64,000 nt of DNA from an uncultured Gemmatimonadales bacterium (lineage in GTDB: Bacteria; Gemmatimonadota; Gemmatimonadetes; Gemmatimonadales; GWC2-71-9), in assembly GCA_963828735.1 (NCBI GenBank), contig CAWHFW010000002.1, positions 512,001-576,000 of the forward strand, read 5' to 3'. Under the pieces are notes generated by a model. The model saw nothing but the letters and a program-made list of their open reading frames with translations, did not search any database and was not told the origin of the DNA. The position numbers and the translations under genes were made by a program. Below are positions 1-64,000 of this stretch, one piece after another. Positions within the stretch are counted from its first letter, which is position 1. Each line of letters opens with the position of its first letter.

Positions 1-307
1 CCGCGGAGTACAACGTCTCGGGGCTCACTTCGGTCGCGCTCACCTTCTTGAGCTGCGCCAGGTTGACCGGCTGGTTCTCGACGCGGAACGGGTTGGTGAA
101 CCCGCGCTTCGGCAGCCGCCGGTACATCGGCATCTGGCCGCCCTCGAAGCCCGGGTTGGTGCCGCCGCCGGTCCGCGCCTTGTGACCCTTGTGCCCCTTG
201 CCCGCGGTCTTACCGAGGCCCGACCCCGGGCCGCGACCGACCCGCTTGCGCGCCTGATGGGAGCCCGGCGCGGGCGCGAGATTGGACAGGGTGATCTTGT
301 CAGCCAT
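1..307 (-). CDS. rplO: 50S ribosomal protein L15 (partial, runs off window start)
   Basis: Hand translation from ATG at 307 gives [41 protein letters not shown]...GFEGGQMP, the L15 signature; follows rpmD in spc order. Confidence 0.97.
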
Positions 308-326
308 GCGTGACTCCCAAAAGACA

Positions 327-371
327 GTGAGCGGTGAACCGTGAGCGGTGAGCGGGCTTACCGCTCACCGC
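327..371. repeat. Tandem GTGA(G/A)C(G/C) heptamers plus an 11-bp inverted repeat between rpmD and rplO
   Basis: gtgagcg-gtgaacc-gtgagcg-gtgagcg at 327-354; gcggtgagcgg (345-355) is the reverse complement of ccgctcaccgc (361-371). Confidence 0.7.
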
Positions 372-631
372 GTCCCGCTCTCCGCAGGCCGCACCTCGAC
401 GAGGTGCCGCACCTTGTAGATCATGCCCCGCGCGGATGCCGTGTTCTTGAGCGTCACGGTCTGCTGGTGATGCCTCAGGCCCAGCGCGAGGAGCGTCCGC
501 CGCATGGTCTCCGAATGTCCGATCGCCGAGCGGATCTGCTTCACGGCGATCGTGCCGGCCTGCTGCTCGGTCGGGACGGCGGCCGCATGATACTCGGGGC
601 CCTGTCGGCCCACGACGGGATTGCGGCCCAT
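365..631 (-). CDS. rpmD: 50S ribosomal protein L30 (N-terminally extended)
   Basis: KQIRSAIG...TLLALGLR...RGMIYKVRHLV motif; between rpsE and rplO. Confidence 0.93.
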   Translation of the reverse strand: MGRNPVVGRQGPEYHAAAVPTEQQAGTIAVKQIRSAIGHSETMRRTLLALGLRHHQQTVTLKNTASARGMIYKVRHLVEVRPAESGTR

Positions 632-632
632 G

Positions 633-1313
633 TCAGCCCTCCTGCCGCGGCTTGTAGGCGATCTGGTCCAGCTCGACGCCGCGCTCGCGCGCGATCTGCC
701 GAGCGCTCACCAGCTGGCTCAGGCCGTCCATCGTGGCGCGTACCATGTTGTGCGCGTTGGACGAGCCCAGGCTCTTGGTGAGGATGTCGGTGATGCCGGC
801 GCACTCGAGCACCGCGCGCACCGGACCGCCGGCAATGACGCCGGTCCCGGTGGCGGCGGGCTTGAGCAGGACCCGGCCGGCTCCGTGCCGGCCCACGACC
901 TCGTGGGGAATGGTGGAGCCGGTCTTGGGCAGCTCGACCATCGACCGCTTGGCGGCGTCGACGGCCTTGCGAACCGCCTCGCTCACCTCGTTGGCCTTAC
1001 CGGTCGCGATGCCGACCTTGGTCTTGCCGTCGCCCACCGCCACGAGGGCGTTGAACGAGAACCGCCGGCCGCCCTTCACGACCTTGGCCACCCGGTTGAT
1101 GGCGATGACGTTCTCGACGTGGTCGCTCTGATGCTCGCGGTCGCCGCGATCGCGACGCGGCCCACCGCGCCCGCCACGGTCCCCGCCGCCGCGACCGCCG
1201 CGCCCGCGAGACCGGTCGCCGGCGGGCCGCTGCTCGGCACTCGCCGGGGCCTCGGGCGTCTGGGCGGGCGCCTGCGCGGGCGTCTGTTCGCTGCCTGTCG
1301 TCTCGTCAGCCAT
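633..1313 (-). CDS. rpsE: 30S ribosomal protein S5
   Basis: [24 protein letters not shown] and [13 protein letters not shown] motifs. Confidence 0.98.
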
Positions 1314-1685
1314 TTAGAACTCCAGTCCGCCTTCGCGCGCGCCGTCGGCGACGGCCTGCACGCGACCATGGTAACGGTAGCCGGCGCGGTCGAACACCAC
1401 CCGGGTCACTCCCGCCGCCTTGGCCTTCTCGGCCAGCAGCTTTCCCACCGCCTTGCCGCGGGCCACCTTGCCCTTGCCGTCGATCTGCACACCCTCGGTC
1501 GTGTCGCCCACGCCGAGCAGGGTGACGCCGAGATCGTCGTTGACGAGCTGGGCGTAGATGTGCTTGAGCGAGCGGAAGACGACCAGCCGCGGACGCTCCG
1601 CGGTCCCGGTCACCCGCTGGCGAACCCGGAGGTGCCGGCGGTAGCGTAACTGGCTGCGAGTCTTCGGCGCGTGAATGGTGCGCAT
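1314..1685 (-). CDS. rplR: 50S ribosomal protein L18
   Basis: [16 protein letters not shown] and [14 protein letters not shown]...AREGGLEF motifs. Confidence 0.98.
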
Positions 1686-1688
1686 GGC

Positions 1689-2228
1689 TTACTTGGCTCC
1701 TGTCTTGCCGGCCTTGCGGCGGACCTGCTCGCCCTGGTAGCGCACGCCCTTGCCCTTGTACGGCTCCGGCGGCCGCACCGCGCGCAGCTCGGCCGCGACC
1801 TGGCCGACGATCTCCTTGTCGGCGCCCTCGATCTTCACAACCGTGTTGTTCTCGACCGAGATCTTGATGCCCTTGGGGGCCTCGTACTTCACCGGGTGCG
1901 AGAACCCGACGATGAGGTTGACGCCGTAGGGCTTGGCCTCGGCCTTGTAGCCGACGCCCTGGATCTCCAGGGTCTTGCTGAACCCCTTGGTCACCCCGTC
2001 GACCATGTTCTGGACGAGGGTGCGCGAGAGCCCGTGCAGGGCCTTATGCCTGGGCTCGTCGTCGGGCCGGGTCACCGTGAAGTTCCCGTCGGCCAGCGCC
2101 AGCTTCATGGAGGGGTGCAGCGTGCGCCGGAGCTCGCCCTTGGGGCCCTTCACCGCGACCGTGTTGCCCTGCAGGTCGAAGGTGACGCCCTGGGGAACGG
2201 CCACCGGCTTCTTGCCGATTCGCGACAT
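1689..2228 (-). CDS. rplF: 50S ribosomal protein L6
   Basis: Start trimmed to MSRIGKKPV; PEPYKGKGVRY motif. Confidence 0.98.
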   Translation of the reverse strand: MSRIGKKPVAVPQGVTFDLQGNTVAVKGPKGELRRTLHPSMKLALADGNFTVTRPDDEPRHKALHGLSRTLVQNMVDGVTKGFSKTLEIQGVGYKAEAKPYGVNLIVGFSHPVKYEAPKGIKISVENNTVVKIEGADKEIVGQVAAELRAVRPPEPYKGKGVRYQGEQVRRKAGKTGAK

Positions 2229-2236
2229 CGCCCCTC

Positions 2237-2632
2237 CTACCAGACCACGGCGAGGAGCTCGCCGCCGAGGTTGGCGCTCCGGGCCTCGCGGTCGGTCATC
2301 AACCCCTTCGGGGTCGAGACGATCGCCATGCCGAGACCGTTCTTGACTCGCGGCAGCTCGCGGCACTTCACGTAGCGCCGCAGGCCGGGCGTCGAGACGC
2401 GCCGGAGCTCACGAATGACCGGGAGCTCGTTGTGATACTTCAGGTACAACCGCAGCACGCCGTGCGCGCCGTCATCGAGAATCTTGTAGTCCGCGATGTA
2501 GTGGTTGTCCCGGAGCAACCGGGCCACCTCGCTCTTGAGCTTGCTCACCGGCATGTCGACGCGCCGATGGCCCGCCGAGCAGGCGTTCCGGATGCGGGTC
2601 AGCATATCCGCGACGGGATCTGTCAGGCTCAT
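2237..2632 (-). CDS. rpsH: 30S ribosomal protein S8
   Basis: Start trimmed to MSLTDPVADMLTRIRNA; STPGLRRY and STPKGLMTD motifs. Confidence 0.98.
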   Translation of the reverse strand: MSLTDPVADMLTRIRNACSAGHRRVDMPVSKLKSEVARLLRDNHYIADYKILDDGAHGVLRLYLKYHNELPVIRELRRVSTPGLRRYVKCRELPRVKNGLGMAIVSTPKGLMTDREARSANLGGELLAVVW

Positions 2633-2645
2633 TCCCTCGTTCCCC

Positions 2646-2831
2646 TTACCAGCTGGCCTTGCGCACGCCCGGGATTTCCCCCTTGAGGGCGAGCTCACGG
2701 AAACAAATACGGCAGAGGCCGAACTTCCGCAGCACGGCGCGGCTGCGACCGCAGCGCTGGCAGCGGCGCACCCTGCGCACCTTGAACTTCGGAGTACGCT
2801 TGGCTCTCTCGATCCAAGAAGTCTTTGCCAT
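2646..2831 (-). CDS. rpsN: 30S ribosomal protein S14, short zinc-binding (C+) type
   Basis: 61 aa with CQRC...CRIC; ends PGVRKASW. Confidence 0.97.
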
Positions 2832-3527
2832 TTACGCAACCCTCTGAGGAGTCTCGCCCCGGAACGGCCATCCGAGCTCACGCAGGAGCGCCATCGCCAG
2901 GTCGTCCCGGTCGGTCGAGGTCACGATCGTGATGTCCATCCCGTGGATCTTCTCGACCTTGTCGTAGTTGATCTCCGGGAAGATCATCTGCTCCTTGATC
3001 CCGAACGTGTAGTTCCCGCGTCCATCGAAGCTCCGGTTGGGGAGCCCGCGGAAGTCGCGGATCCGGGGGATCGCCAGCGTGATGAAGCGATCCAGGAACT
3101 CGTACATCCGGGCCTTGCGGAGCGTCACCGTGCAGCCGACCGGCATGCCCGCCCGGAGGCCGAAGTTGGCGATCGCCTTCTTGGCCCGGGTCACCGTGGC
3201 GTGCTGACCGGTGATGAGGCCCAGCTCCTCGACGGCGGCCTCGAGCTGCTTCGGGTTCTTCCCCGCGTCGCCCATGCCGATGTTGAGCACGACCTTTTCC
3301 AGGTGCGGGACCTGGTGGCGGTTCGGGAGCCCGAAGTCCTTCTGAAGCTTGGCCCGGACCGTCTTCTCGTAGTACTCCTGCAACCGCGGTATCCCCTCCG
3401 CCGCCTTGGGCGCGTGGTCCACCGCGCCGGCCGGCGCCTTCTCCTTCTTGCCTTTGCTCGGCGCGCCCTCGGGGGCGCTCTTCTTGGGCGCCTTTTCCTT
3501 CGGCGCCTTCTCTTGCGTCTCGGCCAT
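2832..3527 (-). CDS. rplE: 50S ribosomal protein L5 (N-terminal Lys/Ala/Pro extension)
   Basis: [10 protein letters not shown]...FDGRGNY...EQMIFPEI motifs. Confidence 0.98.
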
Positions 3528-3529
3528 CG

Positions 3530-3910
3530 TTACCGGTTCCTCGGGATCGACTGATCCGACTTCACGGCGATCCGCTCCACCGTCCCGTCGGCGTCCTTCC
3601 GCCGGCGCACGCGCGTGGGCTCACCGCTCTTCGGATCCAGCAGCATCACCTTCGAGTGATGGATCGGGGCCTCGCGCTCGATGATCCCCGCCTCCGCCGT
3701 CTGGGTCTGGCGCTGATGGCGCTTGATCATGTTCACGCCCTGCACCGTGACCCGGCCCGTCTTGGGGTCCACGCGGAGCACCGCTCCGCGCTTGCCCTTG
3801 TCGTCGCCCGAGATCACCTGGACGGTGTCGCCCTTGGTGACGTGCAGGCGCATCCGCACGGGCGCCTGGTGGCGCACCCGCTTCGCCTTCTTGTACACGA
3901 GCGGCTTCAT
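3530..3910 (-). CDS. rplX: 50S ribosomal protein L24
   Basis: [17 protein letters not shown] (KOW) and EAPIHHSKV motifs. Confidence 0.97.
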
Positions 3911-3911
3911 G

Positions 3912-4280
3912 CTACAGCACCTCCGGCGCGAGCGAGACGATCTTCATGTACCGCTTCTCGCGCAGCTCGCGGGCGACCGGGCCGAAGATGCGGGTGGCCC
4001 GGGGCTCGCCGTTGTCGGTAATGAGGACCGCGGCGTTCTCATCGAACCGGATGTAGGAGCCGTCCTTGCGACGGGTCTCCTTGGCCGTCCGCACGATGAC
4101 CGCCTTGGCCACGTCGCCCTTCTTCACCTGGCCCGTCGGGATGGCGTCCTTGATGGCCACCACCACGATGTCGCCGAGCCCGGCGTAGCGACGCTTGCTG
4201 CCGCCGAGCACGCGGATGACGAGCGCGCGCCGGGCGCCCGAGTTGTCCGCGATGCGGAGAATGGATTCCTGTTGGACCAT
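3912..4280 (-). CDS. rplN: 50S ribosomal protein L14
   Basis: [17 protein letters not shown] and [10 protein letters not shown] motifs. Confidence 0.99.
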
Positions 4281-4281
4281 G

Positions 4282-4569
4282 TTACTTCGCCCTTTCGACG
4301 ACCTCGGTCACCCGCCAGCGGACCGTCTTCGCGAGCGGCCGCGTCTCCATGATGCGCACGGTGTCGCCGGCGTGGGCGGCGCCCTCACCCTCGACGTTCC
4401 GCGCCTTCACCTTCTTCGTCCGGGTCACCTGCTTGCCGTAGACGGGATGGGCGTAGCGGCGCACCAACGAGACGGTGACCGTCTTGGTCATCTTGTCGCT
4501 GGTCACGACGCCCGTACGGGTCTTGCGGCGGGCCCGGCCCGCGGTCTGGGTCTGCTGCTGCTCAGCCAT
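4282..4569 (-). CDS. rpsQ: 30S ribosomal protein S17
   Basis: [11 protein letters not shown] and [15 protein letters not shown] motifs. Confidence 0.98.
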
Positions 4570-4759
4570 TGCCCACGTCCTTGTCCCCGAGGATCGTCTT
4601 CAGCCGCGCGATGTCGCGCCGGAGCGCGCGGAACCGCATGGGGTTCTCGATCGACTCGGTGGCGGAGCGAAAGCGCAGGTTGAAGCGCTCGGTCACGAGC
4701 TCCTCCAGCTTGGCCTTGATGTCCTCCACCGACATCTCCCGGATTTCGTTCGCCTTCAT
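4562..4759 (-). CDS. rpmC: 50S ribosomal protein L29
   Basis: FNLRF...RRDIARLKT; gene order. Confidence 0.97.
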   Translation of the reverse strand: MKANEIREMSVEDIKAKLEELVTERFNLRFRSATESIENPMRFRALRRDIARLKTILGDKDVGNG

Positions 4760-4762
4760 CGC

Positions 4763-5176
4763 TCAGGTCTCCTCGCGCTTCACGAAGCGCGTCTTCACCG
4801 GCAGCTTGGCGGAGGCCAGCGCCATGGCCTTCTTGGCCAGGTCCTCGCTGATGCCCTCGATCTCGAACATCACGCGGCCGGGCTTCACCACGGCCACCCA
4901 GCCCTCCGGGTTGCCCTTGCCCTTCCCCATGCGGGTCTCGGCCGGCTTCTTCGTGATCGGCTTGTCCGGGAAGATCCGGATCCACACCTTGCCGCCGCGC
5001 TTCATCTCGCGGGTCATCGCGACGCGCGAGGCCTCGATCTGGCGGTTGGTCACCCAGCCCGGCTCCAGGCTCATGAGGCCGAACTCGCCGAACGCGACGG
5101 TGTTGCCCCGGCCGGCGATACCGCGGGTGCGACCCTTGAACTGCTTGCGGAACTTGATTCGCTTGGGCGCGAGCAT
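4763..5176 (-). CDS. rplP: 50S ribosomal protein L16
   Basis: [23 protein letters not shown] motif. Confidence 0.99.
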
Positions 5177-5181
5177 CGGCC

Positions 5182-5841
5182 TCAGGCCCCCGTGCTATAG
5201 GTGCGGCCGGACATGTCCTCGATCACCTCGCCCTTGAAGATCCAGACCTTGATCCCGATCGTGCCGTAGGTCGTCTTCGCGGTGCTGGTGGCGTAGTCGA
5301 TGTCCGCCCGCAGCGTGTGCAGGGGCACCCGCCCCTCGTGATAGCCCTCGGTGCGCGCGATCTCCGCGCCGCCCAGGCGGCCGGCCGCGCGGACCTTGAT
5401 GCCCTGCGCGCCCATCCGCATGGCGCTCTGCACCGCGCGCTTCATGGCGCGGCGGAACGAGATGCGCTGGGTGAGCTGGTGCGCGATGTTGTCGCCCACC
5501 AGCTGGGCCGAGAGCTCGGGCCGCTTGATCTCTTCCACGTTGATGGCGGCTTCCTTGCCGGTGAGCTGGGCCAGCTCGTCGCGCAGCTTGTCCACCTCGG
5601 CGCCGCGCTTCCCGATGACCACGCCCGGCCGCCCGGTGTGCACCGTGATGGTGACCTTGCCGGGGCGGCGCTCGATGTCGATCTGGGCGATCGCCGCGTG
5701 GCCCAGCCGGGTCTTCAGGTACTTCCGGACGAGCTCGTCCTCCTTGAGCAGCGCCGGCATGTCCTTGTCCGCGTACCAGCGTGACGAGGACTGCTTGACG
5801 ATGCCGAGCCGGAGCCCGATCGGATGCGTCTTCTGGCCCAT
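5182..5841 (-). CDS. rpsC: 30S ribosomal protein S3
   Basis: [13 protein letters not shown] and [14 protein letters not shown] motifs. Confidence 0.99.
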
Positions 5842-5842
5842 G

Positions 5843-6199
5843 TTACTCGCTCTCCTTGCTGTCCACGTGGATCTCCACGTGGCTGGTGCGCTTCCGGATC
5901 GGCGTCGCCCGGCCCTGGGCCGCGGCGGTGAACCGCTTGAGCGGCTGGCCGCCGTTCACGATCGCCTTGCTGACGACGAGCGCGTCCGGATCGAACCGCT
6001 CGTTGTCCTTGAGCGCCTTCTGCTCCGCGTTGGCGACCGCCGACTTGAGCGTCTTGGCGATCTGCTTGGCCGCGAGCTTCTTGTTGAACTTGAGGATCGC
6101 GTACGCCTCGTTCACGTCCTTGCCGCGAATGAGGTCGATCACGAGCCGCATCTTCCGGGGCGACTGGCGCACCAGCCGCTGAATCGCATGGCCGCTCAT
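5843..6199 (-). CDS. rplV: 50S ribosomal protein L22
   Basis: Start trimmed to [22 protein letters not shown] and SAVANAE motifs. Confidence 0.97.
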
Positions 6200-6201
6200 G
6201 G

Positions 6202-6492
6202 TTACTCCGGCTTGGCCTTCTTGTCGGCCACGATCTTCCCGCTGTGCCCGCGGAAGAGTCGGGTGGGCGCGAACTCGCCCAGCTTGTGGCCCACCATGTT
6301 CTCGGTGACGTACACCGGGACGAACTTGTTCCCGTTGTGCACCGCGAAGGTGTGGCCCACGAACTCGGGCAGGATGGTGCTCGCCCGGCTCCACGTCTTG
6401 ACCACGCGCTTCTCGTTCTTGCTGTTCAGGACCATCACCTTCGTCATCAGCGACTCCTGGACGAAGGGGCCCTTCTTCACGCTGCGCGCCAT
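6202..6492 (-). CDS. rpsS: 30S ribosomal protein S19
   Basis: [10 protein letters not shown] and [13 protein letters not shown] motifs. Confidence 0.99.
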
Positions 6493-7331
6493 TACTGGGT
6501 CGCCTTCCCGCGCTTCCGACCGCGCACGATGAGCTTGGTGGACTGCTTCTTCCGGTGTCGGGTCTTCCGGCCTTCGACCTTGCCCCACGGGCTCGTCGGC
6601 GGACGGCCGCCCGAGCTCTTGCCCTCACCACCGCCGAGCGGGTGATCCACCGGGTTCATGGCCACGCCGCGGACCTTGGGCCGCTTGCCGAGCCAGCGGG
6701 ACTTGCCGGCCTTGCCGACCGAGAGCAGCTCGTGCTCGGCGTTCCCCACCTCGCCGATCGTGGCGAGGCAGCGACCGTGCACCAGGCGCATCTCGGTGGA
6801 GCGGAGCCGCAGCGTGACGTACTCGCCTTCCTTGGCGACCACCTGCGCGCTGGAGCCGGCGGTCCGGGCGAGCTGGCCGCCCTTCCCGATCTTGAGCTCG
6901 ATATTGTGCACCGACGTGCCGAGCGGTACCTCGGACAGCGGCAGCGCGTTCCCGGTCCGGCTGTCCGACCCCGGCCCCGAGACGACCACGTCGCCCTGGT
7001 TCAGCCCCTTGGGATGCAGGATGTACCGCTTCTCGCCGTCGGCATACACGATGAGGGCGATGCGCGCGCTCCGGTTCGGATCGTACTCGATCTCGGCGAC
7101 CTTCCCGGGGATCCCGAACTTGTTGCGCTTGAAGTCGATCTTCCGGTACTGCCGCTTGTGCCCGCCGCCCCGGTGCCGCGACGTCAGGTGGCCGAGGTTG
7201 TTGCGGCCGCCGGACTTCTTCATCGGCTCGAGGAGCGACTTCTCGGGCGTGGCGCGGGTGATCTCGTCGAACCCGCTGACCGACTTGAAGCGCGTGGCGG
7301 CCGTCATCGGCCGGAATTGACGGATGCTCAT
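6492..7331 (-). CDS. rplB: 50S ribosomal protein L2
   Basis: [13 protein letters not shown] and [18 protein letters not shown] motifs. Confidence 0.99.
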
Positions 7332-7332
7332 C

Positions 7333-7620
7333 TCAGCCCTCGAACACGGCGATCGAGTCGCCGTCCTTGAGCGTGACCACGGCCTTCTTCCAGCGCGCCG
7401 TCGTCCCGCGGGTGCGGCCGCGCGTGACGGCGTGGCGGCGCATCTGCATGGTGCGGACGCCGGTGGCCGTGACGCCGAACAGCTTCTGCAGCGCGTCGCG
7501 GATCTGGTACTTGTTCGCGTCGGGGTGCACCTCGAAGGTGTACACCTTGCCCGTCTGGTACGCGGCCGAGCTCTTCTCGGTGACCACTGGGCGGACGATG
7601 ATCTCGTGCAGGGCGGGCAT
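7333..7620 (-). CDS. rplW: 50S ribosomal protein L23
   Basis: PVVTEKS and WKKAVVTLK motifs. Confidence 0.98.
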
Positions 7621-8489
7621 TACTTGTCCCCCTTCTTCCTCTTCGGCGCGGCCTTCTTCGCGCTCTTGGCCGTGCTCTTCTTGGCCGCCTTCGGCGCGGC
7701 CTTCTTGGCGGCCTTGGCGGTGCTCTTCTTGGCGGCCTTCGCCGCCTTGGCGGACTTGGTCGCCGCCGCCTTCGCGGTCTTCTTGGCCGCCTTCGCCGTC
7801 TTGGGCCGAGCCGCGGAGGGCGCGCGCTTCTGCCGCTCCTCGAGGCCCGGTAGCTCCTCGCCGTCCAGCTCGCGGGTTTCCCCCGTGAAGGCGCCCTCCT
7901 CGACCACCACGGCGTCAGCCCAGAGGACATCGTACGCCGCGGCCTGCGCGTAGGGCATCACTGCGACCGACGGGAGATTGCGCCCACTCAGGTAGAGGGC
8001 CTCGTTGGCCGCAGCGCTCAGCACCAGCACCTTCCGGTCGGCCAGGCCAAGGCTCGCCAGCAACGCCGCGAGCCGCGCGGTCTTGGGCGTCCGGAACGCG
8101 AACTGCTCAACCACGTGCAGGGCGCCTTCGCGAGCGCGCGCGTTGAGCGCGCTTTTCCGCGCGAGCTGCTTCACCTTCCGCGGGATGTCCGTGCGGTAGT
8201 CGCGTGGAATCGGGCCGAACACGATGCCGCCGCCACGCCAATGCGGAGCGCGGGTGGAGCCTTGCCGGGCGCGGCCGGTGCCCTTCTGCTTCCAGGGCTT
8301 CTGGTTGCCGCCCGAGACGAAGCTCCGGGTCTTGGTCTTCGCGGTGCCCTGACGCTGGTTGTTCAGGAACACCTTGACCGCCTGGTGCAGCACCGGCTCG
8401 TTCACGGTGCCGTCGAAGGTGTCGGCCGGGAGCGCGAACGATCCGTCGCGCCTGGCGCCGGCCGGCGTGTAGTGCGGGGCCTCAATCAT
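7620..8489 (-). CDS. rplD: 50S ribosomal protein L4 with a C-terminal Lys/Ala-rich tail
   Basis: Start trimmed to MIEAPHY; KPWKQKGTGRARQGS and RGGGIVFGP motifs. Confidence 0.97.
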   Translation of the reverse strand: MIEAPHYTPAGARRDGSFALPADTFDGTVNEPVLHQAVKVFLNNQRQGTAKTKTRSFVSGGNQKPWKQKGTGRARQGSTRAPHWRGGGIVFGPIPRDYRTDIPRKVKQLARKSALNARAREGALHVVEQFAFRTPKTARLAALLASLGLADRKVLVLSAAANEALYLSGRNLPSVAVMPYAQAAAYDVLWADAVVVEEGAFTGETRELDGEELPGLEERQKRAPSAARPKTAKAAKKTAKAAATKSAKAAKAAKKSTAKAAKKAAPKAAKKSTAKSAKKAAPKRKKGDK

Positions 8490-9105
8490 GACGGCTCGGG
8501 CCTCCCTGCTTGGCCACGGTGACGATCCCGTTCTTGGCGCCCGGGATGGCGCCCCGGACGAACAGGAGATTGCGCTCGGCATCCACCTTGACCACGGTGA
8601 GCCCGAGCTCGGTGTGGCGCGCGGCGCCCATGTGGCCCGGCATCCGCTTGCCCTTGATGACGCGCGACGGGTCGGTGCCGGGGCTGATCGAGCCGGGCTT
8701 CCGGTGCCGCGTGTTGCCGTGGGTGGCCGGACCGCCGCCGAAGCCGTGGCGATGCACCACACCCTGGAACCCGCGGCCCTTGGTGGTGCCGGTGACCTTC
8801 ACCAGCTCGCCGGCGGCGAAGATGTCGACCTTGACCTCGGCGCCGGGCGTGGGCGCGTCGCCCGCGGTGGCGAAGGTGCGGAGCACCTGGGGCGCCGCCT
8901 CGAGCCCCGCCTTCTTGGCGTGGCCCAGCTCGGCCTTCGTCGTGCGCGTGGCCCGCCGCGCGCCGAAGCCCAGCTGCACGCCGCCGTTCCGCACCTGGAC
9001 GACGCGGCAGGGGCCGGCCTCGATCACCGTTACCGGCACCGCGGTGCCGTCTTCCGCGAAGACCCGGGTCATCCCGAGCTTGCGGCCGATCAATCCGTTC
9101 GTCAT
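8482..9105 (-). CDS. rplC: 50S ribosomal protein L3
   Basis: Start trimmed to [22 protein letters not shown] and [10 protein letters not shown] motifs. Confidence 0.98.
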
Positions 9106-9118
9106 CGCTGGGATCCGC

Positions 9119-9427
9119 CTATTCGACCTTGATCTCGACATCGACCCCCGCCGGGAGGTCGAGCTTCGTCAGCGCGTCCATCGTCTGCGGACGGGAATCG
9201 TTGATGTCCAGGAGCCGCTTGTGCGTGCGCAGCTCGAACTGCTCCCGGCTCTTCTTGTCGACGTGCGGGCTCCGGAGCACCGTCCACCGCTCGGTCTTGA
9301 CCGGCAGCGGGATCGGTCCCGACACCTGCGCGCCGGTCTTCTCGGCGGTGCGCACGATGTCCGCGGCAGCCTGGTCGAGCACGACGTGGTCGAAGGCCTT
9401 CAAGCGGATGCGAATCTTTTGAGCCAT
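9119..9427 (-). CDS. rpsJ: 30S ribosomal protein S10
   Basis: [10 protein letters not shown] and [14 protein letters not shown] motifs. Confidence 0.99.
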
Positions 9428-9452
9428 CTCGGTCCTCTCCGGTCGGTCCGGC

Positions 9453-10655
<1,203 letters not shown>

Positions 10656-10764
10656 GGTCGCGTTGCCCCGGTGTCCTGTTGGGTGCCTGGTTCAGGCGGT
10701 GGACGGTCAGCGGGTCCGATGGCCGGTACCTTCCGACCGTCCTCCCTGTCGACCGCCTGCCCGC

Positions 10765-12861
<2,097 letters not shown>

Positions 12862-12887
12862 ATGTCGATGTGTATCCCAGTGCTAAC

Positions 12888-12935
12888 GAAAAAGCGGGGC
12901 GACCGACCCGGCCGCAGCCGGTGGTATCGCTCCGC
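12888..12935 (-). terminator. Terminator/attenuator-like hairpin plus U5 tract in the fusA leader
   Basis: Minus strand GCGGAGCGAT...CCGGC-TGCG-GCCGG...GTCGCCCCGC then TTTTT, about 27 nt before the fusA ATG. Confidence 0.5.
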
Positions 12936-13078
12936 GCACATCCGGGCTGTCGCCCAGGATGAGGGGTGCCAGTGGTGCCCCACGCGTTGTCTTCGGAGGA
13001 CCAGAGATGGCGGCCCCGCCGGAGCGGGTCGTCACATGATCCGATGTCGCGAAGCGGCCAAAACCGCCAAGCCCGGTT

Positions 13079-13106
13079 AAAGTAGCGGCTTAGCTCACGA
13101 TGTCAA
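13079..13106 (-). promoter_or_regulatory. Sigma70-type promoter for fusA-tuf-S10-spc
   Basis: Minus strand TTGACA (13106-13101), 16 nt, TACTTT (13084-13079). Confidence 0.7.
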
Positions 13107-13272
13107 CCCATCGTGCGCGCGTAGGGGCCGGCGTGCGAGACCGGTCCGGCCAGCGCGCGCTGGATCGGTGGGGGCCGTGCTAGGCGACCTCGACGCGCCC
13201 GCGGAGCCTTGCCTCCTCGGCCAGGTTGCGGCTTCACTTCCCAAGCGACTGCGCACCAAGAGCTTGTGGCGA

Positions 13273-13299
13273 TGTCGAAAACCCGGGCCTGGCTCCGAC
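13273..13299 (+). promoter_or_regulatory. Putative ECF42-type autoregulated promoter
   Basis: TGTCGA (13273-78), 17 nt, CGAC (13296-99), about 50 nt upstream of the DGPF gene; matches the TGTCGA/CG(A/T)C consensus I recall for ECF42 sigma factors. Confidence 0.65.
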
Positions 13300-13348
13300 T
13301 TCTCTCTGCCGGCGCCGATGAAGGCGCCCCAACCGACAGGAGAGGACC

Positions 13349-13750
13349 ATGCGGTACATGCTGATGATGCACGCTCCACGCGGAAACTCAGGCGAGTACC
13401 AGATCAACAACTGGGCTCCCGAGGACTTCAAGGCCCACATCGCCTTCATGCATCGGTTCAACCAGGAGCTGACCGAGGCCGGTGAGTTCGTTGGCGCCGA
13501 GGGGCTGGCGCCCCCGGGCCAGGCCCGGGTCGTCCGCGCCGGGAAGCAGGGGGCCCCGGCGGTCACCGACGGACCGTTTCCGGAGGCGAAGGAGTTCCTC
13601 GCCGGTTACTGGATCGTCGAGGTCGACCGGCCCGAGCGCGCGTACGAGATCGCCGCCAAGGCCTCGGCGGCACCGGGGCCGGGCGGGAAGCCACTCATCA
13701 TTCCGATCGAGGTGCGCCAGGTCATGAGCGCGCCGCCGGACCAGGGGTGA
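13349..13750 (+). CDS. YciI/DGPF-family protein
   Basis: MRYMLMM...VTDGPFPEAKEFLAGYWIVEV...IEVRQVM; GGAGAGG RBS. Confidence 0.92.
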   Translation: MRYMLMMHAPRGNSGEYQINNWAPEDFKAHIAFMHRFNQELTEAGEFVGAEGLAPPGQARVVRAGKQGAPAVTDGPFPEAKEFLAGYWIVEVDRPERAYEIAAKASAAPGPGGKPLIIPIEVRQVMSAPPDQG

Positions 13751-15024
13751 CCCCGCCGGTCACCGACGCCTCCGTCGGGCACCTGCTGCGCGAACTCGCG
13801 CCGCGGGTGCTCGGCGCCGTCGCGCGGCGCCACGAGGACTTCGCGGCCGCGGAGGACGCGGTGCAGGAAGCGCTGATCGCGGCGGCCAGGCAGTGGCCGC
13901 AGACCGGACTGCCGGACAACCCGCGCGGCTGGCTCTACCGGGTCGCGGTACGGCGTCTTGCCGATCACGTGCGCCGCGAGCGCGCGCGCCGACGCCGCGA
14001 AGATCTCGTGGCGAGCGACCCCTCCGTCGAGGAGGCCGCGCTTGCCGAGGCCGAGGAGGACGCCGGGACAGACTCGGACGATACGCTCATCCTCCTCTTC
14101 ATGTGCTGCCATCCGGCGCTCACGCCGCCGACGGCGATCGCACTGACCCTCCGCGCCGTGGGCGGACTCACGACGGCCGAGATCGCCACTGCCTTCCTGG
14201 TCCCCGAGACCACGATGGCGCAGCGGATCAGCCGGGCCAAACAGAGCATCAAGACCTCCGGCATCCCGTTCCGCCTGCCCAATGCGGAGGAGCGTGCCGA
14301 TCGGCTGCGTGCGGTGCTCCACGTGCTGTATCTGATTTTCAGCGAGGGATACTCCTCCAGCGCGGGTCCGGCGCTGCACCGTGCCGATCTGTCCGACGAG
14401 GCGATCCGCCTCGCCCGCACCGCGCACGCGCTGCTCCCGGGCGATGGAGAGGTCGCGGGTCTCCTCGCGCTCATGCTCCTCACCGATGCGCGCCGCCCAG
14501 CGCGCACCGGCCCGCACGGCGAGCTGATCCCCCTCGATGAGCAGGACCGGTCGCGCTGGGATCAGGGGCTCATCGCGGAAGGGATCGCACTCGTCACGGC
14601 CGCGCTCTCGAGCGGCTCGATCGGATTCTATCAGCTCCAGGCCGCGATCGCGGCGGTCCATGACGAGGCCGCGCGCAGCGAGGACACCGACTGGCCGCAG
14701 ATCCTCGCCCTGTATGGTTTGCTTGGGGGAATGTCGGACAATCCGATGGTCGCGCTCAACCACGCCATCGCGGTGGCCATGGTGCACGGTCCCGAGGCAG
14801 GTCTCGAGCTGCTGACCCCCCTCGATAGCGACCCGCGCCTGAGCGGCCACTACCGTCTCGACGCGGTCCGGGCCCACCTCTTCGAGATGGCCGGTGACTG
14901 TCACCGCGCCCTGGATCACTATCGCGCCGCCGCCGAACGGACGTTGAGCCTGCCCGAGCGAGACTATCTGACGGGCAAGGCGGCGCGACTCGCCGCGCGC
15001 CCGACGGATTCCTCCAAGGGCTGA
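13747..15024 (+). CDS. ECF sigma factor with C-terminal extension (ECF42-like, TPR/DUF6596)
   Basis: AEDAVQEA (region 2), LLFMCCHPAL...EIATAFLV...AQRISRAK (region 4), YQLQAAIAAVH...TDWPQI; GTGA overlap with the DGPF gene. Confidence 0.9.
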   Translation: MTPPVTDASVGHLLRELAPRVLGAVARRHEDFAAAEDAVQEALIAAARQWPQTGLPDNPRGWLYRVAVRRLADHVRRERARRRREDLVASDPSVEEAALAEAEEDAGTDSDDTLILLFMCCHPALTPPTAIALTLRAVGGLTTAEIATAFLVPETTMAQRISRAKQSIKTSGIPFRLPNAEERADRLRAVLHVLYLIFSEGYSSSAGPALHRADLSDEAIRLARTAHALLPGDGEVAGLLALMLLTDARRPARTGPHGELIPLDEQDRSRWDQGLIAEGIALVTAALSSGSIGFYQLQAAIAAVHDEAARSEDTDWPQILALYGLLGGMSDNPMVALNHAIAVAMVHGPEAGLELLTPLDSDPRLSGHYRLDAVRAHLFEMAGDCHRALDHYRAAAERTLSLPERDYLTGKAARLAARPTDSSKG

Positions 15025-15039
15025 GGTTCCCAATGCACG

Positions 15040-15077
15040 AAGGGCGGGGACGCCGGTCGGCATCCCCGCCCTTCTTT
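15040..15077. terminator. Hairpin terminator between the convergent sigma gene and rpsG
   Basis: aagggcgggga-cgccggtcggca-tccccgccctt followed by cttt. Confidence 0.7.
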
Positions 15078-15096
15078 ACCCGCCCTCGCGCGCCGG

Positions 15097-15566
15097 CTAC
15101 CAGCGATAGTGCGCGAACGCCCGGTTGGCCTCGGCCATCCGGTGGGTGTCTTCCTTCTTCTTGATCGTGTTCCCCTCACCCTTGCTCGCGAGGATCAGCT
15201 CCGCGGCCAGACGCTCGGACATGGTCTTCTCGGTCCGGGCGCGCGCGAAGGAGATGAGCCAGCGCATGGCGAGAGCGGTGCGGCGATCGGGACGGACTTC
15301 GACCGGGACCTGGAGCGAGGCTCCGCCGACACGGCGGCTCTTCACCTCGAGGGTGGGCTTGGCGTTGTTCACCGCCTGCTTGAAGACCGACACCCCGGGC
15401 TGGCCGGTGCGCTCCTCGATCATGTCCATCGCGGAGTAGAAGATGCCTTCGGCGACGCTCTTCTTCCCCTCGAACATCAGGTTGTTCACGAACTTGGAGA
15501 CGGTCTGGCTGTCGTACCGCGGGTCGGGCGGCACCGGCCGCTTGACGGCCTTGTTGCGGCGGCTCA

Positions 15567-15567
<1 letters not shown>
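15097..15567 (-). CDS. rpsG: 30S ribosomal protein S7
   Basis: EVKSRRVGG and [15 protein letters not shown] motifs; GTG start overlaps the rpsL stop. Confidence 0.98.
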
Positions 15568-15974
<407 letters not shown>

Positions 15975-16025
15975 AACCCTGGAGCTTGAGATCCCGAAAG
16001 GCCCCTCATCGGGGACAGACCGGCA

Positions 16026-16054
16026 AATGTAGAGGGGGGCCCGGGTTAGGTCAA
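16026..16054 (-). promoter_or_regulatory. Sigma70-type promoter for rpsL-rpsG
   Basis: Minus strand TTGACC (16054-49), 17 nt, TACATT (16031-26). Confidence 0.7.
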
Positions 16055-16370
16055 GGCGGCGCGATGGCGCCGACCCGCAACGCGCGGAACGAAAAGGCGC
16101 GCGCCCAACGAGCTGTCATCGCCCACGGTGCGAAGGGTCCATGCCCACCGAACCTGGCTGATGCCTCCGGGTGTCGTGCTCGCCGAGACGCGATGTGGAA
16201 CTGCGGATGACCGTCCTGCTTTTTGCCCCGTCGTTGGCTTTTTGACACGCCCAACCTCCCCAAACCCTGTTGCTACACCCGCTTGACCGTGGTCGCGGCG
16301 CGGCCTCCAACTTGCCCACGTTGCCCGGTCGCCCCCTCCCCCTGCCATTCGCGTCGTCACGGAGCACCGC

Positions 16371-19068
16371 GTGACCCTCGTCCGCTCGACCGCCCTGTGG
16401 CTCCTCGCAGCGCTCGCCGGCTTCGGCCGCGCCGACGCGCAGCGGGGCGATCAGCCGGGCCGGCCGTACGGCGAGGTCACGAAGGGCAGCGAGGTCGGCA
16501 ACGGCATCTTCGCCATTTACTTCAAGCACGACAGCATCTACCTCTCGCTCGCCCCCCGACAGCTCGATCGCGACTACCTGCTCGTCACGCAGATCTCGCA
16601 GGGCATCGGCGAGCTCGGCCTCGACGGCGGTAGCTCCCTGCGCTCCGACCTCGTGCGGTTCCACCGCGAGGGCGACCGGATCGAGCTCTGGGCCGTGAAC
16701 CCGCACGTGGCGGCCGCGCCCGGTTCACCGATGGGGCGGACCGTCGCCTATTCGTTCGGGAACTCGGTGGTCCAGTCGTTCCCCATCGCCGCCGTGCGGG
16801 ACACCAGCGAGATCCTGGTCAACGTCGCACCCTTCTTCCTCTCCGACTGGGCCGACGTGGGCAGCGTGTTCCAGTCGGCCATTGCGCAGCGGAAGCTGAC
16901 CGGCACCGTCTCACTCGACGACAAGCGCTCGAGCCTCCAGTTCCTGCGGCTCTTCGGCACCAATCTCGAAGCCGAGGTGCGGCTCACGTTCCAGACGGCA
17001 CGGAACCTCGGCCTCGAGACCGTGCCGGACTACCGCGCCATCCCGCTCGGGATCCACTACTCGTTGCGCGAGCTTCCGACCGAGCCGATGCGGCCGCGCC
17101 TGGCCGACGACCGGGTCGGCTACTTCATCTCCGCCCTCAAGGACTTCTCGCGTGACACCGCCGAGAGCTACTTCGTCCGCTACGTGAATCGCTGGCGGCT
17201 CGAGAAGCGGAATCCGGGCGCGGCCCTGAGCGAGCCGGTCCAGCCGATCACCTACTACATCGATCGGACCGTCCCGCTCGAGTGGCGGCCCTACGTCCGG
17301 GCCGGGATCCTCGAGTGGAACCGCGCGTTCGAGGACGCGGGGTTTCGGGACGCGATCCGGGTGCTCGATGCGCCCGACGACAGCGCCTGGAGCGCGGCCG
17401 ACACCCGATACTCCACGGTCCGGTGGACCGCGACCAACGGCGCGGTATACGCCATCGGTCCCACCAACGTCGATCCGCGCACGGGCGAGATCCTCAATGC
17501 CGACATCCTGATCTCGGCCGGCGTGGGTGCAGCGCTGGCGGGGGCAGTCAGGGCGGTACGTCGCCCCGCTTGCCGCGGCGCGCGCGGTGCTGGAGACCGA
17601 CTCGCTCGCGCTCGGCCAGGACGGCGACGCGCGCCTCTGCCGCTACGGCGAGGCGATGGGCCAGAGCGGCTCGCTGGTGAGCGCGCTCCTCGCCGCGCGA
17701 GGGGAGATCCCTGCCGGCGCCGAGCCGACGCGCGCCTATGTCGGCCAGGCCCTCAAAGCCCTGGTCATGCACGAGGTCGGACACACGCTCGGTCTGCGTC
17801 ACAACTTCCGCGGATCCGCCGGCGCGAGCGCCGCGCAGCTCGCGAACAGGGGCTGGACTGCCTCGCATGGTTTCGGCGTCTCGGTGATGGATTACACCCC
17901 GCCCGCGCTGGCCCTCGACCCGGCGCGGCAGGGCGACTACTATGCCCCGACCATCGGCAGCTACGATCGCTGGGCGATCACGTACGGGTACGCCGACGTC
18001 GTGACCAGTGCCCCCATCCGCACGACGCCCAAGGGCGCCGGGCCGGAGGCTGGCGCCTGGACTCCCGACATCGAGGTCAACGGGCTGCGGGCCATCGCCT
18101 CGCAGGCGGCGGACCCGGCGCACTTGTACGGCACCGACGAAGACGCGGGCTTCGGCGGCCTCGGACTCGATCCGACCGTCAGCCGGTACGACCAGACGGA
18201 CGACCCGCTCGCCTGGGCGCGCGGACGGGTCGCGCTCATCGACGGCATGTTCGACTCGCTCGAGACCCGGGTGGTGGCGCCAGGCCAGGGATACGGCCGG
18301 CTCCGCGCCGCATTCACCGACCTGCTCAACGACCGCTGGTACGCGCTGCTCGTGACGACCAAGTACCTGGGTGGCGCCACGGTCTCCCGTGACCATCGCG
18401 GAGATCCCGGCGCCCGACCGGCAGTCGTCAACGTCCCCGCCGCGCAGCAGCGCGACGCGCTGGCGTTTCTCGCCGACGCGGCATTCGGCGAGCGTGCCTA
18501 CCGGTTCCCCCCGGCGCTGCTCGGCCAGCTCGCGGCGGACCGGTGGATGCACTGGGGCGCGTCACCGGGCGCGGACGGGCGGCCCGATTTTCCCCTGCAC
18601 GACTGGGCGTTGACGCAACAGGGCTCGCTCCTCGGTCAGCTCCTCGACCCCGTCGTGCTCGCGCGGATCCGGGACGCCGAGCTCCGCGCGGAGCCCGGAG
18701 AGACCACCCTCGGGCTACCGGAGCTGTTCGCCTCCCTCACCGGAGCGATCTGGTCGGAGATCGGCGCGGGGGTTCGCGGGCGCGTGGTGCGCCCGCGCAA
18801 CGTGAGCTCGGTGCGGCGCGACTTCCAGCGATTCTACGTCAATTCGCTGATCCAGACGGCGGTGAGCCCGCCGCCGGGGACACCCGAGGACGCGCGCGCG
18901 CTCGCCCGGGTCACCCTGGCCGGACTCGGCGGCGACCTCGATCGCGCGCTCGGCGTGCCGCGCCCCGAGCTGGACGCCTATACCCGCGCGCATCTCAGCG
19001 ACACGCGCGATCGCATCGCCCGGGCGCTCGACGCCCAAATGATCCAGACCACCACCTTCACGAGGTAG
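16371..19068 (+). pseudogene. Secreted zinc-dependent metalloprotease (DUF5117/DUF4953, EcxA-like), split by one frameshift near 17520
   Basis: Signal peptide and DDRVGYF...YVNRWRL...DPRTGEILNADI in one frame; HEVGHTLGLRHNF...SVMDY zinc motif in the next frame; removing one G in gccggcgtgg joins them. Confidence 0.8.
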
Positions 19069-19075
19069 CAGGACG

Positions 19076-19237
19076 ATGCTGCACATTCTCATTGCCTCCG
19101 AGCCGTCACCGCTCATGCAGACTGCCGTGTACATGGGCGGCATCCTCGCCGGCTACCTGCTGCTCACCCGGCCCGAGGAGTGGGAGCGCGTGCGGGAGAC
19201 CGTGCGCGAGGCGTGGGCGCGGCGTCGCGGCGAGTAG
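19076..19237 (+). CDS. Small single-pass membrane protein (53 aa), absent from the ORF track
   Basis: MLHILIASEPSPLMQTAVYMGGILAGYLLLTRPEEWERVRETVREAWARRRGE; AGGA upstream; GC-rich third positions; fills the gap between co-oriented genes. Confidence 0.6.
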   Translation: MLHILIASEPSPLMQTAVYMGGILAGYLLLTRPEEWERVRETVREAWARRRGE

Positions 19238-19280
19238 CCGGGCGAGGGTGCGGCCCGCGGCCCCCCGTTAGACTTCCCGG

Positions 19281-20222
19281 ATGCCGGGAACCCCCTCCCC
19301 AAACCCGCTCCTGATCCGCCAGCTCCGCAAGTCGTACGGCGACGTGCTCGCCGTGGACGGCATCGACCTGGAGATCCGTCCCGGCGAATGCTTCGGACTC
19401 CTCGGCCCCAACGGCGCCGGGAAGACCACCACCATCGAGATCTGCGAGGGACTCACGCCGCCGGACAGCGGCGAGGTCGTGATCCTCGGCCGCCGGTGGG
19501 GCGAGGACGACCACGCCCTCCGCGAGCTGCTCGGCATCTCGCTCCAGGAGACCCAGTTCTCGGAGAAGCTCACGGTGGCGGAGACGATTCGCCTCTTCCA
19601 CAGCTTCTACCCGCGCGGCCCGTCGGTCGAGGAGGTGACGGACCTCGTGCAGCTCGGCGAGAAGTCCGAGGCACGCGTGGGACAACTCTCGGGCGGCCAG
19701 CGCCAGCGTCTCGCGCTCGCGTGCGCCCTCGTGGGTGATCCGGAGCTTCTGTTCCTCGACGAGCCGACCACCGGGCTCGACCCGCAGTCGCGACGCCAGC
19801 TCTGGGACCTCATCGAGCGATTTCGGGCCGGCGGCCGCTCGATCCTCCTCACGACCCACTACATGGATGAAGCCGAACGCCTGTGCGACCGCGTCGCGAT
19901 CGTGGACCACGGTCGGGTCATCGCGCACGGGACGCCGCGCGAGCTGATCGCGTCCCTGGGGGCGGAGCACGTGCTCGAGTTCGCCGTGGCGGACGGCGCG
20001 CATTTCGACATGGCCGCCCTCGCGGCCGTGGAAGGCATCGGCGCACTCGGACACCAGGACGGCACCTGGCGGCTCGAGGTCTCCGAGCTCCACCAGGCCA
20101 TGCCCGCCCTCCTTGCGGAGCTCCGCCGCCAGGGAGCGCAGCTCTCGGAGCTCCGCACCCACTCGGCGACGCTCGAGGACGTGTTCGTCTCGCTCACGGG
20201 GAGGCAGCTCCGTGACGGGTAG
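19281..20222 (+). CDS. ABC-2 type exporter ATP-binding protein
   Basis: GPNGAGKTT, LSGGQRQR, LFLDEPTTGLD and TTHYM motifs. Confidence 0.95.
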   Translation: MPGTPSPNPLLIRQLRKSYGDVLAVDGIDLEIRPGECFGLLGPNGAGKTTTIEICEGLTPPDSGEVVILGRRWGEDDHALRELLGISLQETQFSEKLTVAETIRLFHSFYPRGPSVEEVTDLVQLGEKSEARVGQLSGGQRQRLALACALVGDPELLFLDEPTTGLDPQSRRQLWDLIERFRAGGRSILLTTHYMDEAERLCDRVAIVDHGRVIAHGTPRELIASLGAEHVLEFAVADGAHFDMAALAAVEGIGALGHQDGTWRLEVSELHQAMPALLAELRRQGAQLSELRTHSATLEDVFVSLTGRQLRDG

Positions 20223-21258
20223 GCGAGATCGGCCGCTGGTCCAGCTGACCCTGGTCCGGTACCGCGAGTTCTACCGCGAGCCGGAGGCGATCTTCTGGGT
20301 CTTCGTCTTCCCCATCCTGCTCACCGCCGGGCTCGGCATCGCGTTCCGGAGCCGGCCTTCCGATCGAACGCCCGTAGCACTGGTGGCGGACGGTGGGCGA
20401 ACCGACACGCTGGGGCCGCGCCTCGCGCGCGAGGACGGTCTCAAGATCCGCACCCTCGCCGAGCCCGACGCTGCCCAGGCGCTCCGCACGGGCGATGTCG
20501 CACTGGTCGTGGTGCCGAACGACTCCGGCGTCGAGTACCGCTACGACCCCGAGCGCCCGGATGCCCGTGAGGCCCGACTCCGGGTGGACCAGGCGCTGCA
20601 GCGCGCGGCCGGCCGCACCGACCCCGTTCGGGCGAGCGAGCGCACCGTGCGCGAGGCCGGCGCCCGATACGTGGACTTCGTGGTGCCGGGCCTGCTCGGC
20701 ATGAACCTCATGGGGAGCGGCATCTGGGGGATCGGCTTCGCGATCGTGGACGCGAGACGCAAGCACCTCCTCAAGCGCCTCGTGGCGACGCCGATGTCTC
20801 GGACGCAGTATCTGGCGTCCTTTGTTCTTTCCCGTCTCACCTTTCTCGTGATCGAGGTCGCGCTGCTGCTCGGCTTCGCCGCGCTGGTCTTCGGGGTGCC
20901 GCTCCGCGGCTCGCCGGTCCTGCTCGCTGCCCTGTGCCTGTTGTCGGCACTCGCGTTCTCGTCGCTCGGATTGCTGCTGTCGGCGCGCCCGCGCACCGTC
21001 GAAGGCGTGTCCGGACTGATGAACCTCGTGATGCTGCCGATGTGGATCTTTTCGGGGGTCTTCTTCTCGTCCTCGCGATTCCCGGATGCGGTCCAACCGT
21101 TGATCCGAGCCCTTCCGCTCACGGCGGTAATCGACGCGCTCCGGGCCACGATGCTCCGCGGCGCCGGCCTGCCCGAGATCTGGCCGGAGCTGGCCATCAT
21201 CACGGCCTGGCTGGTCGTCAGCTTCATCGTGGCGGTGCGGCTGTTCCGCTGGCGCTAG
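20212..21258 (+). CDS. ABC-2 type permease
   Basis: FYREPEAIFWVFVFP, FVVPGLLGMNLM and SGVFF motifs; multiple TM segments; start trimmed to GTG 20212. Confidence 0.92.
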   Translation: MTGRRDRPLVQLTLVRYREFYREPEAIFWVFVFPILLTAGLGIAFRSRPSDRTPVALVADGGRTDTLGPRLAREDGLKIRTLAEPDAAQALRTGDVALVVVPNDSGVEYRYDPERPDAREARLRVDQALQRAAGRTDPVRASERTVREAGARYVDFVVPGLLGMNLMGSGIWGIGFAIVDARRKHLLKRLVATPMSRTQYLASFVLSRLTFLVIEVALLLGFAALVFGVPLRGSPVLLAALCLLSALAFSSLGLLLSARPRTVEGVSGLMNLVMLPMWIFSGVFFSSSRFPDAVQPLIRALPLTAVIDALRATMLRGAGLPEIWPELAIITAWLVVSFIVAVRLFRWR

Positions 21259-21336
21259 CGCCCTGCCCGCGGTAACGTGGGAGGGCGGTTTGCACACCGC
21301 CGTTCCCTCCCACACGCTCAGACAGAGGTCGGTCTT

Positions 21337-22599
21337 ATGCTCCAACGCCATGCCATGCATGCGCTTGCCGCAGGAATAGTGGTTGTGGCCGCTGCCTGCT
21401 CCGATCAGAATCAGCCGGCCTCGCCGGACCAGCCCGAGGTCGCCGCCAAGGCGATCGGTCAGGGCCCGGTGAACAATCCCAACGCCCTCGGCCGCACCGT
21501 CCGCGGGTTCGGTGGATTCTTCTACGATGCGACCGGCACGCCAACCATGTATCTCAAGGAGGCGGGACAGCGCGGAAACGCCGAGCGGGCGCTCGCGCCC
21601 TACCTCCAGTCACATGGGGTGGCGGCGTCTCGCATCCAGGTGAAGGCGGGCCGGTTCACCTGGGACGAGCTCGAGGCATGGCAGGCGAAGGCTTCGGTCG
21701 AGGCGCTCAAGCTTCCGGGTGCGGTCTTCGTGGACGCCGACGAGGCGGGCAATCAGATCAAGATCGGGGTAGAGCGCGGTAGGGGCGGCCAGGTTCGAGC
21801 CGCGCTCGCGCGTCTGGGCCTGCCGGCAAATGCTGCTGTCGTCGAGGAGACCGAGCCGGTCACGTTTGCGGTCGCCCCCAGGCCCAAACCCGGCAGTGGG
21901 CCCTCGCTCCAAGACCGGGTACGGCCAACCGAAGGCGGGATCCAGATCAACTTCCCGGGCTTCCTCTGCACGCTCGGCTTCAACGCCAAGGACGGCACGC
22001 AGCTGAGCTTCATCACCAACTCCCACTGTACCAAGGTGCAAGGCGGCGTGGACAACACCCCGTACTGGCAGCCGCTTCAGAGCGTCGACAACGTCCAGAT
22101 CGCCACCGAGGTCGAAGATCCGACCTACGGGGCGATCACCGGGTGTCCCGCCGGGCGGCTCTGCCGGCGCGCCGATGCGTCCCGGGCCCGGTATGACGTT
22201 GCCGCGACGAACGTCGCCTTCGGGAAGATCGCCAAGACCGCGCGGCCCTCAAAAGGCTCGCTCGGCATCACCGGCCAGTACTCCATCACCGCGGAAGACG
22301 AGGCCGTGGCCGGCCAGGTCGTGAACAAGGTGGGACGCACCACGGGCTGGTCCCAGGGCCAGGTCACCGCAACCTGCACCAACACCAACGTGAGCGGCAG
22401 CAACATCACCGAGCTGTGCCAGGATTTCGTGAGCGCATCCGTCGGGTCGGGCGACAGTGGCTCGCCCGTGTTCGCGATCTCGGGCGGCGACAACGTCACC
22501 CTCCTGGGCATTCTCTGGGGCGGGAGCGGATCCAGCAGCTTCGTGTTCAGTCCCCTGAGCAACATCAAGGGCGAGATCGGCAACATCACCACGCACTGA
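21337..22599 (+). CDS. Secreted/lipoprotein S1 (chymotrypsin, alpha-lytic-like) serine protease with pro-region
   Basis: Lipobox-like AAC; CTLGF...TNSHC (His), KVGRTTG and GDSGSP (Ser) motifs. Confidence 0.85.
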   Translation: MLQRHAMHALAAGIVVVAAACSDQNQPASPDQPEVAAKAIGQGPVNNPNALGRTVRGFGGFFYDATGTPTMYLKEAGQRGNAERALAPYLQSHGVAASRIQVKAGRFTWDELEAWQAKASVEALKLPGAVFVDADEAGNQIKIGVERGRGGQVRAALARLGLPANAAVVEETEPVTFAVAPRPKPGSGPSLQDRVRPTEGGIQINFPGFLCTLGFNAKDGTQLSFITNSHCTKVQGGVDNTPYWQPLQSVDNVQIATEVEDPTYGAITGCPAGRLCRRADASRARYDVAATNVAFGKIAKTARPSKGSLGITGQYSITAEDEAVAGQVVNKVGRTTGWSQGQVTATCTNTNVSGSNITELCQDFVSASVGSGDSGSPVFAISGGDNVTLLGILWGGSGSSSFVFSPLSNIKGEIGNITTH

Positions 22600-22646
22600 G
22601 TTCACGGCCGGCGGCGGCGCTCGTCGCCGCCGGCCACGTCACCCAA

Positions 22647-23084
22647 ATGGGCTTTCCAGTCGCGCTCGTGCTCTACAGCCTGCTGCTCCAGGATTCGGTC
22701 GCCTTCCGCGTGCACGCGCCGCCATCGGTGCGAACCGGCGAGCCCGTGCCCGTCGAGCTCCAGCTCACCAATCGCACCGAGCGCCCCATCACGATCTATT
22801 TGCAGGGGCGGCCGATCGCCTTCGACATCACCGTCCGCCGCGAGGACGGCAGCGTCGTGTGGCGCCGCCTCGAGGGGCAGGTCGTCTCCGCCATCCTCGC
22901 CGTGCGTACGCTGGCCCCCGCCGAGTCGCTCACGTTCGAGGCGGTGTGGGACGGGCGCTTGCCCGGCGGGGCGCCCGCTCCCGCCGGGAGCTACACCATC
23001 ACGGGAACGCTGCCCACCGACACCTCCGAAGGGCTCACCACCGTGCCCACTCCATTGCAGATCCTCGCGGTGCACCCTGAGTAG
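22647..23084 (+). CDS. BsuPI-like Ig-fold putative proteinase inhibitor
   Basis: VELQLTN...FDITV...DGSVVWR...TLAPAESLTF...WD...GSYTI pattern. Confidence 0.65.
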   Translation: MGFPVALVLYSLLLQDSVAFRVHAPPSVRTGEPVPVELQLTNRTERPITIYLQGRPIAFDITVRREDGSVVWRRLEGQVVSAILAVRTLAPAESLTFEAVWDGRLPGGAPAPAGSYTITGTLPTDTSEGLTTVPTPLQILAVHPE

Positions 23085-24444
23085 CGGGGCCAGCGCCGAG
23101 GCCCGAGCATCCGCGGCTGAGGCGGACTTCGGCGTCGAGCGCCTGCCACGGCGCCTCGGCCCCTGGTCCACGGCGGCCGTCACCGTCGGCATCATGATCG
23201 GAAGCGGCATCTTCCGGGTGCCGGCAGCGGCGGCGGCGCACACCGGCAGCGCCGGGGCCATGCTGCTGGCCTGGGTGGTGGGCGGGATCGTGGCGCTGTG
23301 CGGCGCCCTCGCGCTCGCGGAGGTGGCGGCCTTGTTCCCGCGCGCGGGCGGGATGTACGTCTACCTGCGGGAGGCGTACGGCCCCCTCACGGCCTTCCTG
23401 TTCGGGTGGGTCTATCTCATCATCATCCCCGCGGGCCTGGGCGCGATCGCGCTCGTGTTCGCCGAGTATCTGAGCAGGCTGGTGCCGCTGACGCCGAACC
23501 AGGTGCGAACCGTCGCCGCGGGGCTGATCGTGCTGCTCGCCGCGGCGCAGTATCGCTCGCTCCGCTTCGGCGCCGCCATCCAGAACGCATCCACGCTCGC
23601 CAAGGTCACCGCGATCCTCTCGCTCACCGCCGCGGCGTTCGTGCTCGGCACGCCGGGAGGCGCCTGGGCCGCGGGCGGCCCCGTTCATCCGTCCTCGTGG
23701 GGTGGGTTCGGGCTCGGCGTGGTGACCGTGCTCTGGGCGTACAACGGATGGCAGGACGTCACCTGCCTCTCCGGTGAGGTGCGCGACCCGCAGCGTGCCC
23801 TGCCTCGCGCGCTGGTGGGCGGCACGCTCGCCGTGGTCGCGATCTACCTGCTCGCGAATGCGGCCTACCTCCACGTGCTTCCGCTCGATGCGCTCGCGGC
23901 GTCGCCGCTGGTGGCGGCCGACGTCGCGGTGCGCCTGGTGGGGCCCGCGGGCTCCGCCCTCGTCGCGGCGCTGGTGTGTCTCTCGACCTTTGGCTCGGCC
24001 AACGCCGTGATCATGGCGGTCCCGCGCGTGTTCTGGGCGATGGCGGACGACGGGCTCTTCTTCCGTACAGTGGCGGCGGTGCACCCGCGCTACCGGACAC
24101 CCCACATGGCGATCACCGCGATGGCCGCACTGGCGGTCGCCTACGTCGCCCTGCAGAGCTTCGAGCAACTCATCGAGGCGTTCATCCTGGCGAGCCTCCC
24201 CTTCTGGGCCCTGAGCGTGGGCAGCGTCTTCGTATTCCGGCGGAAGCACCCCGAGGCGGTCCGAGTCTACCGGACACCCGGCTATCCGTTCGTGCCATTG
24301 CTGTTCGTGGTGGCGATGACGGCGCTCGTCATCAACTCGCTCGCCGCGCATCCGGAGGCCACCCTCACGAGCCTGGGGGCGATCGCGGCGGGGATACCGC
24401 TCTATCTCCTCTGGCGGCATCGCGGGCGGACTCTCCCCGACTGA
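23077..24444 (+). CDS. APC-family amino acid permease (start uncertain: CTG 23077 or ATG 23194)
   Basis: RRLG...GIMIGSGIF, FPRAGGMYVYLREAYG, WAYNGW and EVRDPQR motifs; about 12 TM segments. Confidence 0.9.
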   Translation: MSSGASAEARASAAEADFGVERLPRRLGPWSTAAVTVGIMIGSGIFRVPAAAAAHTGSAGAMLLAWVVGGIVALCGALALAEVAALFPRAGGMYVYLREAYGPLTAFLFGWVYLIIIPAGLGAIALVFAEYLSRLVPLTPNQVRTVAAGLIVLLAAAQYRSLRFGAAIQNASTLAKVTAILSLTAAAFVLGTPGGAWAAGGPVHPSSWGGFGLGVVTVLWAYNGWQDVTCLSGEVRDPQRALPRALVGGTLAVVAIYLLANAAYLHVLPLDALAASPLVAADVAVRLVGPAGSALVAALVCLSTFGSANAVIMAVPRVFWAMADDGLFFRTVAAVHPRYRTPHMAITAMAALAVAYVALQSFEQLIEAFILASLPFWALSVGSVFVFRRKHPEAVRVYRTPGYPFVPLLFVVAMTALVINSLAAHPEATLTSLGAIAAGIPLYLLWRHRGRTLPD

Positions 24445-24581
24445 GCGGCGGGTGGCCCCTGAGCGGGGCCCTTCGAGCCGCCCCGGCCCGGCATGTCGGG
24501 AGTTTCGCCTGGATTTCGATCTAGATGTGGGCAGGAGTGCCTGGGTGCATTCCGCCCTCTCAGACAACCAGGAGAGTTGGT

Positions 24582-25752
24582 ATGCGCATCAGGAACGGCC
24601 ACGTCGCTCTTTGGGCGCTCGCGTGGTCGGCGGCGATTACGGGCTGCGCCGACGACGGCGCGGATACGGACACGCCGTCTCCCGCGGGTCCCACTATGTC
24701 CGCATCGGTCACGAGTACGCTCGCCGCCGAAGTACGGACCCTGACCGCAGGTCGGGGATCGGCCCCCTCGCCCGGCCCGCACCGGTCCGCCCCGCCCTCG
24801 TCGAGCTCAGCCGGGCGCTGGCGTTCGACAAGATCCTGAGCGGGAACAAGGACATCTCCTGCATGACCTGCCACCTCCCCGGCTTCGCAACCGGCGACGG
24901 TCGCAGCCTGTCCATCGGGCAGGGCGCGACGGGCCTGGGCACCGCGCGGGTCCATCCCCACGGCGATTTCATCCCGCGGAACGCGCCTCCGGCGTTCAAC
25001 CTGTTCGCGAACAAGGCGCTTTTCTGGGACGGCCGGGTCGAGATCGACGGGAAGGGGGCACTCAAGACACCCGCCGGCAACCGCGTCACACCCCATATGG
25101 CGCGGGCCTTCGAGTTCGGCGCGCTCTCGGCGCTGCCCCTGTTCCCGGTGCTCTCGCGTGAGGAGATGCGCGCGGCGGACGGCAACGAGCTCGCCGACAT
25201 CAAGGACAAGCAGCCGCAACAGGTGTGGGAGGCGCTGTGAACCGGCTGGGCAAGATTCCGGAGTACCGTCGGATGTTCGAGGCCGCCTATCCCGGCACTC
25301 GATTCCCCGAGATGACCTTTGGCCACGCGAGCAACGCGATCGCGGGATTCCTGATCGACCAGTTCCCCTTCAACGACTCGCCGTGGGACCGGTTCCTCGC
25401 GGGCAACGACGACGCGATGAGCGAGCTCGAGCTACGCGGCGCGAAGGATTTCATGAGTGCCAGATGCTCGATCTGTCACAACGGGGCCACGTTCTCCGAC
25501 GGCAAGTTCCACAATGCCGCGGTGGCGCAGATCGGACCCGGCAAGGGCGACGGCGCCGACGGTAGGGACGACTTCGGCCGGATGCGCGAGACCGGGGCGG
25601 CGGCTGATCGCTACGCCTTCCGGACCCCCGCGCTTCGGAACGTCGAGTTGACGGTGACGGCATTCATGGTCGCGCTCACGGACCCCGTTGCGCGCGATCT
25701 GGCGCACGCCGTACCCGCGCGAGTACCCAGCGGCCTGCCAATCGACCACTAG
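24582..25752 (+). pseudogene. Di-heme cytochrome c peroxidase/MauG-family pseudogene
   Basis: Lipoprotein leader; LSGNKDISCMTCH, PRNAP, FWDGR, CSICH and FRTPALRNVELT spread over three frames (shifts near 24760 and 25235); C-terminal part is short. Confidence 0.85.
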
Positions 25753-25783
25753 GCGCGCGTCTACAGCCGCTTTCGACTCCGGC

Positions 25784-26164
25784 TCACATGCCCGAGCGTG
25801 CGAGGTGCATCAGATGGCGAAATGCCGCTCCCAGCCACGACGGCTCGCCGTCGCCGGGAATCAGGAACGGCATTCGCGGCGGCTCCGGTCCAGGCGGCGC
25901 GCTTGGAGCCTGTGCGTCGCCTTCGCGTGTTGCGCCCCTGAGCGGCGTCCGGAAGCGGGAGCGCAATCGCTGGACGCTCTCCGGCCCCAACTCGGTCTCG
26001 ACCTTTCGATACTCGGGGTGGACGGTGATGGGCAGCCATCGATTGCGGGTCTTATGGAAGATGAGCGCCTGGGGCCCGAGCTCACCACGTCGGATGGCCG
26101 CGCCAAGGGCCTGCGCGGACGGGTACTGACACCGTTGTCCCGATGCGGGCTCCACGAGAAACAT
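25784..26164 (-). CDS. Hypothetical protein
   Basis: MFLVEPASGQRCQYPSAQALGAAIRRGELGPQALIFHKTRNRWLPITVHPEY reads like a compact domain; TTGACA at 26285-26280 upstream. Confidence 0.55.
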   Translation of the reverse strand: MFLVEPASGQRCQYPSAQALGAAIRRGELGPQALIFHKTRNRWLPITVHPEYRKVETELGPESVQRLRSRFRTPLRGATREGDAQAPSAPPGPEPPRMPFLIPGDGEPSWLGAAFRHLMHLARSGM

Positions 26165-26308
26165 GGGAATCTCACGGGTTGAAGTCCCGACACACCTCAC
26201 TGGGTTGCCGGTTCTCCTGGGGCCGGCCGGATGTGTCCTGCAGGGAGTGGTTTCCGTCGATACTGCAAGAACCAGCACCTGTCAAGCAGGCGGGGGCCCC
26301 GAAATGAG

Positions 26309-26860
26309 TTATGTCGGCATGAGGCCACGGAGTCGGAACGGCTCCCGGAAGGGCACCAACCGCACGGTCCGTTCGGCCTGGCGCGGTTCGACGGAATCGG
26401 CTCGGGGCATCGGCTCCTCGACCGCCCGCAGCGTCCGGTAGTCGACCACCACGAACCGCCGCGGGCTCGCCGCCTCGCCCAGCAGCGTAAGACCGCGCCC
26501 GTCCCGCGACACCGTCCACAGGCCTACATAGAGGAAAGAGATCTCCTCGTCGCAGGCCTGGTCACGATGGGTTTGACGGAGGACGAACAGGCTGTCGGGG
26601 TACAGCGTGAGCGAGATGTCGGTGCGCGGGCCGGCCGCGCACGCGGTACCGCTGGCGTATGTCCCGGGCACCGTCAGCCGCCGGTCGGCCACCGGTCGCT
26701 CGCCTGTGAAAGGCGTCGGAGCGGTTGCATCGCTCCGGCTCGTGGCGGGGACGCAACCCAGCACCCCGGCGAGCACCACCGCGCCGACGCGGACCCCCCA
26801 GCGAAAACCCGCGGCGAGCTCAGGCGGGGCGGCTCTCGGCCTGCTTGCTGGGTTCGGCAT
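26309..26860 (-). CDS. Lipoprotein with an NlpE N-terminal-like domain
   Basis: Lipobox VLGC; PGTYASGTAC...LTLYPDSLFVLRQT...GLW resembles the NlpE N-domain; start uncertain. Confidence 0.55.
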   Translation of the reverse strand: MPNPASRPRAAPPELAAGFRWGVRVGAVVLAGVLGCVPATSRSDATAPTPFTGERPVADRRLTVPGTYASGTACAAGPRTDISLTLYPDSLFVLRQTHRDQACDEEISFLYVGLWTVSRDGRGLTLLGEAASPRRFVVVDYRTLRAVEEPMPRADSVEPRQAERTVRLVPFREPFRLRGLMPT

Positions 26861-27506
26861 GGAGCTGAATCGGCTCTCGTTCCTGGAGGCCGAAGACGGT
26901 CGCCGCCAGGGCACCACCCGCCAACGGGCCGATGATGTAGAGCCAGAGGTTGGCCATCGTGCCGCCGGACACGGACGCGTCCACCAGGATAGGCCCGATG
27001 CCGACGGCGGGATTGAACGCGCCGCCCGAGATCGGTCCGCCGGCGAACGCCGCGACGACGATGGTGAAGCCGATCGCCAGGCCGTAGAACGAATTGCCGT
27101 GCGTCTTGGCGGACGCCGCCGAGTTGAGGACCACCAGCGCCAGCGCGAACGTATAGAGGATTTCGATCAACAACGCCCGCATCCCCGACGCGTCCGCGGC
27201 GGGAGCGGGCGCGAAGGTCCGACCCGTGACCGCGAGGACCACGAGGGCCGCGACCAGGGCGCCCGCCACCTGGCTCACGATGTACCCGGTGAACTCGGCC
27301 ACCGACGCCATCTTGCCCCGGAGCAGGACGGCCAGCGAGACGGCGGGGTTGTAGTGCCCACCGGACACGTGCCCGCCCATGTACACCATCACCATGAGGG
27401 AGCAGCCGATGGCCAATGGCGCGAGGGCGGTGCCGTTCAGCACCGTGAGCCCGATGGTGAGCACGAGGAAGAACGTCCCGATGAACTCGGTCAGGTAGTT
27501 CCGCAT
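26820..27506 (-). CDS. Aquaporin (MIP family)
   Basis: EFIGTF; two NPA boxes (SGGHYNPAVS, SGGAFNPAV). Confidence 0.96.
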   Translation of the reverse strand: MRNYLTEFIGTFFLVLTIGLTVLNGTALAPLAIGCSLMVMVYMGGHVSGGHYNPAVSLAVLLRGKMASVAEFTGYIVSQVAGALVAALVVLAVTGRTFAPAPAADASGMRALLIEILYTFALALVVLNSAASAKTHGNSFYGLAIGFTIVVAAFAGGPISGGAFNPAVGIGPILVDASVSGGTMANLWLYIIGPLAGGALAATVFGLQEREPIQLHAEPSKQAESRPA

Positions 27507-27521
27507 GAGCTCCGTCCCGGC

Positions 27522-28520
27522 TCAGGCACTCGTGCCGACGTGCGCGTGGTGAACGACGCACCGACCGATGGTCATGTCCAGCCAACGATGGTTCAGCGTC
27601 AGCGATCGCCCGATCAGCACCATCCGGCTGCGCGGCGGCTCCCTGCCCCACAGCGTGTCCCGCTCGAGGGTCCAACGCGAGCCAACGAGGTGGAAGTCGT
27701 ATCGATGCAACGGATCTTCCTCGAGGAAGAGCACACCGGTTCCCCGCAGGATCCCGTCCGGCAGGTTCGCCGCCCACCACCGCACGGCGGCGCCGTCGAG
27801 CGGGTCATCGAAGCCGCAAGCCCAGGAGCCATACTCCGGGTCGCCGAGGATGGGCTCGGCCAGGGTGACGCTCGATGGTGGGGCCGGCCGGGTCGGCTCT
27901 TCCCGTTCCTGCGACAGCACGAGCGGCAGGTGGACGCGCCCGTGCGAGGTCTCGACCAGCCGCGCCGCGGGAACGAACTCCGAGATCCAGTCGCACACCG
28001 CGTTCTTCTCCATCTCCGTGACCTGATCGACCTTGTTGAGGACGATCAGATCGGCCGTAAGGAGCTGCTGCCTGAGCGGTGCGCCGATGATGCGGTCCAG
28101 CGCGTGGGTCCGCACCGCCTCGGCATCCACCACCACGACCGTGCCGTCGAGCCGAAGCCCACCCAGGCCGACGGACTCGGCGATGCGTCGAGGGTTGGAC
28201 ATGCCACTCGCCTCGATCAGGATCTGATCGGGCGGCAACCTGCGGCTTCGAAGCCCCGCGAGCGCGAGGACCAGCTCGGTGGATCGAGCGCAGCAGATGC
28301 AGCCGTCCGCGAGGGTGATGGTGCCCCCGGGTTCGAGCAACTCGGGGTCGAGGTCGGTGCTGCCGAAATCGTTCACGATCACGGCTAGCCGGCGCTCGCG
28401 GCTCTGGGCGAGGACGTGGTTCACGAGCGTGGTTTTGCCCGCGCCGAGATGGCCCGCGATGATGGTCACGGGAATCGCGTCCCTACGGCCGACTTGATGG
28501 TTCAGCATTTTGACCCGCAT
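27522..28520 (-). CDS. CobW/COG0523 G3E GTPase metallochaperone
   Basis: IPVTIIAGHLGAGKTT, VNDFG, GCICC, IEASG and LNKVD motifs. Confidence 0.92.
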   Translation of the reverse strand: MRVKMLNHQVGRRDAIPVTIIAGHLGAGKTTLVNHVLAQSRERRLAVIVNDFGSTDLDPELLEPGGTITLADGCICCARSTELVLALAGLRSRRLPPDQILIEASGMSNPRRIAESVGLGGLRLDGTVVVVDAEAVRTHALDRIIGAPLRQQLLTADLIVLNKVDQVTEMEKNAVCDWISEFVPAARLVETSHGRVHLPLVLSQEREEPTRPAPPSSVTLAEPILGDPEYGSWACGFDDPLDGAAVRWWAANLPDGILRGTGVLFLEEDPLHRYDFHLVGSRWTLERDTLWGREPPRSRMVLIGRSLTLNHRWLDMTIGRCVVHHAHVGTSA

Positions 28521-28534
28521 CAGGGCGAGCTCGA

Positions 28535-29530
28535 TCAGTCGCGTGACGGACGGGCGACGCACCGGAACCCGACGTGGCACGTGGACGTGTCCACTGGCTC
28601 GGGGAAGCGTGCGGCCGGGCGATAGCGACGGCAGTAGTTCGGTGCGCAGAGATGCGAGCCGCCCTTGAGCACCTTGCGCGGTATGCGGATAGCGGGCTGG
28701 GACGGGTCGTAGCTCTCGACCTCTGCGCACCCGCGCGGATTGTGCGGGGCGCAGCAGGCCTTCGGTGGATCGCCCGGATGGCTCGCCCGATACCAGTCGG
28801 TGGTCCACTCCCACACGTTGCCGATCATGTCGAACAACCCGTACCCGTTCTCCGGGAAGGTCCCGACGGGTGAGGTCCCCTCGTAGCCGTCCTCCACTCG
28901 ATTGTGCCAGGGGAACTCACCCTGCCAGGTGTTGGCCATGACGTGGCCCTCTGGCATGAACTGCTCCCCCCAGGCGTAGGTCGCTCCGTCCAGACCACCG
29001 CGGGCCGCAAACTCCCACTCGGCTTCCGTCGGCAGCGCCTTGCCCGCCCATCGGGCGTACGCCTCGGCATCGCTGTAAGCCACGTGCACGACCGGATGCC
29101 GCTCCAGACCCGCGATCGAGCTCCCGGGGCCCTGTGGATGGCGCCAGTCGGCATCCTTCACGTACTGCCACCAGTTGCCGATCTGGCCTCGATCCACCGG
29201 GCCCGCCGGCTTCACGAACACCAGTGAGCCGGCGTAGAGCATCTCCGGCAACGCGCCGGGATAGTCCTCCGGCTTCGGCACGAGCTCCGCGAAGGTGACG
29301 TATCCCGTCTCCTCCACGAAGCGCGCGAACTCCTCATTGGTGACCGGCCGGCGGTCGATCCAGAAGCCATCGACCGAGGCCTGGTGCACCGGGCGCTCCT
29401 CCGGGTAGTGCCGATCGGAACCCATCCGGAAGCCGCCTCCCGCGATCCACACCATCTCCGGATCGGGGGCCGCCGAGCCCAGCGCCTGGGGCGCGAGCTC
29501 GGCGGGTACGGCAGAAGTCTCGTGATTCAT
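28535..29530 (-). CDS. Formylglycine-generating enzyme (sulfatase maturase) family
   Basis: LPTEAEWEFAARGG, GNVWEW and KGGSHLCAPNYCRRYRPAAR...GFRC motifs with the catalytic Cys pair. Confidence 0.93.
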   Translation of the reverse strand: MNHETSAVPAELAPQALGSAAPDPEMVWIAGGGFRMGSDRHYPEERPVHQASVDGFWIDRRPVTNEEFARFVEETGYVTFAELVPKPEDYPGALPEMLYAGSLVFVKPAGPVDRGQIGNWWQYVKDADWRHPQGPGSSIAGLERHPVVHVAYSDAEAYARWAGKALPTEAEWEFAARGGLDGATYAWGEQFMPEGHVMANTWQGEFPWHNRVEDGYEGTSPVGTFPENGYGLFDMIGNVWEWTTDWYRASHPGDPPKACCAPHNPRGCAEVESYDPSQPAIRIPRKVLKGGSHLCAPNYCRRYRPAARFPEPVDTSTCHVGFRCVARPSRD

Positions 29531-29549
29531 CTGCCACCCCTGCTCCAGG

Positions 29550-30920
29550 TCAGTTGAGCCGGGTGAGCTCAACCCGACGATTCTGCGCCCGTCCCTCAGC
29601 CGTCTTGTTGGATGCGATGGGCTTGTCCGGGCCGTAGCCGTGGGACGTGACCTGGCCAGGGGACGCGCCGTTCGCCTCGAGGAAGTCCTCGACCGACTTC
29701 GCACGTGACGCCGAGAGCTTCAGGTTGCTCTTGCGCGATCCGCTGTTGTCGGTGTGACCGGCGACCTCCACCCGGACCTCGGGGTTGGCCGCCAGGGCCT
29801 TGGCGGTTTCAACCAGGGCCGCCTTGCTCTCGTCACTCAGCGTGCTCTTGCCCGACGCGAAGGTCACCCCCGGCAGGACGATGGTCTTGGCCGCTCCCTG
29901 GAACAGCTGGGGGCATCCGGTCGCGTCGACTGCCTGGCCGTTCGGCGTGTCGGGGCACTTGTCCGCCTCGTCGTTCACCCCGTCGGCGTCGGTGTCGGGT
30001 ATGCAGCCCTTGGCGTCCACCTTCGCACCTGCCGGCGTGTCGGCGCACTGGTCCAGATTGTCCTTCACGCCATCGCCGTCGGTGTCCTTCTGGCTGGCGG
30101 AGCATCCGTCGTGATCCGCCGGTTCCCCGGCCGGCGTGTCGGCGCACTTGTCGATGTTGTCGATGACGCCGTCATGGTCCTTGTCGAGCTGCTCCGGGGC
30201 GCACCCGTTCGCGTCCACCTTGGCGCCGGCGGCGGTGTTCGGGCACTTGTCGGCGTTGTCCTTCACGCCGTCCTTGTCGGTGTCCCGCTGGCTCGCCGAG
30301 CAGCCGGAGGCATCCACGGCCTCGCCCACGGGCGTGCCGAGACACTTGTCGCCGCCGTCCTCGACGCCATCCTTGTCGCGATCGTACTTGTTGTTGAGCA
30401 GCAGCAGAGCGCCGGCCTGGACGCCGAGGTTCATGTAGTTGTCAAGCGTCGAGTTCTTCGGGCTCGGCACGTAGTCCAGCGTCCCGTCGACCTGGAGCGC
30501 GAGGACCTTGTTCAGACCGAAGCGGAGGCCCAGCAGGCCGGTGATGCCATCGTCGCTGGCATCCGCATCCTTGCCGAACTTCTCGTGTACGTAGCCCGCA
30601 CCCAACCGAATCGCGCTGGACCAGCCGCGGAGCGGGAGGTGGAGGACGAGGCGACCGCGGATGGGCGTGTCGGAGATGTTCCCGATGTCGTTGGTGTCGC
30701 TGGTGCTGGTGGTCGCCGCCTCGGCCTCGAGCGCCACGTTGCGCGCGAAGAAGATGCCAAGGAAGCCTCCGCCCCCGACTTTGTCTTTGAGGTTGAGGTC
30801 GTTGTCGTAGAAGGAATAGCGGGCGAAGCCGCCGATCTCGAAGGCACCCGGGCTTTGGGCGACACAGGGGGCCGCGACTGCCAGCAGGACTCCGAGGAGG
30901 GATAACGTGCGCGTGACCAT
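29550..30920 (-). CDS. OmpA/OprF-like outer membrane protein with TSP3-like Ca-binding repeats
   Basis: Signal peptide; N-terminal barrel; D-x-DGV-x-D-x-x-D-x-C repeats; GHTD...LSASRA...NRRVE OmpA C-domain. Confidence 0.93.
   Translation of the reverse strand: MVTRTLSLLGVLLAVAAPCVAQSPGAFEIGGFARYSFYDNDLNLKDKVGGGGFLGIFFARNVALEAEAATTSTSDTNDIGNISDTPIRGRLVLHLPLRGWSSAIRLGAGYVHEKFGKDADASDDGITGLLGLRFGLNKVLALQVDGTLDYVPSPKNSTLDNYMNLGVQAGALLLLNNKYDRDKDGVEDGGDKCLGTPVGEAVDASGCSASQRDTDKDGVKDNADKCPNTAAGAKVDANGCAPEQLDKDHDGVIDNIDKCADTPAGEPADHDGCSASQKDTDGDGVKDNLDQCADTPAGAKVDAKGCIPDTDADGVNDEADKCPDTPNGQAVDATGCPQLFQGAAKTIVLPGVTFASGKSTLSDESKAALVETAKALAANPEVRVEVAGHTDNSGSRKSNLKLSASRAKSVEDFLEANGASPGQVTSHGYGPDKPIASNKTAEGRAQNRRVELTRLN
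29930..30385 (-). repeat. Five intragenic thrombospondin type 3-like repeats (about 30-33 aa each)
   Basis: DRDKDGVEDGGDKC, DTDKDGVKDNADKC, DKDHDGVIDNIDKC, DTDGDGVKDNLDQC, DTDADGVNDEADKC. Confidence 0.85.
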
Positions 30921-30977
30921 ACCAGCTCCGCTTAGGGGGGCGACGGCACAGTAGGCGGCCGCCAGAGTGAGCGATAC

Positions 30978-30991
30978 TGAACCTTCGGCTA
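30978..30991 (-). promoter_or_regulatory. Regulon box 1 (ompA-FGE-cobW-aquaporin-nlpE unit)
   Basis: Minus TAGCCGAAGGTTCA, 24 nt, TACTGT. Confidence 0.7.
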
Positions 30992-31002
30992 GGTGCTGAA
31001 GC

Positions 31003-31380
31003 CTAGGGCGCGATCAAGGACCAGATCAAAGCAGCCGCCTGAACCAGGATCAGGACGACCGACATGAGGAATGCCCCGGACTTGCGCGCCGGCGGTGCGC
31101 CGAGCCGCTTGCGCTCGGACACGTACTGAACAGTGGCCCCCGAGAGCGTGAGCAGGCCGAGCGCCATGATGGCGAGCCCCAGCGAGCGCGGCTCCAGATC
31201 CCTGGAGGCCGAGGGGTGGACCGGGTGTTCCTCACGGACGAACTCGAAGAACTTGAGCAGGCTGAAGCCGAAGGTGAGCATCGACAGGCCGGTGCGAACC
31301 CACGCCATCTGGGTGCGCTCGAGGGCCATCATCGTGCGCTCGCGAGCGAGCTCGTCGGAGCTGAGACGGGGAGCCGTCAT
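31003..31380 (-). CDS. DUF202/YidH-family inner membrane protein
   Basis: LARERTMMALERTQMAWVRTGLSMLTFGF motif; 3 TM segments. Confidence 0.88.
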   Translation of the reverse strand: MTAPRLSSDELARERTMMALERTQMAWVRTGLSMLTFGFSLLKFFEFVREEHPVHPSASRDLEPRSLGLAIMALGLLTLSGATVQYVSERKRLGAPPARKSGAFLMSVVLILVQAAALIWSLIAP

Positions 31381-31536
31381 CGCGGACAAGTAGAGTGATG
31401 GGGCAACCAGGTCCCAGTCGGCGCCAGCTTCGGGGGCCGCCGAAGTTGAATCGCAGGTTGAGCCGAGCCTCAGCCGCCGAGCGCACAAGAGAACAGCCGG
31501 CTCGTCACACTGCCGCGAGACACCAGACGTGGCCAC

Positions 31537-31550
31537 TGGACCTTCGTACA
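31537..31550 (-). promoter_or_regulatory. Regulon box 2 (DUF202 gene)
   Basis: Minus TGTACGAAGGTCCA, 24 nt, CAGTGT. Confidence 0.75.
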
Positions 31551-31609
31551 TGCGCGTCCGAAGCGGCTGACCGGCCCGCGTTCGAGCGGCCGCCAAGGCA
31601 CCGCAAGGT

Positions 31610-31623
31610 TACACCAAAGTTCA
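31610..31623 (+). promoter_or_regulatory. Regulon box 3 (sensor kinase; possible autoregulation)
   Basis: TACACCAAAGTTCA, 24 nt, GGTAAT; ATG follows after a 6-nt gap. Confidence 0.7.
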
Positions 31624-31659
31624 AGTTGCGCCGATTCCCCGCTGGGGGGTAATTGGGCA

Positions 31660-33624
31660 ATGGAAGGACAGCTCTTCTCGCAGGTTCTCCGGGATTCGAG
31701 AGTGCCCTTTATCGACGCCGACCGCAGCCCGGGTCGGGCCGTGCCGAGCCAGAGTGCCGCCTCACACGGGGTGGTTGCTTCGGTTGCGCTGTGGGCCGTA
31801 CTGCCCTTCTTCGCCCCTCGGATCTATGCCGGCATCGTCATCCTCATCCAGGGCGCCCTGATCGTGGCGCTCGTCCTCACGGCGCGGCGGCAGGCGCGGG
31901 CGCAGCGCGCCCTCGACGAGCGGCTCCGGTTCGAGCGACTCCTCGGCGAGCTCTCCGCCGACTTCGTCAGCGTGCTGCCCGATCGCGTCGACGAGGAGAT
32001 CGGCCGCTGGTTGAGCCGCGTGCTGGAACTCTTCCGGGTGGATCGGGCCGCGCTCGTCCAGTTCTCGTCCCACACCAGTCAGCTCCGCGTCACCCATGTG
32101 TCCGACGACGAGCCGGGCTCCCCGCTTGCCACCTCGTACGAGGTCGATGAACTGCGCGCGTGCGCCGAGGAGATCAGGCAGGGCCGGGTGGTGCGCCTGA
32201 CCCGGCTGGCGGATCTCCCGGCGAAGGGACAGGCGGACCGGGTGACGCTGGCCGCGGCCGGCGTGCGATCGATGCTGGCGGCGCCGCTCTCCGTGGGAGG
32301 CAACACCATCGGGTTCCTGGGGCTCATGATCCGGCGCGGGGAGCGGGCCTGGTCCGACGAAGAGGTGCATCGGCTCCAGCTGGTGAGCGGGGTGTTCGCC
32401 AACGCCCTGGTCCGGCGGAACGGCGACCGGGCCCTCCGCAGCAGCGACGCACTGGGCGGCGCCGTGCTGGCGTCCCTCCCATCCCGGGTCGCGGTGCTGG
32501 ACCGGATCGGCACCATCATCCGGGTGAACGACGCGTGGCTGGACGCGGCGCTGGTGATCGGAGCCGACAAGATCGCGATCGGTGCCAACTACCTCGACGT
32601 GTGTCGCGCCGCGACCCAGCATGAGCCGGCGGCGTGCGAGGTCGTCCAGGGGATCGAGTCCGTCCTGGCCGGCAAGGAGCCCGCCGGCTTCCGGCACGAG
32701 TATGCCTCCTCTTCCCCCGCGGGTGAGCACTGGTACGAGCTGGTGGTCGAACCGCTGCGCCGGCCGCAGGGGGGCGCCGTGGTGACCCTCACCGACTCCA
32801 CGACGCGGAAGCGGGCGGAGGTGGAGGCGCAGATGCACCGCGCCGAGGCGGCCCACGCGTCCCGCGCGGCCACTTTGGGCGAGCTGGCGGCGGGCCTGGC
32901 TCACGAGCTCAACCAGCCGCTGGCCGCGATCCTGACGAACGTGCAGGCGAGCAGGCGGCTGCTCACGAGTCAGCCCCCGCGGATCGAGGTGCTGCGTGAG
33001 ATCCTGGACGACATCGCGGCCGACGACGTGCGGGCCGCAGAGATCATCCGGCGGATGCGCGCGCTGCTCAAGAAGGGCCCGATGGACGTGCAGCCGCTCG
33101 ACCTGAACGAGCTCACCGGCGACGTGCTGCGACTGGTGGCGTCCGACGCGATCCTCCGCCGGGTCCGGGTCCACCCGCAGCTCGAGCCGGATCTCCCCGG
33201 CATCACCGGCGATCGGGTCCAGCTCCAGCAGGTCATCCTCAACCTCGTGGTGAATGGCCTCGAGGCCATGTCCGACACGCTGCCCGCGCGCCGGCATCTC
33301 GTCATCCGGACGGCCCAGCCGGAGGAATCCTGGGTCGAAATCACGGTGCGCGATCATGGTCCCGGCATCTCCGCCGAGGCCCTGAGCCGCATCTACGAGC
33401 CGTTTTTCTCAACCAAGCGGGACGGCCTCGGGATGGGGCTGTCCATCTGCCGGTCCATCGCCGAAGCCCATGGGGGCCGCTTGCAGGCATCCAATCACCC
33501 CGACGGGGGAGCCACGGTGGCATTCGGGCTTCCGGTCGCGGGGATGGGCCGCCGCACAGACTCCGCGGGTCGACAGGAGCGACGTTCCTATGCCAGATAT
33601 GACGCCGACAGTCTTCGTCGTTGA
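31660..33624 (+). CDS. Sensor histidine kinase (TM-GAF-PAS-HisKA-HATPase, FixL/NodV-like)
   Basis: LGELAAGLAHELNQPL H-box; QVILNLVVNG, DHGPG, EPFFSTK and GMGLSI boxes. Confidence 0.94.
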   Translation: MEGQLFSQVLRDSRVPFIDADRSPGRAVPSQSAASHGVVASVALWAVLPFFAPRIYAGIVILIQGALIVALVLTARRQARAQRALDERLRFERLLGELSADFVSVLPDRVDEEIGRWLSRVLELFRVDRAALVQFSSHTSQLRVTHVSDDEPGSPLATSYEVDELRACAEEIRQGRVVRLTRLADLPAKGQADRVTLAAAGVRSMLAAPLSVGGNTIGFLGLMIRRGERAWSDEEVHRLQLVSGVFANALVRRNGDRALRSSDALGGAVLASLPSRVAVLDRIGTIIRVNDAWLDAALVIGADKIAIGANYLDVCRAATQHEPAACEVVQGIESVLAGKEPAGFRHEYASSSPAGEHWYELVVEPLRRPQGGAVVTLTDSTTRKRAEVEAQMHRAEAAHASRAATLGELAAGLAHELNQPLAAILTNVQASRRLLTSQPPRIEVLREILDDIAADDVRAAEIIRRMRALLKKGPMDVQPLDLNELTGDVLRLVASDAILRRVRVHPQLEPDLPGITGDRVQLQQVILNLVVNGLEAMSDTLPARRHLVIRTAQPEESWVEITVRDHGPGISAEALSRIYEPFFSTKRDGLGMGLSICRSIAEAHGGRLQASNHPDGGATVAFGLPVAGMGRRTDSAGRQERRSYARYDADSLRR

Positions 33625-34294
33625 CGACGACGCCTCGTTCTGCCGAGCCGTCGAGCGGTTACTGAACAGCTTCGGCCACCGGGTGGAGACATTCGCCTCC
33701 CCGACCGAGTTCGTGAACCGCCTGCGCCCCGAAGAGCCGGGCTGCGTGCTGCTCGACATGCGGATGCCCGAGCTCCCGGGGCTCGAGGTGCAGCGGCTGG
33801 TCACTGCATCAGGCTTCGCGATGCCGATCATCTTCGTGAGCGGCAGCGCCGACGTCGAAAGTTGCGTCTGGGCCATGCGTGGCGGGGCCGCGGACATTCT
33901 CCTCAAACCCTTCCAGGAGGAGGAGCTGCTCGGCGCCGTCGGACGGGCCCTGGCCAAGGACGTGGAGCGGCGCCGGGAAATCGGCGCGCTGCGTGAGCTG
34001 CGCGGCCGGCTGGCCTCGCTCACACCGCGGGAGCTCGAGGTCTTCCGGCTCGTGGCAAAGGGGATGCTCAACAAACAGATTGCCGTGGTCCTCGGCACCA
34101 AGGAAGGCACCGTGAAGATGCACCGGGGCCACGTGATGCGAAAACTCCAGCTCGGGTCCGTCGCGGAGCTGGTGAATCTGGCCGACCGTTTGAGCCTGGA
34201 CGACCCCTGCCCTGCGCTCCACGCACGGGCCGGCCGGTTCCGGATCGAGACCGGCGCGGGCCGGATGGCCGTCGGCGCGGGCGCCGGCGCCTGA
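33590..34294 (+). CDS. FixJ/LuxR-family DNA-binding response regulator
   Basis: VFVVDDD, LLDMRMP and KPF receiver motifs; LTPRELEV...NKQIA...TVKMHRGHVMRKL HTH; AGGAG RBS. Confidence 0.94.
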   Translation: MPDMTPTVFVVDDDASFCRAVERLLNSFGHRVETFASPTEFVNRLRPEEPGCVLLDMRMPELPGLEVQRLVTASGFAMPIIFVSGSADVESCVWAMRGGAADILLKPFQEEELLGAVGRALAKDVERRREIGALRELRGRLASLTPRELEVFRLVAKGMLNKQIAVVLGTKEGTVKMHRGHVMRKLQLGSVAELVNLADRLSLDDPCPALHARAGRFRIETGAGRMAVGAGAGA

Positions 34295-34317
34295 GCTCGC
34301 CCGACTCCGCCCGGCAC

Positions 34318-34331
34318 TCCACCAAGGTCCA
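34318..34331 (+). promoter_or_regulatory. Regulon box 4 (single-domain receiver)
   Basis: TCCACCAAGGTCCA, 24 nt, TACGTT. Confidence 0.75.
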
Positions 34332-34417
34332 CTGTCTCGCCGGGAGACGCGGTCCTACGTTGCGCCCAGTAGGTACGGCACGCCGTGCTATCGTCTTAGC
34401 TCTCACACAGCGAGCGT

Positions 34418-34855
34418 ATGGGCGCTCCCGGCCGGAAAACGCCGCAACCGCCTGGCGGTGGCGCATCAGGGTCGCCGGTCGTGGCGGTCATCGAGGATGA
34501 TCCCTCGTTCCGTCGAGCGCTGAGCCGATCCCTGAGCCTCCGCGGGTTCCGCACGGACGTGTTCGCCTCGGCCGAGGAGTTCCTGCGGCACCAGGGGGCT
34601 GAGCACGCCGACTGCATCGTGCTCGACATTCACCTGGGCGGGATGAGCGGCTTTGAACTGCAGGCCGAGCTCGCGAGTCGGCCGTCGGCGCCGCCGATCA
34701 TCTTCATCACCGCGTTCGACGATCCCGCCACGCGCCAGCGAGCCCACGAGGCCGGGGCCGCCGCCTACCTCCAGAAGCCCTTCGACGACAAGTCCTTGAT
34801 CGACGCCATCGACCGGGCGGCCCGCCTGCCACGCGGGGGTCGCGGCGGCTCCTAG
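34418..34855 (+). CDS. Single-domain response regulator (FixT/CheY-like receiver)
   Basis: VIEDD, VLDIHLGGMSG, FITAFD and YLQKPF motifs; no output domain. Confidence 0.9.
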   Translation: MGAPGRKTPQPPGGGASGSPVVAVIEDDPSFRRALSRSLSLRGFRTDVFASAEEFLRHQGAEHADCIVLDIHLGGMSGFELQAELASRPSAPPIIFITAFDDPATRQRAHEAGAAAYLQKPFDDKSLIDAIDRAARLPRGGRGGS

Positions 34856-34866
34856 CCGAAAGTTCA
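34853..34866 (+). promoter_or_regulatory. Regulon box 5 (FadL-like OMP)
   Basis: TAGCCGAAAGTTCA, 25 nt, TATGTT; 17 of 18 nt identical to box 1 including the following GTAT. Confidence 0.75.
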
Positions 34867-34925
34867 GTATCACCGGTCCGTCGGCGGTCGGTATGTTCGC
34901 CGCCCAACCGAGAGAGCCGGCTGCC

Positions 34926-36296
34926 ATGAGACGCGCCATTGTTGCCTGCTGTGCACTGCTCGTCGCTGGAACCCGGCTTGCCGCCGGACAGACCGGCGAC
35001 TTCGTCCTTCCCGCCGGGAGCGCCCTGCCCAACTACGATCGGGTGAGCATCGGCCAGCGCGAGGGGATCGAGGCCAACGCCTTCGTCGCGCGGACCGACG
35101 ATGCGGGCGCGAACTGGTACAATCCGGCGGGGCTCGCGCAGAGTGAGAAGAGCGCCGTCAACGCCAGCGCCAATGCGTACGAGTTCACCGGCTTCGCCCT
35201 CGAGGGCGCGGACTTCAAGCGGGGCGGAAAGCGGCTCAGCACGATCGGCTCGTACGTCGGAGGCGTCCTCGGCGACCCGATCATTCACTCGCGCAATTGG
35301 CGACTGGGATTTTCGGTCACCAAGCCGGTCTCCTGGACGCCGAGCCGAGTGGAGGGCCAAATCCCCCTCACCGGGGTTACTGGCGACGAGTCCTTTCTCT
35401 ACTCCTCGTACGTCTCGCTCAGCACGGTTATCCCGGCCCTCAACGTGGGCTATCGGCTCGGAGATCGGCTCCGGCTGGGCGTCGGTCTGGGATGGGCCCA
35501 TACATCGCTGTACCAGAACACGTCGCTCTCCGATCGACTCCTGACTCCCACCGCCGCGTCGACGGCCCTGCACAGCGTCGAGACGGACGGCAGCACGGAC
35601 GGCCTGCTCGTGAGCGCGGGCGTCCAGGCAGACGTGGGCTCGGGCATCAGCTTCGGCGCCCTGGTGACGGCGCCGGGCGTTCGGATCGGCGGCAGCAGTC
35701 GGGTCACCTATCAGGCTACCGCGTTCTCCGGGGCCGTGTCCCGCGACCTCGCGTTTCGCGACGACCAGACCGAGTTCGACTACCGGCTTCCGTTGGCGGC
35801 GACGCTCGGCGCGGCGATCCGGTTCGGCAAGGCCGAGGTCGAGTTCGATCTCAGGTATCACGGCACGCGCGATCGGTACGTGCTCTACTCCAGCGCCATC
35901 CCGGCGGCGCTCGTTACCACTGATGCGGCTGGGGTGCCGACCCAGAGCACGCTGGCCTTCGCGGACGTCACCGAGGAGACCAAGGCCGTCTACAACCTGG
36001 CGATCGGCGGCCACTATTCATTCTCGCCGGGTTTCCGGGTCCACGCCGGATTCTTCACCGACGACAGCCCGGTGGGCAGCCCGGAGACCTCGATCTTCCG
36101 CGAGCTGAATCTGGTGGGGTTCTCCGGGGGCACCTCGTTCGGGGCCGGACGCCTCACCGCCTCGGTGGGCATCTCCGGCTCCCACGGCACAAGCGATCAG
36201 CGCATGATCGGACCGTCCCTGGGCGGCGCGACCGGCAGTACCAAGGTGACGGTGACGACGTACAACCTGCTGTACGCCGTCTCGTACGCCTTCTGA
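34926..36296 (+). CDS. Outer-membrane beta-barrel, FadL/OmpP1-like
   Basis: Signal peptide; NAFVARTDDAGANWYNPAGLA hatch motif; terminal YAF. Confidence 0.75.
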   Translation: MRRAIVACCALLVAGTRLAAGQTGDFVLPAGSALPNYDRVSIGQREGIEANAFVARTDDAGANWYNPAGLAQSEKSAVNASANAYEFTGFALEGADFKRGGKRLSTIGSYVGGVLGDPIIHSRNWRLGFSVTKPVSWTPSRVEGQIPLTGVTGDESFLYSSYVSLSTVIPALNVGYRLGDRLRLGVGLGWAHTSLYQNTSLSDRLLTPTAASTALHSVETDGSTDGLLVSAGVQADVGSGISFGALVTAPGVRIGGSSRVTYQATAFSGAVSRDLAFRDDQTEFDYRLPLAATLGAAIRFGKAEVEFDLRYHGTRDRYVLYSSAIPAALVTTDAAGVPTQSTLAFADVTEETKAVYNLAIGGHYSFSPGFRVHAGFFTDDSPVGSPETSIFRELNLVGFSGGTSFGAGRLTASVGISGSHGTSDQRMIGPSLGGATGSTKVTVTTYNLLYAVSYAF

Positions 36297-36307
36297 GTCG
36301 TCGAACC

Positions 36308-36702
36308 TCAGCCCGTCAGGGGCTGGGCCCGAGGCGCCGGGTTCCCTTCCGCCCTCGCACCTGCCTGCTCGAGCTCGGCGAGCTCCTTGATGTCCTTCTC
36401 GAGGAAATAGTTCAGGAAGGTTCGGATCACCGCGATCACGGCGAGCTGCCCGATGTCGTTCCAGCTCGGCGAGATCGCCGTGCGCACAATGTCGGCGGCC
36501 AGCTCGAACTCGAGCGCAAGGACCAGCCACCGAGCGAAGTGGACCTAGACGAGCCGCTTCCGACCCAGCGTCTGGGCCGGCTGGGGCTTGAACATTTGCA
36601 CGAGGGCTTGCAGGGCACCGACCGCGATCAGGATCGCCGCGGCCGTTTCGACGCCAGCGCGATCCACCCGGCGATGGCCCGAAAGACCTCCTCCAGGGGC
36701 AA
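36308..36702 (-). pseudogene. DUF1622-family membrane protein pseudogene
   Basis: [43 protein letters not shown] motif; a 1-nt frameshift near 36655 and an in-frame TAG at 36547-36545. Confidence 0.85.
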
Positions 36703-36704
36703 CG

Positions 36705-36959
36705 TTACATCGAGTCCCGCCGCACGGCGCTGTCGGCGGGCGAGTGCAGCGAGTCCATCTGCATGCTCATCGAATCGCGCATGGCGGCGGTGTCGGAGAG
36801 GCCGCCGCCAGCATGGGCGCTCGCGCTGTCTTCACCGGCTCCCTTGCTGACGGTCGGAGTGTAGGAGGGAGTTACATCTTCCGGCTTGGGGTTGGAGCAG
36901 CTTCCCGTAAGGAAGAGCGCCCCGGCGGCTGCCGGTGCCGCCAGCACGTACCAGCGCAT
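36705..36959 (-). CDS. Small lipoprotein with a low-complexity Ser/Asp/Met tail
   Basis: MRWYVLAAPAAAGALFLTGSC lipobox; GGAAGG upstream. Confidence 0.6.
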   Translation of the reverse strand: MRWYVLAAPAAAGALFLTGSCSNPKPEDVTPSYTPTVSKGAGEDSASAHAGGGLSDTAAMRDSMSMQMDSLHSPADSAVRRDSM

Positions 36960-36987
36960 ATAGCCTTCCACGTGCGGGGTTGGCGTT

Positions 36988-37584
36988 CTACTTGGTGAGC
37001 ACGTGCTGCTTCTGCATTTCCTGGACGTTCGCCGTGATGACCTCGTCCACCAGGCTGGCGACCGACGTCGGGTTCATCGTCTCGCTGCGACTGGCCCAGA
37101 TCAGCTTGGCGTCCGCCACCGAGTAGACGTTCGTATTGAAGTTCACGTACTGGTCTTCACGGACGTAGCCCGGGTCGTACGTTGAGCTCCAGCCGTAGGC
37201 CCAGCCACCCCACATGTTGCCGTAGGCCGCGGGCACCGCGTAGGCTTGGCCCGGCACGTAGGTCGCCGTGCGATCCACATTGACGAGGAACATCACCACG
37301 GCGCCGTCGAACCCCGCGTCACGGACCTTCGCCTTGGCCGCCTCGCGGTCCTTCAGCTCGTCGTCCGAGATGAGCGTGTACGAGGGCGTGGAGCCCTTGA
37401 TCCGCTTCGCCAGCCCGTCTTCGACCGTCCGGCGCATGGCGGCATCGCGGCACATGCACGCGGCCAGCACCTTCTTGAACTCGACGGAGCTGGCGGCCGG
37501 ATCTTTCCAGCTGTTCACGACCTGAGTAGTGGGCGCGCAGGCCGCCAGCAGGGCGGCCATCACGAAACCCGGGAACAACCGCAT
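36988..37584 (-). CDS. Lipoprotein (DUF4136-like fold suspected)
   Basis: LLAAC lipobox; RRTVED...GFDGAVV...TNVYSVADAKLIW; AAGGAG RBS. Confidence 0.75.
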   Translation of the reverse strand: MRLFPGFVMAALLAACAPTTQVVNSWKDPAASSVEFKKVLAACMCRDAAMRRTVEDGLAKRIKGSTPSYTLISDDELKDREAAKAKVRDAGFDGAVVMFLVNVDRTATYVPGQAYAVPAAYGNMWGGWAYGWSSTYDPGYVREDQYVNFNTNVYSVADAKLIWASRSETMNPTSVASLVDEVITANVQEMQKQHVLTK

Positions 37585-37639
37585 AGCCAGCTCCTTGAGG
37601 CGATCCTCTAGCATCGGCCGACCCGGCCCCATCGACCAG

Positions 37640-37653
37640 TAGACCTTGGTCCA
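37640..37653 (-). promoter_or_regulatory. Regulon box 6 (lipoprotein unit)
   Basis: Minus TGGACCAAGGTCTA, 24 nt, GATGCT. Confidence 0.78.
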
Positions 37654-37798
37654 GCCGGGTCACCGGCGCGTTGCCCGGCCGCCAACAGCCACACCGCGCC
37701 CGGTTGCAGATAGAACCGCGACGCCTGGGCCGGACGCGTGAGCTGCGGCTGGGTGCCACTGGTGCGAAAGCGCCTCCCCGTGACCGCCCTTTCCGCTC

Positions 37799-38587
37799 TT
37801 AGAACCGAATCTCAAGGCCGAGCGCCGGCCCGGTCATGTAGACGTCGTCGACGAAGCCGTCGCTCTCGTAATCCACGTCGAGGTGGCGGTACGCGGCGAG
37901 CACGGCACAGCAGTGCCCGAGGTCATAGCCCCCGCCGCCCATGGCCTGCCAGGTAAACTTGGACCCGCCGCCACCGACGTCCCCCTTGGCCACGAGGTGC
38001 CACTTGGGGCCCGGGCTGTAGCGGAGCCGAGCGCCGACCGTTCCGTCCACCCAGGCCTTGCTGCCGGAGCGGCTCGGGTCCTGGTGTGTCACGCCGACGT
38101 CGACGCTCAGGTGCCAGTAGCGCACGCCCACCAGCCCATCCAGCCCGCCCCACGGCCGGACGAGGAGCGTATAGCCCACCTGCGGCTGGGCGATGACCTG
38201 GTCCAGTGACGTGGTGATACTGTCGGCGCTGCCTTCGGCCACAGGCACGTCATCGTTCAGGTTGAAAAACTGGAAGTCGAGTGCGCCGATCCACCGCGCG
38301 TACCGAGCCTCGAGCACGGCCGAGAAACCGATCTGGACCTCCTGGACGATGTCGCCGAAGCTCAGGTCCACCTCCGACACGCTCCCACCGACTCCGACCT
38401 GGCCCTTCTGACTTGCCGCCCAGAGGTAGGGGGTGAACGAGAACCGCCAGAACGCGGAATCGGCCGGCGCCACGGTGGAGGCGTCTGGAACGACCTGGCC
38501 GGACGCCGGGCCGGCAACGACAGCGCAGAGGACGGTCGCAAGCCCGCCTGCCCACCGCCACCATCTGGATGCTCGGGGCGTCGTCAT
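37799..38587 (-). CDS. Outer-membrane beta-barrel, unknown function
   Basis: Signal peptide; WRFSFTPYLW; alternating beta-strand pattern; terminal LEIRF. Confidence 0.75.
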   Translation of the reverse strand: MTTPRASRWWRWAGGLATVLCAVVAGPASGQVVPDASTVAPADSAFWRFSFTPYLWAASQKGQVGVGGSVSEVDLSFGDIVQEVQIGFSAVLEARYARWIGALDFQFFNLNDDVPVAEGSADSITTSLDQVIAQPQVGYTLLVRPWGGLDGLVGVRYWHLSVDVGVTHQDPSRSGSKAWVDGTVGARLRYSPGPKWHLVAKGDVGGGGSKFTWQAMGGGGYDLGHCCAVLAAYRHLDVDYESDGFVDDVYMTGPALGLEIRF

Positions 38588-38606
38588 GGAGAAGCGGCAG
38601 GATGGC

Positions 38607-41360
38607 TCACGCGCCGCTCAGTGCCTCACGCCCGGCGGCATCGTGGATGCGCGCCAGGCGGTCGAACGCCGACCCGCTGTCCTGAAGGAACCGCTCGGCG
38701 GAGCCGGCGCCGAACAGGCAGATGAGCGCCGAGACGAGCCCGGTCCATCCCGTCTGATGGCTGGCGCCGATACCGGCGCCGTCGTCCCCGTGGAAGTACT
38801 CGTAGAACAGAATCAGATCCCGCCAGTGCGGATCCTCCTGGAACTTCGCCGTAGCGCCGTACACGGGGCGGCGGCCCTTCGCGTCGCGAAGGAAGATCCG
38901 CTCGAGCCGCGTTGCGAGGTCGCGGGCGGCCTCGAACAGCGTGAGGCGAGTACCGGACCCGGTGGGAAGCTCGACGGTGAACTCGTCGCCGTAGAAGCTG
39001 TAGAGCTGCAGCAGCGCCCGAATGAGCAGCAGGTTCACCGGCATCCAGATGGGGCCGCGCCAATTCGAGTTGCCTCCGAACAGTCCCGAGTCCGACTCGG
39101 CCGGAGTGTACGGGACCCGGTACTCCTCGCCGCCGGCGCGGAAGACGTAGGGGTGCTCGAGGTGATAGCGGCTCAGCGCCCGAATGCCGTAGTCCCCCAG
39201 GAACTCGTCCGGGTCGAGCATCCGGGCCACCACACGGCGGATCTTGCCTTCGTCGAGCACCGAGAGCATGCGGCGCGCGTGCACACCGGCGCGGTCGGGC
39301 GGGTTGATGTTCCGGAGCAGCGTGGGATGCCGCTGGTTGAAATCGCACGCGCGGTCGAAGAACATCGGGAGCCGGGTCAGGACCACCTCGGGATAGACGG
39401 TGATGGCGCAGAGGGGGAGCAGCCCGACCATGGAGCGCACCTTGAGCCGTTGGGCCGAGCCGTCGGGAAGCCGGAGGACGTCGTAGTAGAAGCCGTCGGC
39501 GTCGTCCCACATGGTCTGTCCGTCGCCGATCCGATCCATGGCCGACGCGATCCACACGAAGTGCTCGTAGAACTTGACCGCCAGCTCCTCGTAGGCTGGG
39601 TCGTGCAGCGCCAGCTCGAGCGCCATCTCGAGCATGTTCTGGGAGAAGAGCGCCATCCACGCGGTCCCGTCCGCCTGCTCGAGGTGGCCGCCGGTGGGGA
39701 GCGGCGCGCTCCGGTCGAACACCCCGATGTTGTCGAGCCCCAGAAACCCGCCCTCGAAGACGTTCCGGCCGTCGCGGTCCTTCCGGTTGACCCACCACGT
39801 GAAGTTGAGCAGGAGCTTGTGGAACGAGCGCTGGAGGCTCGGCAGGGCGCGCTCGCCGAAGCGGCTCCGTTGCAGGCGGTAGTTGAACAGCGTGGCCCAC
39901 GCATGCACCGGCGGGTTCACGTCGCTGAAGTTCCACTCGTACGCTGGGATCTGCCCGTTCGGATGGGCGTAGCGCGCCCCCAGCATGAGCTCGAGCTGCT
40001 GCATGGCGAAGTCGGGGTCCACCACGGCCAGCGTGATCGCGTGAAAGGCCAGGTCCCAGGCGGCGTACCAGGGGTACTCCCACTTGTCCGGCATGGAGAT
40101 CACGTCGCTGTTGTACATGTGGTACCAGTCGCGGTTCCGGACGTTGCCCTCCTTGCCGCCGGCCGGGTCCACGCCGTGCTCCTCGAGCCAGGGGCCGAGG
40201 TCATAGAGGTACGCCTGCCGGCTCCACAGCATGCCGGCGAATCCCTGCCGCATGACGGCCGCCGCGTCCCCGGTGACCGTCTCCGGGGTGAGCGCGGCGT
40301 AGAACTCGTCGGCCTCGCGCACGCGGGCCGCGAAGGTCTCGTCGAAGGCCTCGAATGCGTCCTCCCGCGACGAGGGGGGCGTCTCGGTCAGGAGGAGCCG
40401 GACCACCTGCGTCTCGCCCGGACCGACCATGAGGGCGTAATGCGCCGCCGACTTGGTCCCCTTCCCCGACGGATCGACCGCTCCGGTGTCGCCCTTCACG
40501 ATGTAGTCGTTGATCCCGTCCTTGACGAAGGGACTCGTGTTGGGACGGCTGGAGAGCCGCGTGAGGTTGGTCTCATTCGCGGTGAACAGAAGCTCGCCCG
40601 CGTTCTCGCAGACGAGGTAGCGGGTGCCGACGTCGGGATGCTGGGCGACGATCGTCTTGGTGCCACGCCGGGTGGGCCCCCGCTCGAGGGACGGCTTCGG
40701 CGCTTCCGGCGAGTGCCACCAGGTGTTTCGGAACCAGAGGTGCGGCAGCACCCGCAGCTCCGCAGCCTCCGGCCCGCGGTTCACGACGCTGATCCGGACC
40801 AGGATCTCCTCAGGCGTGGCCTTGGCGTACTCGACGAACACGTCGAAGTACCGGTCGGCGTCGAACATGCCCGTATCGATCAGCTCGTACTCGGGCTCCG
40901 AGCGGCTGCGGGTCGCGCTGACGTGGACCAGTTCGGCGTATGGGAAGGCGGCCTGGGGGTACTTGTACAGCAGCTTGAGGTACGAGCTCGTGGGCGTCGC
41001 ATCGAGGTAGAAGTAGTACTCTTTCACGTCCTCGCCGTGGTTCCCCTCCGCGTTGGTGAGGCCGAAGAGCCGTTCCTTGATAATCCCGTCCCGGCCGTTC
41101 CACACGGCGACCGCGAAGCAGAGCCGCATCTGGTCGTCACAGAAGCCGGCGATGCCGTCCTCGCCCCAGCGATAGACGCGGGAGCGGGCCTGGTCGTGGG
41201 GAAAGCTGTTCCAGGCGTCGCCGTTCGCGCTGTAGTCCTCGCGAACGGTGCCCCATTGACGCTCGCTGAGGTAGGGCCCCCATGTCCGCCACGGGACGCC
41301 GTCCTCGCGGGCCTGACGCAGGCGCTCCTGCTCATGAGCGACGGGACTCTGATCCACCAC
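38607..41360 (-). CDS. GH63-like (MGH1-like) glycoside hydrolase
   Basis: WGPYLSERQWGTVREDYS, SMPDKWEYPWYAAWD and FYEYFHGD..GIGASHQTGWT motifs; 917 aa. Confidence 0.9.
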   Translation of the reverse strand: MVDQSPVAHEQERLRQAREDGVPWRTWGPYLSERQWGTVREDYSANGDAWNSFPHDQARSRVYRWGEDGIAGFCDDQMRLCFAVAVWNGRDGIIKERLFGLTNAEGNHGEDVKEYYFYLDATPTSSYLKLLYKYPQAAFPYAELVHVSATRSRSEPEYELIDTGMFDADRYFDVFVEYAKATPEEILVRISVVNRGPEAAELRVLPHLWFRNTWWHSPEAPKPSLERGPTRRGTKTIVAQHPDVGTRYLVCENAGELLFTANETNLTRLSSRPNTSPFVKDGINDYIVKGDTGAVDPSGKGTKSAAHYALMVGPGETQVVRLLLTETPPSSREDAFEAFDETFAARVREADEFYAALTPETVTGDAAAVMRQGFAGMLWSRQAYLYDLGPWLEEHGVDPAGGKEGNVRNRDWYHMYNSDVISMPDKWEYPWYAAWDLAFHAITLAVVDPDFAMQQLELMLGARYAHPNGQIPAYEWNFSDVNPPVHAWATLFNYRLQRSRFGERALPSLQRSFHKLLLNFTWWVNRKDRDGRNVFEGGFLGLDNIGVFDRSAPLPTGGHLEQADGTAWMALFSQNMLEMALELALHDPAYEELAVKFYEHFVWIASAMDRIGDGQTMWDDADGFYYDVLRLPDGSAQRLKVRSMVGLLPLCAITVYPEVVLTRLPMFFDRACDFNQRHPTLLRNINPPDRAGVHARRMLSVLDEGKIRRVVARMLDPDEFLGDYGIRALSRYHLEHPYVFRAGGEEYRVPYTPAESDSGLFGGNSNWRGPIWMPVNLLLIRALLQLYSFYGDEFTVELPTGSGTRLTLFEAARDLATRLERIFLRDAKGRRPVYGATAKFQEDPHWRDLILFYEYFHGDDGAGIGASHQTGWTGLVSALICLFGAGSAERFLQDSGSAFDRLARIHDAAGREALSGA

Positions 41361-41454
41361 GACGTTCCTCCGTCATGCTCCCGCGCACGGAGTCGCCGGG
41401 GCAAGGTCTCCGCTCCGCTGCCGCTCGCGACCGCCGACAGATAGTGCCGGCGTC

Positions 41455-41472
41455 ATGTCCGATATCGGACAT
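41455..41472. promoter_or_regulatory. Perfect 18-bp palindrome upstream of the GH63 gene
   Basis: ATGTCCGATATCGGACAT equals its own reverse complement. Confidence 0.55.
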
Positions 41473-41500
41473 CGGGACCTCCGGACAGCAGCAATCCTGG

Positions 41501-42172
41501 CTAGAAGGCGAAGATGATGCCGCCGCTGGCCGTGCCCTGCGTGACCCACGCGGTCCCCTCCACGACGAAGCATCCGTAGAAGTCGCACCAAGTGCCGTAG
41601 TCACCCGAGGGAACCGGAGTAATCCACAGCCGCAAGTCACCGCGCAAGCCGATCCGTCCCGAGTTGAACATGTATTTGGCTCCGGTACCGACCGACCACG
41701 AGAACCGGGTCTCGCTCCCGATCCCTTCCGTTTTGGGGTCGAAGATCCCGATGCCCAGCGAGCCGTTGATGAACGGCCTGAACTGTCGGTCGTAGTTGAA
41801 CTCGTACAGGCCGCCGATCTGGAGGTAATTCACTGCGAAGCCGCCCAGGGTGCTCTTGGCGGCGGTGGTTGCAGGTTTGAATTCGATGTTCGCGTCCTGC
41901 CGGAGGTAGGTGAGCTCCACCGAGCTACCATGCCCCGCCAGAAAGCTCAAGATCGCGCCATAGCCGAACGCGTCCGAGATCTCCAGCTGTCCGGCCCCGA
42001 GCAGGGTGCCGGGGTCCGTGTCGAACGAGCCGCCCCATTGATAGCCGCCGAAGGGGGTGATTTCGAACCGGTTCTCGTGCACGACCTGGAGCTGGGCCTC
42101 GACGGACGGAGCATAGACCGCGCAGGCCAGCCCCACCGCGACAAGCGGGCGCGTAATCGAGATACGTAACAC
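41501..42172 (-). CDS. Small outer-membrane beta-barrel protein
   Basis: GGAGG then GTG start; signal peptide; FEITPFGGY; terminal IFAF. Confidence 0.8.
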   Translation of the reverse strand: MLRISITRPLVAVGLACAVYAPSVEAQLQVVHENRFEITPFGGYQWGGSFDTDPGTLLGAGQLEISDAFGYGAILSFLAGHGSSVELTYLRQDANIEFKPATTAAKSTLGGFAVNYLQIGGLYEFNYDRQFRPFINGSLGIGIFDPKTEGIGSETRFSWSVGTGAKYMFNSGRIGLRGDLRLWITPVPSGDYGTWCDFYGCFVVEGTAWVTQGTASGGIIFAF

Positions 42173-42260
42173 AGGTTCCTCCACCGTTGAGTGTGGGTGG
42201 CCCCGCGGCCTGGTCAGCCGCGCGCGCCTCACCATCGTTCGCCGCGACCCGGACGGCCAT

Positions 42261-42274
42261 TGGACCTTGGTGCA
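42261..42274 (-). promoter_or_regulatory. Regulon box 7
   Basis: Minus TGCACCAAGGTCCA, 24 nt, GATGGT. Confidence 0.8.
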
Positions 42275-42286
42275 GGACGGCCGCTG

Positions 42287-42697
42287 CTACGGTGCGGGAG
42301 TTAACGTGATGTCCGCCCGGCCGCGGGCCGCGGCGAGAATCAGCTCGAGGGTCCAGGGGCCGGGCGTGCCTGCGGCGGTCTCGGTCTCCAGATTGAGCTC
42401 GAGGAGAGTGGAGTCCACCAGCACGCCGGCCGCGTCGTGGATGATGAGGATGCCGTAGCCGTGGTGGATGAAGCTATTGTGCGAGAGCGCCGCCTTGGGC
42501 GCTGGATTCGTCCAGACCCAGGTGAGCTGGTCATTGACGTTGCGCAGGTCCTGGGCGGTGAACTCGAACTTTTCCGGCGTGTTGACGACCTGGGGATCGT
42601 TATCCGGGCTCAGGGTCCGCACCACCGAGTCCAGGCAAGCCGAGCTCATCACCACGGCTCCGATCAGTGCCCACATCCAGCGTCGATGGGAGCTCAT
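42287..42697 (-). CDS. Hypothetical lipoprotein
   Basis: VMSSAC lipobox; ATGA overlap with the upstream gene; GGAG RBS. Confidence 0.7.
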   Translation of the reverse strand: MSSHRRWMWALIGAVVMSSACLDSVVRTLSPDNDPQVVNTPEKFEFTAQDLRNVNDQLTWVWTNPAPKAALSHNSFIHHGYGILIIHDAAGVLVDSTLLELNLETETAAGTPGPWTLELILAAARGRADITLTPAP

Positions 42698-44088
42698 TCC
42701 TGCTCCTGCCTCGGAATCGCGAGGGAGAAAAAGACCCGGGCCTCCGACATGTTCTGGTCCACGTCCGGGTTGAAGGTGTACCGGCTGAAACGCCACAACC
42801 GGTTGTAGGTGACGCCGAAGCCGTACTTGCCGCGGATGTACCCCCGGAGCTCGGTACCGACATTCCAGAGGTAGTGATTGCCGGCGAATCCGCTCACGAC
42901 GGGAAGCCACACGAACCCACCGTTTACACGCAAACTGCCCTTTCCGATCCAGGTAGCCGTCCCGCGTAGCGCGCCGCCGAACGCCAGGCCGTAGTCATAG
43001 TCCCGGCCCTCGGCGGTGACGAAATAGTCCGATCGAATCGCGGCGATGGGGTTGGCCCGCGCCATCGCCTCGCCAAACAGACGCCAGCTGTCCGACGGCT
43101 TCTTGAGTGTGATCAGCCCGCCCTGAAAGCCCTGCGCGCCGAAATCCACGGCGGGATTGCTGAGGTACTCGTAGGTCATCAAGAGGCCGAGCCGGGTCCC
43201 GGACTCGTCCGAGCCGAGCGGCCGAGCGGCGAGGTTGCCGCGCACCATCAGCTCCTGCAGCGCCTTGTGGTTGGCCGACCGGCTCGCGACCGTGCCGTAG
43301 ACCTGGAAAACGGAAAACGGCTTGTTGCTCAGATCCGCGATCGGATCCCCGTAGTTCACCCCGAAACGGACGAACGCCTGGTCGCGGGCGTTGGGATCGT
43401 CGAGCGCCGACGATGTCGAGAATCGCCGGTAGCCGACGTCCATGGTCGACTGAATCCAGCTCGGCCGCCATTCCGACGGGGTCTCGGAGATCTGACTCAC
43501 CTCGCCCCGGACGAGACGGTTGAAACCCCGGACCGGATTGATCAGGCCGGCCCCCACTTCGCGGACCACGCGGTTGCCGCCGGTGGCCCTGTTGTCCAGC
43601 ACCAGGGACGAGAACCGGAACAGCATCTCGCCCAGCGTGATGCCGCCGAGCGTGGTGTTGGCCAGGTCGTTGGGCGCGGGCGCCCACACTTCCCCGAACA
43701 GCTCCCACATCAGGCTCCCGCCGAACGCCCATGGCGCCGAGTGCCAGAAGTCGTAGCCGTTGGCGCGCCCCGCGTTGTAGTACAGGCTCCCGTGGTAGGG
43801 GTGCGCGAACTGATTGTTGTTGAACTTGTTGTTGTCCCACTGCCAGCTGAACTTCAGGTTGTCGGACCAGGTGCGGAAACTGATGTTCGACCACTCGCCA
43901 TGCGTGACCCACTTGGTAAAGCCCCAGGGGACGAATTGAACCACCATCAGCTCCGCCGCGCCGGCCCAGAACCTGGTGGGGGGATTGCAGTCCGGGCACG
44001 GCAGCGGCTCGTCCTGGGCGCGCGCCGGCTCAGGGGGGAACGCGACCACGACGACGGCGAGGATGACGGCGGCCGCCCGGGCCTTCAC
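42694..44088 (-). CDS. DUF3943-domain outer-membrane protein
   Basis: WQWDNNKFNNNQFAHPYHGSLYYNAGRANG...GSLMWE..GE...PAPND motif; signal peptide from GTG 44088. Confidence 0.85.
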   Translation of the reverse strand: MKARAAAVILAVVVVAFPPEPARAQDEPLPCPDCNPPTRFWAGAAELMVVQFVPWGFTKWVTHGEWSNISFRTWSDNLKFSWQWDNNKFNNNQFAHPYHGSLYYNAGRANGYDFWHSAPWAFGGSLMWELFGEVWAPAPNDLANTTLGGITLGEMLFRFSSLVLDNRATGGNRVVREVGAGLINPVRGFNRLVRGEVSQISETPSEWRPSWIQSTMDVGYRRFSTSSALDDPNARDQAFVRFGVNYGDPIADLSNKPFSVFQVYGTVASRSANHKALQELMVRGNLAARPLGSDESGTRLGLLMTYEYLSNPAVDFGAQGFQGGLITLKKPSDSWRLFGEAMARANPIAAIRSDYFVTAEGRDYDYGLAFGGALRGTATWIGKGSLRVNGGFVWLPVVSGFAGNHYLWNVGTELRGYIRGKYGFGVTYNRLWRFSRYTFNPDVDQNMSEARVFFSLAIPRQEQE

Positions 44089-44363
44089 CGAAGCTCCCGA
44101 CAGCCGACTTGAGCAGCCCGGCCCCCGTCGAGATGGAACAGGAGAAGACTCGGGTGGAGCGACTGCCTGCATCCGACCAGCGCACGTTCCGCCGCACGTC
44201 CCCACAAGGACACGGACGGACTCATGGTCTGCGTCAGGATCCGAACCGTCTGCCAGTGCGCGAACGGAACGGCGATGAGCGCTCCCGCCAGGAGCAGGCG
44301 CAGTCCCATCAGCGCCGCCCCAAGCCCGCGGTTCAGCAACGACTCCAATCGGCCAGAGTGCAT
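44085..44363 (-). CDS. Small hypothetical protein with one hydrophobic segment
   Basis: Stop overlaps the DUF3943 start (GTGA); begins right after the box-8 -10 element. Confidence 0.45.
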   Translation of the reverse strand: MHSGRLESLLNRGLGAALMGLRLLLAGALIAVPFAHWQTVRILTQTMSPSVSLWGRAAERALVGCRQSLHPSLLLFHLDGGRAAQVGCRELR

Positions 44364-44399
44364 GGGCTACCTTAGCGGGTCGGCTCGCACGGCCGACAT

Positions 44400-44413
44400 T
44401 GGACTTTGGTAGA
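44400..44413 (-). promoter_or_regulatory. Regulon box 8
   Basis: Minus TCTACCAAAGTCCA, 25 nt, TAAGGT. Confidence 0.78.
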
Positions 44414-44419
44414 GGGGGG

Positions 44420-45355
44420 TCAGGGCCCGGCCATTGCCATCGTTTCTGCGAAGACGCTCGCCCAGTCGTTCTTGATGCTGACCACGGTCCACCCGTGGGA
44501 CCTGGCCCGCTCGAGGGCCTGCTCGGCCCCGGCGACATAGGCGAACTCGCGCGCCTCGTCGTCGTGGAGCACGAGGAGGCGGAGCGCCGGGCGGGAGGAG
44601 CCGCCGGCGTAGTCGAGCATCGGCATGTCGCCGTTCGAGTTGCCGACGGCGATCAGGGGCCGACGGCCAATCCGGCTCCAGATGCGGACCGGCTTGGCCG
44701 GACCGTCGTCGAACACATCCGGATGGGCCCGGTAGACGACGTCCCCGCCCTGGTCGTTCTCCCGGTATCGCAGCGCGCTGGAGGTGCCGATCACGCGCTC
44801 GGGCGGAACGCCGTAGATGTCCTCGGTGACCGTGCGCATGAAGTCGCGGTCGCCGCCGGAGGCGATGTAGCAGGTGAACCCGTTCGCCTCGAGGTAACGG
44901 AGCAGCTCGACCATCGGCTGATAGCCGCAGTCGTGGAGCGGGCGGCCGAGGGTCGGGTGCTGCGCGTCGTGAAGGAAGGCGGTGGCCGCCGCCTCGTACT
45001 CCTCGACCGGCACGCCTCGAAACGCCTGGAGGATCCCGGTCATCAACACTTTCACGTCGCTGTCGTCGCCCTGGTAGTGCTTGGTGATGACCTCGCCCAG
45101 CCACTCGTAGTTCCTGTGGTAGGCGGCCCTCCACGGGTCCCGCTCGCGAAGCGAGGCGTCCTGCTCGGCCATCGCCGCCAGGCGATGGAGAATGAAGACC
45201 AGCTCCACCGGCATCGGCTTCTCGCACCAGAGCGTGCCATCGTTGTCGAATACAGCGACGCGCTCGGCTGGCGGGACGCTCACCGACGTGACGAAGCGCA
45301 GGATCGCATCGCGCGTCGGGGTGTCGTTCCAGGACGCCAGTGGCTTGTCCGTCAT
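44420..45355 (-). CDS. HAD-family hydrolase (acid-phosphatase-like)
   Basis: VFDNDGTLWCEKP, IASGGDRDF and GNSNGD motifs. Confidence 0.92.
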   Translation of the reverse strand: MTDKPLASWNDTPTRDAILRFVTSVSVPPAERVAVFDNDGTLWCEKPMPVELVFILHRLAAMAEQDASLRERDPWRAAYHRNYEWLGEVITKHYQGDDSDVKVLMTGILQAFRGVPVEEYEAAATAFLHDAQHPTLGRPLHDCGYQPMVELLRYLEANGFTCYIASGGDRDFMRTVTEDIYGVPPERVIGTSSALRYRENDQGGDVVYRAHPDVFDDGPAKPVRIWSRIGRRPLIAVGNSNGDMPMLDYAGGSSRPALRLLVLHDDEAREFAYVAGAEQALERARSHGWTVVSIKNDWASVFAETMAMAGP

Positions 45356-45541
45356 TTCCAGATCCTCACTTCGACACGTCTGACTTCGGCGGGAACCCTT
45401 CGAACGGCTTTCCGGCCGCCGTGTGGGTCACGTTGGCCCTGTCTCCCGCTCGCGCCGGGGCACCCGTCGGTTCCCTGGCTTCAGTGCTGGAAGGGATAGG
45501 TGAGGCGGCCAACATGCGGGGGGGCAATGGGGAGGGGCAAT

Positions 45542-45555
45542 TATACCAAAGGTCA
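45542..45555 (-). promoter_or_regulatory. Regulon box 9 (HAD gene)
   Basis: Minus TGACCTTTGGTATA, 25 nt, CATGTT. Confidence 0.7.
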
Positions 45556-45703
45556 GGTGCTCAAACGCGGCATAGGCATATTGCCACGCCGCGCCGGCCT
45601 GGACTGCGGCTACTGACGGGTCCTGGAAAAAAGTGGCCCCATGCGAAGGGCTCTCGCTCGGGTTGGCCGGGCCGGCGGGTGTCTCAGATCGAAGCGGGCT
45701 TGC

Positions 45704-46777
45704 CTATCGAGCGGCTTCGGACCCCATCTCGCTCTTCTCGAGAGGCTGGCCGGAGGCGGACGAGTCCTGAGCCGCCGGTTGCTCCGGTCTATGGTGGTGA
45801 TGCATGTGGCCGCCGGTGACCACCTGGACATCGTACCGGTACTCCGAGTCGGCGCGCTCCGCGCGCGGCCATGATGCTCCGGACGCGGGGATCACGATCC
45901 CTCCGAGAGCGCCCATGCCACCGCCCTCGAGCACCTTCCCCGTTGGATTGTCGTACTCAGCCGTGAGACGGTAGAGGTGGTCGGGCACCAGTGGGACGCC
46001 GAACGGCAGGAAGTACCGACGCGGCATGCTCACGACCTCACCTTTGGCGTCGACGTTGGGGCGTACCTCCCAGAGCACCGTTCTGGTAGAGACGTCCTCC
46101 AGGCGCAGTCCCGTGCCGTACTGGTGCAGGTGGGTGCCCGCGGCCAGCAGCCGCGCCGCCACCGCCGGCCGCCCTTCCCAGGACTTGGTCGAGCGGCCGG
46201 GCGGCAAGTCGTAGGCGTGGATGCCGGCAGGCGGCATCACGTCCAGGTACACCGGCTGGATCGCGAGCGACCGGAGCCAGGCCGGGCCCATCGTGAGATG
46301 CACCCGCACGCGGACGCCCTGGTAGCCCTTTGGCGTCGGATTGTGCATCATCGCCACCACCAGCAGACTGTCGCCCCGATGCACGCGGTACCCCATGAAC
46401 CAGGGAAGCGAATAGGGCTGGGTCTCGGGCCCGGCCGCGCCGAGCCGGAGCATGATGTGGCTGAAGAGCTCGCGGTGCTCCGGGGTCATGAGATTCAGGT
46501 GATGAAGCATTCCGCGCGGGACGGGCTCGCCGCGCCCATCAACGAGATCGAACGAGAGGCCTCGCAGCCAACCGTCGACCGGCAGCGCGACCGCGAGCGG
46601 GGCGGGCTGTTTGAGCGATTCGTGCGTGCTGTTCGCAGGGAGGGCGAACGGGCCGAGCTCGACCGTGTACTGATTGCCGCGAGCAACCGTCGCGCCGACG
46701 AGGACACCCACGATGCAGACCACCAGCACCGGCAATAGCCAGCGTCGGCGCGGGGATGCAGGACGGTCAGGAGACAT
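45704..46777 (-). CDS. Exported protein with a copper type-II monooxygenase (PHM)-like ligand pattern
   Basis: N-terminal hydrophobic segment; HH...H...HxH...M order; GAGGG RBS. Confidence 0.6.
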   Translation of the reverse strand: MSPDRPASPRRRWLLPVLVVCIVGVLVGATVARGNQYTVELGPFALPANSTHESLKQPAPLAVALPVDGWLRGLSFDLVDGRGEPVPRGMLHHLNLMTPEHRELFSHIMLRLGAAGPETQPYSLPWFMGYRVHRGDSLLVVAMMHNPTPKGYQGVRVRVHLTMGPAWLRSLAIQPVYLDVMPPAGIHAYDLPPGRSTKSWEGRPAVAARLLAAGTHLHQYGTGLRLEDVSTRTVLWEVRPNVDAKGEVVSMPRRYFLPFGVPLVPDHLYRLTAEYDNPTGKVLEGGGMGALGGIVIPASGASWPRAERADSEYRYDVQVVTGGHMHHHHRPEQPAAQDSSASGQPLEKSEMGSEAAR

Positions 46778-46947
46778 CAATCGTTCCCTCGGAAACAGGA
46801 TGGACAGGCGTGGCGGCGGAGCCGTGTCATGCGTCGGGACGACCGCCTTGGCCGGGGGCCGGTGTCGCCACGTAGGAACTCCCGCGGAGTGCTTGTGTCC
46901 TCGGATTGGCGGGCGAAATATGGTGGGGAGGCGGGCAAAGTGGCTAC

Positions 46948-46961
46948 TACACGAAAGCCAG
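46948..46961 (-). promoter_or_regulatory. Degenerate regulon box 10 (PHM-like gene)
   Basis: Minus CTGGCTTTCGTGTA, 25 nt, CATATT; sequence match is weak but the spacing fits. Confidence 0.45.
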
Positions 46962-47071
46962 CCCTGCCAGGCAGGGGGCTCGAGATCATGAAACTAGTAG
47001 CCGCGCCGGGCGACGTGCCCGGCGCGGCTCAGGATGTGGAGTCCTGTCACCCGTGCTCTTCCCCGACCGTA

Positions 47072-47340
47072 CTACTTCACGCCCCCGCCATAAGCCTTGG
47101 CCATCTGCTTCCCGCTCTGGCGCGCTTTCTCCAGCGCATAGTCGATGCTGAAGCTGGCCGGCTTCTGCCGGGGCGGAAACTCCTGGAAGGTCGTGAGGAA
47201 CTCCCCGACGATGGCCTGGGCCGGCACCAGCAGGAAGGCCCGATCCGTCATCCACTTGTCGTAGAACACGCTCCCGTCCTCGTCGCCCCGTTCGAAGGGA
47301 TCGCTGCGCAGGTTGTATATCTTCGGAGCGCGGAGGGGCC
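47072..47340 (-). pseudogene. C-terminal remnant of an arylsulfatase (S1 family)
   Basis: PLRAPKIYNLRSDPFERGD...FLTTFQEFPPRQKPASFSI is typical of arylsulfatase C-termini; no N-terminal CxxxR domain is present. Confidence 0.8.
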
Positions 47341-47396
47341 TTCGACCTCGCGCGCCCGCCCTCGATATCGACTTCAGGTCACCGAAGGCACTGCCT

Positions 47397-48161
47397 TCAG
47401 TCATCCAGGCCCTTGGCGTCGACGTACCCCTTGTAAAGATCGAGTCGCTTGCTCGCGACGAAATCCCGTTTCCCAGCCAGGTCCTTGTCGGCGCCCGCCG
47501 CCTTCTTCTGTGCCACCAGGGTCTGCCGCTCGAGCTCGCGAATCACCGGGGACGTCCGCTCCGCGGCCGCGGGATCGGTCTGGCGGAGGCTCGCCCGCTC
47601 CGACCGCTTCTGCACCAGCATGCGTTCCAGCACGAGCGCCTGCTGCCGTGCGATCGCGGCCTCGCGCGCCTTCCCGGCCGCTGCGATCTCGGCGGCGTTC
47701 ACGTCCTTGAGCTGGACGGCCAACTCCTTCCGCCGCTCGAGCACCTTCTGCTGCGATTCCAGGGCCTTCTTGTCCGCCTTCCGCTTCTCCTTGTCGGCTT
47801 CCTTCTTCTTGACCTCGAGCTCGGCGATCTGCCGCTGCCGCGCCTGGATGAGCTCCTGGGTGCGAGCCTGGCGCGCCGTGGCATTGGTAAGCTCGCTGTC
47901 GGCACTGGCCAACTGCTGGTCGGAGGCCCGTACCGCCTGATCCACTTCGGCCTGGGACCGGCCGGGCAGCGCGATCGCGCCGCCGCGGACCCAGGGATCG
48001 GTCGAAGCCAGCGATCCTACGCTGGCGCCCGTATTCGGCGCGTAGCCCTGGGCGGTTTTCGCGGCGGTATCGGCGCCCGTTTCCTGCGCGGCCAGCGGCA
48101 TCCCGCCGAGCAGCACCGCGGCGGCCAACAGCATCGCGGACCTGGCAACGTTTCGTCTCAT
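47397..48161 (-). CDS. Exported coiled-coil protein
   Basis: GGAGG RBS; signal peptide ending LAAQ; long Ala/Glu/Lys/Arg helical region. Confidence 0.75.
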   Translation of the reverse strand: MRRNVARSAMLLAAAVLLGGMPLAAQETGADTAAKTAQGYAPNTGASVGSLASTDPWVRGGAIALPGRSQAEVDQAVRASDQQLASADSELTNATARQARTQELIQARQRQIAELEVKKKEADKEKRKADKKALESQQKVLERRKELAVQLKDVNAAEIAAAGKAREAAIARQQALVLERMLVQKRSERASLRQTDPAAAERTSPVIRELERQTLVAQKKAAGADKDLAGKRDFVASKRLDLYKGYVDAKGLDD

Positions 48162-48486
48162 ATCGGCCTCCTAGAGCGGCCGGTTCGCGGGCCGGCGTCG
48201 GTGGGGTTCGGCTTCGTTCGAACGGCCACGCGCGGGCCGCTTCTCCTGGTTCCAGCATTCCCTCAGTCTAACTCGGACCTCTGCGCGGGCCGCCGGGGAC
48301 AGCGCGCGGAGAAATGTCGGCTCTTGTCGTCCGCCGGCACCGTGAGCACCAGTGGCTCGGCACGTTGGGCCGTTAGGGAGCCCTCCGCGGCGGAGTGCTC
48401 ACGGATGGGCGGCCTGACCCCGGCGGCGGCGATGCTCGGCGGTCCCTTTGCGGATCAGTATTTGACGTCACGGGTGAGCTTGGAAG

Positions 48487-48500
48487 TGGACCTTGGTAGG
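48487..48500 (-). promoter_or_regulatory. Regulon box 11 (coiled-coil gene and sulfatase remnant)
   Basis: Minus CCTACCAAGGTCCA, 24 nt, AATACT. Confidence 0.72.
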
Positions 48501-48587
48501 GGGCCCGGCGAAATCCCGTCTACCGGACCTGGCGAACGGTGGATCGAGTCCCTGGCAGCCCTCCCGGACCAGGGACCCACTGGACCC

Positions 48588-48601
48588 TAGCCCTTGGTCG
48601 A
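48588..48601 (+). promoter_or_regulatory. Regulon box 12 (small OMP)
   Basis: TAGCCCTTGGTCGA, 23 nt, CATCTT. Confidence 0.55.
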
Positions 48602-48657
48602 GTGTCGCGCCGGGCGGGACCGTGCATCTTGGAGCACCCGCTTCCTTCGAGGGCTCC

Positions 48658-49233
48658 ATGCTCCGCATCGGCCGCGTTCTGCTCGTCGTCGCCTTCGCCC
48701 TGACCACCCCTGCCGTCGCCCAGGGTCCGGGCTCCAAGTTCGGCGCCATCATCGGCGGCGCGAGCCTGAGCGACCTGGCCGGAGGTTTCGGCGGGACCAC
48801 CTCCGACCGCTGGGGCGGGACGGCCGGGATCCTGTTGGGAGTCAACGCCGGCAGGACCGCGCTGACGCTCGAGGGGAACTGGGTCCAGAAAGGCGGGGGA
48901 GATACCCGTCTCGACTACATCGAGATTCCGCTGACGATCGGCGCGATCGCGGTGACGGGAGGAGGGGCCGGGCGCGCGCGGCTCTACAGCGGGGTCAGCG
49001 TGGGGTTCAAGGTGAGTTGCAGCTCGGACGACCTTGCCTGCGACGCCGCGAAAGGCACGGAGTGGGGCTGGCCAATCGGGCTCCAGCTCGCCAAGGTCTC
49101 GGAATCCGGCTCGTTCGTCGGCCTCGACGTCAAGTACACGGTCGCGCTGTCCGACGCATTCGAGTTCAATGGCGTCTACAACCGGCCGTGGGCCTTCAGG
49201 TTGATGTTCGGAAAGCCGCTCGGCACCCACTAG
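48658..49233 (+). CDS. Small outer-membrane beta-barrel (PorT/OMP-like)
   Basis: Signal peptide ending AVAQ; QKG...LDYIEIPL motif; GAGG RBS. Confidence 0.75.
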   Translation: MLRIGRVLLVVAFALTTPAVAQGPGSKFGAIIGGASLSDLAGGFGGTTSDRWGGTAGILLGVNAGRTALTLEGNWVQKGGGDTRLDYIEIPLTIGAIAVTGGGAGRARLYSGVSVGFKVSCSSDDLACDAAKGTEWGWPIGLQLAKVSESGSFVGLDVKYTVALSDAFEFNGVYNRPWAFRLMFGKPLGTH

Positions 49234-49567
49234 TCCGCCGGCCCGGGGCGAGGGCGTGCTACCGGCTCGCCTCCGGGCTCCGGCACTGGGGGGCCCGCGC
49301 TTCGGCATGGAGCACACTTCCCCCCTTCGCCATCGCGGATCCGACTGACTCGCCCACCGCGTCCTTCTCCCTCCGGCCCGTGCCTGAGGTAGGAAACGGC
49401 AATCACCGCCTGGGGCCAAGCGAACCTCGACGCCCGGGATTGCTCGCGCGCAGACATACCGGCCTCGCAGTCGGCAAACCAACTGCCCATCGCGGTCGTG
49501 ATGTTTTCGAGTGGAGACGTAGAACGGGTTCCCCCACAAGGTGGGACCCGGAATGGCCGGCGGCCAT

Positions 49568-49581
49568 TGGACTTTGGTTCA
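49568..49581 (-). promoter_or_regulatory. Regulon box 13 (no convincing downstream CDS)
   Basis: Minus TGAACCAAAGTCCA, 24 nt, CACCTT. Confidence 0.72.
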
Positions 49582-49666
49582 CCGCTGCGGGGGTGGATGG
49601 GGCTAGCAGCTCGGCCGAAGATCGTCGCTCGGCCGATGGTGCTCGGTCATCAGAGGTATTCGATCA

Positions 49667-49858
49667 TCAGTAGTAGGGTCGCCCGTACACCCCTACCCCG
49701 ACCACTGGCGTGCCACCCCATCCATAGGGATAGGGCCCGGCCCCGACCGAGACGCTCCACCCGACGCCGACCGTGGCGCTCGCGCAGGCCGAGGCCCAGA
49801 GGAGGGCGAGCAGCATGAGGAGCAGACCGGCGACGGCAACTGCCCGGGACGGCTTCAT
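49667..49858 (-). CDS. Small Gly/Tyr/Val-rich lipoprotein (63 aa)
   Basis: MKPSR + hydrophobic core + ASAC lipobox; ATGA overlap with the upstream gene. Confidence 0.65.
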   Translation of the reverse strand: MKPSRAVAVAGLLLMLLALLWASACASATVGVGWSVSVGAGPYPYGWGGTPVVGVGVYGRPYY

Positions 49859-51261
49859 GGTTTGGGCTCCCACTCCTGAATGGCGACCGCGGCGCCTGTT
49901 GGATCCTGAATGAGGGCAACGCGGCCATCGCGGATTTTCGGCGTCGGAGCGATCAGCACGTGGCCGCCCAAAGCCTGCACGCGGCCGACCGTCGCGTTGA
50001 CGTCCGTCACCCGCACGTAGGGAAGCCAGTTCGGTTTCACGTCGGTGGCGCGCAGCCTGGTCACTCCGGCACGCGGCCGTCCACCTGCCTCGAGTACATA
50101 GTAGGCCCGGTCCGCACCCGAATCCGGCTTGACCTCGTAGCTCGCCAGGTGGTTATAGAATTTGACGGCCGCTTCCGGGTCCGGGGTCCACAGCTCGTTC
50201 CAGAGCCACCCATCTACGGCCGGCGTGGTGTCGGGGGGATCGCCTTGCGGCGCCCGCATGACGACGAACGGCGCGTTCTGGGCGTCCGCGACCAGCGCCA
50301 CCTCGCCGCGCGGGCCCAGGCTCTTCGGACCCCAATGGACCTTCCCTCCGCCCGCCTTGATCACACCCACCGCAGAATCGACGTTGGGCACCGAGAGCGA
50401 CCCGAGCCACTGCGCGGGGACTCGCTCCGCCTTGCCGTCGCGAGTGTCGAGAATTCCGCCGATCGGCCGGCCCGCCTGCGTCACCACCATGTAGTTCCCC
50501 GAGTCGCTCTGCCGGAACTCCCAGCCGAACAGGCCCCCGTAGAACCGCTGCGCGGCAGCCGGATCGCCGGTGAGAAGGTCGTGCCACACGAACTTCCCCG
50601 GCAGCTCGGCGCCGGTCGGCGCCTCGGTGATGGCAGGTTCCTTGGCCGCACTGCAGCCGTGCCCGAGGAGAGCCAGCAGGATCAGCGCCGCGAATCGTTC
50701 CGTGACGTGTCTCCCCAGCGCCCGCAGCCGGAATCCCAGCACGACGATCAGCAGGCCGAACAGGAACGTGTACGCGCCGATCAGACGGGCCGCTGCCGTG
50801 GCGCCCCATCCTGGATTCGCGATCGCGGCCGCCCCGAAGAGCACCGAGAGCACGCCGGACAGCCCAAGAAGCCATTCGCCTTCGATCTCCCGGCGAAGCC
50901 GGATGGCGAGGGCCAGCTGCATGATGCCGATCACGATCGCCCAGGCGGCGATGAACAGGAGAATCACCAACGCGGTCACGCCCGGTCGTGCGATGCTGAA
51001 ACCGCCGGCCGCGATGCCGACGAGGCCGATCAGGACCATCGGCCACACCGGTCGCCCCTCATCACGAACCCGCACCGCGGTGATGAGCGCGACGATGCCG
51101 TCCACCAGCGCGTAGAGACCCCAGAGCGTGGCCAGCGCGAGGACCGTGACGCCGGGCCAGGCAAACGCCACAATCCCCAGGACCACCGCCAGGATTCCCC
51201 GCAGGACGAGGAGTCGCCACTGATGTCTCAGATCGACCAGGAATCCACGGACCGGCATCAT
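49855..51261 (-). CDS. HdeD/DUF308 membrane domain fused to a tandem VOC/glyoxalase domain
   Basis: LVLRGILAVVLGIVAFAWP...EGEWLLGLSG (HdeD-like); PGKFVWHDLLT..AAQRFYGGLFGW and WNELWT...FY...DPTGA (VOC). Confidence 0.85.
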   Translation of the reverse strand: MMPVRGFLVDLRHQWRLLVLRGILAVVLGIVAFAWPGVTVLALATLWGLYALVDGIVALITAVRVRDEGRPVWPMVLIGLVGIAAGGFSIARPGVTALVILLFIAAWAIVIGIMQLALAIRLRREIEGEWLLGLSGVLSVLFGAAAIANPGWGATAAARLIGAYTFLFGLLIVVLGFRLRALGRHVTERFAALILLALLGHGCSAAKEPAITEAPTGAELPGKFVWHDLLTGDPAAAQRFYGGLFGWEFRQSDSGNYMVVTQAGRPIGGILDTRDGKAERVPAQWLGSLSVPNVDSAVGVIKAGGGKVHWGPKSLGPRGEVALVADAQNAPFVVMRAPQGDPPDTTPAVDGWLWNELWTPDPEAAVKFYNHLASYEVKPDSGADRAYYVLEAGGRPRAGVTRLRATDVKPNWLPYVRVTDVNATVGRVQALGGHVLIAPTPKIRDGRVALIQDPTGAAVAIQEWEPKP

Positions 51262-51316
51262 TTCCCCAGCTGAAGTCGCATTTCTACAGCTATGACGTGG
51301 CGGGATGCGAGGCCAC

Positions 51317-51330
51317 TGGACCTTCGTGCA
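51317..51330 (-). promoter_or_regulatory. Regulon box 14 (HdeD-VOC)
   Basis: Minus TGCACGAAGGTCCA; shares 17 nt (GGCCACTGGACCTTCGT) with box 2; its -10 element is weak. Confidence 0.75.
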
Positions 51331-51429
51331 GCGCACCCTTCGCTCAGAGCACCCCGACGCCCTGCGCGTCCAGATCTGAACGCTCGGCATCGGCCCGACG
51401 CAGCTCCCGGTCCCAGAGAGGGCTCGCAC

Positions 51430-51443
51430 TGTACCAAAGTTCA
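51430..51443 (+). promoter_or_regulatory. Regulon box 15 (membrane protein-marC)
   Basis: TGTACCAAAGTTCA, 24 nt, AAGATT; GTG follows after a 6-nt gap. Confidence 0.78.
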
Positions 51444-51479
51444 GTCGTCTGGCCGAAGAGGGGGAACAAGATTGGTCCC

Positions 51480-52649
51480 GTGAGCTCGTCCCCCGAAAAC
51501 ACGTTCGACGCTGGCCCGTACTCCCGGGTGCCGCATGTCCTTCGATGGGCTGGGCGCGGGCCGCACTGGCTGCGGAATCGTGCCTTCGCGCTGGCGGCGG
51601 TCGCGTGGGTGCCGCTCGCGGTGTTCAGCGCCGCGCAGGGCCTCGCTCTGAGCGACCAGCGGCGAGAGTCGCAGCTGCTCGATATCTCCGCGTACGTGCG
51701 CTACCTGGTGGCGATTCCCACCTTCGTGCTGGCGGAGGCCATCTGCCTGCCACAGCTGGGCAAGATCGTGCGTCAGTTCCTCGACGCCGGCCTGGTGACG
51801 GGTGATGAGCGAGGGGGATACGAGACGATCCTGGACTCGACGCGAACACTCCTCACCTCCCCCGAGGTCGAGCTGGCGCTTCTGGCGATCGCCTACATCT
51901 CGACCCTGGCCACGAGCGAATCGCTCTACCCGGAAGCCGTTTCCACTTGGGTGTCACCGATCCGGGAGGGCAGCCGCACTTTGTCGCTCGCCGGCTGGTG
52001 GCTCATGCTGGTGAGCCAGCCCCTGTATCAGGTTCTGATCGCGATCTGGCTCTGGCGAGTCGTGGTCTGGGCGCGGCTACTCTGGAAGCTGTCGCGCCTG
52101 AACCTCCAGCTGCTCCCCTCCCATCCGGACCGCGCCGGCGGACTGGCCTTCGTGGGGACCTCTCTCCGGGGCTTCACGCCGGTCGCCTTCGGCCTCGGCG
52201 CGGCCGTCGCTGCCGGCGCGGCCGAGGCGATCTTCGTCGATGGCCGGCCGGTGCAGGAGTTCAAGCTGGTGGTCGGGGCACTGGTCGTCGGCATGGTGGT
52301 GCTGTTCGCGGGGCCGCTCTTCATCTTTGCTCCGCCTCTGCGCCGGGCGCGCATTCGCGGGATCTTCGCCTACGGGGAGTTGGCCAGCGCGGTGGGTCGG
52401 CGATTCGAGGACCGGTGGCTCGGTCGGCACGGCGAGGTGAGTGACGACGCTCTGTCGGTGCAGGATTTCTCCGCGACCACCGACCTCTACCAGGTGGTCG
52501 CGAACGTCTCGGCGATGCGGGTGACGCCGGTCAACCTGTGGATTCTCATCCCGCTCGTGGTCGCGACCCTGCTCCCGTTCGTGCCGATCGTGCTCGCGAT
52601 CCTGCCATTGAGGGAGCTACTCGCGTTGATCGCGAAGCTTGCGATGTAG
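51480..52649 (+). CDS. Hypothetical multi-pass membrane protein
   Basis: About 7-8 hydrophobic segments; HPDRAGGLAF and DFSATTDLY segments; start trimmed to GTG 51480. Confidence 0.8.
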   Translation: MSSSPENTFDAGPYSRVPHVLRWAGRGPHWLRNRAFALAAVAWVPLAVFSAAQGLALSDQRRESQLLDISAYVRYLVAIPTFVLAEAICLPQLGKIVRQFLDAGLVTGDERGGYETILDSTRTLLTSPEVELALLAIAYISTLATSESLYPEAVSTWVSPIREGSRTLSLAGWWLMLVSQPLYQVLIAIWLWRVVVWARLLWKLSRLNLQLLPSHPDRAGGLAFVGTSLRGFTPVAFGLGAAVAAGAAEAIFVDGRPVQEFKLVVGALVVGMVVLFAGPLFIFAPPLRRARIRGIFAYGELASAVGRRFEDRWLGRHGEVSDDALSVQDFSATTDLYQVVANVSAMRVTPVNLWILIPLVVATLLPFVPIVLAILPLRELLALIAKLAM

Positions 52650-52678
52650 CGCGCCCGCCCTATCGAGGAGCCTCAACG

Positions 52679-53362
52679 ATGGTCCTGGAATCCTTCCACG
52701 CGCTGTCGCGGCTGACGCAGTCGCCCGCCACCCCGCCGAGTGGCCAGCTCCTCGGCCCCAGCGAGTTGTTCACCCTGTTCTTCATCACGCTCGGCCCCAT
52801 CAAGCTGCTGACCCCGTTCGTCAGGCTCACCCGCGGCCTGGATGATGCCGCCCGACGACGGCTCGCGGTGCGGGCCACCGCGATCGCGACGGCCGCGGTG
52901 TTCGCCGGCGGTTTCCTAGGCGTGAGGGTGCTGTCCCAGTGGCACGTCTCGACGGAGGTCGTGCTGCTGGCAGGCGGGTTGGTGTTGCTGCTGGTGGCGC
53001 TCGCCCTGGTGCTTGAACAGTTCGAACCGCCACACCCCGAAGCCCCCGGAACAATGCCAGTCCCACCGTCGCCGTTTCTGATTGCCTTCCCGGGAATCGT
53101 GACGCCCTACGGCATCGCCGTGGTGATCGTCCTCCTGGCGGGCAGCCCGGACGCCCGGCGCACGATGCTGATCTGTGGAGTGCTCGTGGGCATGCTGGTC
53201 CTCGACCTCGTGACCATGCTGTTCGCCCACCCGATCGTCCGGTCCGCCACCTGGCTGCTTCAGATCTTCGGGGCAGTGCTGGGCGTGTTGCAGGTTGCGC
53301 TGGCCCTTCAGATCATGCTGACAGCGCTCCGACATCTCGGCGTCCTTCACATGCCCGAGTGA
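52679..53362 (+). CDS. MarC-family membrane protein
   Basis: LFTLFFITLGP, AGGLVLLLVA and AFPGIVTPYGIA segments; GAGGAG RBS. Confidence 0.85.
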   Translation: MVLESFHALSRLTQSPATPPSGQLLGPSELFTLFFITLGPIKLLTPFVRLTRGLDDAARRRLAVRATAIATAAVFAGGFLGVRVLSQWHVSTEVVLLAGGLVLLLVALALVLEQFEPPHPEAPGTMPVPPSPFLIAFPGIVTPYGIAVVIVLLAGSPDARRTMLICGVLVGMLVLDLVTMLFAHPIVRSATWLLQIFGAVLGVLQVALALQIMLTALRHLGVLHMPE

Positions 53363-53391
53363 CGCGCCAGCGCCCACCGACGCTGCCCACC

Positions 53392-53405
53392 TGCACCAAG
53401 GTCCA
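53392..53405 (+). promoter_or_regulatory. Regulon box 16 (DUF3302-HlyD-OMF-SulP-PPK2 unit)
   Basis: TGCACCAAGGTCCA, 25 nt, CACCTT. Confidence 0.8.
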
Positions 53406-53554
53406 ATGGAGAGCGCGGTGGCCATTGCGGCACCTTAGCCGGAGTGATCCAACGCGGTTTGCGTTCCCGCTCCCTTCCGCCGGCGGCGAGGCCGGTCCCT
53501 GCCCCGACCGCCGACAGGAAGAGGCAACGTCAAGGCTTGAGGCTTCCTTCCCCT

Positions 53555-54031
53555 ATGCGCCTGCGGACGGTTTCACGTGCCTTTGCGGCAGCCCTGGCGG
53601 CCGTGCTTATCCTGCTGCCCCGGCCTCTCCTGGCCGCCGGGCACGGCGCCTTCGAGGACAAGCTCGCCGACATCCTGGTGTGGGTGGTGCTGATTGTCGC
53701 CCCGGTGGTCGGCATCATCGTCTTCCTGGCGGTGCACATCATCCCCGAGAAGGTTGCCGAGAACCGGGAGCATCCGCAGCTCGATGCGATCAAGGTCCTC
53801 TGCCTGCTGTCCCTGGTGTTCGGCGGCATCCTGTGGCCCTTGGCGTGGATCTGGGCCTACACGAAGCCGGTCATGCACAAGATGGCCTACGGCGTTGACC
53901 GCGTCGCGCTCAAGGGGCACGGCGAGGCCGGCGGCACACCGATAACGCCCGCCGACGAGGCCGAGATCGAGCGGCTGCGCCGCCGCCTCCTCGAACTGGA
54001 AACCGGGACCGCCAGCGGTCAGGTTGGGTGA
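53555..54031 (+). CDS. DUF3302 (YiaW/YibI-like) small membrane protein
   Basis: HIIPEKVAENREHPQLDAI...LWPLAWIWAY motif. Confidence 0.85.
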   Translation: MRLRTVSRAFAAALAAVLILLPRPLLAAGHGAFEDKLADILVWVVLIVAPVVGIIVFLAVHIIPEKVAENREHPQLDAIKVLCLLSLVFGGILWPLAWIWAYTKPVMHKMAYGVDRVALKGHGEAGGTPITPADEAEIERLRRRLLELETGTASGQVG

Positions 54032-54038
54032 GGGCGGC

Positions 54039-55166
54039 ATGGAAATCCTTCTCCTTGCGATCTACTCGATCTTCGTCTGGCTGATCTTCTTCAAGCTGAA
54101 GCTCCTGCCGTGGACCTTCGTGTGGCAGGTCGTCGTCGTCACGATCCCCATCATCGGCCTGACGGTACTGATCCTGCTTCTGAACGTCGTCGCGCCCAGC
54201 TCGCACGACGTCAGGGTGATCAACTACGTCGTGCAGATCGTGCCCCAGGTGAGCGGTCAGGTCGTGGAAGTGCCGGTACAGAACAATCAGTTCGTGAAGC
54301 GCGGGGAGGTGCTGTTGCGCCTCGACTCCGTGCCCTACGTGCTGAAGGTGCAGCAGCTCGAGGCCGAGCTCGCGAACACGGAAGGCCAGATCGGTCAAGC
54401 CCGGGAAGAGCTGGCCGCCGCCCAGGGAAGTACCGCGTCCCTGCGCGCCCAGCTCGCGCTGTCGGAGAAGCGCGTGCAGCAGCATCAGGAGCTGGTGCAG
54501 GCGGGCGCGGGAAACCGCTTCGACCTCGAAGCGGAACAGGCCGATGTCGAGGACACCAAGGCGAAGATCGCCGCGGCCACCGCCGACGAGGCGAAGGTAC
54601 GGAAGCGGCTGGGTGCCCACGCGGGCGGGTCCCAGGCCGAGATCGCGTCGACGCTGGCCCAGCTGGCGCAGGCCCGCTGGGATCTGAGTCGAACGACGGT
54701 CCTCGCCCCCGCGGACGGCTGGGCCATCAACGTGCAGGTCCGACCGGGCACCATGGCCGTGATGGTGCCGGTCAGGCCGGTAATGACGTTCGTGGAGAAG
54801 GAGCAGCAGGTGTACATGCTGTACACCCAGAACGAGCTGAGCAAGATCAAGCCGCACGATGAAGCCGAGATCTCGTTGAACACGATCCCGGGAAAGATCA
54901 TCAAGTGTCGCGTTCTGGGAGTAATCTGGGCGCAGGGTCAGGGGCAGCTCACCGCCAGCGGGGAGCTGCCGAACACCACGCAGGACCTCCCACCGGGCCG
55001 GTTCGCCGTCCAAGTGGAGTCCGAGGATTCCACCGTATTCCTGGCGGCCGGGGCGCGCGGACAAGGCGCTATTTACACCCAGCACGGTCGCCTCATCCAC
55101 CTCGTGCGCAAGGTGATCGTCCGGATAAGCGCGAAGCTGGACTACCTCATCCTCAAGCTGCACTAG
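54039..55166 (+). CDS. HlyD-family membrane fusion protein (YiaV/YibH-like)
   Basis: Two N-terminal TMs; IVPQVSGQVVEVPV..NQFVKRGEVL; helical hairpin; TVLAPADG. Confidence 0.92.
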   Translation: MEILLLAIYSIFVWLIFFKLKLLPWTFVWQVVVVTIPIIGLTVLILLLNVVAPSSHDVRVINYVVQIVPQVSGQVVEVPVQNNQFVKRGEVLLRLDSVPYVLKVQQLEAELANTEGQIGQAREELAAAQGSTASLRAQLALSEKRVQQHQELVQAGAGNRFDLEAEQADVEDTKAKIAAATADEAKVRKRLGAHAGGSQAEIASTLAQLAQARWDLSRTTVLAPADGWAINVQVRPGTMAVMVPVRPVMTFVEKEQQVYMLYTQNELSKIKPHDEAEISLNTIPGKIIKCRVLGVIWAQGQGQLTASGELPNTTQDLPPGRFAVQVESEDSTVFLAAGARGQGAIYTQHGRLIHLVRKVIVRISAKLDYLILKLH

Positions 55167-55167
55167 C

Positions 55168-56640
55168 ATGGAAGCCGCGCGCCGCCGGGTCGGAATCCGG
55201 CCCGCCTTCCTCCTCCTCCTCACCACCGCTGGCGCCCTGGCCGGGTGCAGAGTGAAGGAGCCGCCGTCCAGCGACCAAGTCGCGGCCGAAATGCTGCCGG
55301 CGATGAAGCTGCCGCCGGAGTGGGTGGCGACACCGGTGGACACGACACCGGTGGCGGAGGGATGGCTGACCACCCTCGGCGATTCGGCGCTGCTCGCCCT
55401 GGTGTCCGAGGCCCTGGTGCAGAACACCGATCTCCGCCTGGCGGCGGCACGGGTGGAAGCGGCCACCGGACAGATCAAGTTGGCGAGCTCGGCGCTCTAC
55501 CCTCACGTGGACATCGTCGGACACGGCGGCATCGGACTCGGCGGGGACGCCTCGGGCATTAACGGGATCCTCGTGCGGGCGGACTGGGAGGCCGACCTGT
55601 GGGGCCGTGTGCGCTACGGCCGTGCCGCGGCCCGCGCCGGGCAGGGCGCGGCGAGCGCCGATCTGGTGTATGCCAGGCAATCGCTCGCCGCGCTGGTGGC
55701 AAAGAGCTGGTACCTCGCTGCCGAGCTCCGCATGCAGGCCCGCCTGACGGCCTCGATGGCGAACGCGAGCGCAGAGCTTCTCCAGCTGACCGGGGTGGAG
55801 CGGAACGTCGGCACGGCCAACGATGAGGACGTGGCCCTCGCCAGCGCGGACGTGGGGACCTACCGCGACCGCGAGCTGCAGCTCAAGCAGAGCCAAGGGG
55901 AAGCGGTGCGGGCGCTCGAGGTCCTCGTGGGGCGGTACCCCGCCGCAACCCTCGCGGTCCCGGACAGCCTTCCGCCGGCGGTGCCCGACATCCCGGCGGG
56001 ACTTCCCGCCAGCCTCATCGCGCGGCGGCCGGACTTGGTGGCAGCGAGCGAGCGGGTATCGAGCGCGTTCTACGCCACGCGGCAAGCGGTCGCGGCCAAA
56101 TTGCCGGCCATCAAGCTCACCGGATCGTTCGGGGCGATCAGCAGCGAAGTGCTCCAGCTGCAGCCGGACTTCAGCAACCCGGTCGGCTCGCTCGGCGCGT
56201 CGCTGCTAGCGCCGATCTTCCACGCCGGCGAGCTGCAGGCGCAGGTGGACATCCGCACCGCCGAGCAGCGGCAGGCGGCGGCGACGTACGGGTCGGCTGT
56301 CCTCGCTGCGTTCCGGGACGTCGAGAACGCGCTTGCAGCCGAGCAGCTGCTCCGCGAGCGGCAGACGGTGCTGACCGAGGTCGTTGCGGAGCAGACTCGC
56401 GCGGTTGCGGTGACGCAGACGCGCTACCAGGTCGGCAAGTCGGACGTCCTCAGCGTGCTACAGCAGCGCATGCGGCTCTACGGCGCCGAAGCGACCCTGC
56501 TCGGGGTCCGCACCGAGCGGATCGTGCAGCGCATCAACCTTCACCTGGCGCTGGGCGGCGGCTTCGTTCCCCCCATCGACTCGACCGCCACCGACTCGAC
56601 TGCCGCCGACTCGGCATCGACGGCTCCCCCAGGCCACTAG
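55168..56640 (+). CDS. Outer membrane efflux factor lipoprotein (OprM/NodT type)
   Basis: LAGC lipobox; WEADLWGR, PAGLPASLIARRPD and LALGGG motifs. Confidence 0.93.
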   Translation: MEAARRRVGIRPAFLLLLTTAGALAGCRVKEPPSSDQVAAEMLPAMKLPPEWVATPVDTTPVAEGWLTTLGDSALLALVSEALVQNTDLRLAAARVEAATGQIKLASSALYPHVDIVGHGGIGLGGDASGINGILVRADWEADLWGRVRYGRAAARAGQGAASADLVYARQSLAALVAKSWYLAAELRMQARLTASMANASAELLQLTGVERNVGTANDEDVALASADVGTYRDRELQLKQSQGEAVRALEVLVGRYPAATLAVPDSLPPAVPDIPAGLPASLIARRPDLVAASERVSSAFYATRQAVAAKLPAIKLTGSFGAISSEVLQLQPDFSNPVGSLGASLLAPIFHAGELQAQVDIRTAEQRQAAATYGSAVLAAFRDVENALAAEQLLRERQTVLTEVVAEQTRAVAVTQTRYQVGKSDVLSVLQQRMRLYGAEATLLGVRTERIVQRINLHLALGGGFVPPIDSTATDSTAADSASTAPPGH

Positions 56641-56678
56641 GCCCCCGGCGAGGCACTCGGGCGCGATCAGGTGGCCAT

Positions 56679-58409
56679 ATGCGACGCTTGCTCCAGGAGA
56701 TGGTTCACGGCCCGCCCGGCGCGCCGCGCGACGACGACGTTCGCGCGGGCTCGCGTCTCATGCGCGCCGCGCCCGGCCTGGCGCAACTGCTCCACTATCG
56801 GAGGGAGTGGCTGGGCCACGACCTCGCCGCGGGAGCCTCCGTCGCGGCCGTGGCCCTGCCGACCGCGATCGCGTACGCCGAGATCATCGGCCTCCGGCCG
56901 GTGGTGGGCCTGTACGCCGCGATCCCGCCGCTCGTGGCCTACGCGATCTTCGGCACGTCGCGCCTCCTGATCGCGAATCCTGACGCCGCGGTCTGTGCCA
57001 TGGTCGCGGCCACGCTGGCTCCCCTCGCCGCGGCCAACCCCGACACGCTCGCTCCACTGGCAGCGGCACTCGCGCTGCTCACGGGGCTCATCTGCATCGG
57101 CGCCGGCTTCCTCAACCTCGGCTTCGTGGCCGATTTCCTGGCCCAGCCGATCCTCGTCGGCTTCCTCAACGGCGTGGCGCTCCAGATTTTTGTCGGTCAG
57201 CTCGGCAAGGTCTTCGGGTTTGCCATGGAGTCGCACGGGATCATCCCGAACCTGCTCGAGGTCGTCCGCAAGCTGCCCCTGACGCATCTGCCCACGCTGA
57301 TCGTCGGGGCGGTCGCCCTTGCCGTGATGGTCGCCACCCGGCGGTTCCTGCCCCGCTGGCCGGCCCCGCTGCTCGCGGTGCTGGTCGGGATGGGGCTGGT
57401 TCACGGCCTCGGGCTCGAGACCGCCGGGGTCGCGGTCGTAGGCGAGGTCCCGCCCGGATTGCCGTGGCCGCACCTGCCGATAGTGGACCCGCACCTGCTG
57501 AAGGCGCTGTTCGGCGCCGCGGTCGGGCTGGCGCTCTTGAGCTTTACCAAGTCGCTGGTGGTCGCGACGAGCTTTGTGGCAAAGCCGGGCGACGAGGTAG
57601 ACGCGGACCGCGAGCTCTACGCCCTGGGCGCGTGCCAGATCGCGGCGGGCCTCGCCGGCGGGTTCGCCGTCAGCGGCGCGGATTCCCGTACCGCGATGAA
57701 TCAGACCATGGGCGGAAAGTCCCAGCTCTCCGGACTGGTGGCGGCGGTCCTGATGACGCTGGTGCTGCTCTTCCTCACGGGTCCACTGCGATATCTGCCG
57801 ATGGCGGCGCTGGGAGCCGTGCTCATCATCGCCGCGTTCGGCCTCTTCGACATCCACGCGCTGAATGAGCTCCGACGGGTGAGCCGAGGGGAATTCGCGC
57901 TGGCGATGGTCACGACCCTCGGTGTCGTGACGCTTGGTGTCCTGGACGGCATCCTGCTCGCGGTGGGGCTCGCGCTGCTGTTGCTCGTGGCGCGTGCGTC
58001 GCGCCCGCCGGACGCGGAGCTGGGGCGCATGGCCGGGCTCGCCGGCTATCACGACGTCGCCGGGCACGAGGACGCCGAGCGGGTGCCCGGACTCGTGCTG
58101 TACCGATTCGGCGCCGCGCTGATGTTCTTCAACTCACCGTACTTCAAGCGCCGGCTCCTGGCCCTGGTCGCCGGATATCCCGACGTCAAATGGGTCGTCC
58201 TCGACGGCGGCCCGATCAATCTCATCGATACCACCGGCGCCGCGACGCTGCGCGCGGTCGCGGAGGACCTGGCCGGGCGGGGCATCACGCTGGCGCTCGC
58301 GAACGTCTCGTCGTCCGCGGGCGGGATCCTCGACCGCGCCGGGATGACCATCGTCACGCACAAGTCGCTGGAATCCGCGGTCAGCGCCTTTCGGAGCGGG
58401 GCCGCCTGA
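56679..58409 (+). CDS. SulP/SLC26 anion transporter with STAS domain
   Basis: DLAAG..VAAVALP.AIAYA, GLYAAIPP, SGADSRTA and IDTTG (STAS) motifs; start uncertain. Confidence 0.93.
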   Translation: MRRLLQEMVHGPPGAPRDDDVRAGSRLMRAAPGLAQLLHYRREWLGHDLAAGASVAAVALPTAIAYAEIIGLRPVVGLYAAIPPLVAYAIFGTSRLLIANPDAAVCAMVAATLAPLAAANPDTLAPLAAALALLTGLICIGAGFLNLGFVADFLAQPILVGFLNGVALQIFVGQLGKVFGFAMESHGIIPNLLEVVRKLPLTHLPTLIVGAVALAVMVATRRFLPRWPAPLLAVLVGMGLVHGLGLETAGVAVVGEVPPGLPWPHLPIVDPHLLKALFGAAVGLALLSFTKSLVVATSFVAKPGDEVDADRELYALGACQIAAGLAGGFAVSGADSRTAMNQTMGGKSQLSGLVAAVLMTLVLLFLTGPLRYLPMAALGAVLIIAAFGLFDIHALNELRRVSRGEFALAMVTTLGVVTLGVLDGILLAVGLALLLLVARASRPPDAELGRMAGLAGYHDVAGHEDAERVPGLVLYRFGAALMFFNSPYFKRRLLALVAGYPDVKWVVLDGGPINLIDTTGAATLRAVAEDLAGRGITLALANVSSSAGGILDRAGMTIVTHKSLESAVSAFRSGAA

Positions 58410-58446
58410 CCGCAGTCTCGCCGTCGTGGTGAGGAGGGAGCGTACC

Positions 58447-59370
58447 ATGAAGACCCGGAAACCGCGCGGTGAGAAAGCGCGACACCAGCTCGACCATGGC
58501 CCCGTGCTGGTGCCGCCCGGGAAAAAACTTCGCCTCAAGGACCGCGACCCGGCCTACGCCGCCGGCTTCGATACCAAAGCGGAGGCGAAAGAGGCCCTGC
58601 TCGAGGACGTCTCGGGACTGGCGCAGGCCCAGGAGCTCTTGTGGGCCAGCAAGGCGTACGCCGTCATCATCATTTTCCAGGCGCTCGATGCGGCCGGGAA
58701 AGACGGCACCATCAAGCACGTCATGTCTGGGGTAAACCCCCAGGGCGTGGACGTGCTCAGCTTCAAGGCGCCCTCCGACGAGGAACGACTGCACCACTTC
58801 CTCTGGCGGCCCATGCGCGCGACGCCGGCCCGCGGGCGCATCGCCATCTTCAATCGCTCCTACTACGAGGAAGTCCTCGTGGTCCGCGTCCATCCGGAGA
58901 TGATCGAAAAGCAATGGGTCCCGCACGACCGGCTCGAGAACGGGTTGGAGGGTCTGTGGAAGGCGCGCTACGAGGACATCAACGCCTTCGAGCGGACCGC
59001 GGTACGCAACAACGTGTGCATCATCAAGTTCTTTCTGCACGTCTCCAAGAGCGAGCAGCGAGAGCGCTTCCTCGAGCGGCTCAACGACCCCGGCAAGAAC
59101 TGGAAGTTCTCCGCCGCGGACCTCCGTGAGCGAGGCCACTGGGACGAGTACCAGAAGGCCTACGAGGACATGCTCAGCGCCACGAGCACGAAGTGGGCGC
59201 CCTGGTACGTGATCCCCGCCGACAAGAAGTGGTTCACCCGTGCCTGCGTGGCGGACATCATCACCAGCCGGATCGAGGAGCTGAGCCTGGCATTCCCCAA
59301 GGTCAGCAAGCGCGACCGGGCGGAGTTGGAGGAAGCACGGGCGGAGTTGGAGAAGGAGGATGGAGACTGA
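58447..59370 (+). CDS. ppk2: Polyphosphate kinase 2 family protein
   Basis: FQALDAAGKDG, FNRSYYE, WKFS..D and APWYVIPADKKW motifs. Confidence 0.93.
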   Translation: MKTRKPRGEKARHQLDHGPVLVPPGKKLRLKDRDPAYAAGFDTKAEAKEALLEDVSGLAQAQELLWASKAYAVIIIFQALDAAGKDGTIKHVMSGVNPQGVDVLSFKAPSDEERLHHFLWRPMRATPARGRIAIFNRSYYEEVLVVRVHPEMIEKQWVPHDRLENGLEGLWKARYEDINAFERTAVRNNVCIIKFFLHVSKSEQRERFLERLNDPGKNWKFSAADLRERGHWDEYQKAYEDMLSATSTKWAPWYVIPADKKWFTRACVADIITSRIEELSLAFPKVSKRDRAELEEARAELEKEDGD

Positions 59371-59850
59371 GCCACATCGGCCATACCGCTCGCGACCTGT
59401 GGCGCGAGACGGGCGGCACCGTCGAGCGTCGCGGGCGGGTCCATTCGCCGTGAGCGGAACGCGACCCCTGAGCCAGCCGCCGGAGAAGGCGACCACGGCG
59501 AAGGACAGCTGATCGGGCGCGCGCCCGGCGGGCCATCCTGGCGCCAAAGTTGGCATTTCGGACCTAATTCCGCCTTGGCGGACGACTTGGTTCCCCACTG
59601 ATCGCGGCCCCAAACCATGAAGACCCCGAAAAGGGGCCGTATTGAGGGCGAGGCGCCGGATAAAGTGTCTCAATCGTCCGAGTTGCGCCCGATGGAACTC
59701 GCTGCAACCTAAACGATCGTCCTCGACACATGGCTCGAGCTCGGCCCGAACCGTAGTCGTGATCGAGTGTTGTCGGTGAGTGAAGCGACCTTCACTAGGT
59801 CCCCGTGCCCGCCGGGCCGGACGACCCTCCGAGTGCACAGCTTCTCAGCC

Positions 59851-59864
59851 TGTACCAAAGTCCA
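59851..59864 (+). promoter_or_regulatory. Regulon box 17 (DcaP-AspT-decarboxylase unit)
   Basis: TGTACCAAAGTCCA, 23-24 nt, TTATCT/TATCTC. Confidence 0.78.
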
Positions 59865-59969
59865 GCATCGCGGTGAGGGAGAGAGGGTTATCTCCTGTCC
59901 GAGGCTGCGGAACCGTTCGCAGCTCAGCGGCTTCTCTCAGCACGACGTGCCCCAACCCTGGCAAGCCAG

Positions 59970-61253
59970 ATGAACCTCATCCCTGCGCAGTATCTCACGA
60001 TGGGCGCACCCCGGGTGGCCCTGGTACCGCCGTCGTCATCGCGCGTCGGAACCGCTCGGCCCTGGCTCATCGTCCTGCTACTCGCCGCCGTCGCCGCGTG
60101 GCCCGTCCGTCCTGTCTCGGCACAGATCATCAAGTGGAGCAGCTCGGACAGCGTGGAGGGAAAGCCCCACTTCGAGGCCTACATCGGTGCCTCGGTCCGC
60201 TTGAATGCGTCACTGGACGACTACGGCCTCCAGGGCAGCTACACGTTCAACCCGGTCAACATCGACACCACGTCCGCTCCCGAGCGCGACGACAACCTGT
60301 TCTCCATCGATCTGAGGCAGACGCGGCTCAAGTTCGGTGGCACGGTGCGCTACGAAAAGTTCGGCGCCGTCGAGGGCTACGTGGAGAGCGATTTCGTCGG
60401 CCCCAGCGGCGCCACGACGCTCCGCCTGCGCAAGGCCTGGGTGAATTTCAAGGGTTGGCGGCTCGGGCAGGAAACGACGACGTTCGGCGTCCAGCAAGGA
60501 TCGGCACCCACCACGGCCGATTTCGACGGTCCGCCGACGACCGTGACGGTTCGGAGCGGCATGTTCCGCTACGCGAAGAAGTTCGAGTCGGGATTTCAGA
60601 TCGTGGCCTCCGCCGAGTCGCCCAAGGTGGACGTCGCCTACCAGGAGTTCGTCGCGCCGGACACCCGGACGACGGATCAGCGGCTTCCCGATCTCGCCGC
60701 CAACGTGTCGAAGGCGGGCGACTGGGGCTACTTCTCGCTGTCCGGGGTGGTGCGGGACATCCGTTTCCGTACGTCGGTCGGCGGAGTGAGCGAGGCGCAG
60801 TCGGCGGTGGGATACGGCGCCAACCTGATGGGCGGTTTTCGCCTCTTCAAGTCCGAGGAGAAGGCCGACGTCCTGTACTACCAGATCATCGCCGGCCAGG
60901 GAATCGGCCGATACCTGGTCTCGCTCTCAGGGCAGAACGCGGATGCCGTGCCCGACCCCGCCACGGGCGACCTGAACGCCGTCCCGGCATACGGCGGCTA
61001 CGCGGCGTACGAGCGCCGCTGGACCCCCCAGTTCTTCAGCACGCTCATCGGCGGCGGCACCATCCTCAAGAATGAGGTCGGGACGACGGTGCAAGATCAG
61101 GCGAAGGACTTCCTGGTCATGTTCAACAGCTTTTACCAGCCCGTCCCGACAATGAAGATCGGGTTCGAGGTCGATTGGGGCCGGAAGGAGACTTTCTCGG
61201 GTATCGAGGCGGAGGCGCTCCGCTACTACCTCATCACCCACTACGACTTCTAG
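59970..61253 (+). CDS. DcaP-like outer membrane porin
   Basis: RQTRL...YVESDF...LRLRKAW...GQ..TTF and PDL motifs; terminal YDF; start uncertain. Confidence 0.78.
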   Translation: MNLIPAQYLTMGAPRVALVPPSSSRVGTARPWLIVLLLAAVAAWPVRPVSAQIIKWSSSDSVEGKPHFEAYIGASVRLNASLDDYGLQGSYTFNPVNIDTTSAPERDDNLFSIDLRQTRLKFGGTVRYEKFGAVEGYVESDFVGPSGATTLRLRKAWVNFKGWRLGQETTTFGVQQGSAPTTADFDGPPTTVTVRSGMFRYAKKFESGFQIVASAESPKVDVAYQEFVAPDTRTTDQRLPDLAANVSKAGDWGYFSLSGVVRDIRFRTSVGGVSEAQSAVGYGANLMGGFRLFKSEEKADVLYYQIIAGQGIGRYLVSLSGQNADAVPDPATGDLNAVPAYGGYAAYERRWTPQFFSTLIGGGTILKNEVGTTVQDQAKDFLVMFNSFYQPVPTMKIGFEVDWGRKETFSGIEAEALRYYLITHYDF

Positions 61254-61264
61254 GGGAGCGCAAC

Positions 61265-62953
61265 ATGTTGATGTGGATAGCCGAGATGCTGCGGAAGTAC
61301 CCTGAGATTGCGATCTACCTGTCTCTCGCCCTCGGGTTCTTCGTCGGAAGTTTCAAGTTCGGCAAGTTTAGCCTGGGCAGCGTGACCGGCGTCCTCCTGA
61401 TGGGCGTGCTGATCGGGCAACTGGAGATCACGATCTCGCCCAACGTGAAATCGGTGTTCTTCCTGATGTTCCTCTTCGCGGTCGGGTACGGCGTCGGCCC
61501 GCAGTTCTTCCGGGGCCTCAAGAGCGACGGTCTTCCCCAGGTCTTTTTCGCGGTGCTGGTCTGCGTGTGCGTCCTCCTCTCCACGTTCGTGGCCGCCAAG
61601 ATCGCGGGCTACAACATCGGCCAGGCTGCGGGGCTTCTCTCCGGCGCGGCCACGATATCGGCCGTGCTCGGCGTCGCCACCGACACGATCAACAATCTCG
61701 GCCTCCCTCCGGACCAGGTGAAGAAGTTGACCGATGCCATGCCGGTGGCATACGCGGTGACCTACCTGTTCGGCACCGCCGGCTCTGCCTGGTTCCTGGC
61801 CTCGATCGGACCGAGGCTCCTGGGAGTGGACCTGGTCAAGGAGTGCAAGGACTACGAGGAGAAGATGGGCGGGGCCGGCGCCGAGGCAGGCGGGCTGTCT
61901 ACCTATCCGATGCTTGCGTTGCGGGCCTATCAGATTCCCACCGGCTCGAAGTTCATCGGTCGGAAGCTCGAGCAGGTGGAGACCGACCTGCGGAAGGGCG
62001 AGCGGCATGTCTGGGCCCAGCGGCTCCGCCGCGGTGGGGCCGTGATGGACGTCGAGCCGAGCCTGGTGGTGGCGGCCGGTGACGTGCTCGCCTTCTCCGG
62101 GCTGCGCGAGGCGCTCCTGGCGAACGTGGCCCACCTGGGCAGCGAGGTGGACGACCGCGAGCTGCTCGACTTCCCGGCGGAGTCGGTGGACGTCGTGGTC
62201 ACCCGGAAGGAGCTCGCGGGGATGACGCTCGGGGAGCTGGCGCAGCGTCATGGCCGGGGTCTGTTCCTGAGCCGGGTGCACCGGGGCGGGCAGGAGATGC
62301 CGCTCAGCGCGGGCCTCAAGATCGATCGCGGCGACGTGCTCCAGATCCTCGGACCGAAAAGCGACATGGCACGCGTGATCGACCTGCTCGGCTACGCCGA
62401 CCGGCCCACCGAGAAGACCGACGTCGTCTTCATGGGCCTGGGCATCGTGTTGGGCGCGCTCGTCGGTGCGCTCAGCTTCAAGGTGGGGGGCGTGCCCCTG
62501 AGCCTCAGCACCAGCGGCGGGGCGCTCATCGCCGGGCTGGTGTGTGGCTACCTGCGCTCGGTGAACCGCGCCTTCGGGCGCATTCCGGAGCCGGCGCTCT
62601 GGGCCTTCAACAACATGGGACTCACGATCTTCATCGCGGTGGTGGGGATCAGCACCGGCCCGGGCTTCGTCAAGGGAATCCAGGAGGCCGGCATCAGTCT
62701 CTTCCTCTGGGGCATCTTCGTGACGCTGATGCCGTTCATCATCAGCATCTACGCGGGCAAGTACATCTTCAAGTTCCACCCGGGCATCCTGCTCGGCGCC
62801 TGTGCCGGCGCCCGTACCACGACCGCGGCGCTGGGCGCGGTCCAGGAAGAGGCGAAGAGCAAGGTCCCCGCGCTCGGCTATACCATCACCTATGCTGTGG
62901 GCAACACGCTCCTGATCGTCTGGGGCGTCGTCATCGTGCTCATGATGAAGTGA
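61265..62953 (+). CDS. aspT: Aspartate:alanine exchanger (AAE/YidE) family antiporter with TrkA-C domains
   Basis: FLFAVGYGVGPQFF, AYAVTYLFGT and GARTTTAALG...PALGYT motifs. Confidence 0.88.
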   Translation: MLMWIAEMLRKYPEIAIYLSLALGFFVGSFKFGKFSLGSVTGVLLMGVLIGQLEITISPNVKSVFFLMFLFAVGYGVGPQFFRGLKSDGLPQVFFAVLVCVCVLLSTFVAAKIAGYNIGQAAGLLSGAATISAVLGVATDTINNLGLPPDQVKKLTDAMPVAYAVTYLFGTAGSAWFLASIGPRLLGVDLVKECKDYEEKMGGAGAEAGGLSTYPMLALRAYQIPTGSKFIGRKLEQVETDLRKGERHVWAQRLRRGGAVMDVEPSLVVAAGDVLAFSGLREALLANVAHLGSEVDDRELLDFPAESVDVVVTRKELAGMTLGELAQRHGRGLFLSRVHRGGQEMPLSAGLKIDRGDVLQILGPKSDMARVIDLLGYADRPTEKTDVVFMGLGIVLGALVGALSFKVGGVPLSLSTSGGALIAGLVCGYLRSVNRAFGRIPEPALWAFNNMGLTIFIAVVGISTGPGFVKGIQEAGISLFLWGIFVTLMPFIISIYAGKYIFKFHPGILLGACAGARTTTAALGAVQEEAKSKVPALGYTITYAVGNTLLIVWGVVIVLMMK

Positions 62954-62967
62954 CCCCTGGAGGAGCA

Positions 62968-64000
62968 ATGACTGTCGCAACTGAAACGTCCAGGAAGACT
63001 TCGGCACGCGCCGAAGCTCCTCGACCCGCCCTCGATCTCGCGGATTTCTTCACCGGGGCCGAGGCACGAGAGGACCGCTGGCAGCGGCTCAACGCCGTCG
63101 CCAAGCGTTTGAGCAGGAAGGGCGCCGGGTCGCCGGCCGAGGCGGCGCGCATCCTGGGCGATCTCGAGCCGCTCGAGGCGTTCTGGGCCTATCCGGGGCG
63201 GCGATCGATCGCGGCGCTGCGAGATCTGCTCGCGCGGGAAGACTACGTGGGCTTCGCCCGCCTCACCGACCGCATCGGCAAGGCCATCCTGCGCGGCACC
63301 TACCGGACCAGCGCGGCGGTCTGGGAGCTGGGCGAGGAGGTGGAGGAACCGGAGGTGTCGATCATCGCGCCCTATCTCGAGGAGGAGCAGCAGCGCCCCT
63401 ACTTCGAGCTGCTTGTGGTGCGCGATGGGGTCCGGGAAGACACCGAGCGCCGCGTTCGGGAGGATATGCGCCGCGCTCGCCGCCCGGAGGATCCCTTCAT
63501 CTACGAGCCGGTCTTGGTCTCGACGTTCGAGGACGCCGTGATCGCCGTGTTGTTCAATCCCAACATCCAGGCCGTGGTCATCTACGATGGCTTCCAGTTC
63601 CGGTCCGCCTCCAACGTACCGGCGCTCGGCACGTTTCTCCAGGATCGGCTCGGCGCGGACGGGAAGGAGCTCCCGGAGGAGGACCACGCGACCGCGCTCG
63701 CTGCCGCGGTCGCCCGCATCCGTCCCGAGCTGGACGTGTACATGCTGACGGACCAGGCAGTCGAGTCGCTGGCGGGAGACCTCGTCACCCGGAACATCCG
63801 GCGGATCTTCTACGACGTCGAGGAGTTCCTGGAGCTTCACCTGGCTATCCTCGATGGCGTCAACGACCGGTACGAGACGCCCTACTTCGACAACCTCAAG
63901 AAATACAGCCGGCGCCCCATCGGCACGTTTCACGCCCTCCCGATCGCTCGGGGAAAGTCGGTGTTTCGGTCCAACTGGATCCGGGACATGGGGCATTTCT
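62968..64000 (+). CDS. Orn/Lys/Arg-family PLP-dependent decarboxylase with long N-terminal region (partial, runs off window end)
   Basis: GGAGG RBS; hand translation gives FWAYPG...RPYFE...FEDA..AVLFN...RPELD...TPYFDNLKKY..RPIGTFHALPIARGKS; frame is open to the window end. Confidence 0.85.
   Translation, partial: MTVATETSRKTSARAEAPRPALDLADFFTGAEAREDRWQRLNAVAKRLSRKGAGSPAEAARILGDLEPLEAFWAYPGRRSIAALRDLLAREDYVGFARLTDRIGKAILRGTYRTSAAVWELGEEVEEPEVSIIAPYLEEEQQRPYFELLVVRDGVREDTERRVREDMRRARRPEDPFIYEPVLVSTFEDAVIAVLFNPNIQAVVIYDGFQFRSASNVPALGTFLQDRLGADGKELPEEDHATALAAAVARIRPELDVYMLTDQAVESLAGDLVTRNIRRIFYDVEEFLELHLAILDGVNDRYETPYFDNLKKYSRRPIGTFHALPIARGKSVFRSNWIRDMGHF

Follow-up and report, generated by a model that had tools for sequence, protein, structure and literature searches.

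The 64,000-nt window, i.e., the whole stretch of DNA analysed here, carries part of a clustered regulon that is real, well defined and mechanistically ordinary. Its mark is a 14-bp palindromic box with the consensus TGGACCWWGGTCCA, the promoter-proximal half of which is usually better kept. Judged from the sequence, the box is probably an operator, most likely bound by a dimer of the phosphorylated response regulator RR1 encoded in the window and possibly also by its paralogue RR2.

All 16 boxes listed in the first-pass annotation are present, with position and letters matching (Table 1). The additional "degenerate" box that it placed at 46948 scores −4.2 bits and is no site by the matrix described below. 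The loose pattern TNNNCNWWNGNNNA matches the window 31 times, against 17.1 ± 3.7 matches in 100 shuffles, none of which reached 31. A 20-nt matrix was built from the 16 window boxes, and the genome reversed, not complemented, served as the chance control. The 4.78-Mb genome, that of an uncultured soil Gemmatimonadales bacterium, has 38 sites of at least 16 bits, 26 of at least 18 bits and 18 of at least 20 bits, compared with 11, 3 and 0 in the reversed genome. Scores of the window's own boxes are circular, as these boxes are the training set; this does not apply to sites left out of training, to the control on the reversed genome or to the relatives. By a crude gene call, which gives the genome a coding fraction of 0.74, 25 of the 38 sites of at least 16 bits are intergenic and nine are no more than 200 nt from where an over-long ORF call begins, which together puts 34 between genes or at the 5′ edge of an ORF; the other four are deep within ORFs.

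The proposed enrichment and clustering are borne out genome-wide, as over half of these 38 sites (20) lie in one island, C2:542978-604830, corresponding to window position 30978 to about 92830. The extent proposed for the cluster needs revision: it spans about 62 kb instead of 35 kb and runs ~29 kb beyond the window's end. Likewise, some 30 genes had been claimed, and the count in the window is about 38–40 genes in 16 units. The matrix scan agrees that intergenic sites are lacking in window 1–30 kb; a strong intragenic match at 22027 (23.4 bits) is without a −10 element at the right offset. A second cluster of four sites of at least 16 bits is found at C5:2.52-2.576 Mb, and further sites are scattered elsewhere in the genome. 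The number of promoter-like sites with a box is put at some 35–40 genome-wide.

The boxes are also tied to a −10-like hexamer, xAxxxT, 23–25 nt behind the box. This spacing had been noticed by eye in the window, and it is found on at least one side of 12 of the 15 training sites scoring at least 15 bits. Of the 30 sites that were not used for training, 17 show it as well, compared with 15% of 5000 random intergenic positions. Offset 24 accounts for 14 of the 60 strand-sides in the non-training set, the remaining offsets for 0–7 each. A clean xAxxxT at 23–25 nt is absent from 3–4 of the 16 window boxes and from 13 of the 30 non-training sites: box 31610 has TAATTG at 26 nt, outside the 23–25 rule, and the hexamers at 23 nt from boxes 51317 (ATAGCT) and 59851 (TTATCT) do not fit xAxxxT. 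The −35-like element at box promoters is weak (nTGnCn). When the spacer between the regulator and receiver genes is aligned from seven genomes, the box and the TACGTT 24 nt behind it stand out as conserved columns in otherwise variable sequence; the box is invariant save at its sixth and ninth positions, and TACGTT is invariant at T, A and the last T.

Table 1. Boxes and regulatory genes in the window, with matrix scores, −10-like hexamers and counterparts in relatives.
Feature	Position	Strand	Score (bits)	Hexamer (distance behind box)	Genes and remarks	Box counterpart before the orthologue
Possible five-gene unit	26309..30920	-			Behind box 30978; same strand, short or overlapping gaps; by Pfam OmpA-family, FGE-sulfatase, CobW-type GTPase, MIP channel, NlpE-like; possibly one operon	
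Box	30978..30991	-	17.6	TACTGT (24 nt)	Precedes OmpA-family gene	Identical box in L031, L048-L051, G086
Box	31537..31550	-	18.4	CAGTGT (24 nt)	Precedes DUF202 gene; divergent pair with 31610	G086
Box	31610..31623	+	17.2		Precedes kinase-regulator operon	L048-L053, G086
Sensor histidine kinase	31660..33624	+			Pfam GAF, PAS, HisKA, HATPase; two N-terminal hydrophobic helices	
Response regulator RR1	33590..34294	+			Pfam REC and GerE/LuxR-type HTH; 35-nt overlap with kinase gene	
Box	34318..34331	+	21.0	TACGTT (24 nt)	Precedes lone receiver gene	
Lone receiver	34418..34855	+			Pfam Response_reg only	
Box	34853..34866	+	16.9	TATGTT (25 nt)	Precedes FadL-like outer-membrane protein gene 34926-36296	
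Box	37640..37653	-	19.8	GATGCT (24 nt)	Precedes 36988-37584 and small genes down to 36308	L036, L039, L049, L050, G086 (36988-37584)
Box	42261..42274	-	23.0	GATGGT (24 nt)	OMP barrel 41501-42184, GH63/MGH1-like hydrolase 38607-41360, OMP barrel 37799-38587	L033, G086
Box	44400..44413	-	22.1	TAAGGT (25 nt)	Precedes 92-aa ORF and DUF3943 gene 42694-44363	L034, L039, G086 (DUF3943)
Box	45542..45555	-	19.2	CATGTT (25 nt)	Precedes HAD-family hydrolase gene 44420-45355	G086
"Degenerate" box of the first-pass annotation	46948..46961	-		CATATT (25 nt)	At most a promoter-proximal half-site	
Box	48487..48500	-	14.7	AATACT (24 nt)	Precedes 47397-48161 and 47072-47404; divergent pair with 48588	G086
Box	48588..48601	+	18.5	CATCTT (23 nt)	Precedes 48658-49233	Identical box in L033; G086
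Box	49568..49581	-	21.2	CACCTT (24 nt)	Precedes 86-aa ORF 49230-49490	
Box	51317..51330	-	20.5		Precedes DUF308 (HdeD-like)-glyoxalase gene 49855-51261	
Box	51430..51443	+	24.7	AAGATT (24 nt)	Precedes 51480-52649 and MarC-family gene 52538-53362	L037
Box	53392..53405	+	23.3	CACCTT (25 nt)	Precedes DUF3302-HlyD-OEP, then SulP, PPK2 (53444-59370)	L037 (DUF3302-HlyD-OEP)
Box	59851..59864	+	20.0		Precedes genes 59970 to beyond 64000: DcaP-like porin, Asp-Al_Ex exchanger, Orn/Lys/Arg-decarboxylase-like genes	

Boxes flank the regulatory genes, one lying upstream of the kinase operon and one in the gap that separates the end of RR1 from the receiver gene. The former predicts autoregulation of the kinase-regulator operon, and the latter a box-dependent promoter of the receiver gene's own. 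The kinase core (residues 328–628) is nearest to FixL (PDB 4GCZ, E 5.9e-51), yet with 193 bits the kinase misses the NCBIfam FixL cut-off of 850. Among solved proteins, RR1 is closest to StyR (1YIO, E 2e-47, residues 5–200) and next to FixJ (5XSO, 1.1e-30); StyR is also the closest solved relative of the lone receiver. The description of RR1 as FixJ-like holds for its type, FixJ/StyR, although of the two StyR is the closer. That RR1 is a FixJ orthologue is ruled out, with 154.8 bits against the NCBIfam FixJ cut-off of 255 and StyR the closer match in the PDB.

We propose the following arrangement. The kinase (31660-33624), anchored in the membrane and carrying GAF and PAS domains, would phosphorylate RR1. 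An RR1 dimer would then occupy about −50 to −37, centred near −43.5 and directly against the weak −35-like element. From there it would recruit RNA polymerase, like StyR at ~40 bp upstream of the start. The targets raised by RR1 would include its own operon and the lone receiver gene that follows; the lone receiver is probably a phosphate sink or a kinase modulator, providing feedback. In all, RR1 would turn on the 16 or so units (about 38–40 genes) of the window and about 35–40 promoters genome-wide. Contigs from soil metatranscriptomes proved too short and of too little depth for transcription starts to be read from them.

The regulator-box-receiver order is conserved. In G000, G008, G011, G015 and one of the two copies in G021 (C214), a box separates the regulator stop from the receiver gene, and the order is also found in six named Gemmatimonadales MAG loci (L048-L053), for 10 relatives' loci altogether. 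The suggestion that it might be found in other phyla proved correct, as the arrangement recurs in Acidobacteriota and Alphaproteobacteria; a variant form of the box stands between regulator and receiver genes in G001, G019, G024, a Bryobacterales MAG, an alphaproteobacterial MAG and Sinorhizobium meliloti pSymA. In about 66 kb of sequence surrounding unrelated regulators (20 loci, L011-L030), no box reaches 12 bits. The targets are conserved as well: of the 16 window boxes, 11 recur in G086 in front of the orthologous gene, the orthologues for the remaining five lying outside the 80 kb examined, and target conservation is similar in G021, G008 and G015.

Co-occurrence of regulator and box was assessed in 97 genomes of the genus, with a regulator match cut-off of E <= 1e-40 and enrichment defined as at least 15 TNNACYWWRGTNNA matches and at least 10 above the backwards-read control. 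Enrichment is seen in all seven genomes whose regulator is at least 68% identical, in two of 13 at 50–59% identity (G082 and G106 being marginal among the 11 non-enriched), in none of 18 at 41–49%, and in none of the 59, including G047, flagged unpublished, that lack a match at the cut-off; these counts overstate independence because genomes of one genus are kin. Since 11 of the 13 genomes with a 50–59% identical regulator are not enriched, a regulator of the clade alone does not predict a large regulon.

The regulon had been called uncharacterised, and our literature search found no paper describing it. Related systems are known. The palindromic boxes of StyR and TodT probably have the ACC-WW-GGT centre that is also found in the window's box. 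StyS/StyR of Pseudomonas fluorescens ST, with the STY2 site of PstyA, and its sister TodS/TodT share with the present system the regulator type and an inverted-repeat site upstream of the start. According to the accessible text of the StyR study, StyR dimerizes on phosphorylation, and activation requires a high-affinity inverted-repeat site some 40 bp upstream of the start (PMC2442086). In those two systems a double kinase, StyS or TodS, responds to aromatic compounds, and one catabolic promoter is under control, with IHF; the Gemmatimonadales system combines one GAF-PAS kinase with a lone receiver encoded separately and with some 35–40 envelope and transport promoters.

FixL/FixJ of Alphaproteobacteria supply the nearest NCBIfam models for the kinase core and RR1. 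FixT is a receiver-like inhibitor that gives feedback in FixL/FixJ, and the single-domain receiver under the system's control recalls it. A FixT homologue is mentioned in PMC13327599. The FixL sensor is a haem-PAS, in contrast to the GAF and PAS domains with membrane helices of the window's kinase. FixJ has few direct targets, unlike the window's regulon. The FixJ sites given in the part of the report available, GTAGTTTCCC, GTAMGTAG and TAAGTAATTTCCCTTA (PMC4999443), are unlike the window's box.

The box of the DosR/DevR dormancy regulon of Mycobacterium tuberculosis, with the consensus TTSGGGACTWWAGTCCCSAA in the available portion of the source (PMC2275270), has a GGAC-N4-GTCC core and a W-W centre in common with the window's box. 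The likeness extends to a LuxR-type response regulator, a GAF-bearing kinase and dozens of stress genes partly clustered around the regulator. A further comparable system is the OsdR regulon of Streptomyces coelicolor, which is likewise clustered. However, DosR is absent from the 60 best solved matches of RR1, and its system uses HisKA_3 and tandem GAF where the window's kinase has HisKA and GAF with PAS. Gene content differs too, with outer-membrane and transport genes here and no universal stress proteins seen by Pfam in the window and the 36 kb beyond.

The uncharacterised SMa1684-SMa1686-SMa1688 of S. meliloti 1021 pSymA is the same cassette, i.e., kinase, regulator, box-like palindrome and lone receiver. 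The regulator is 49% identical to RR1; the palindrome comes right behind its stop, followed by TACGAT 24 nt further and then by the lone receiver. Another box, of 17.3 bits and followed at 24 nt by TAGAGT, faces the divergent SMa1683-1682-1680 arylsulfatase/HAD-phosphatase operon, the HAD protein of which is 37% identical to the window's HAD-family hydrolase (44420-45355). This S. meliloti system has two boxes, as against dozens in the Gemmatimonadales genome. SMa1686 has no known role in the accessible part of PMC4560400, and in the portion of the TSS atlas available, neither SMa1688 nor the SMa1683 operon has a mapped mRNA start (PMC3616915). The missing starts are what one would expect of a promoter that is silent without its activator, and equally of one under repression. 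For the homologous kinase gene, the same portion of the atlas gives one mapped mRNA start, 71 nt behind the box end and not about 37, which counts against activation by RR1 from the box.

That kinase, FixJ-like regulator and lone receiver drive the regulon, as first proposed, is supported by the sequence, with RR2 as a second candidate binder that the sequence data do not separate from RR1. RR2 (C2:595319-596047), outside the window but in the island, is encoded 50 kb downstream of RR1, adjoins its own lone receiver and is divergent from a box-preceded TamB-Omp85 operon; it is 48% identical to RR1, with a similar recognition helix. Pfam reveals no DNA-binding regulator besides RR1 and this paralogue among the window's island genes and in 36 kb beyond. 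RR1 and RR2 occur together in all seven enriched genomes of the closest group, those with the strongest enrichment, so the phyletic pattern is unable to separate the two. Still, it is unlikely that RR2 alone or RR1/RR2 heterodimers bind the box, with RR1 playing another or no direct role at the promoters, as each RR1 locus has the box immediately after the RR1 gene, and G008 and G094 are enriched with a single regulator match at E <= 1e-40. The G008 regulator does not group firmly with RR1 or RR2.

Palindromic operators beside promoters are typical of repressors too, and the homologous operon and receiver gene of S. meliloti have no start under the mapped conditions in the accessible atlas data. 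We nevertheless regard it as improbable that the regulator, or an unrelated repressor, shuts these promoters until a signal arrives: the box lies upstream of the −35/−10/start region and not over it, the weak −35-like nTGnCn is as in activator-dependent promoters, and StyR, the closest solved relative, is described in the available text as activating from the same position (PMC2442086). Recurrence for a non-regulatory reason, be it chance, a dispersed repeat or the −35 part of an ECF sigma promoter, is very hard to credit. An ECF sigma gene does lie at 13747-15024, and half of the box is like GGAAC-type −35 elements, which counts for the ECF reading. However, the box is a dyad, 24 nt between box and −10-like hexamer is too much for a −35/−10 spacer, and chance is at odds with the 18-to-0 excess of sites of at least 20 bits over the reversed genome. 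A mobile repeat is excluded because conservation is confined to the 14 bp and the −10-like hexamer and does not extend into the flanks.

Activation by RR1 is thus the reading we prefer. The boxes are associated with genes for outer-membrane proteins, assembly factors, efflux components, sulfatases and polyphosphate kinase 2, as well as with HdeD-like and carbonic-anhydrase/SulP/amino-acid-decarboxylase-exchanger genes and many proteins of unknown family. Genes of this sort would point to a programme against envelope and ion/pH stress, in which outer-membrane and ion/pH-homeostasis genes would likely be switched on together by RR1.

The 16 palindromic boxes of 14 bp described in the first-pass annotation are all present at the coordinates it gave. 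A 20-nt matrix built from these training sites, taken in both orientations, has its informative columns at T1, A4, C5, W7, W8, G10, T11 and A14, and the consensus is TGGACCWWGGTCCA. The promoter-proximal half (GGTCCA, AGTCCA or AGTTCA, read in gene sense) is the better kept; the weaker half is nearly always promoter-distal. The perfect palindrome TGGACCWWGGTCCA is found a single time in 4.78 Mb, within an ORF. A seventeenth, "degenerate" site proposed at 46948 scores -4.2 bits against the matrix and is unsupported.

Scanning the 4.78-Mb source genome (69% G+C, seven contigs) with the matrix gave 38, 26 and 18 sites that score at least 16, 18 and 20 bits, versus 11, 3 and 0 in the control, the same genome reversed without complementing. 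Of the 38 sites, 25 are intergenic, 9 lie within 200 nt of ORF 5′ ends and 4 are deep in ORFs, by a crude, GC3-based gene call in which the ORFs of the nine edge sites were called from the first possible start. An intragenic match in the window, TGTACCAAGGTGCA, has no -10-like hexamer at 23–25 nt on either side and may be a chance occurrence or an internal site. An identical 14-mer, TCGACCTACGTCCA, is found deep in two long ORFs of contig C5, about 1.2–1.5 kb from their starts, and is probably not an operator but a coding motif conserved between paralogues.

The sites are clustered, as had been proposed, and the cluster reaches beyond the stretch of more than 35 kb first described. Twenty of the 38 sites of at least 16 bits fall within one stretch of contig C2, of which the window is C2:512001-576000. 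Thus, the island spans about 62 kb, and its far part lies beyond the window end. Four further sites make up a second cluster on C5, and the remainder are scattered. Ribosomal-protein, EF-Tu and EF-G genes precede the island, and the box regulon starts behind them. Within that ribosomal segment, a YCII-domain gene and an ECF-type sigma factor gene sit between the EF-G and S7/S12 ribosomal-protein genes, breaking the usual str-operon order.

Features of the box island, its surroundings and related loci (positions are those of the window unless a replicon is named)
Feature	Position	Content or score
Ribosomal-protein, EF-Tu and EF-G genes	1-16 kb	
YCII-domain gene and ECF-type sigma factor gene	13349-15024	sigma factor with DUF6596 C-terminal domain
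Intragenic match TGTACCAAGGTGCA	22027-22040	23.4 bits; deep in 440-aa ORF 21277-22599, without Pfam family
Box island	C2:542978-604830	window 30978 to about 92830
Box unit, window		OmpA-family gene; FGE-sulfatase, CobW, MIP and NlpE-like genes possibly in the same unit
Box unit, window		DUF202 gene
Kinase-regulator operon and lone receiver, window	31660-33624; 33590-34294; 34418-34855	kinase; regulator RR1; receiver
Box unit, window		FadL-like protein
Box units, window		three OMP barrels around a 917-aa GH63/MGH1-like hydrolase
Box units, window		DUF3943 gene; HAD hydrolase gene
Small ORF behind box 44400	44085-44363	92 aa; abuts DUF3943 gene (42694-44363) in another frame
Box units, window		DUF308 (HdeD-like)-glyoxalase fusion; MarC gene
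Box units, window		DUF3302-HlyD-OEP, then SulP and PPK2
Genes behind box 59851	59970-64000, continued in locus L042:168-6534	DcaP-like porin, two Asp-Al_Ex (AspT-type) exchangers, 1089-aa Orn/Lys/Arg-decarboxylase-like protein, racemase-like protein, aminotransferase
Boxes beyond window		two sulfatases, another DUF308 protein, TamB-Omp85
RR2 and its lone receiver	C2:594.8-596.0 kb	
Paired boxes	C2:604809-604843	16.2 and 20.7 bits
Identical 14-mers TCGACCTACGTCCA	C5:29670; C5:890117	
Second cluster	C5:2.52-2.576 Mb	carbonic anhydrases, fatty-acid desaturase, AI-2E transporter, MFS transporter, DUF937-META-protein-kinase group
S. meliloti 1021 cassette and divergent operon	pSymA 945852-956460	SMa1684-1686-1688; SMa1683-1682-1680
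S. meliloti box-like palindromes	pSymA 948866; 951505	

The boxes stand at a fixed distance from a promoter-like element. The reported xAxxxT hexamer, read toward the downstream gene, is found 23–25 nt behind the box at 12 of the 15 training sites scoring at least 15 bits. The same spacing is seen on at least one side in 17 of 30 non-training sites of at least 15 bits, versus 15% in a background of 5000 randomly chosen intergenic positions. Among the non-training sites, the offsets peak at 24 nt (14 of 60 strand-sides; 0–7 at other offsets), and a weak -35-like hexamer, nTGnCn, tends to adjoin the box 17–19 nt before the -10-like hexamer. In a seven-genome alignment of the spacer between the regulator and receiver genes, conservation is limited to the box and a few bases beside it, and to a TACGTT 24 nt behind it. 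The T, A and last T of TACGTT are invariant, and the 24 nt in between vary freely.

With a start some 7 nt behind the hexamer, the box would occupy about -50 to -37, its centre near -43.5. In a class II-type activator-dependent promoter, the activator dyad is centred at about -41 to -44 from the mapped start and touches the -35 region. A LuxR-type response-regulator dimer bound to a palindrome adjoining the -35 region is a textbook mechanism. Two other readings of the box, as an ECF-sigma promoter and as a dispersed repeat, were rejected, the former because the box-hexamer spacing and the symmetry do not fit, and the latter because the flanks are not conserved in the alignment. As to transcripts, one 7.5-kb stretch was matched, at small shares, by six metatranscriptome runs from soil or rhizosphere. 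Contigs of 160–400 nt from four runs (depth 2–5, 95–99% identity) map to window 29500–49400; some span boxes and others end near predicted starts, but contigs by their nature are mute on starts and strand.

Behind the boxes of the window lie 16 units of about 38–40 genes, several of which encode proteins without a family. The small ORF behind box 44400 may be a separate gene or a frameshifted N-terminus of its neighbor. The genes behind box 59851 look like an amino-acid decarboxylation and exchange module of the acid-resistance kind. The theme common to the box genes is outer-membrane make-up together with ion and pH handling, and would suit a response to acid, osmotic stress or drying.

One unit encodes the likely regulator. 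RR1 has the NarL/FixJ-class layout, an N-terminal receiver (Response_reg, 1.8e-23) and a C-terminal HTH (GerE, 7.4e-18). Its motifs VVDDD, LLDMRMP, FVSG and LKP align with the corresponding residues of the response regulator StyR, and in the lone receiver EDD, LDI, FIT and QKP are retained in the same way; we take these motifs to hold the phospho-acceptor pocket (acidic pair, Asp, Ser/Thr and Lys). The kinase begins with two hydrophobic helices joined by almost no loop, behind which come GAF, PAS (PAS_4), HisKA (PF00512) and HATPase domains. One box lies ahead of the kinase operon and another in the gap that separates the stop codon of RR1 from the receiver gene. Further along the island is a paralogue, RR2, 48% identical to RR1, with its own lone receiver alongside; RR2 may also act at some of the boxes, and the TamB operon, itself preceded by a box, runs divergently from it. 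The far end of the island holds a MASE1-PAS kinase. A pair of boxes 21 bp apart, i.e., two helical turns, sits between divergent genes there and adjoins that histidine kinase. Among the island genes scanned, Pfam gave no DNA-binding regulator other than RR1 and RR2.

Box and regulator also go together in other genomes. The named-record loci nearest RR1 are from Gemmatimonadota or Gemmatimonadales MAGs throughout. The regulator-box-receiver order recurs in relatives G021 (its C214 copy), G008, G011 and G015 and in six named Gemmatimonadales MAG loci. It also extends, with a variant box, to other phyla: it is present in a Bryobacterales MAG, an alphaproteobacterial MAG and Sinorhizobium meliloti pSymA. 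G019 likewise has the regulator-box-receiver order with a variant box. In G001 and G024 (loci L005 and L009), whose regulators are 43–47% identical to RR1, the box behind the regulator has altered outer bases, TATAC-N4-GTATA, and the gap to a CATCAT is again 24 nt. The outer bases of the half-sites thus seem to co-vary with the clade of the regulator. About 66 kb from 20 loci that surround unrelated regulators contain no site of at least 12 bits.

Co-occurrence was surveyed in 97 genomes of the genus, at least 70% complete. A genome was called enriched when it had at least 15 matches to TNNACYWWRGTNNA and at least 10 more than its backwards-read control. Each of the 7 genomes whose regulator is at least 68% identical to RR1 is enriched (15–34 matches versus 4–11 in the control), as are 2 of 13 at 50–59% identity, with two further marginal; none of 18 is enriched at 41–49%, and none of 59 without a regulator hit at E ≤ 1e-40 (none of 58 when G047, flagged unpublished, is left out). 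Because the surveyed genomes are kin, these counts are descriptive and not a test. Target genes are retained as well. In the 80 kb of G086 covered, the genes are rearranged, yet for 11 of the 16 window boxes a counterpart precedes the orthologous gene; the remaining five orthologues lie outside this DNA. In G021, G008 and G015, boxes precede orthologues of OmpA, the OMP barrels, DUF3943, the genes at 36988, 48658 and 51480, and DUF3302-HlyD-OEP. The original reading, that the embedded kinase, FixJ-like regulator and receiver run the box regulon, is thus supported at the sequence level by box position, conservation, co-occurrence and target orthologues.

Which known system this resembles most has to be weighed among three. 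FixL/FixJ is suggested by the kinase core, whose nearest solved relative is FixL (4GCZ, 5.9e-51). However, the sensor here is a GAF and a PAS_4 domain behind two hydrophobic helices, and the kinase scores 193.4 bits on the NCBIfam FixL model NF041777, against a cut-off of 850, in a match confined to residues 379–627. RR1 reaches 154.8 bits on FixJ NF006900, against 255, and FixJ is second (1.1e-30) to StyR (1YIO, 2e-47) among its solved matches. From the sub-cut-off scores and the closest solved relatives, the pair is therefore FixL/FixJ-like and not orthologous. The published FixJ operator motifs (PMC4999443) share no core with TGGACCWWGGTCCA.

DosR is suggested by its operator. Its consensus is TTSGGGACTWWAGTCCCSAA (PMC2275270), and the GGAC-N4-GTCC core and W-W centre are common to both boxes. 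However, DosR is not among the 60 best solved matches of RR1, whose nearest relatives differ, and DosS/DosT-type sensors have tandem GAF domains and HisKA_3, whereas the kinase here has HisKA with GAF and PAS. StyR is the closest to RR1 among solved regulators, and we presume that the StyR and TodT boxes share an ACC-WW-GGT centre with the box. The partner kinases differ, StyS and TodS being double kinases that sense aromatics, whereas a single HisKA-HATPase core is found here. Once phosphorylated, StyR dimerizes and activates transcription at an inverted repeat that lies some 40 bp ahead of the start (PMC2442086). By analogy, then, StyR is the best mechanistic match for the box regulon.

The S. 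meliloti 1021 cassette is homologous and is divergent from an arylsulfatase/HAD operon. Each of the two box-like palindromes there has a -10-like hexamer 24 nt behind. The cassette is uncharacterized (PMC4560400), SMa1683 is listed only as down in a tolC mutant (PMC2912261), and a TSS atlas lists mRNA starts for neither SMa1688 nor the SMa1683 operon (PMC3616915). The start that the atlas gives for SMa1684, at 948950, follows the box end by 71 nt and differs from the one predicted to depend on the box (PMC3616915). As a model organism carries the cassette on pSymA, bench tests of the mechanism need not wait for the Gemmatimonadales organism to be cultured. This testable counterpart is the most useful by-product of the analysis.

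The box regulon is a new, large and clustered case of a well-known regulon type. A search of the literature, in its accessible parts, gave nothing relevant on such a regulon in Gemmatimonadota. Members of this phylum abound in soils but are almost uncultured, and we know of no work on their transcription regulation and of no global stress regulon in the phylum. The box regulon supplies a well-defined putative operator, a regulator and a kinase as candidates, and about 40 operons predicted to be co-regulated, and it offers a promoter model for the phylum, a yAnnnT -10 with a weak -35. We advance a broader reading only tentatively, and think it rather unlikely to hold in full: the cassette of kinase, FixJ-StyR-like regulator, own box and lone receiver would be an old stress module that crosses phyla (Gemmatimonadota, Acidobacteriota and Alphaproteobacteria, including SMa1684-1688), the operator of which was recruited in one Gemmatimonadales lineage to about 35–40 promoters, half of them in the 62-kb island, giving a global envelope and pH/ion stress regulon. 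If true, it would be a functional counterpart of RpoS or DosR in Gemmatimonadota. Through predicted membership in the regulon, many outer-membrane proteins and proteins of unknown family would gain a functional context.
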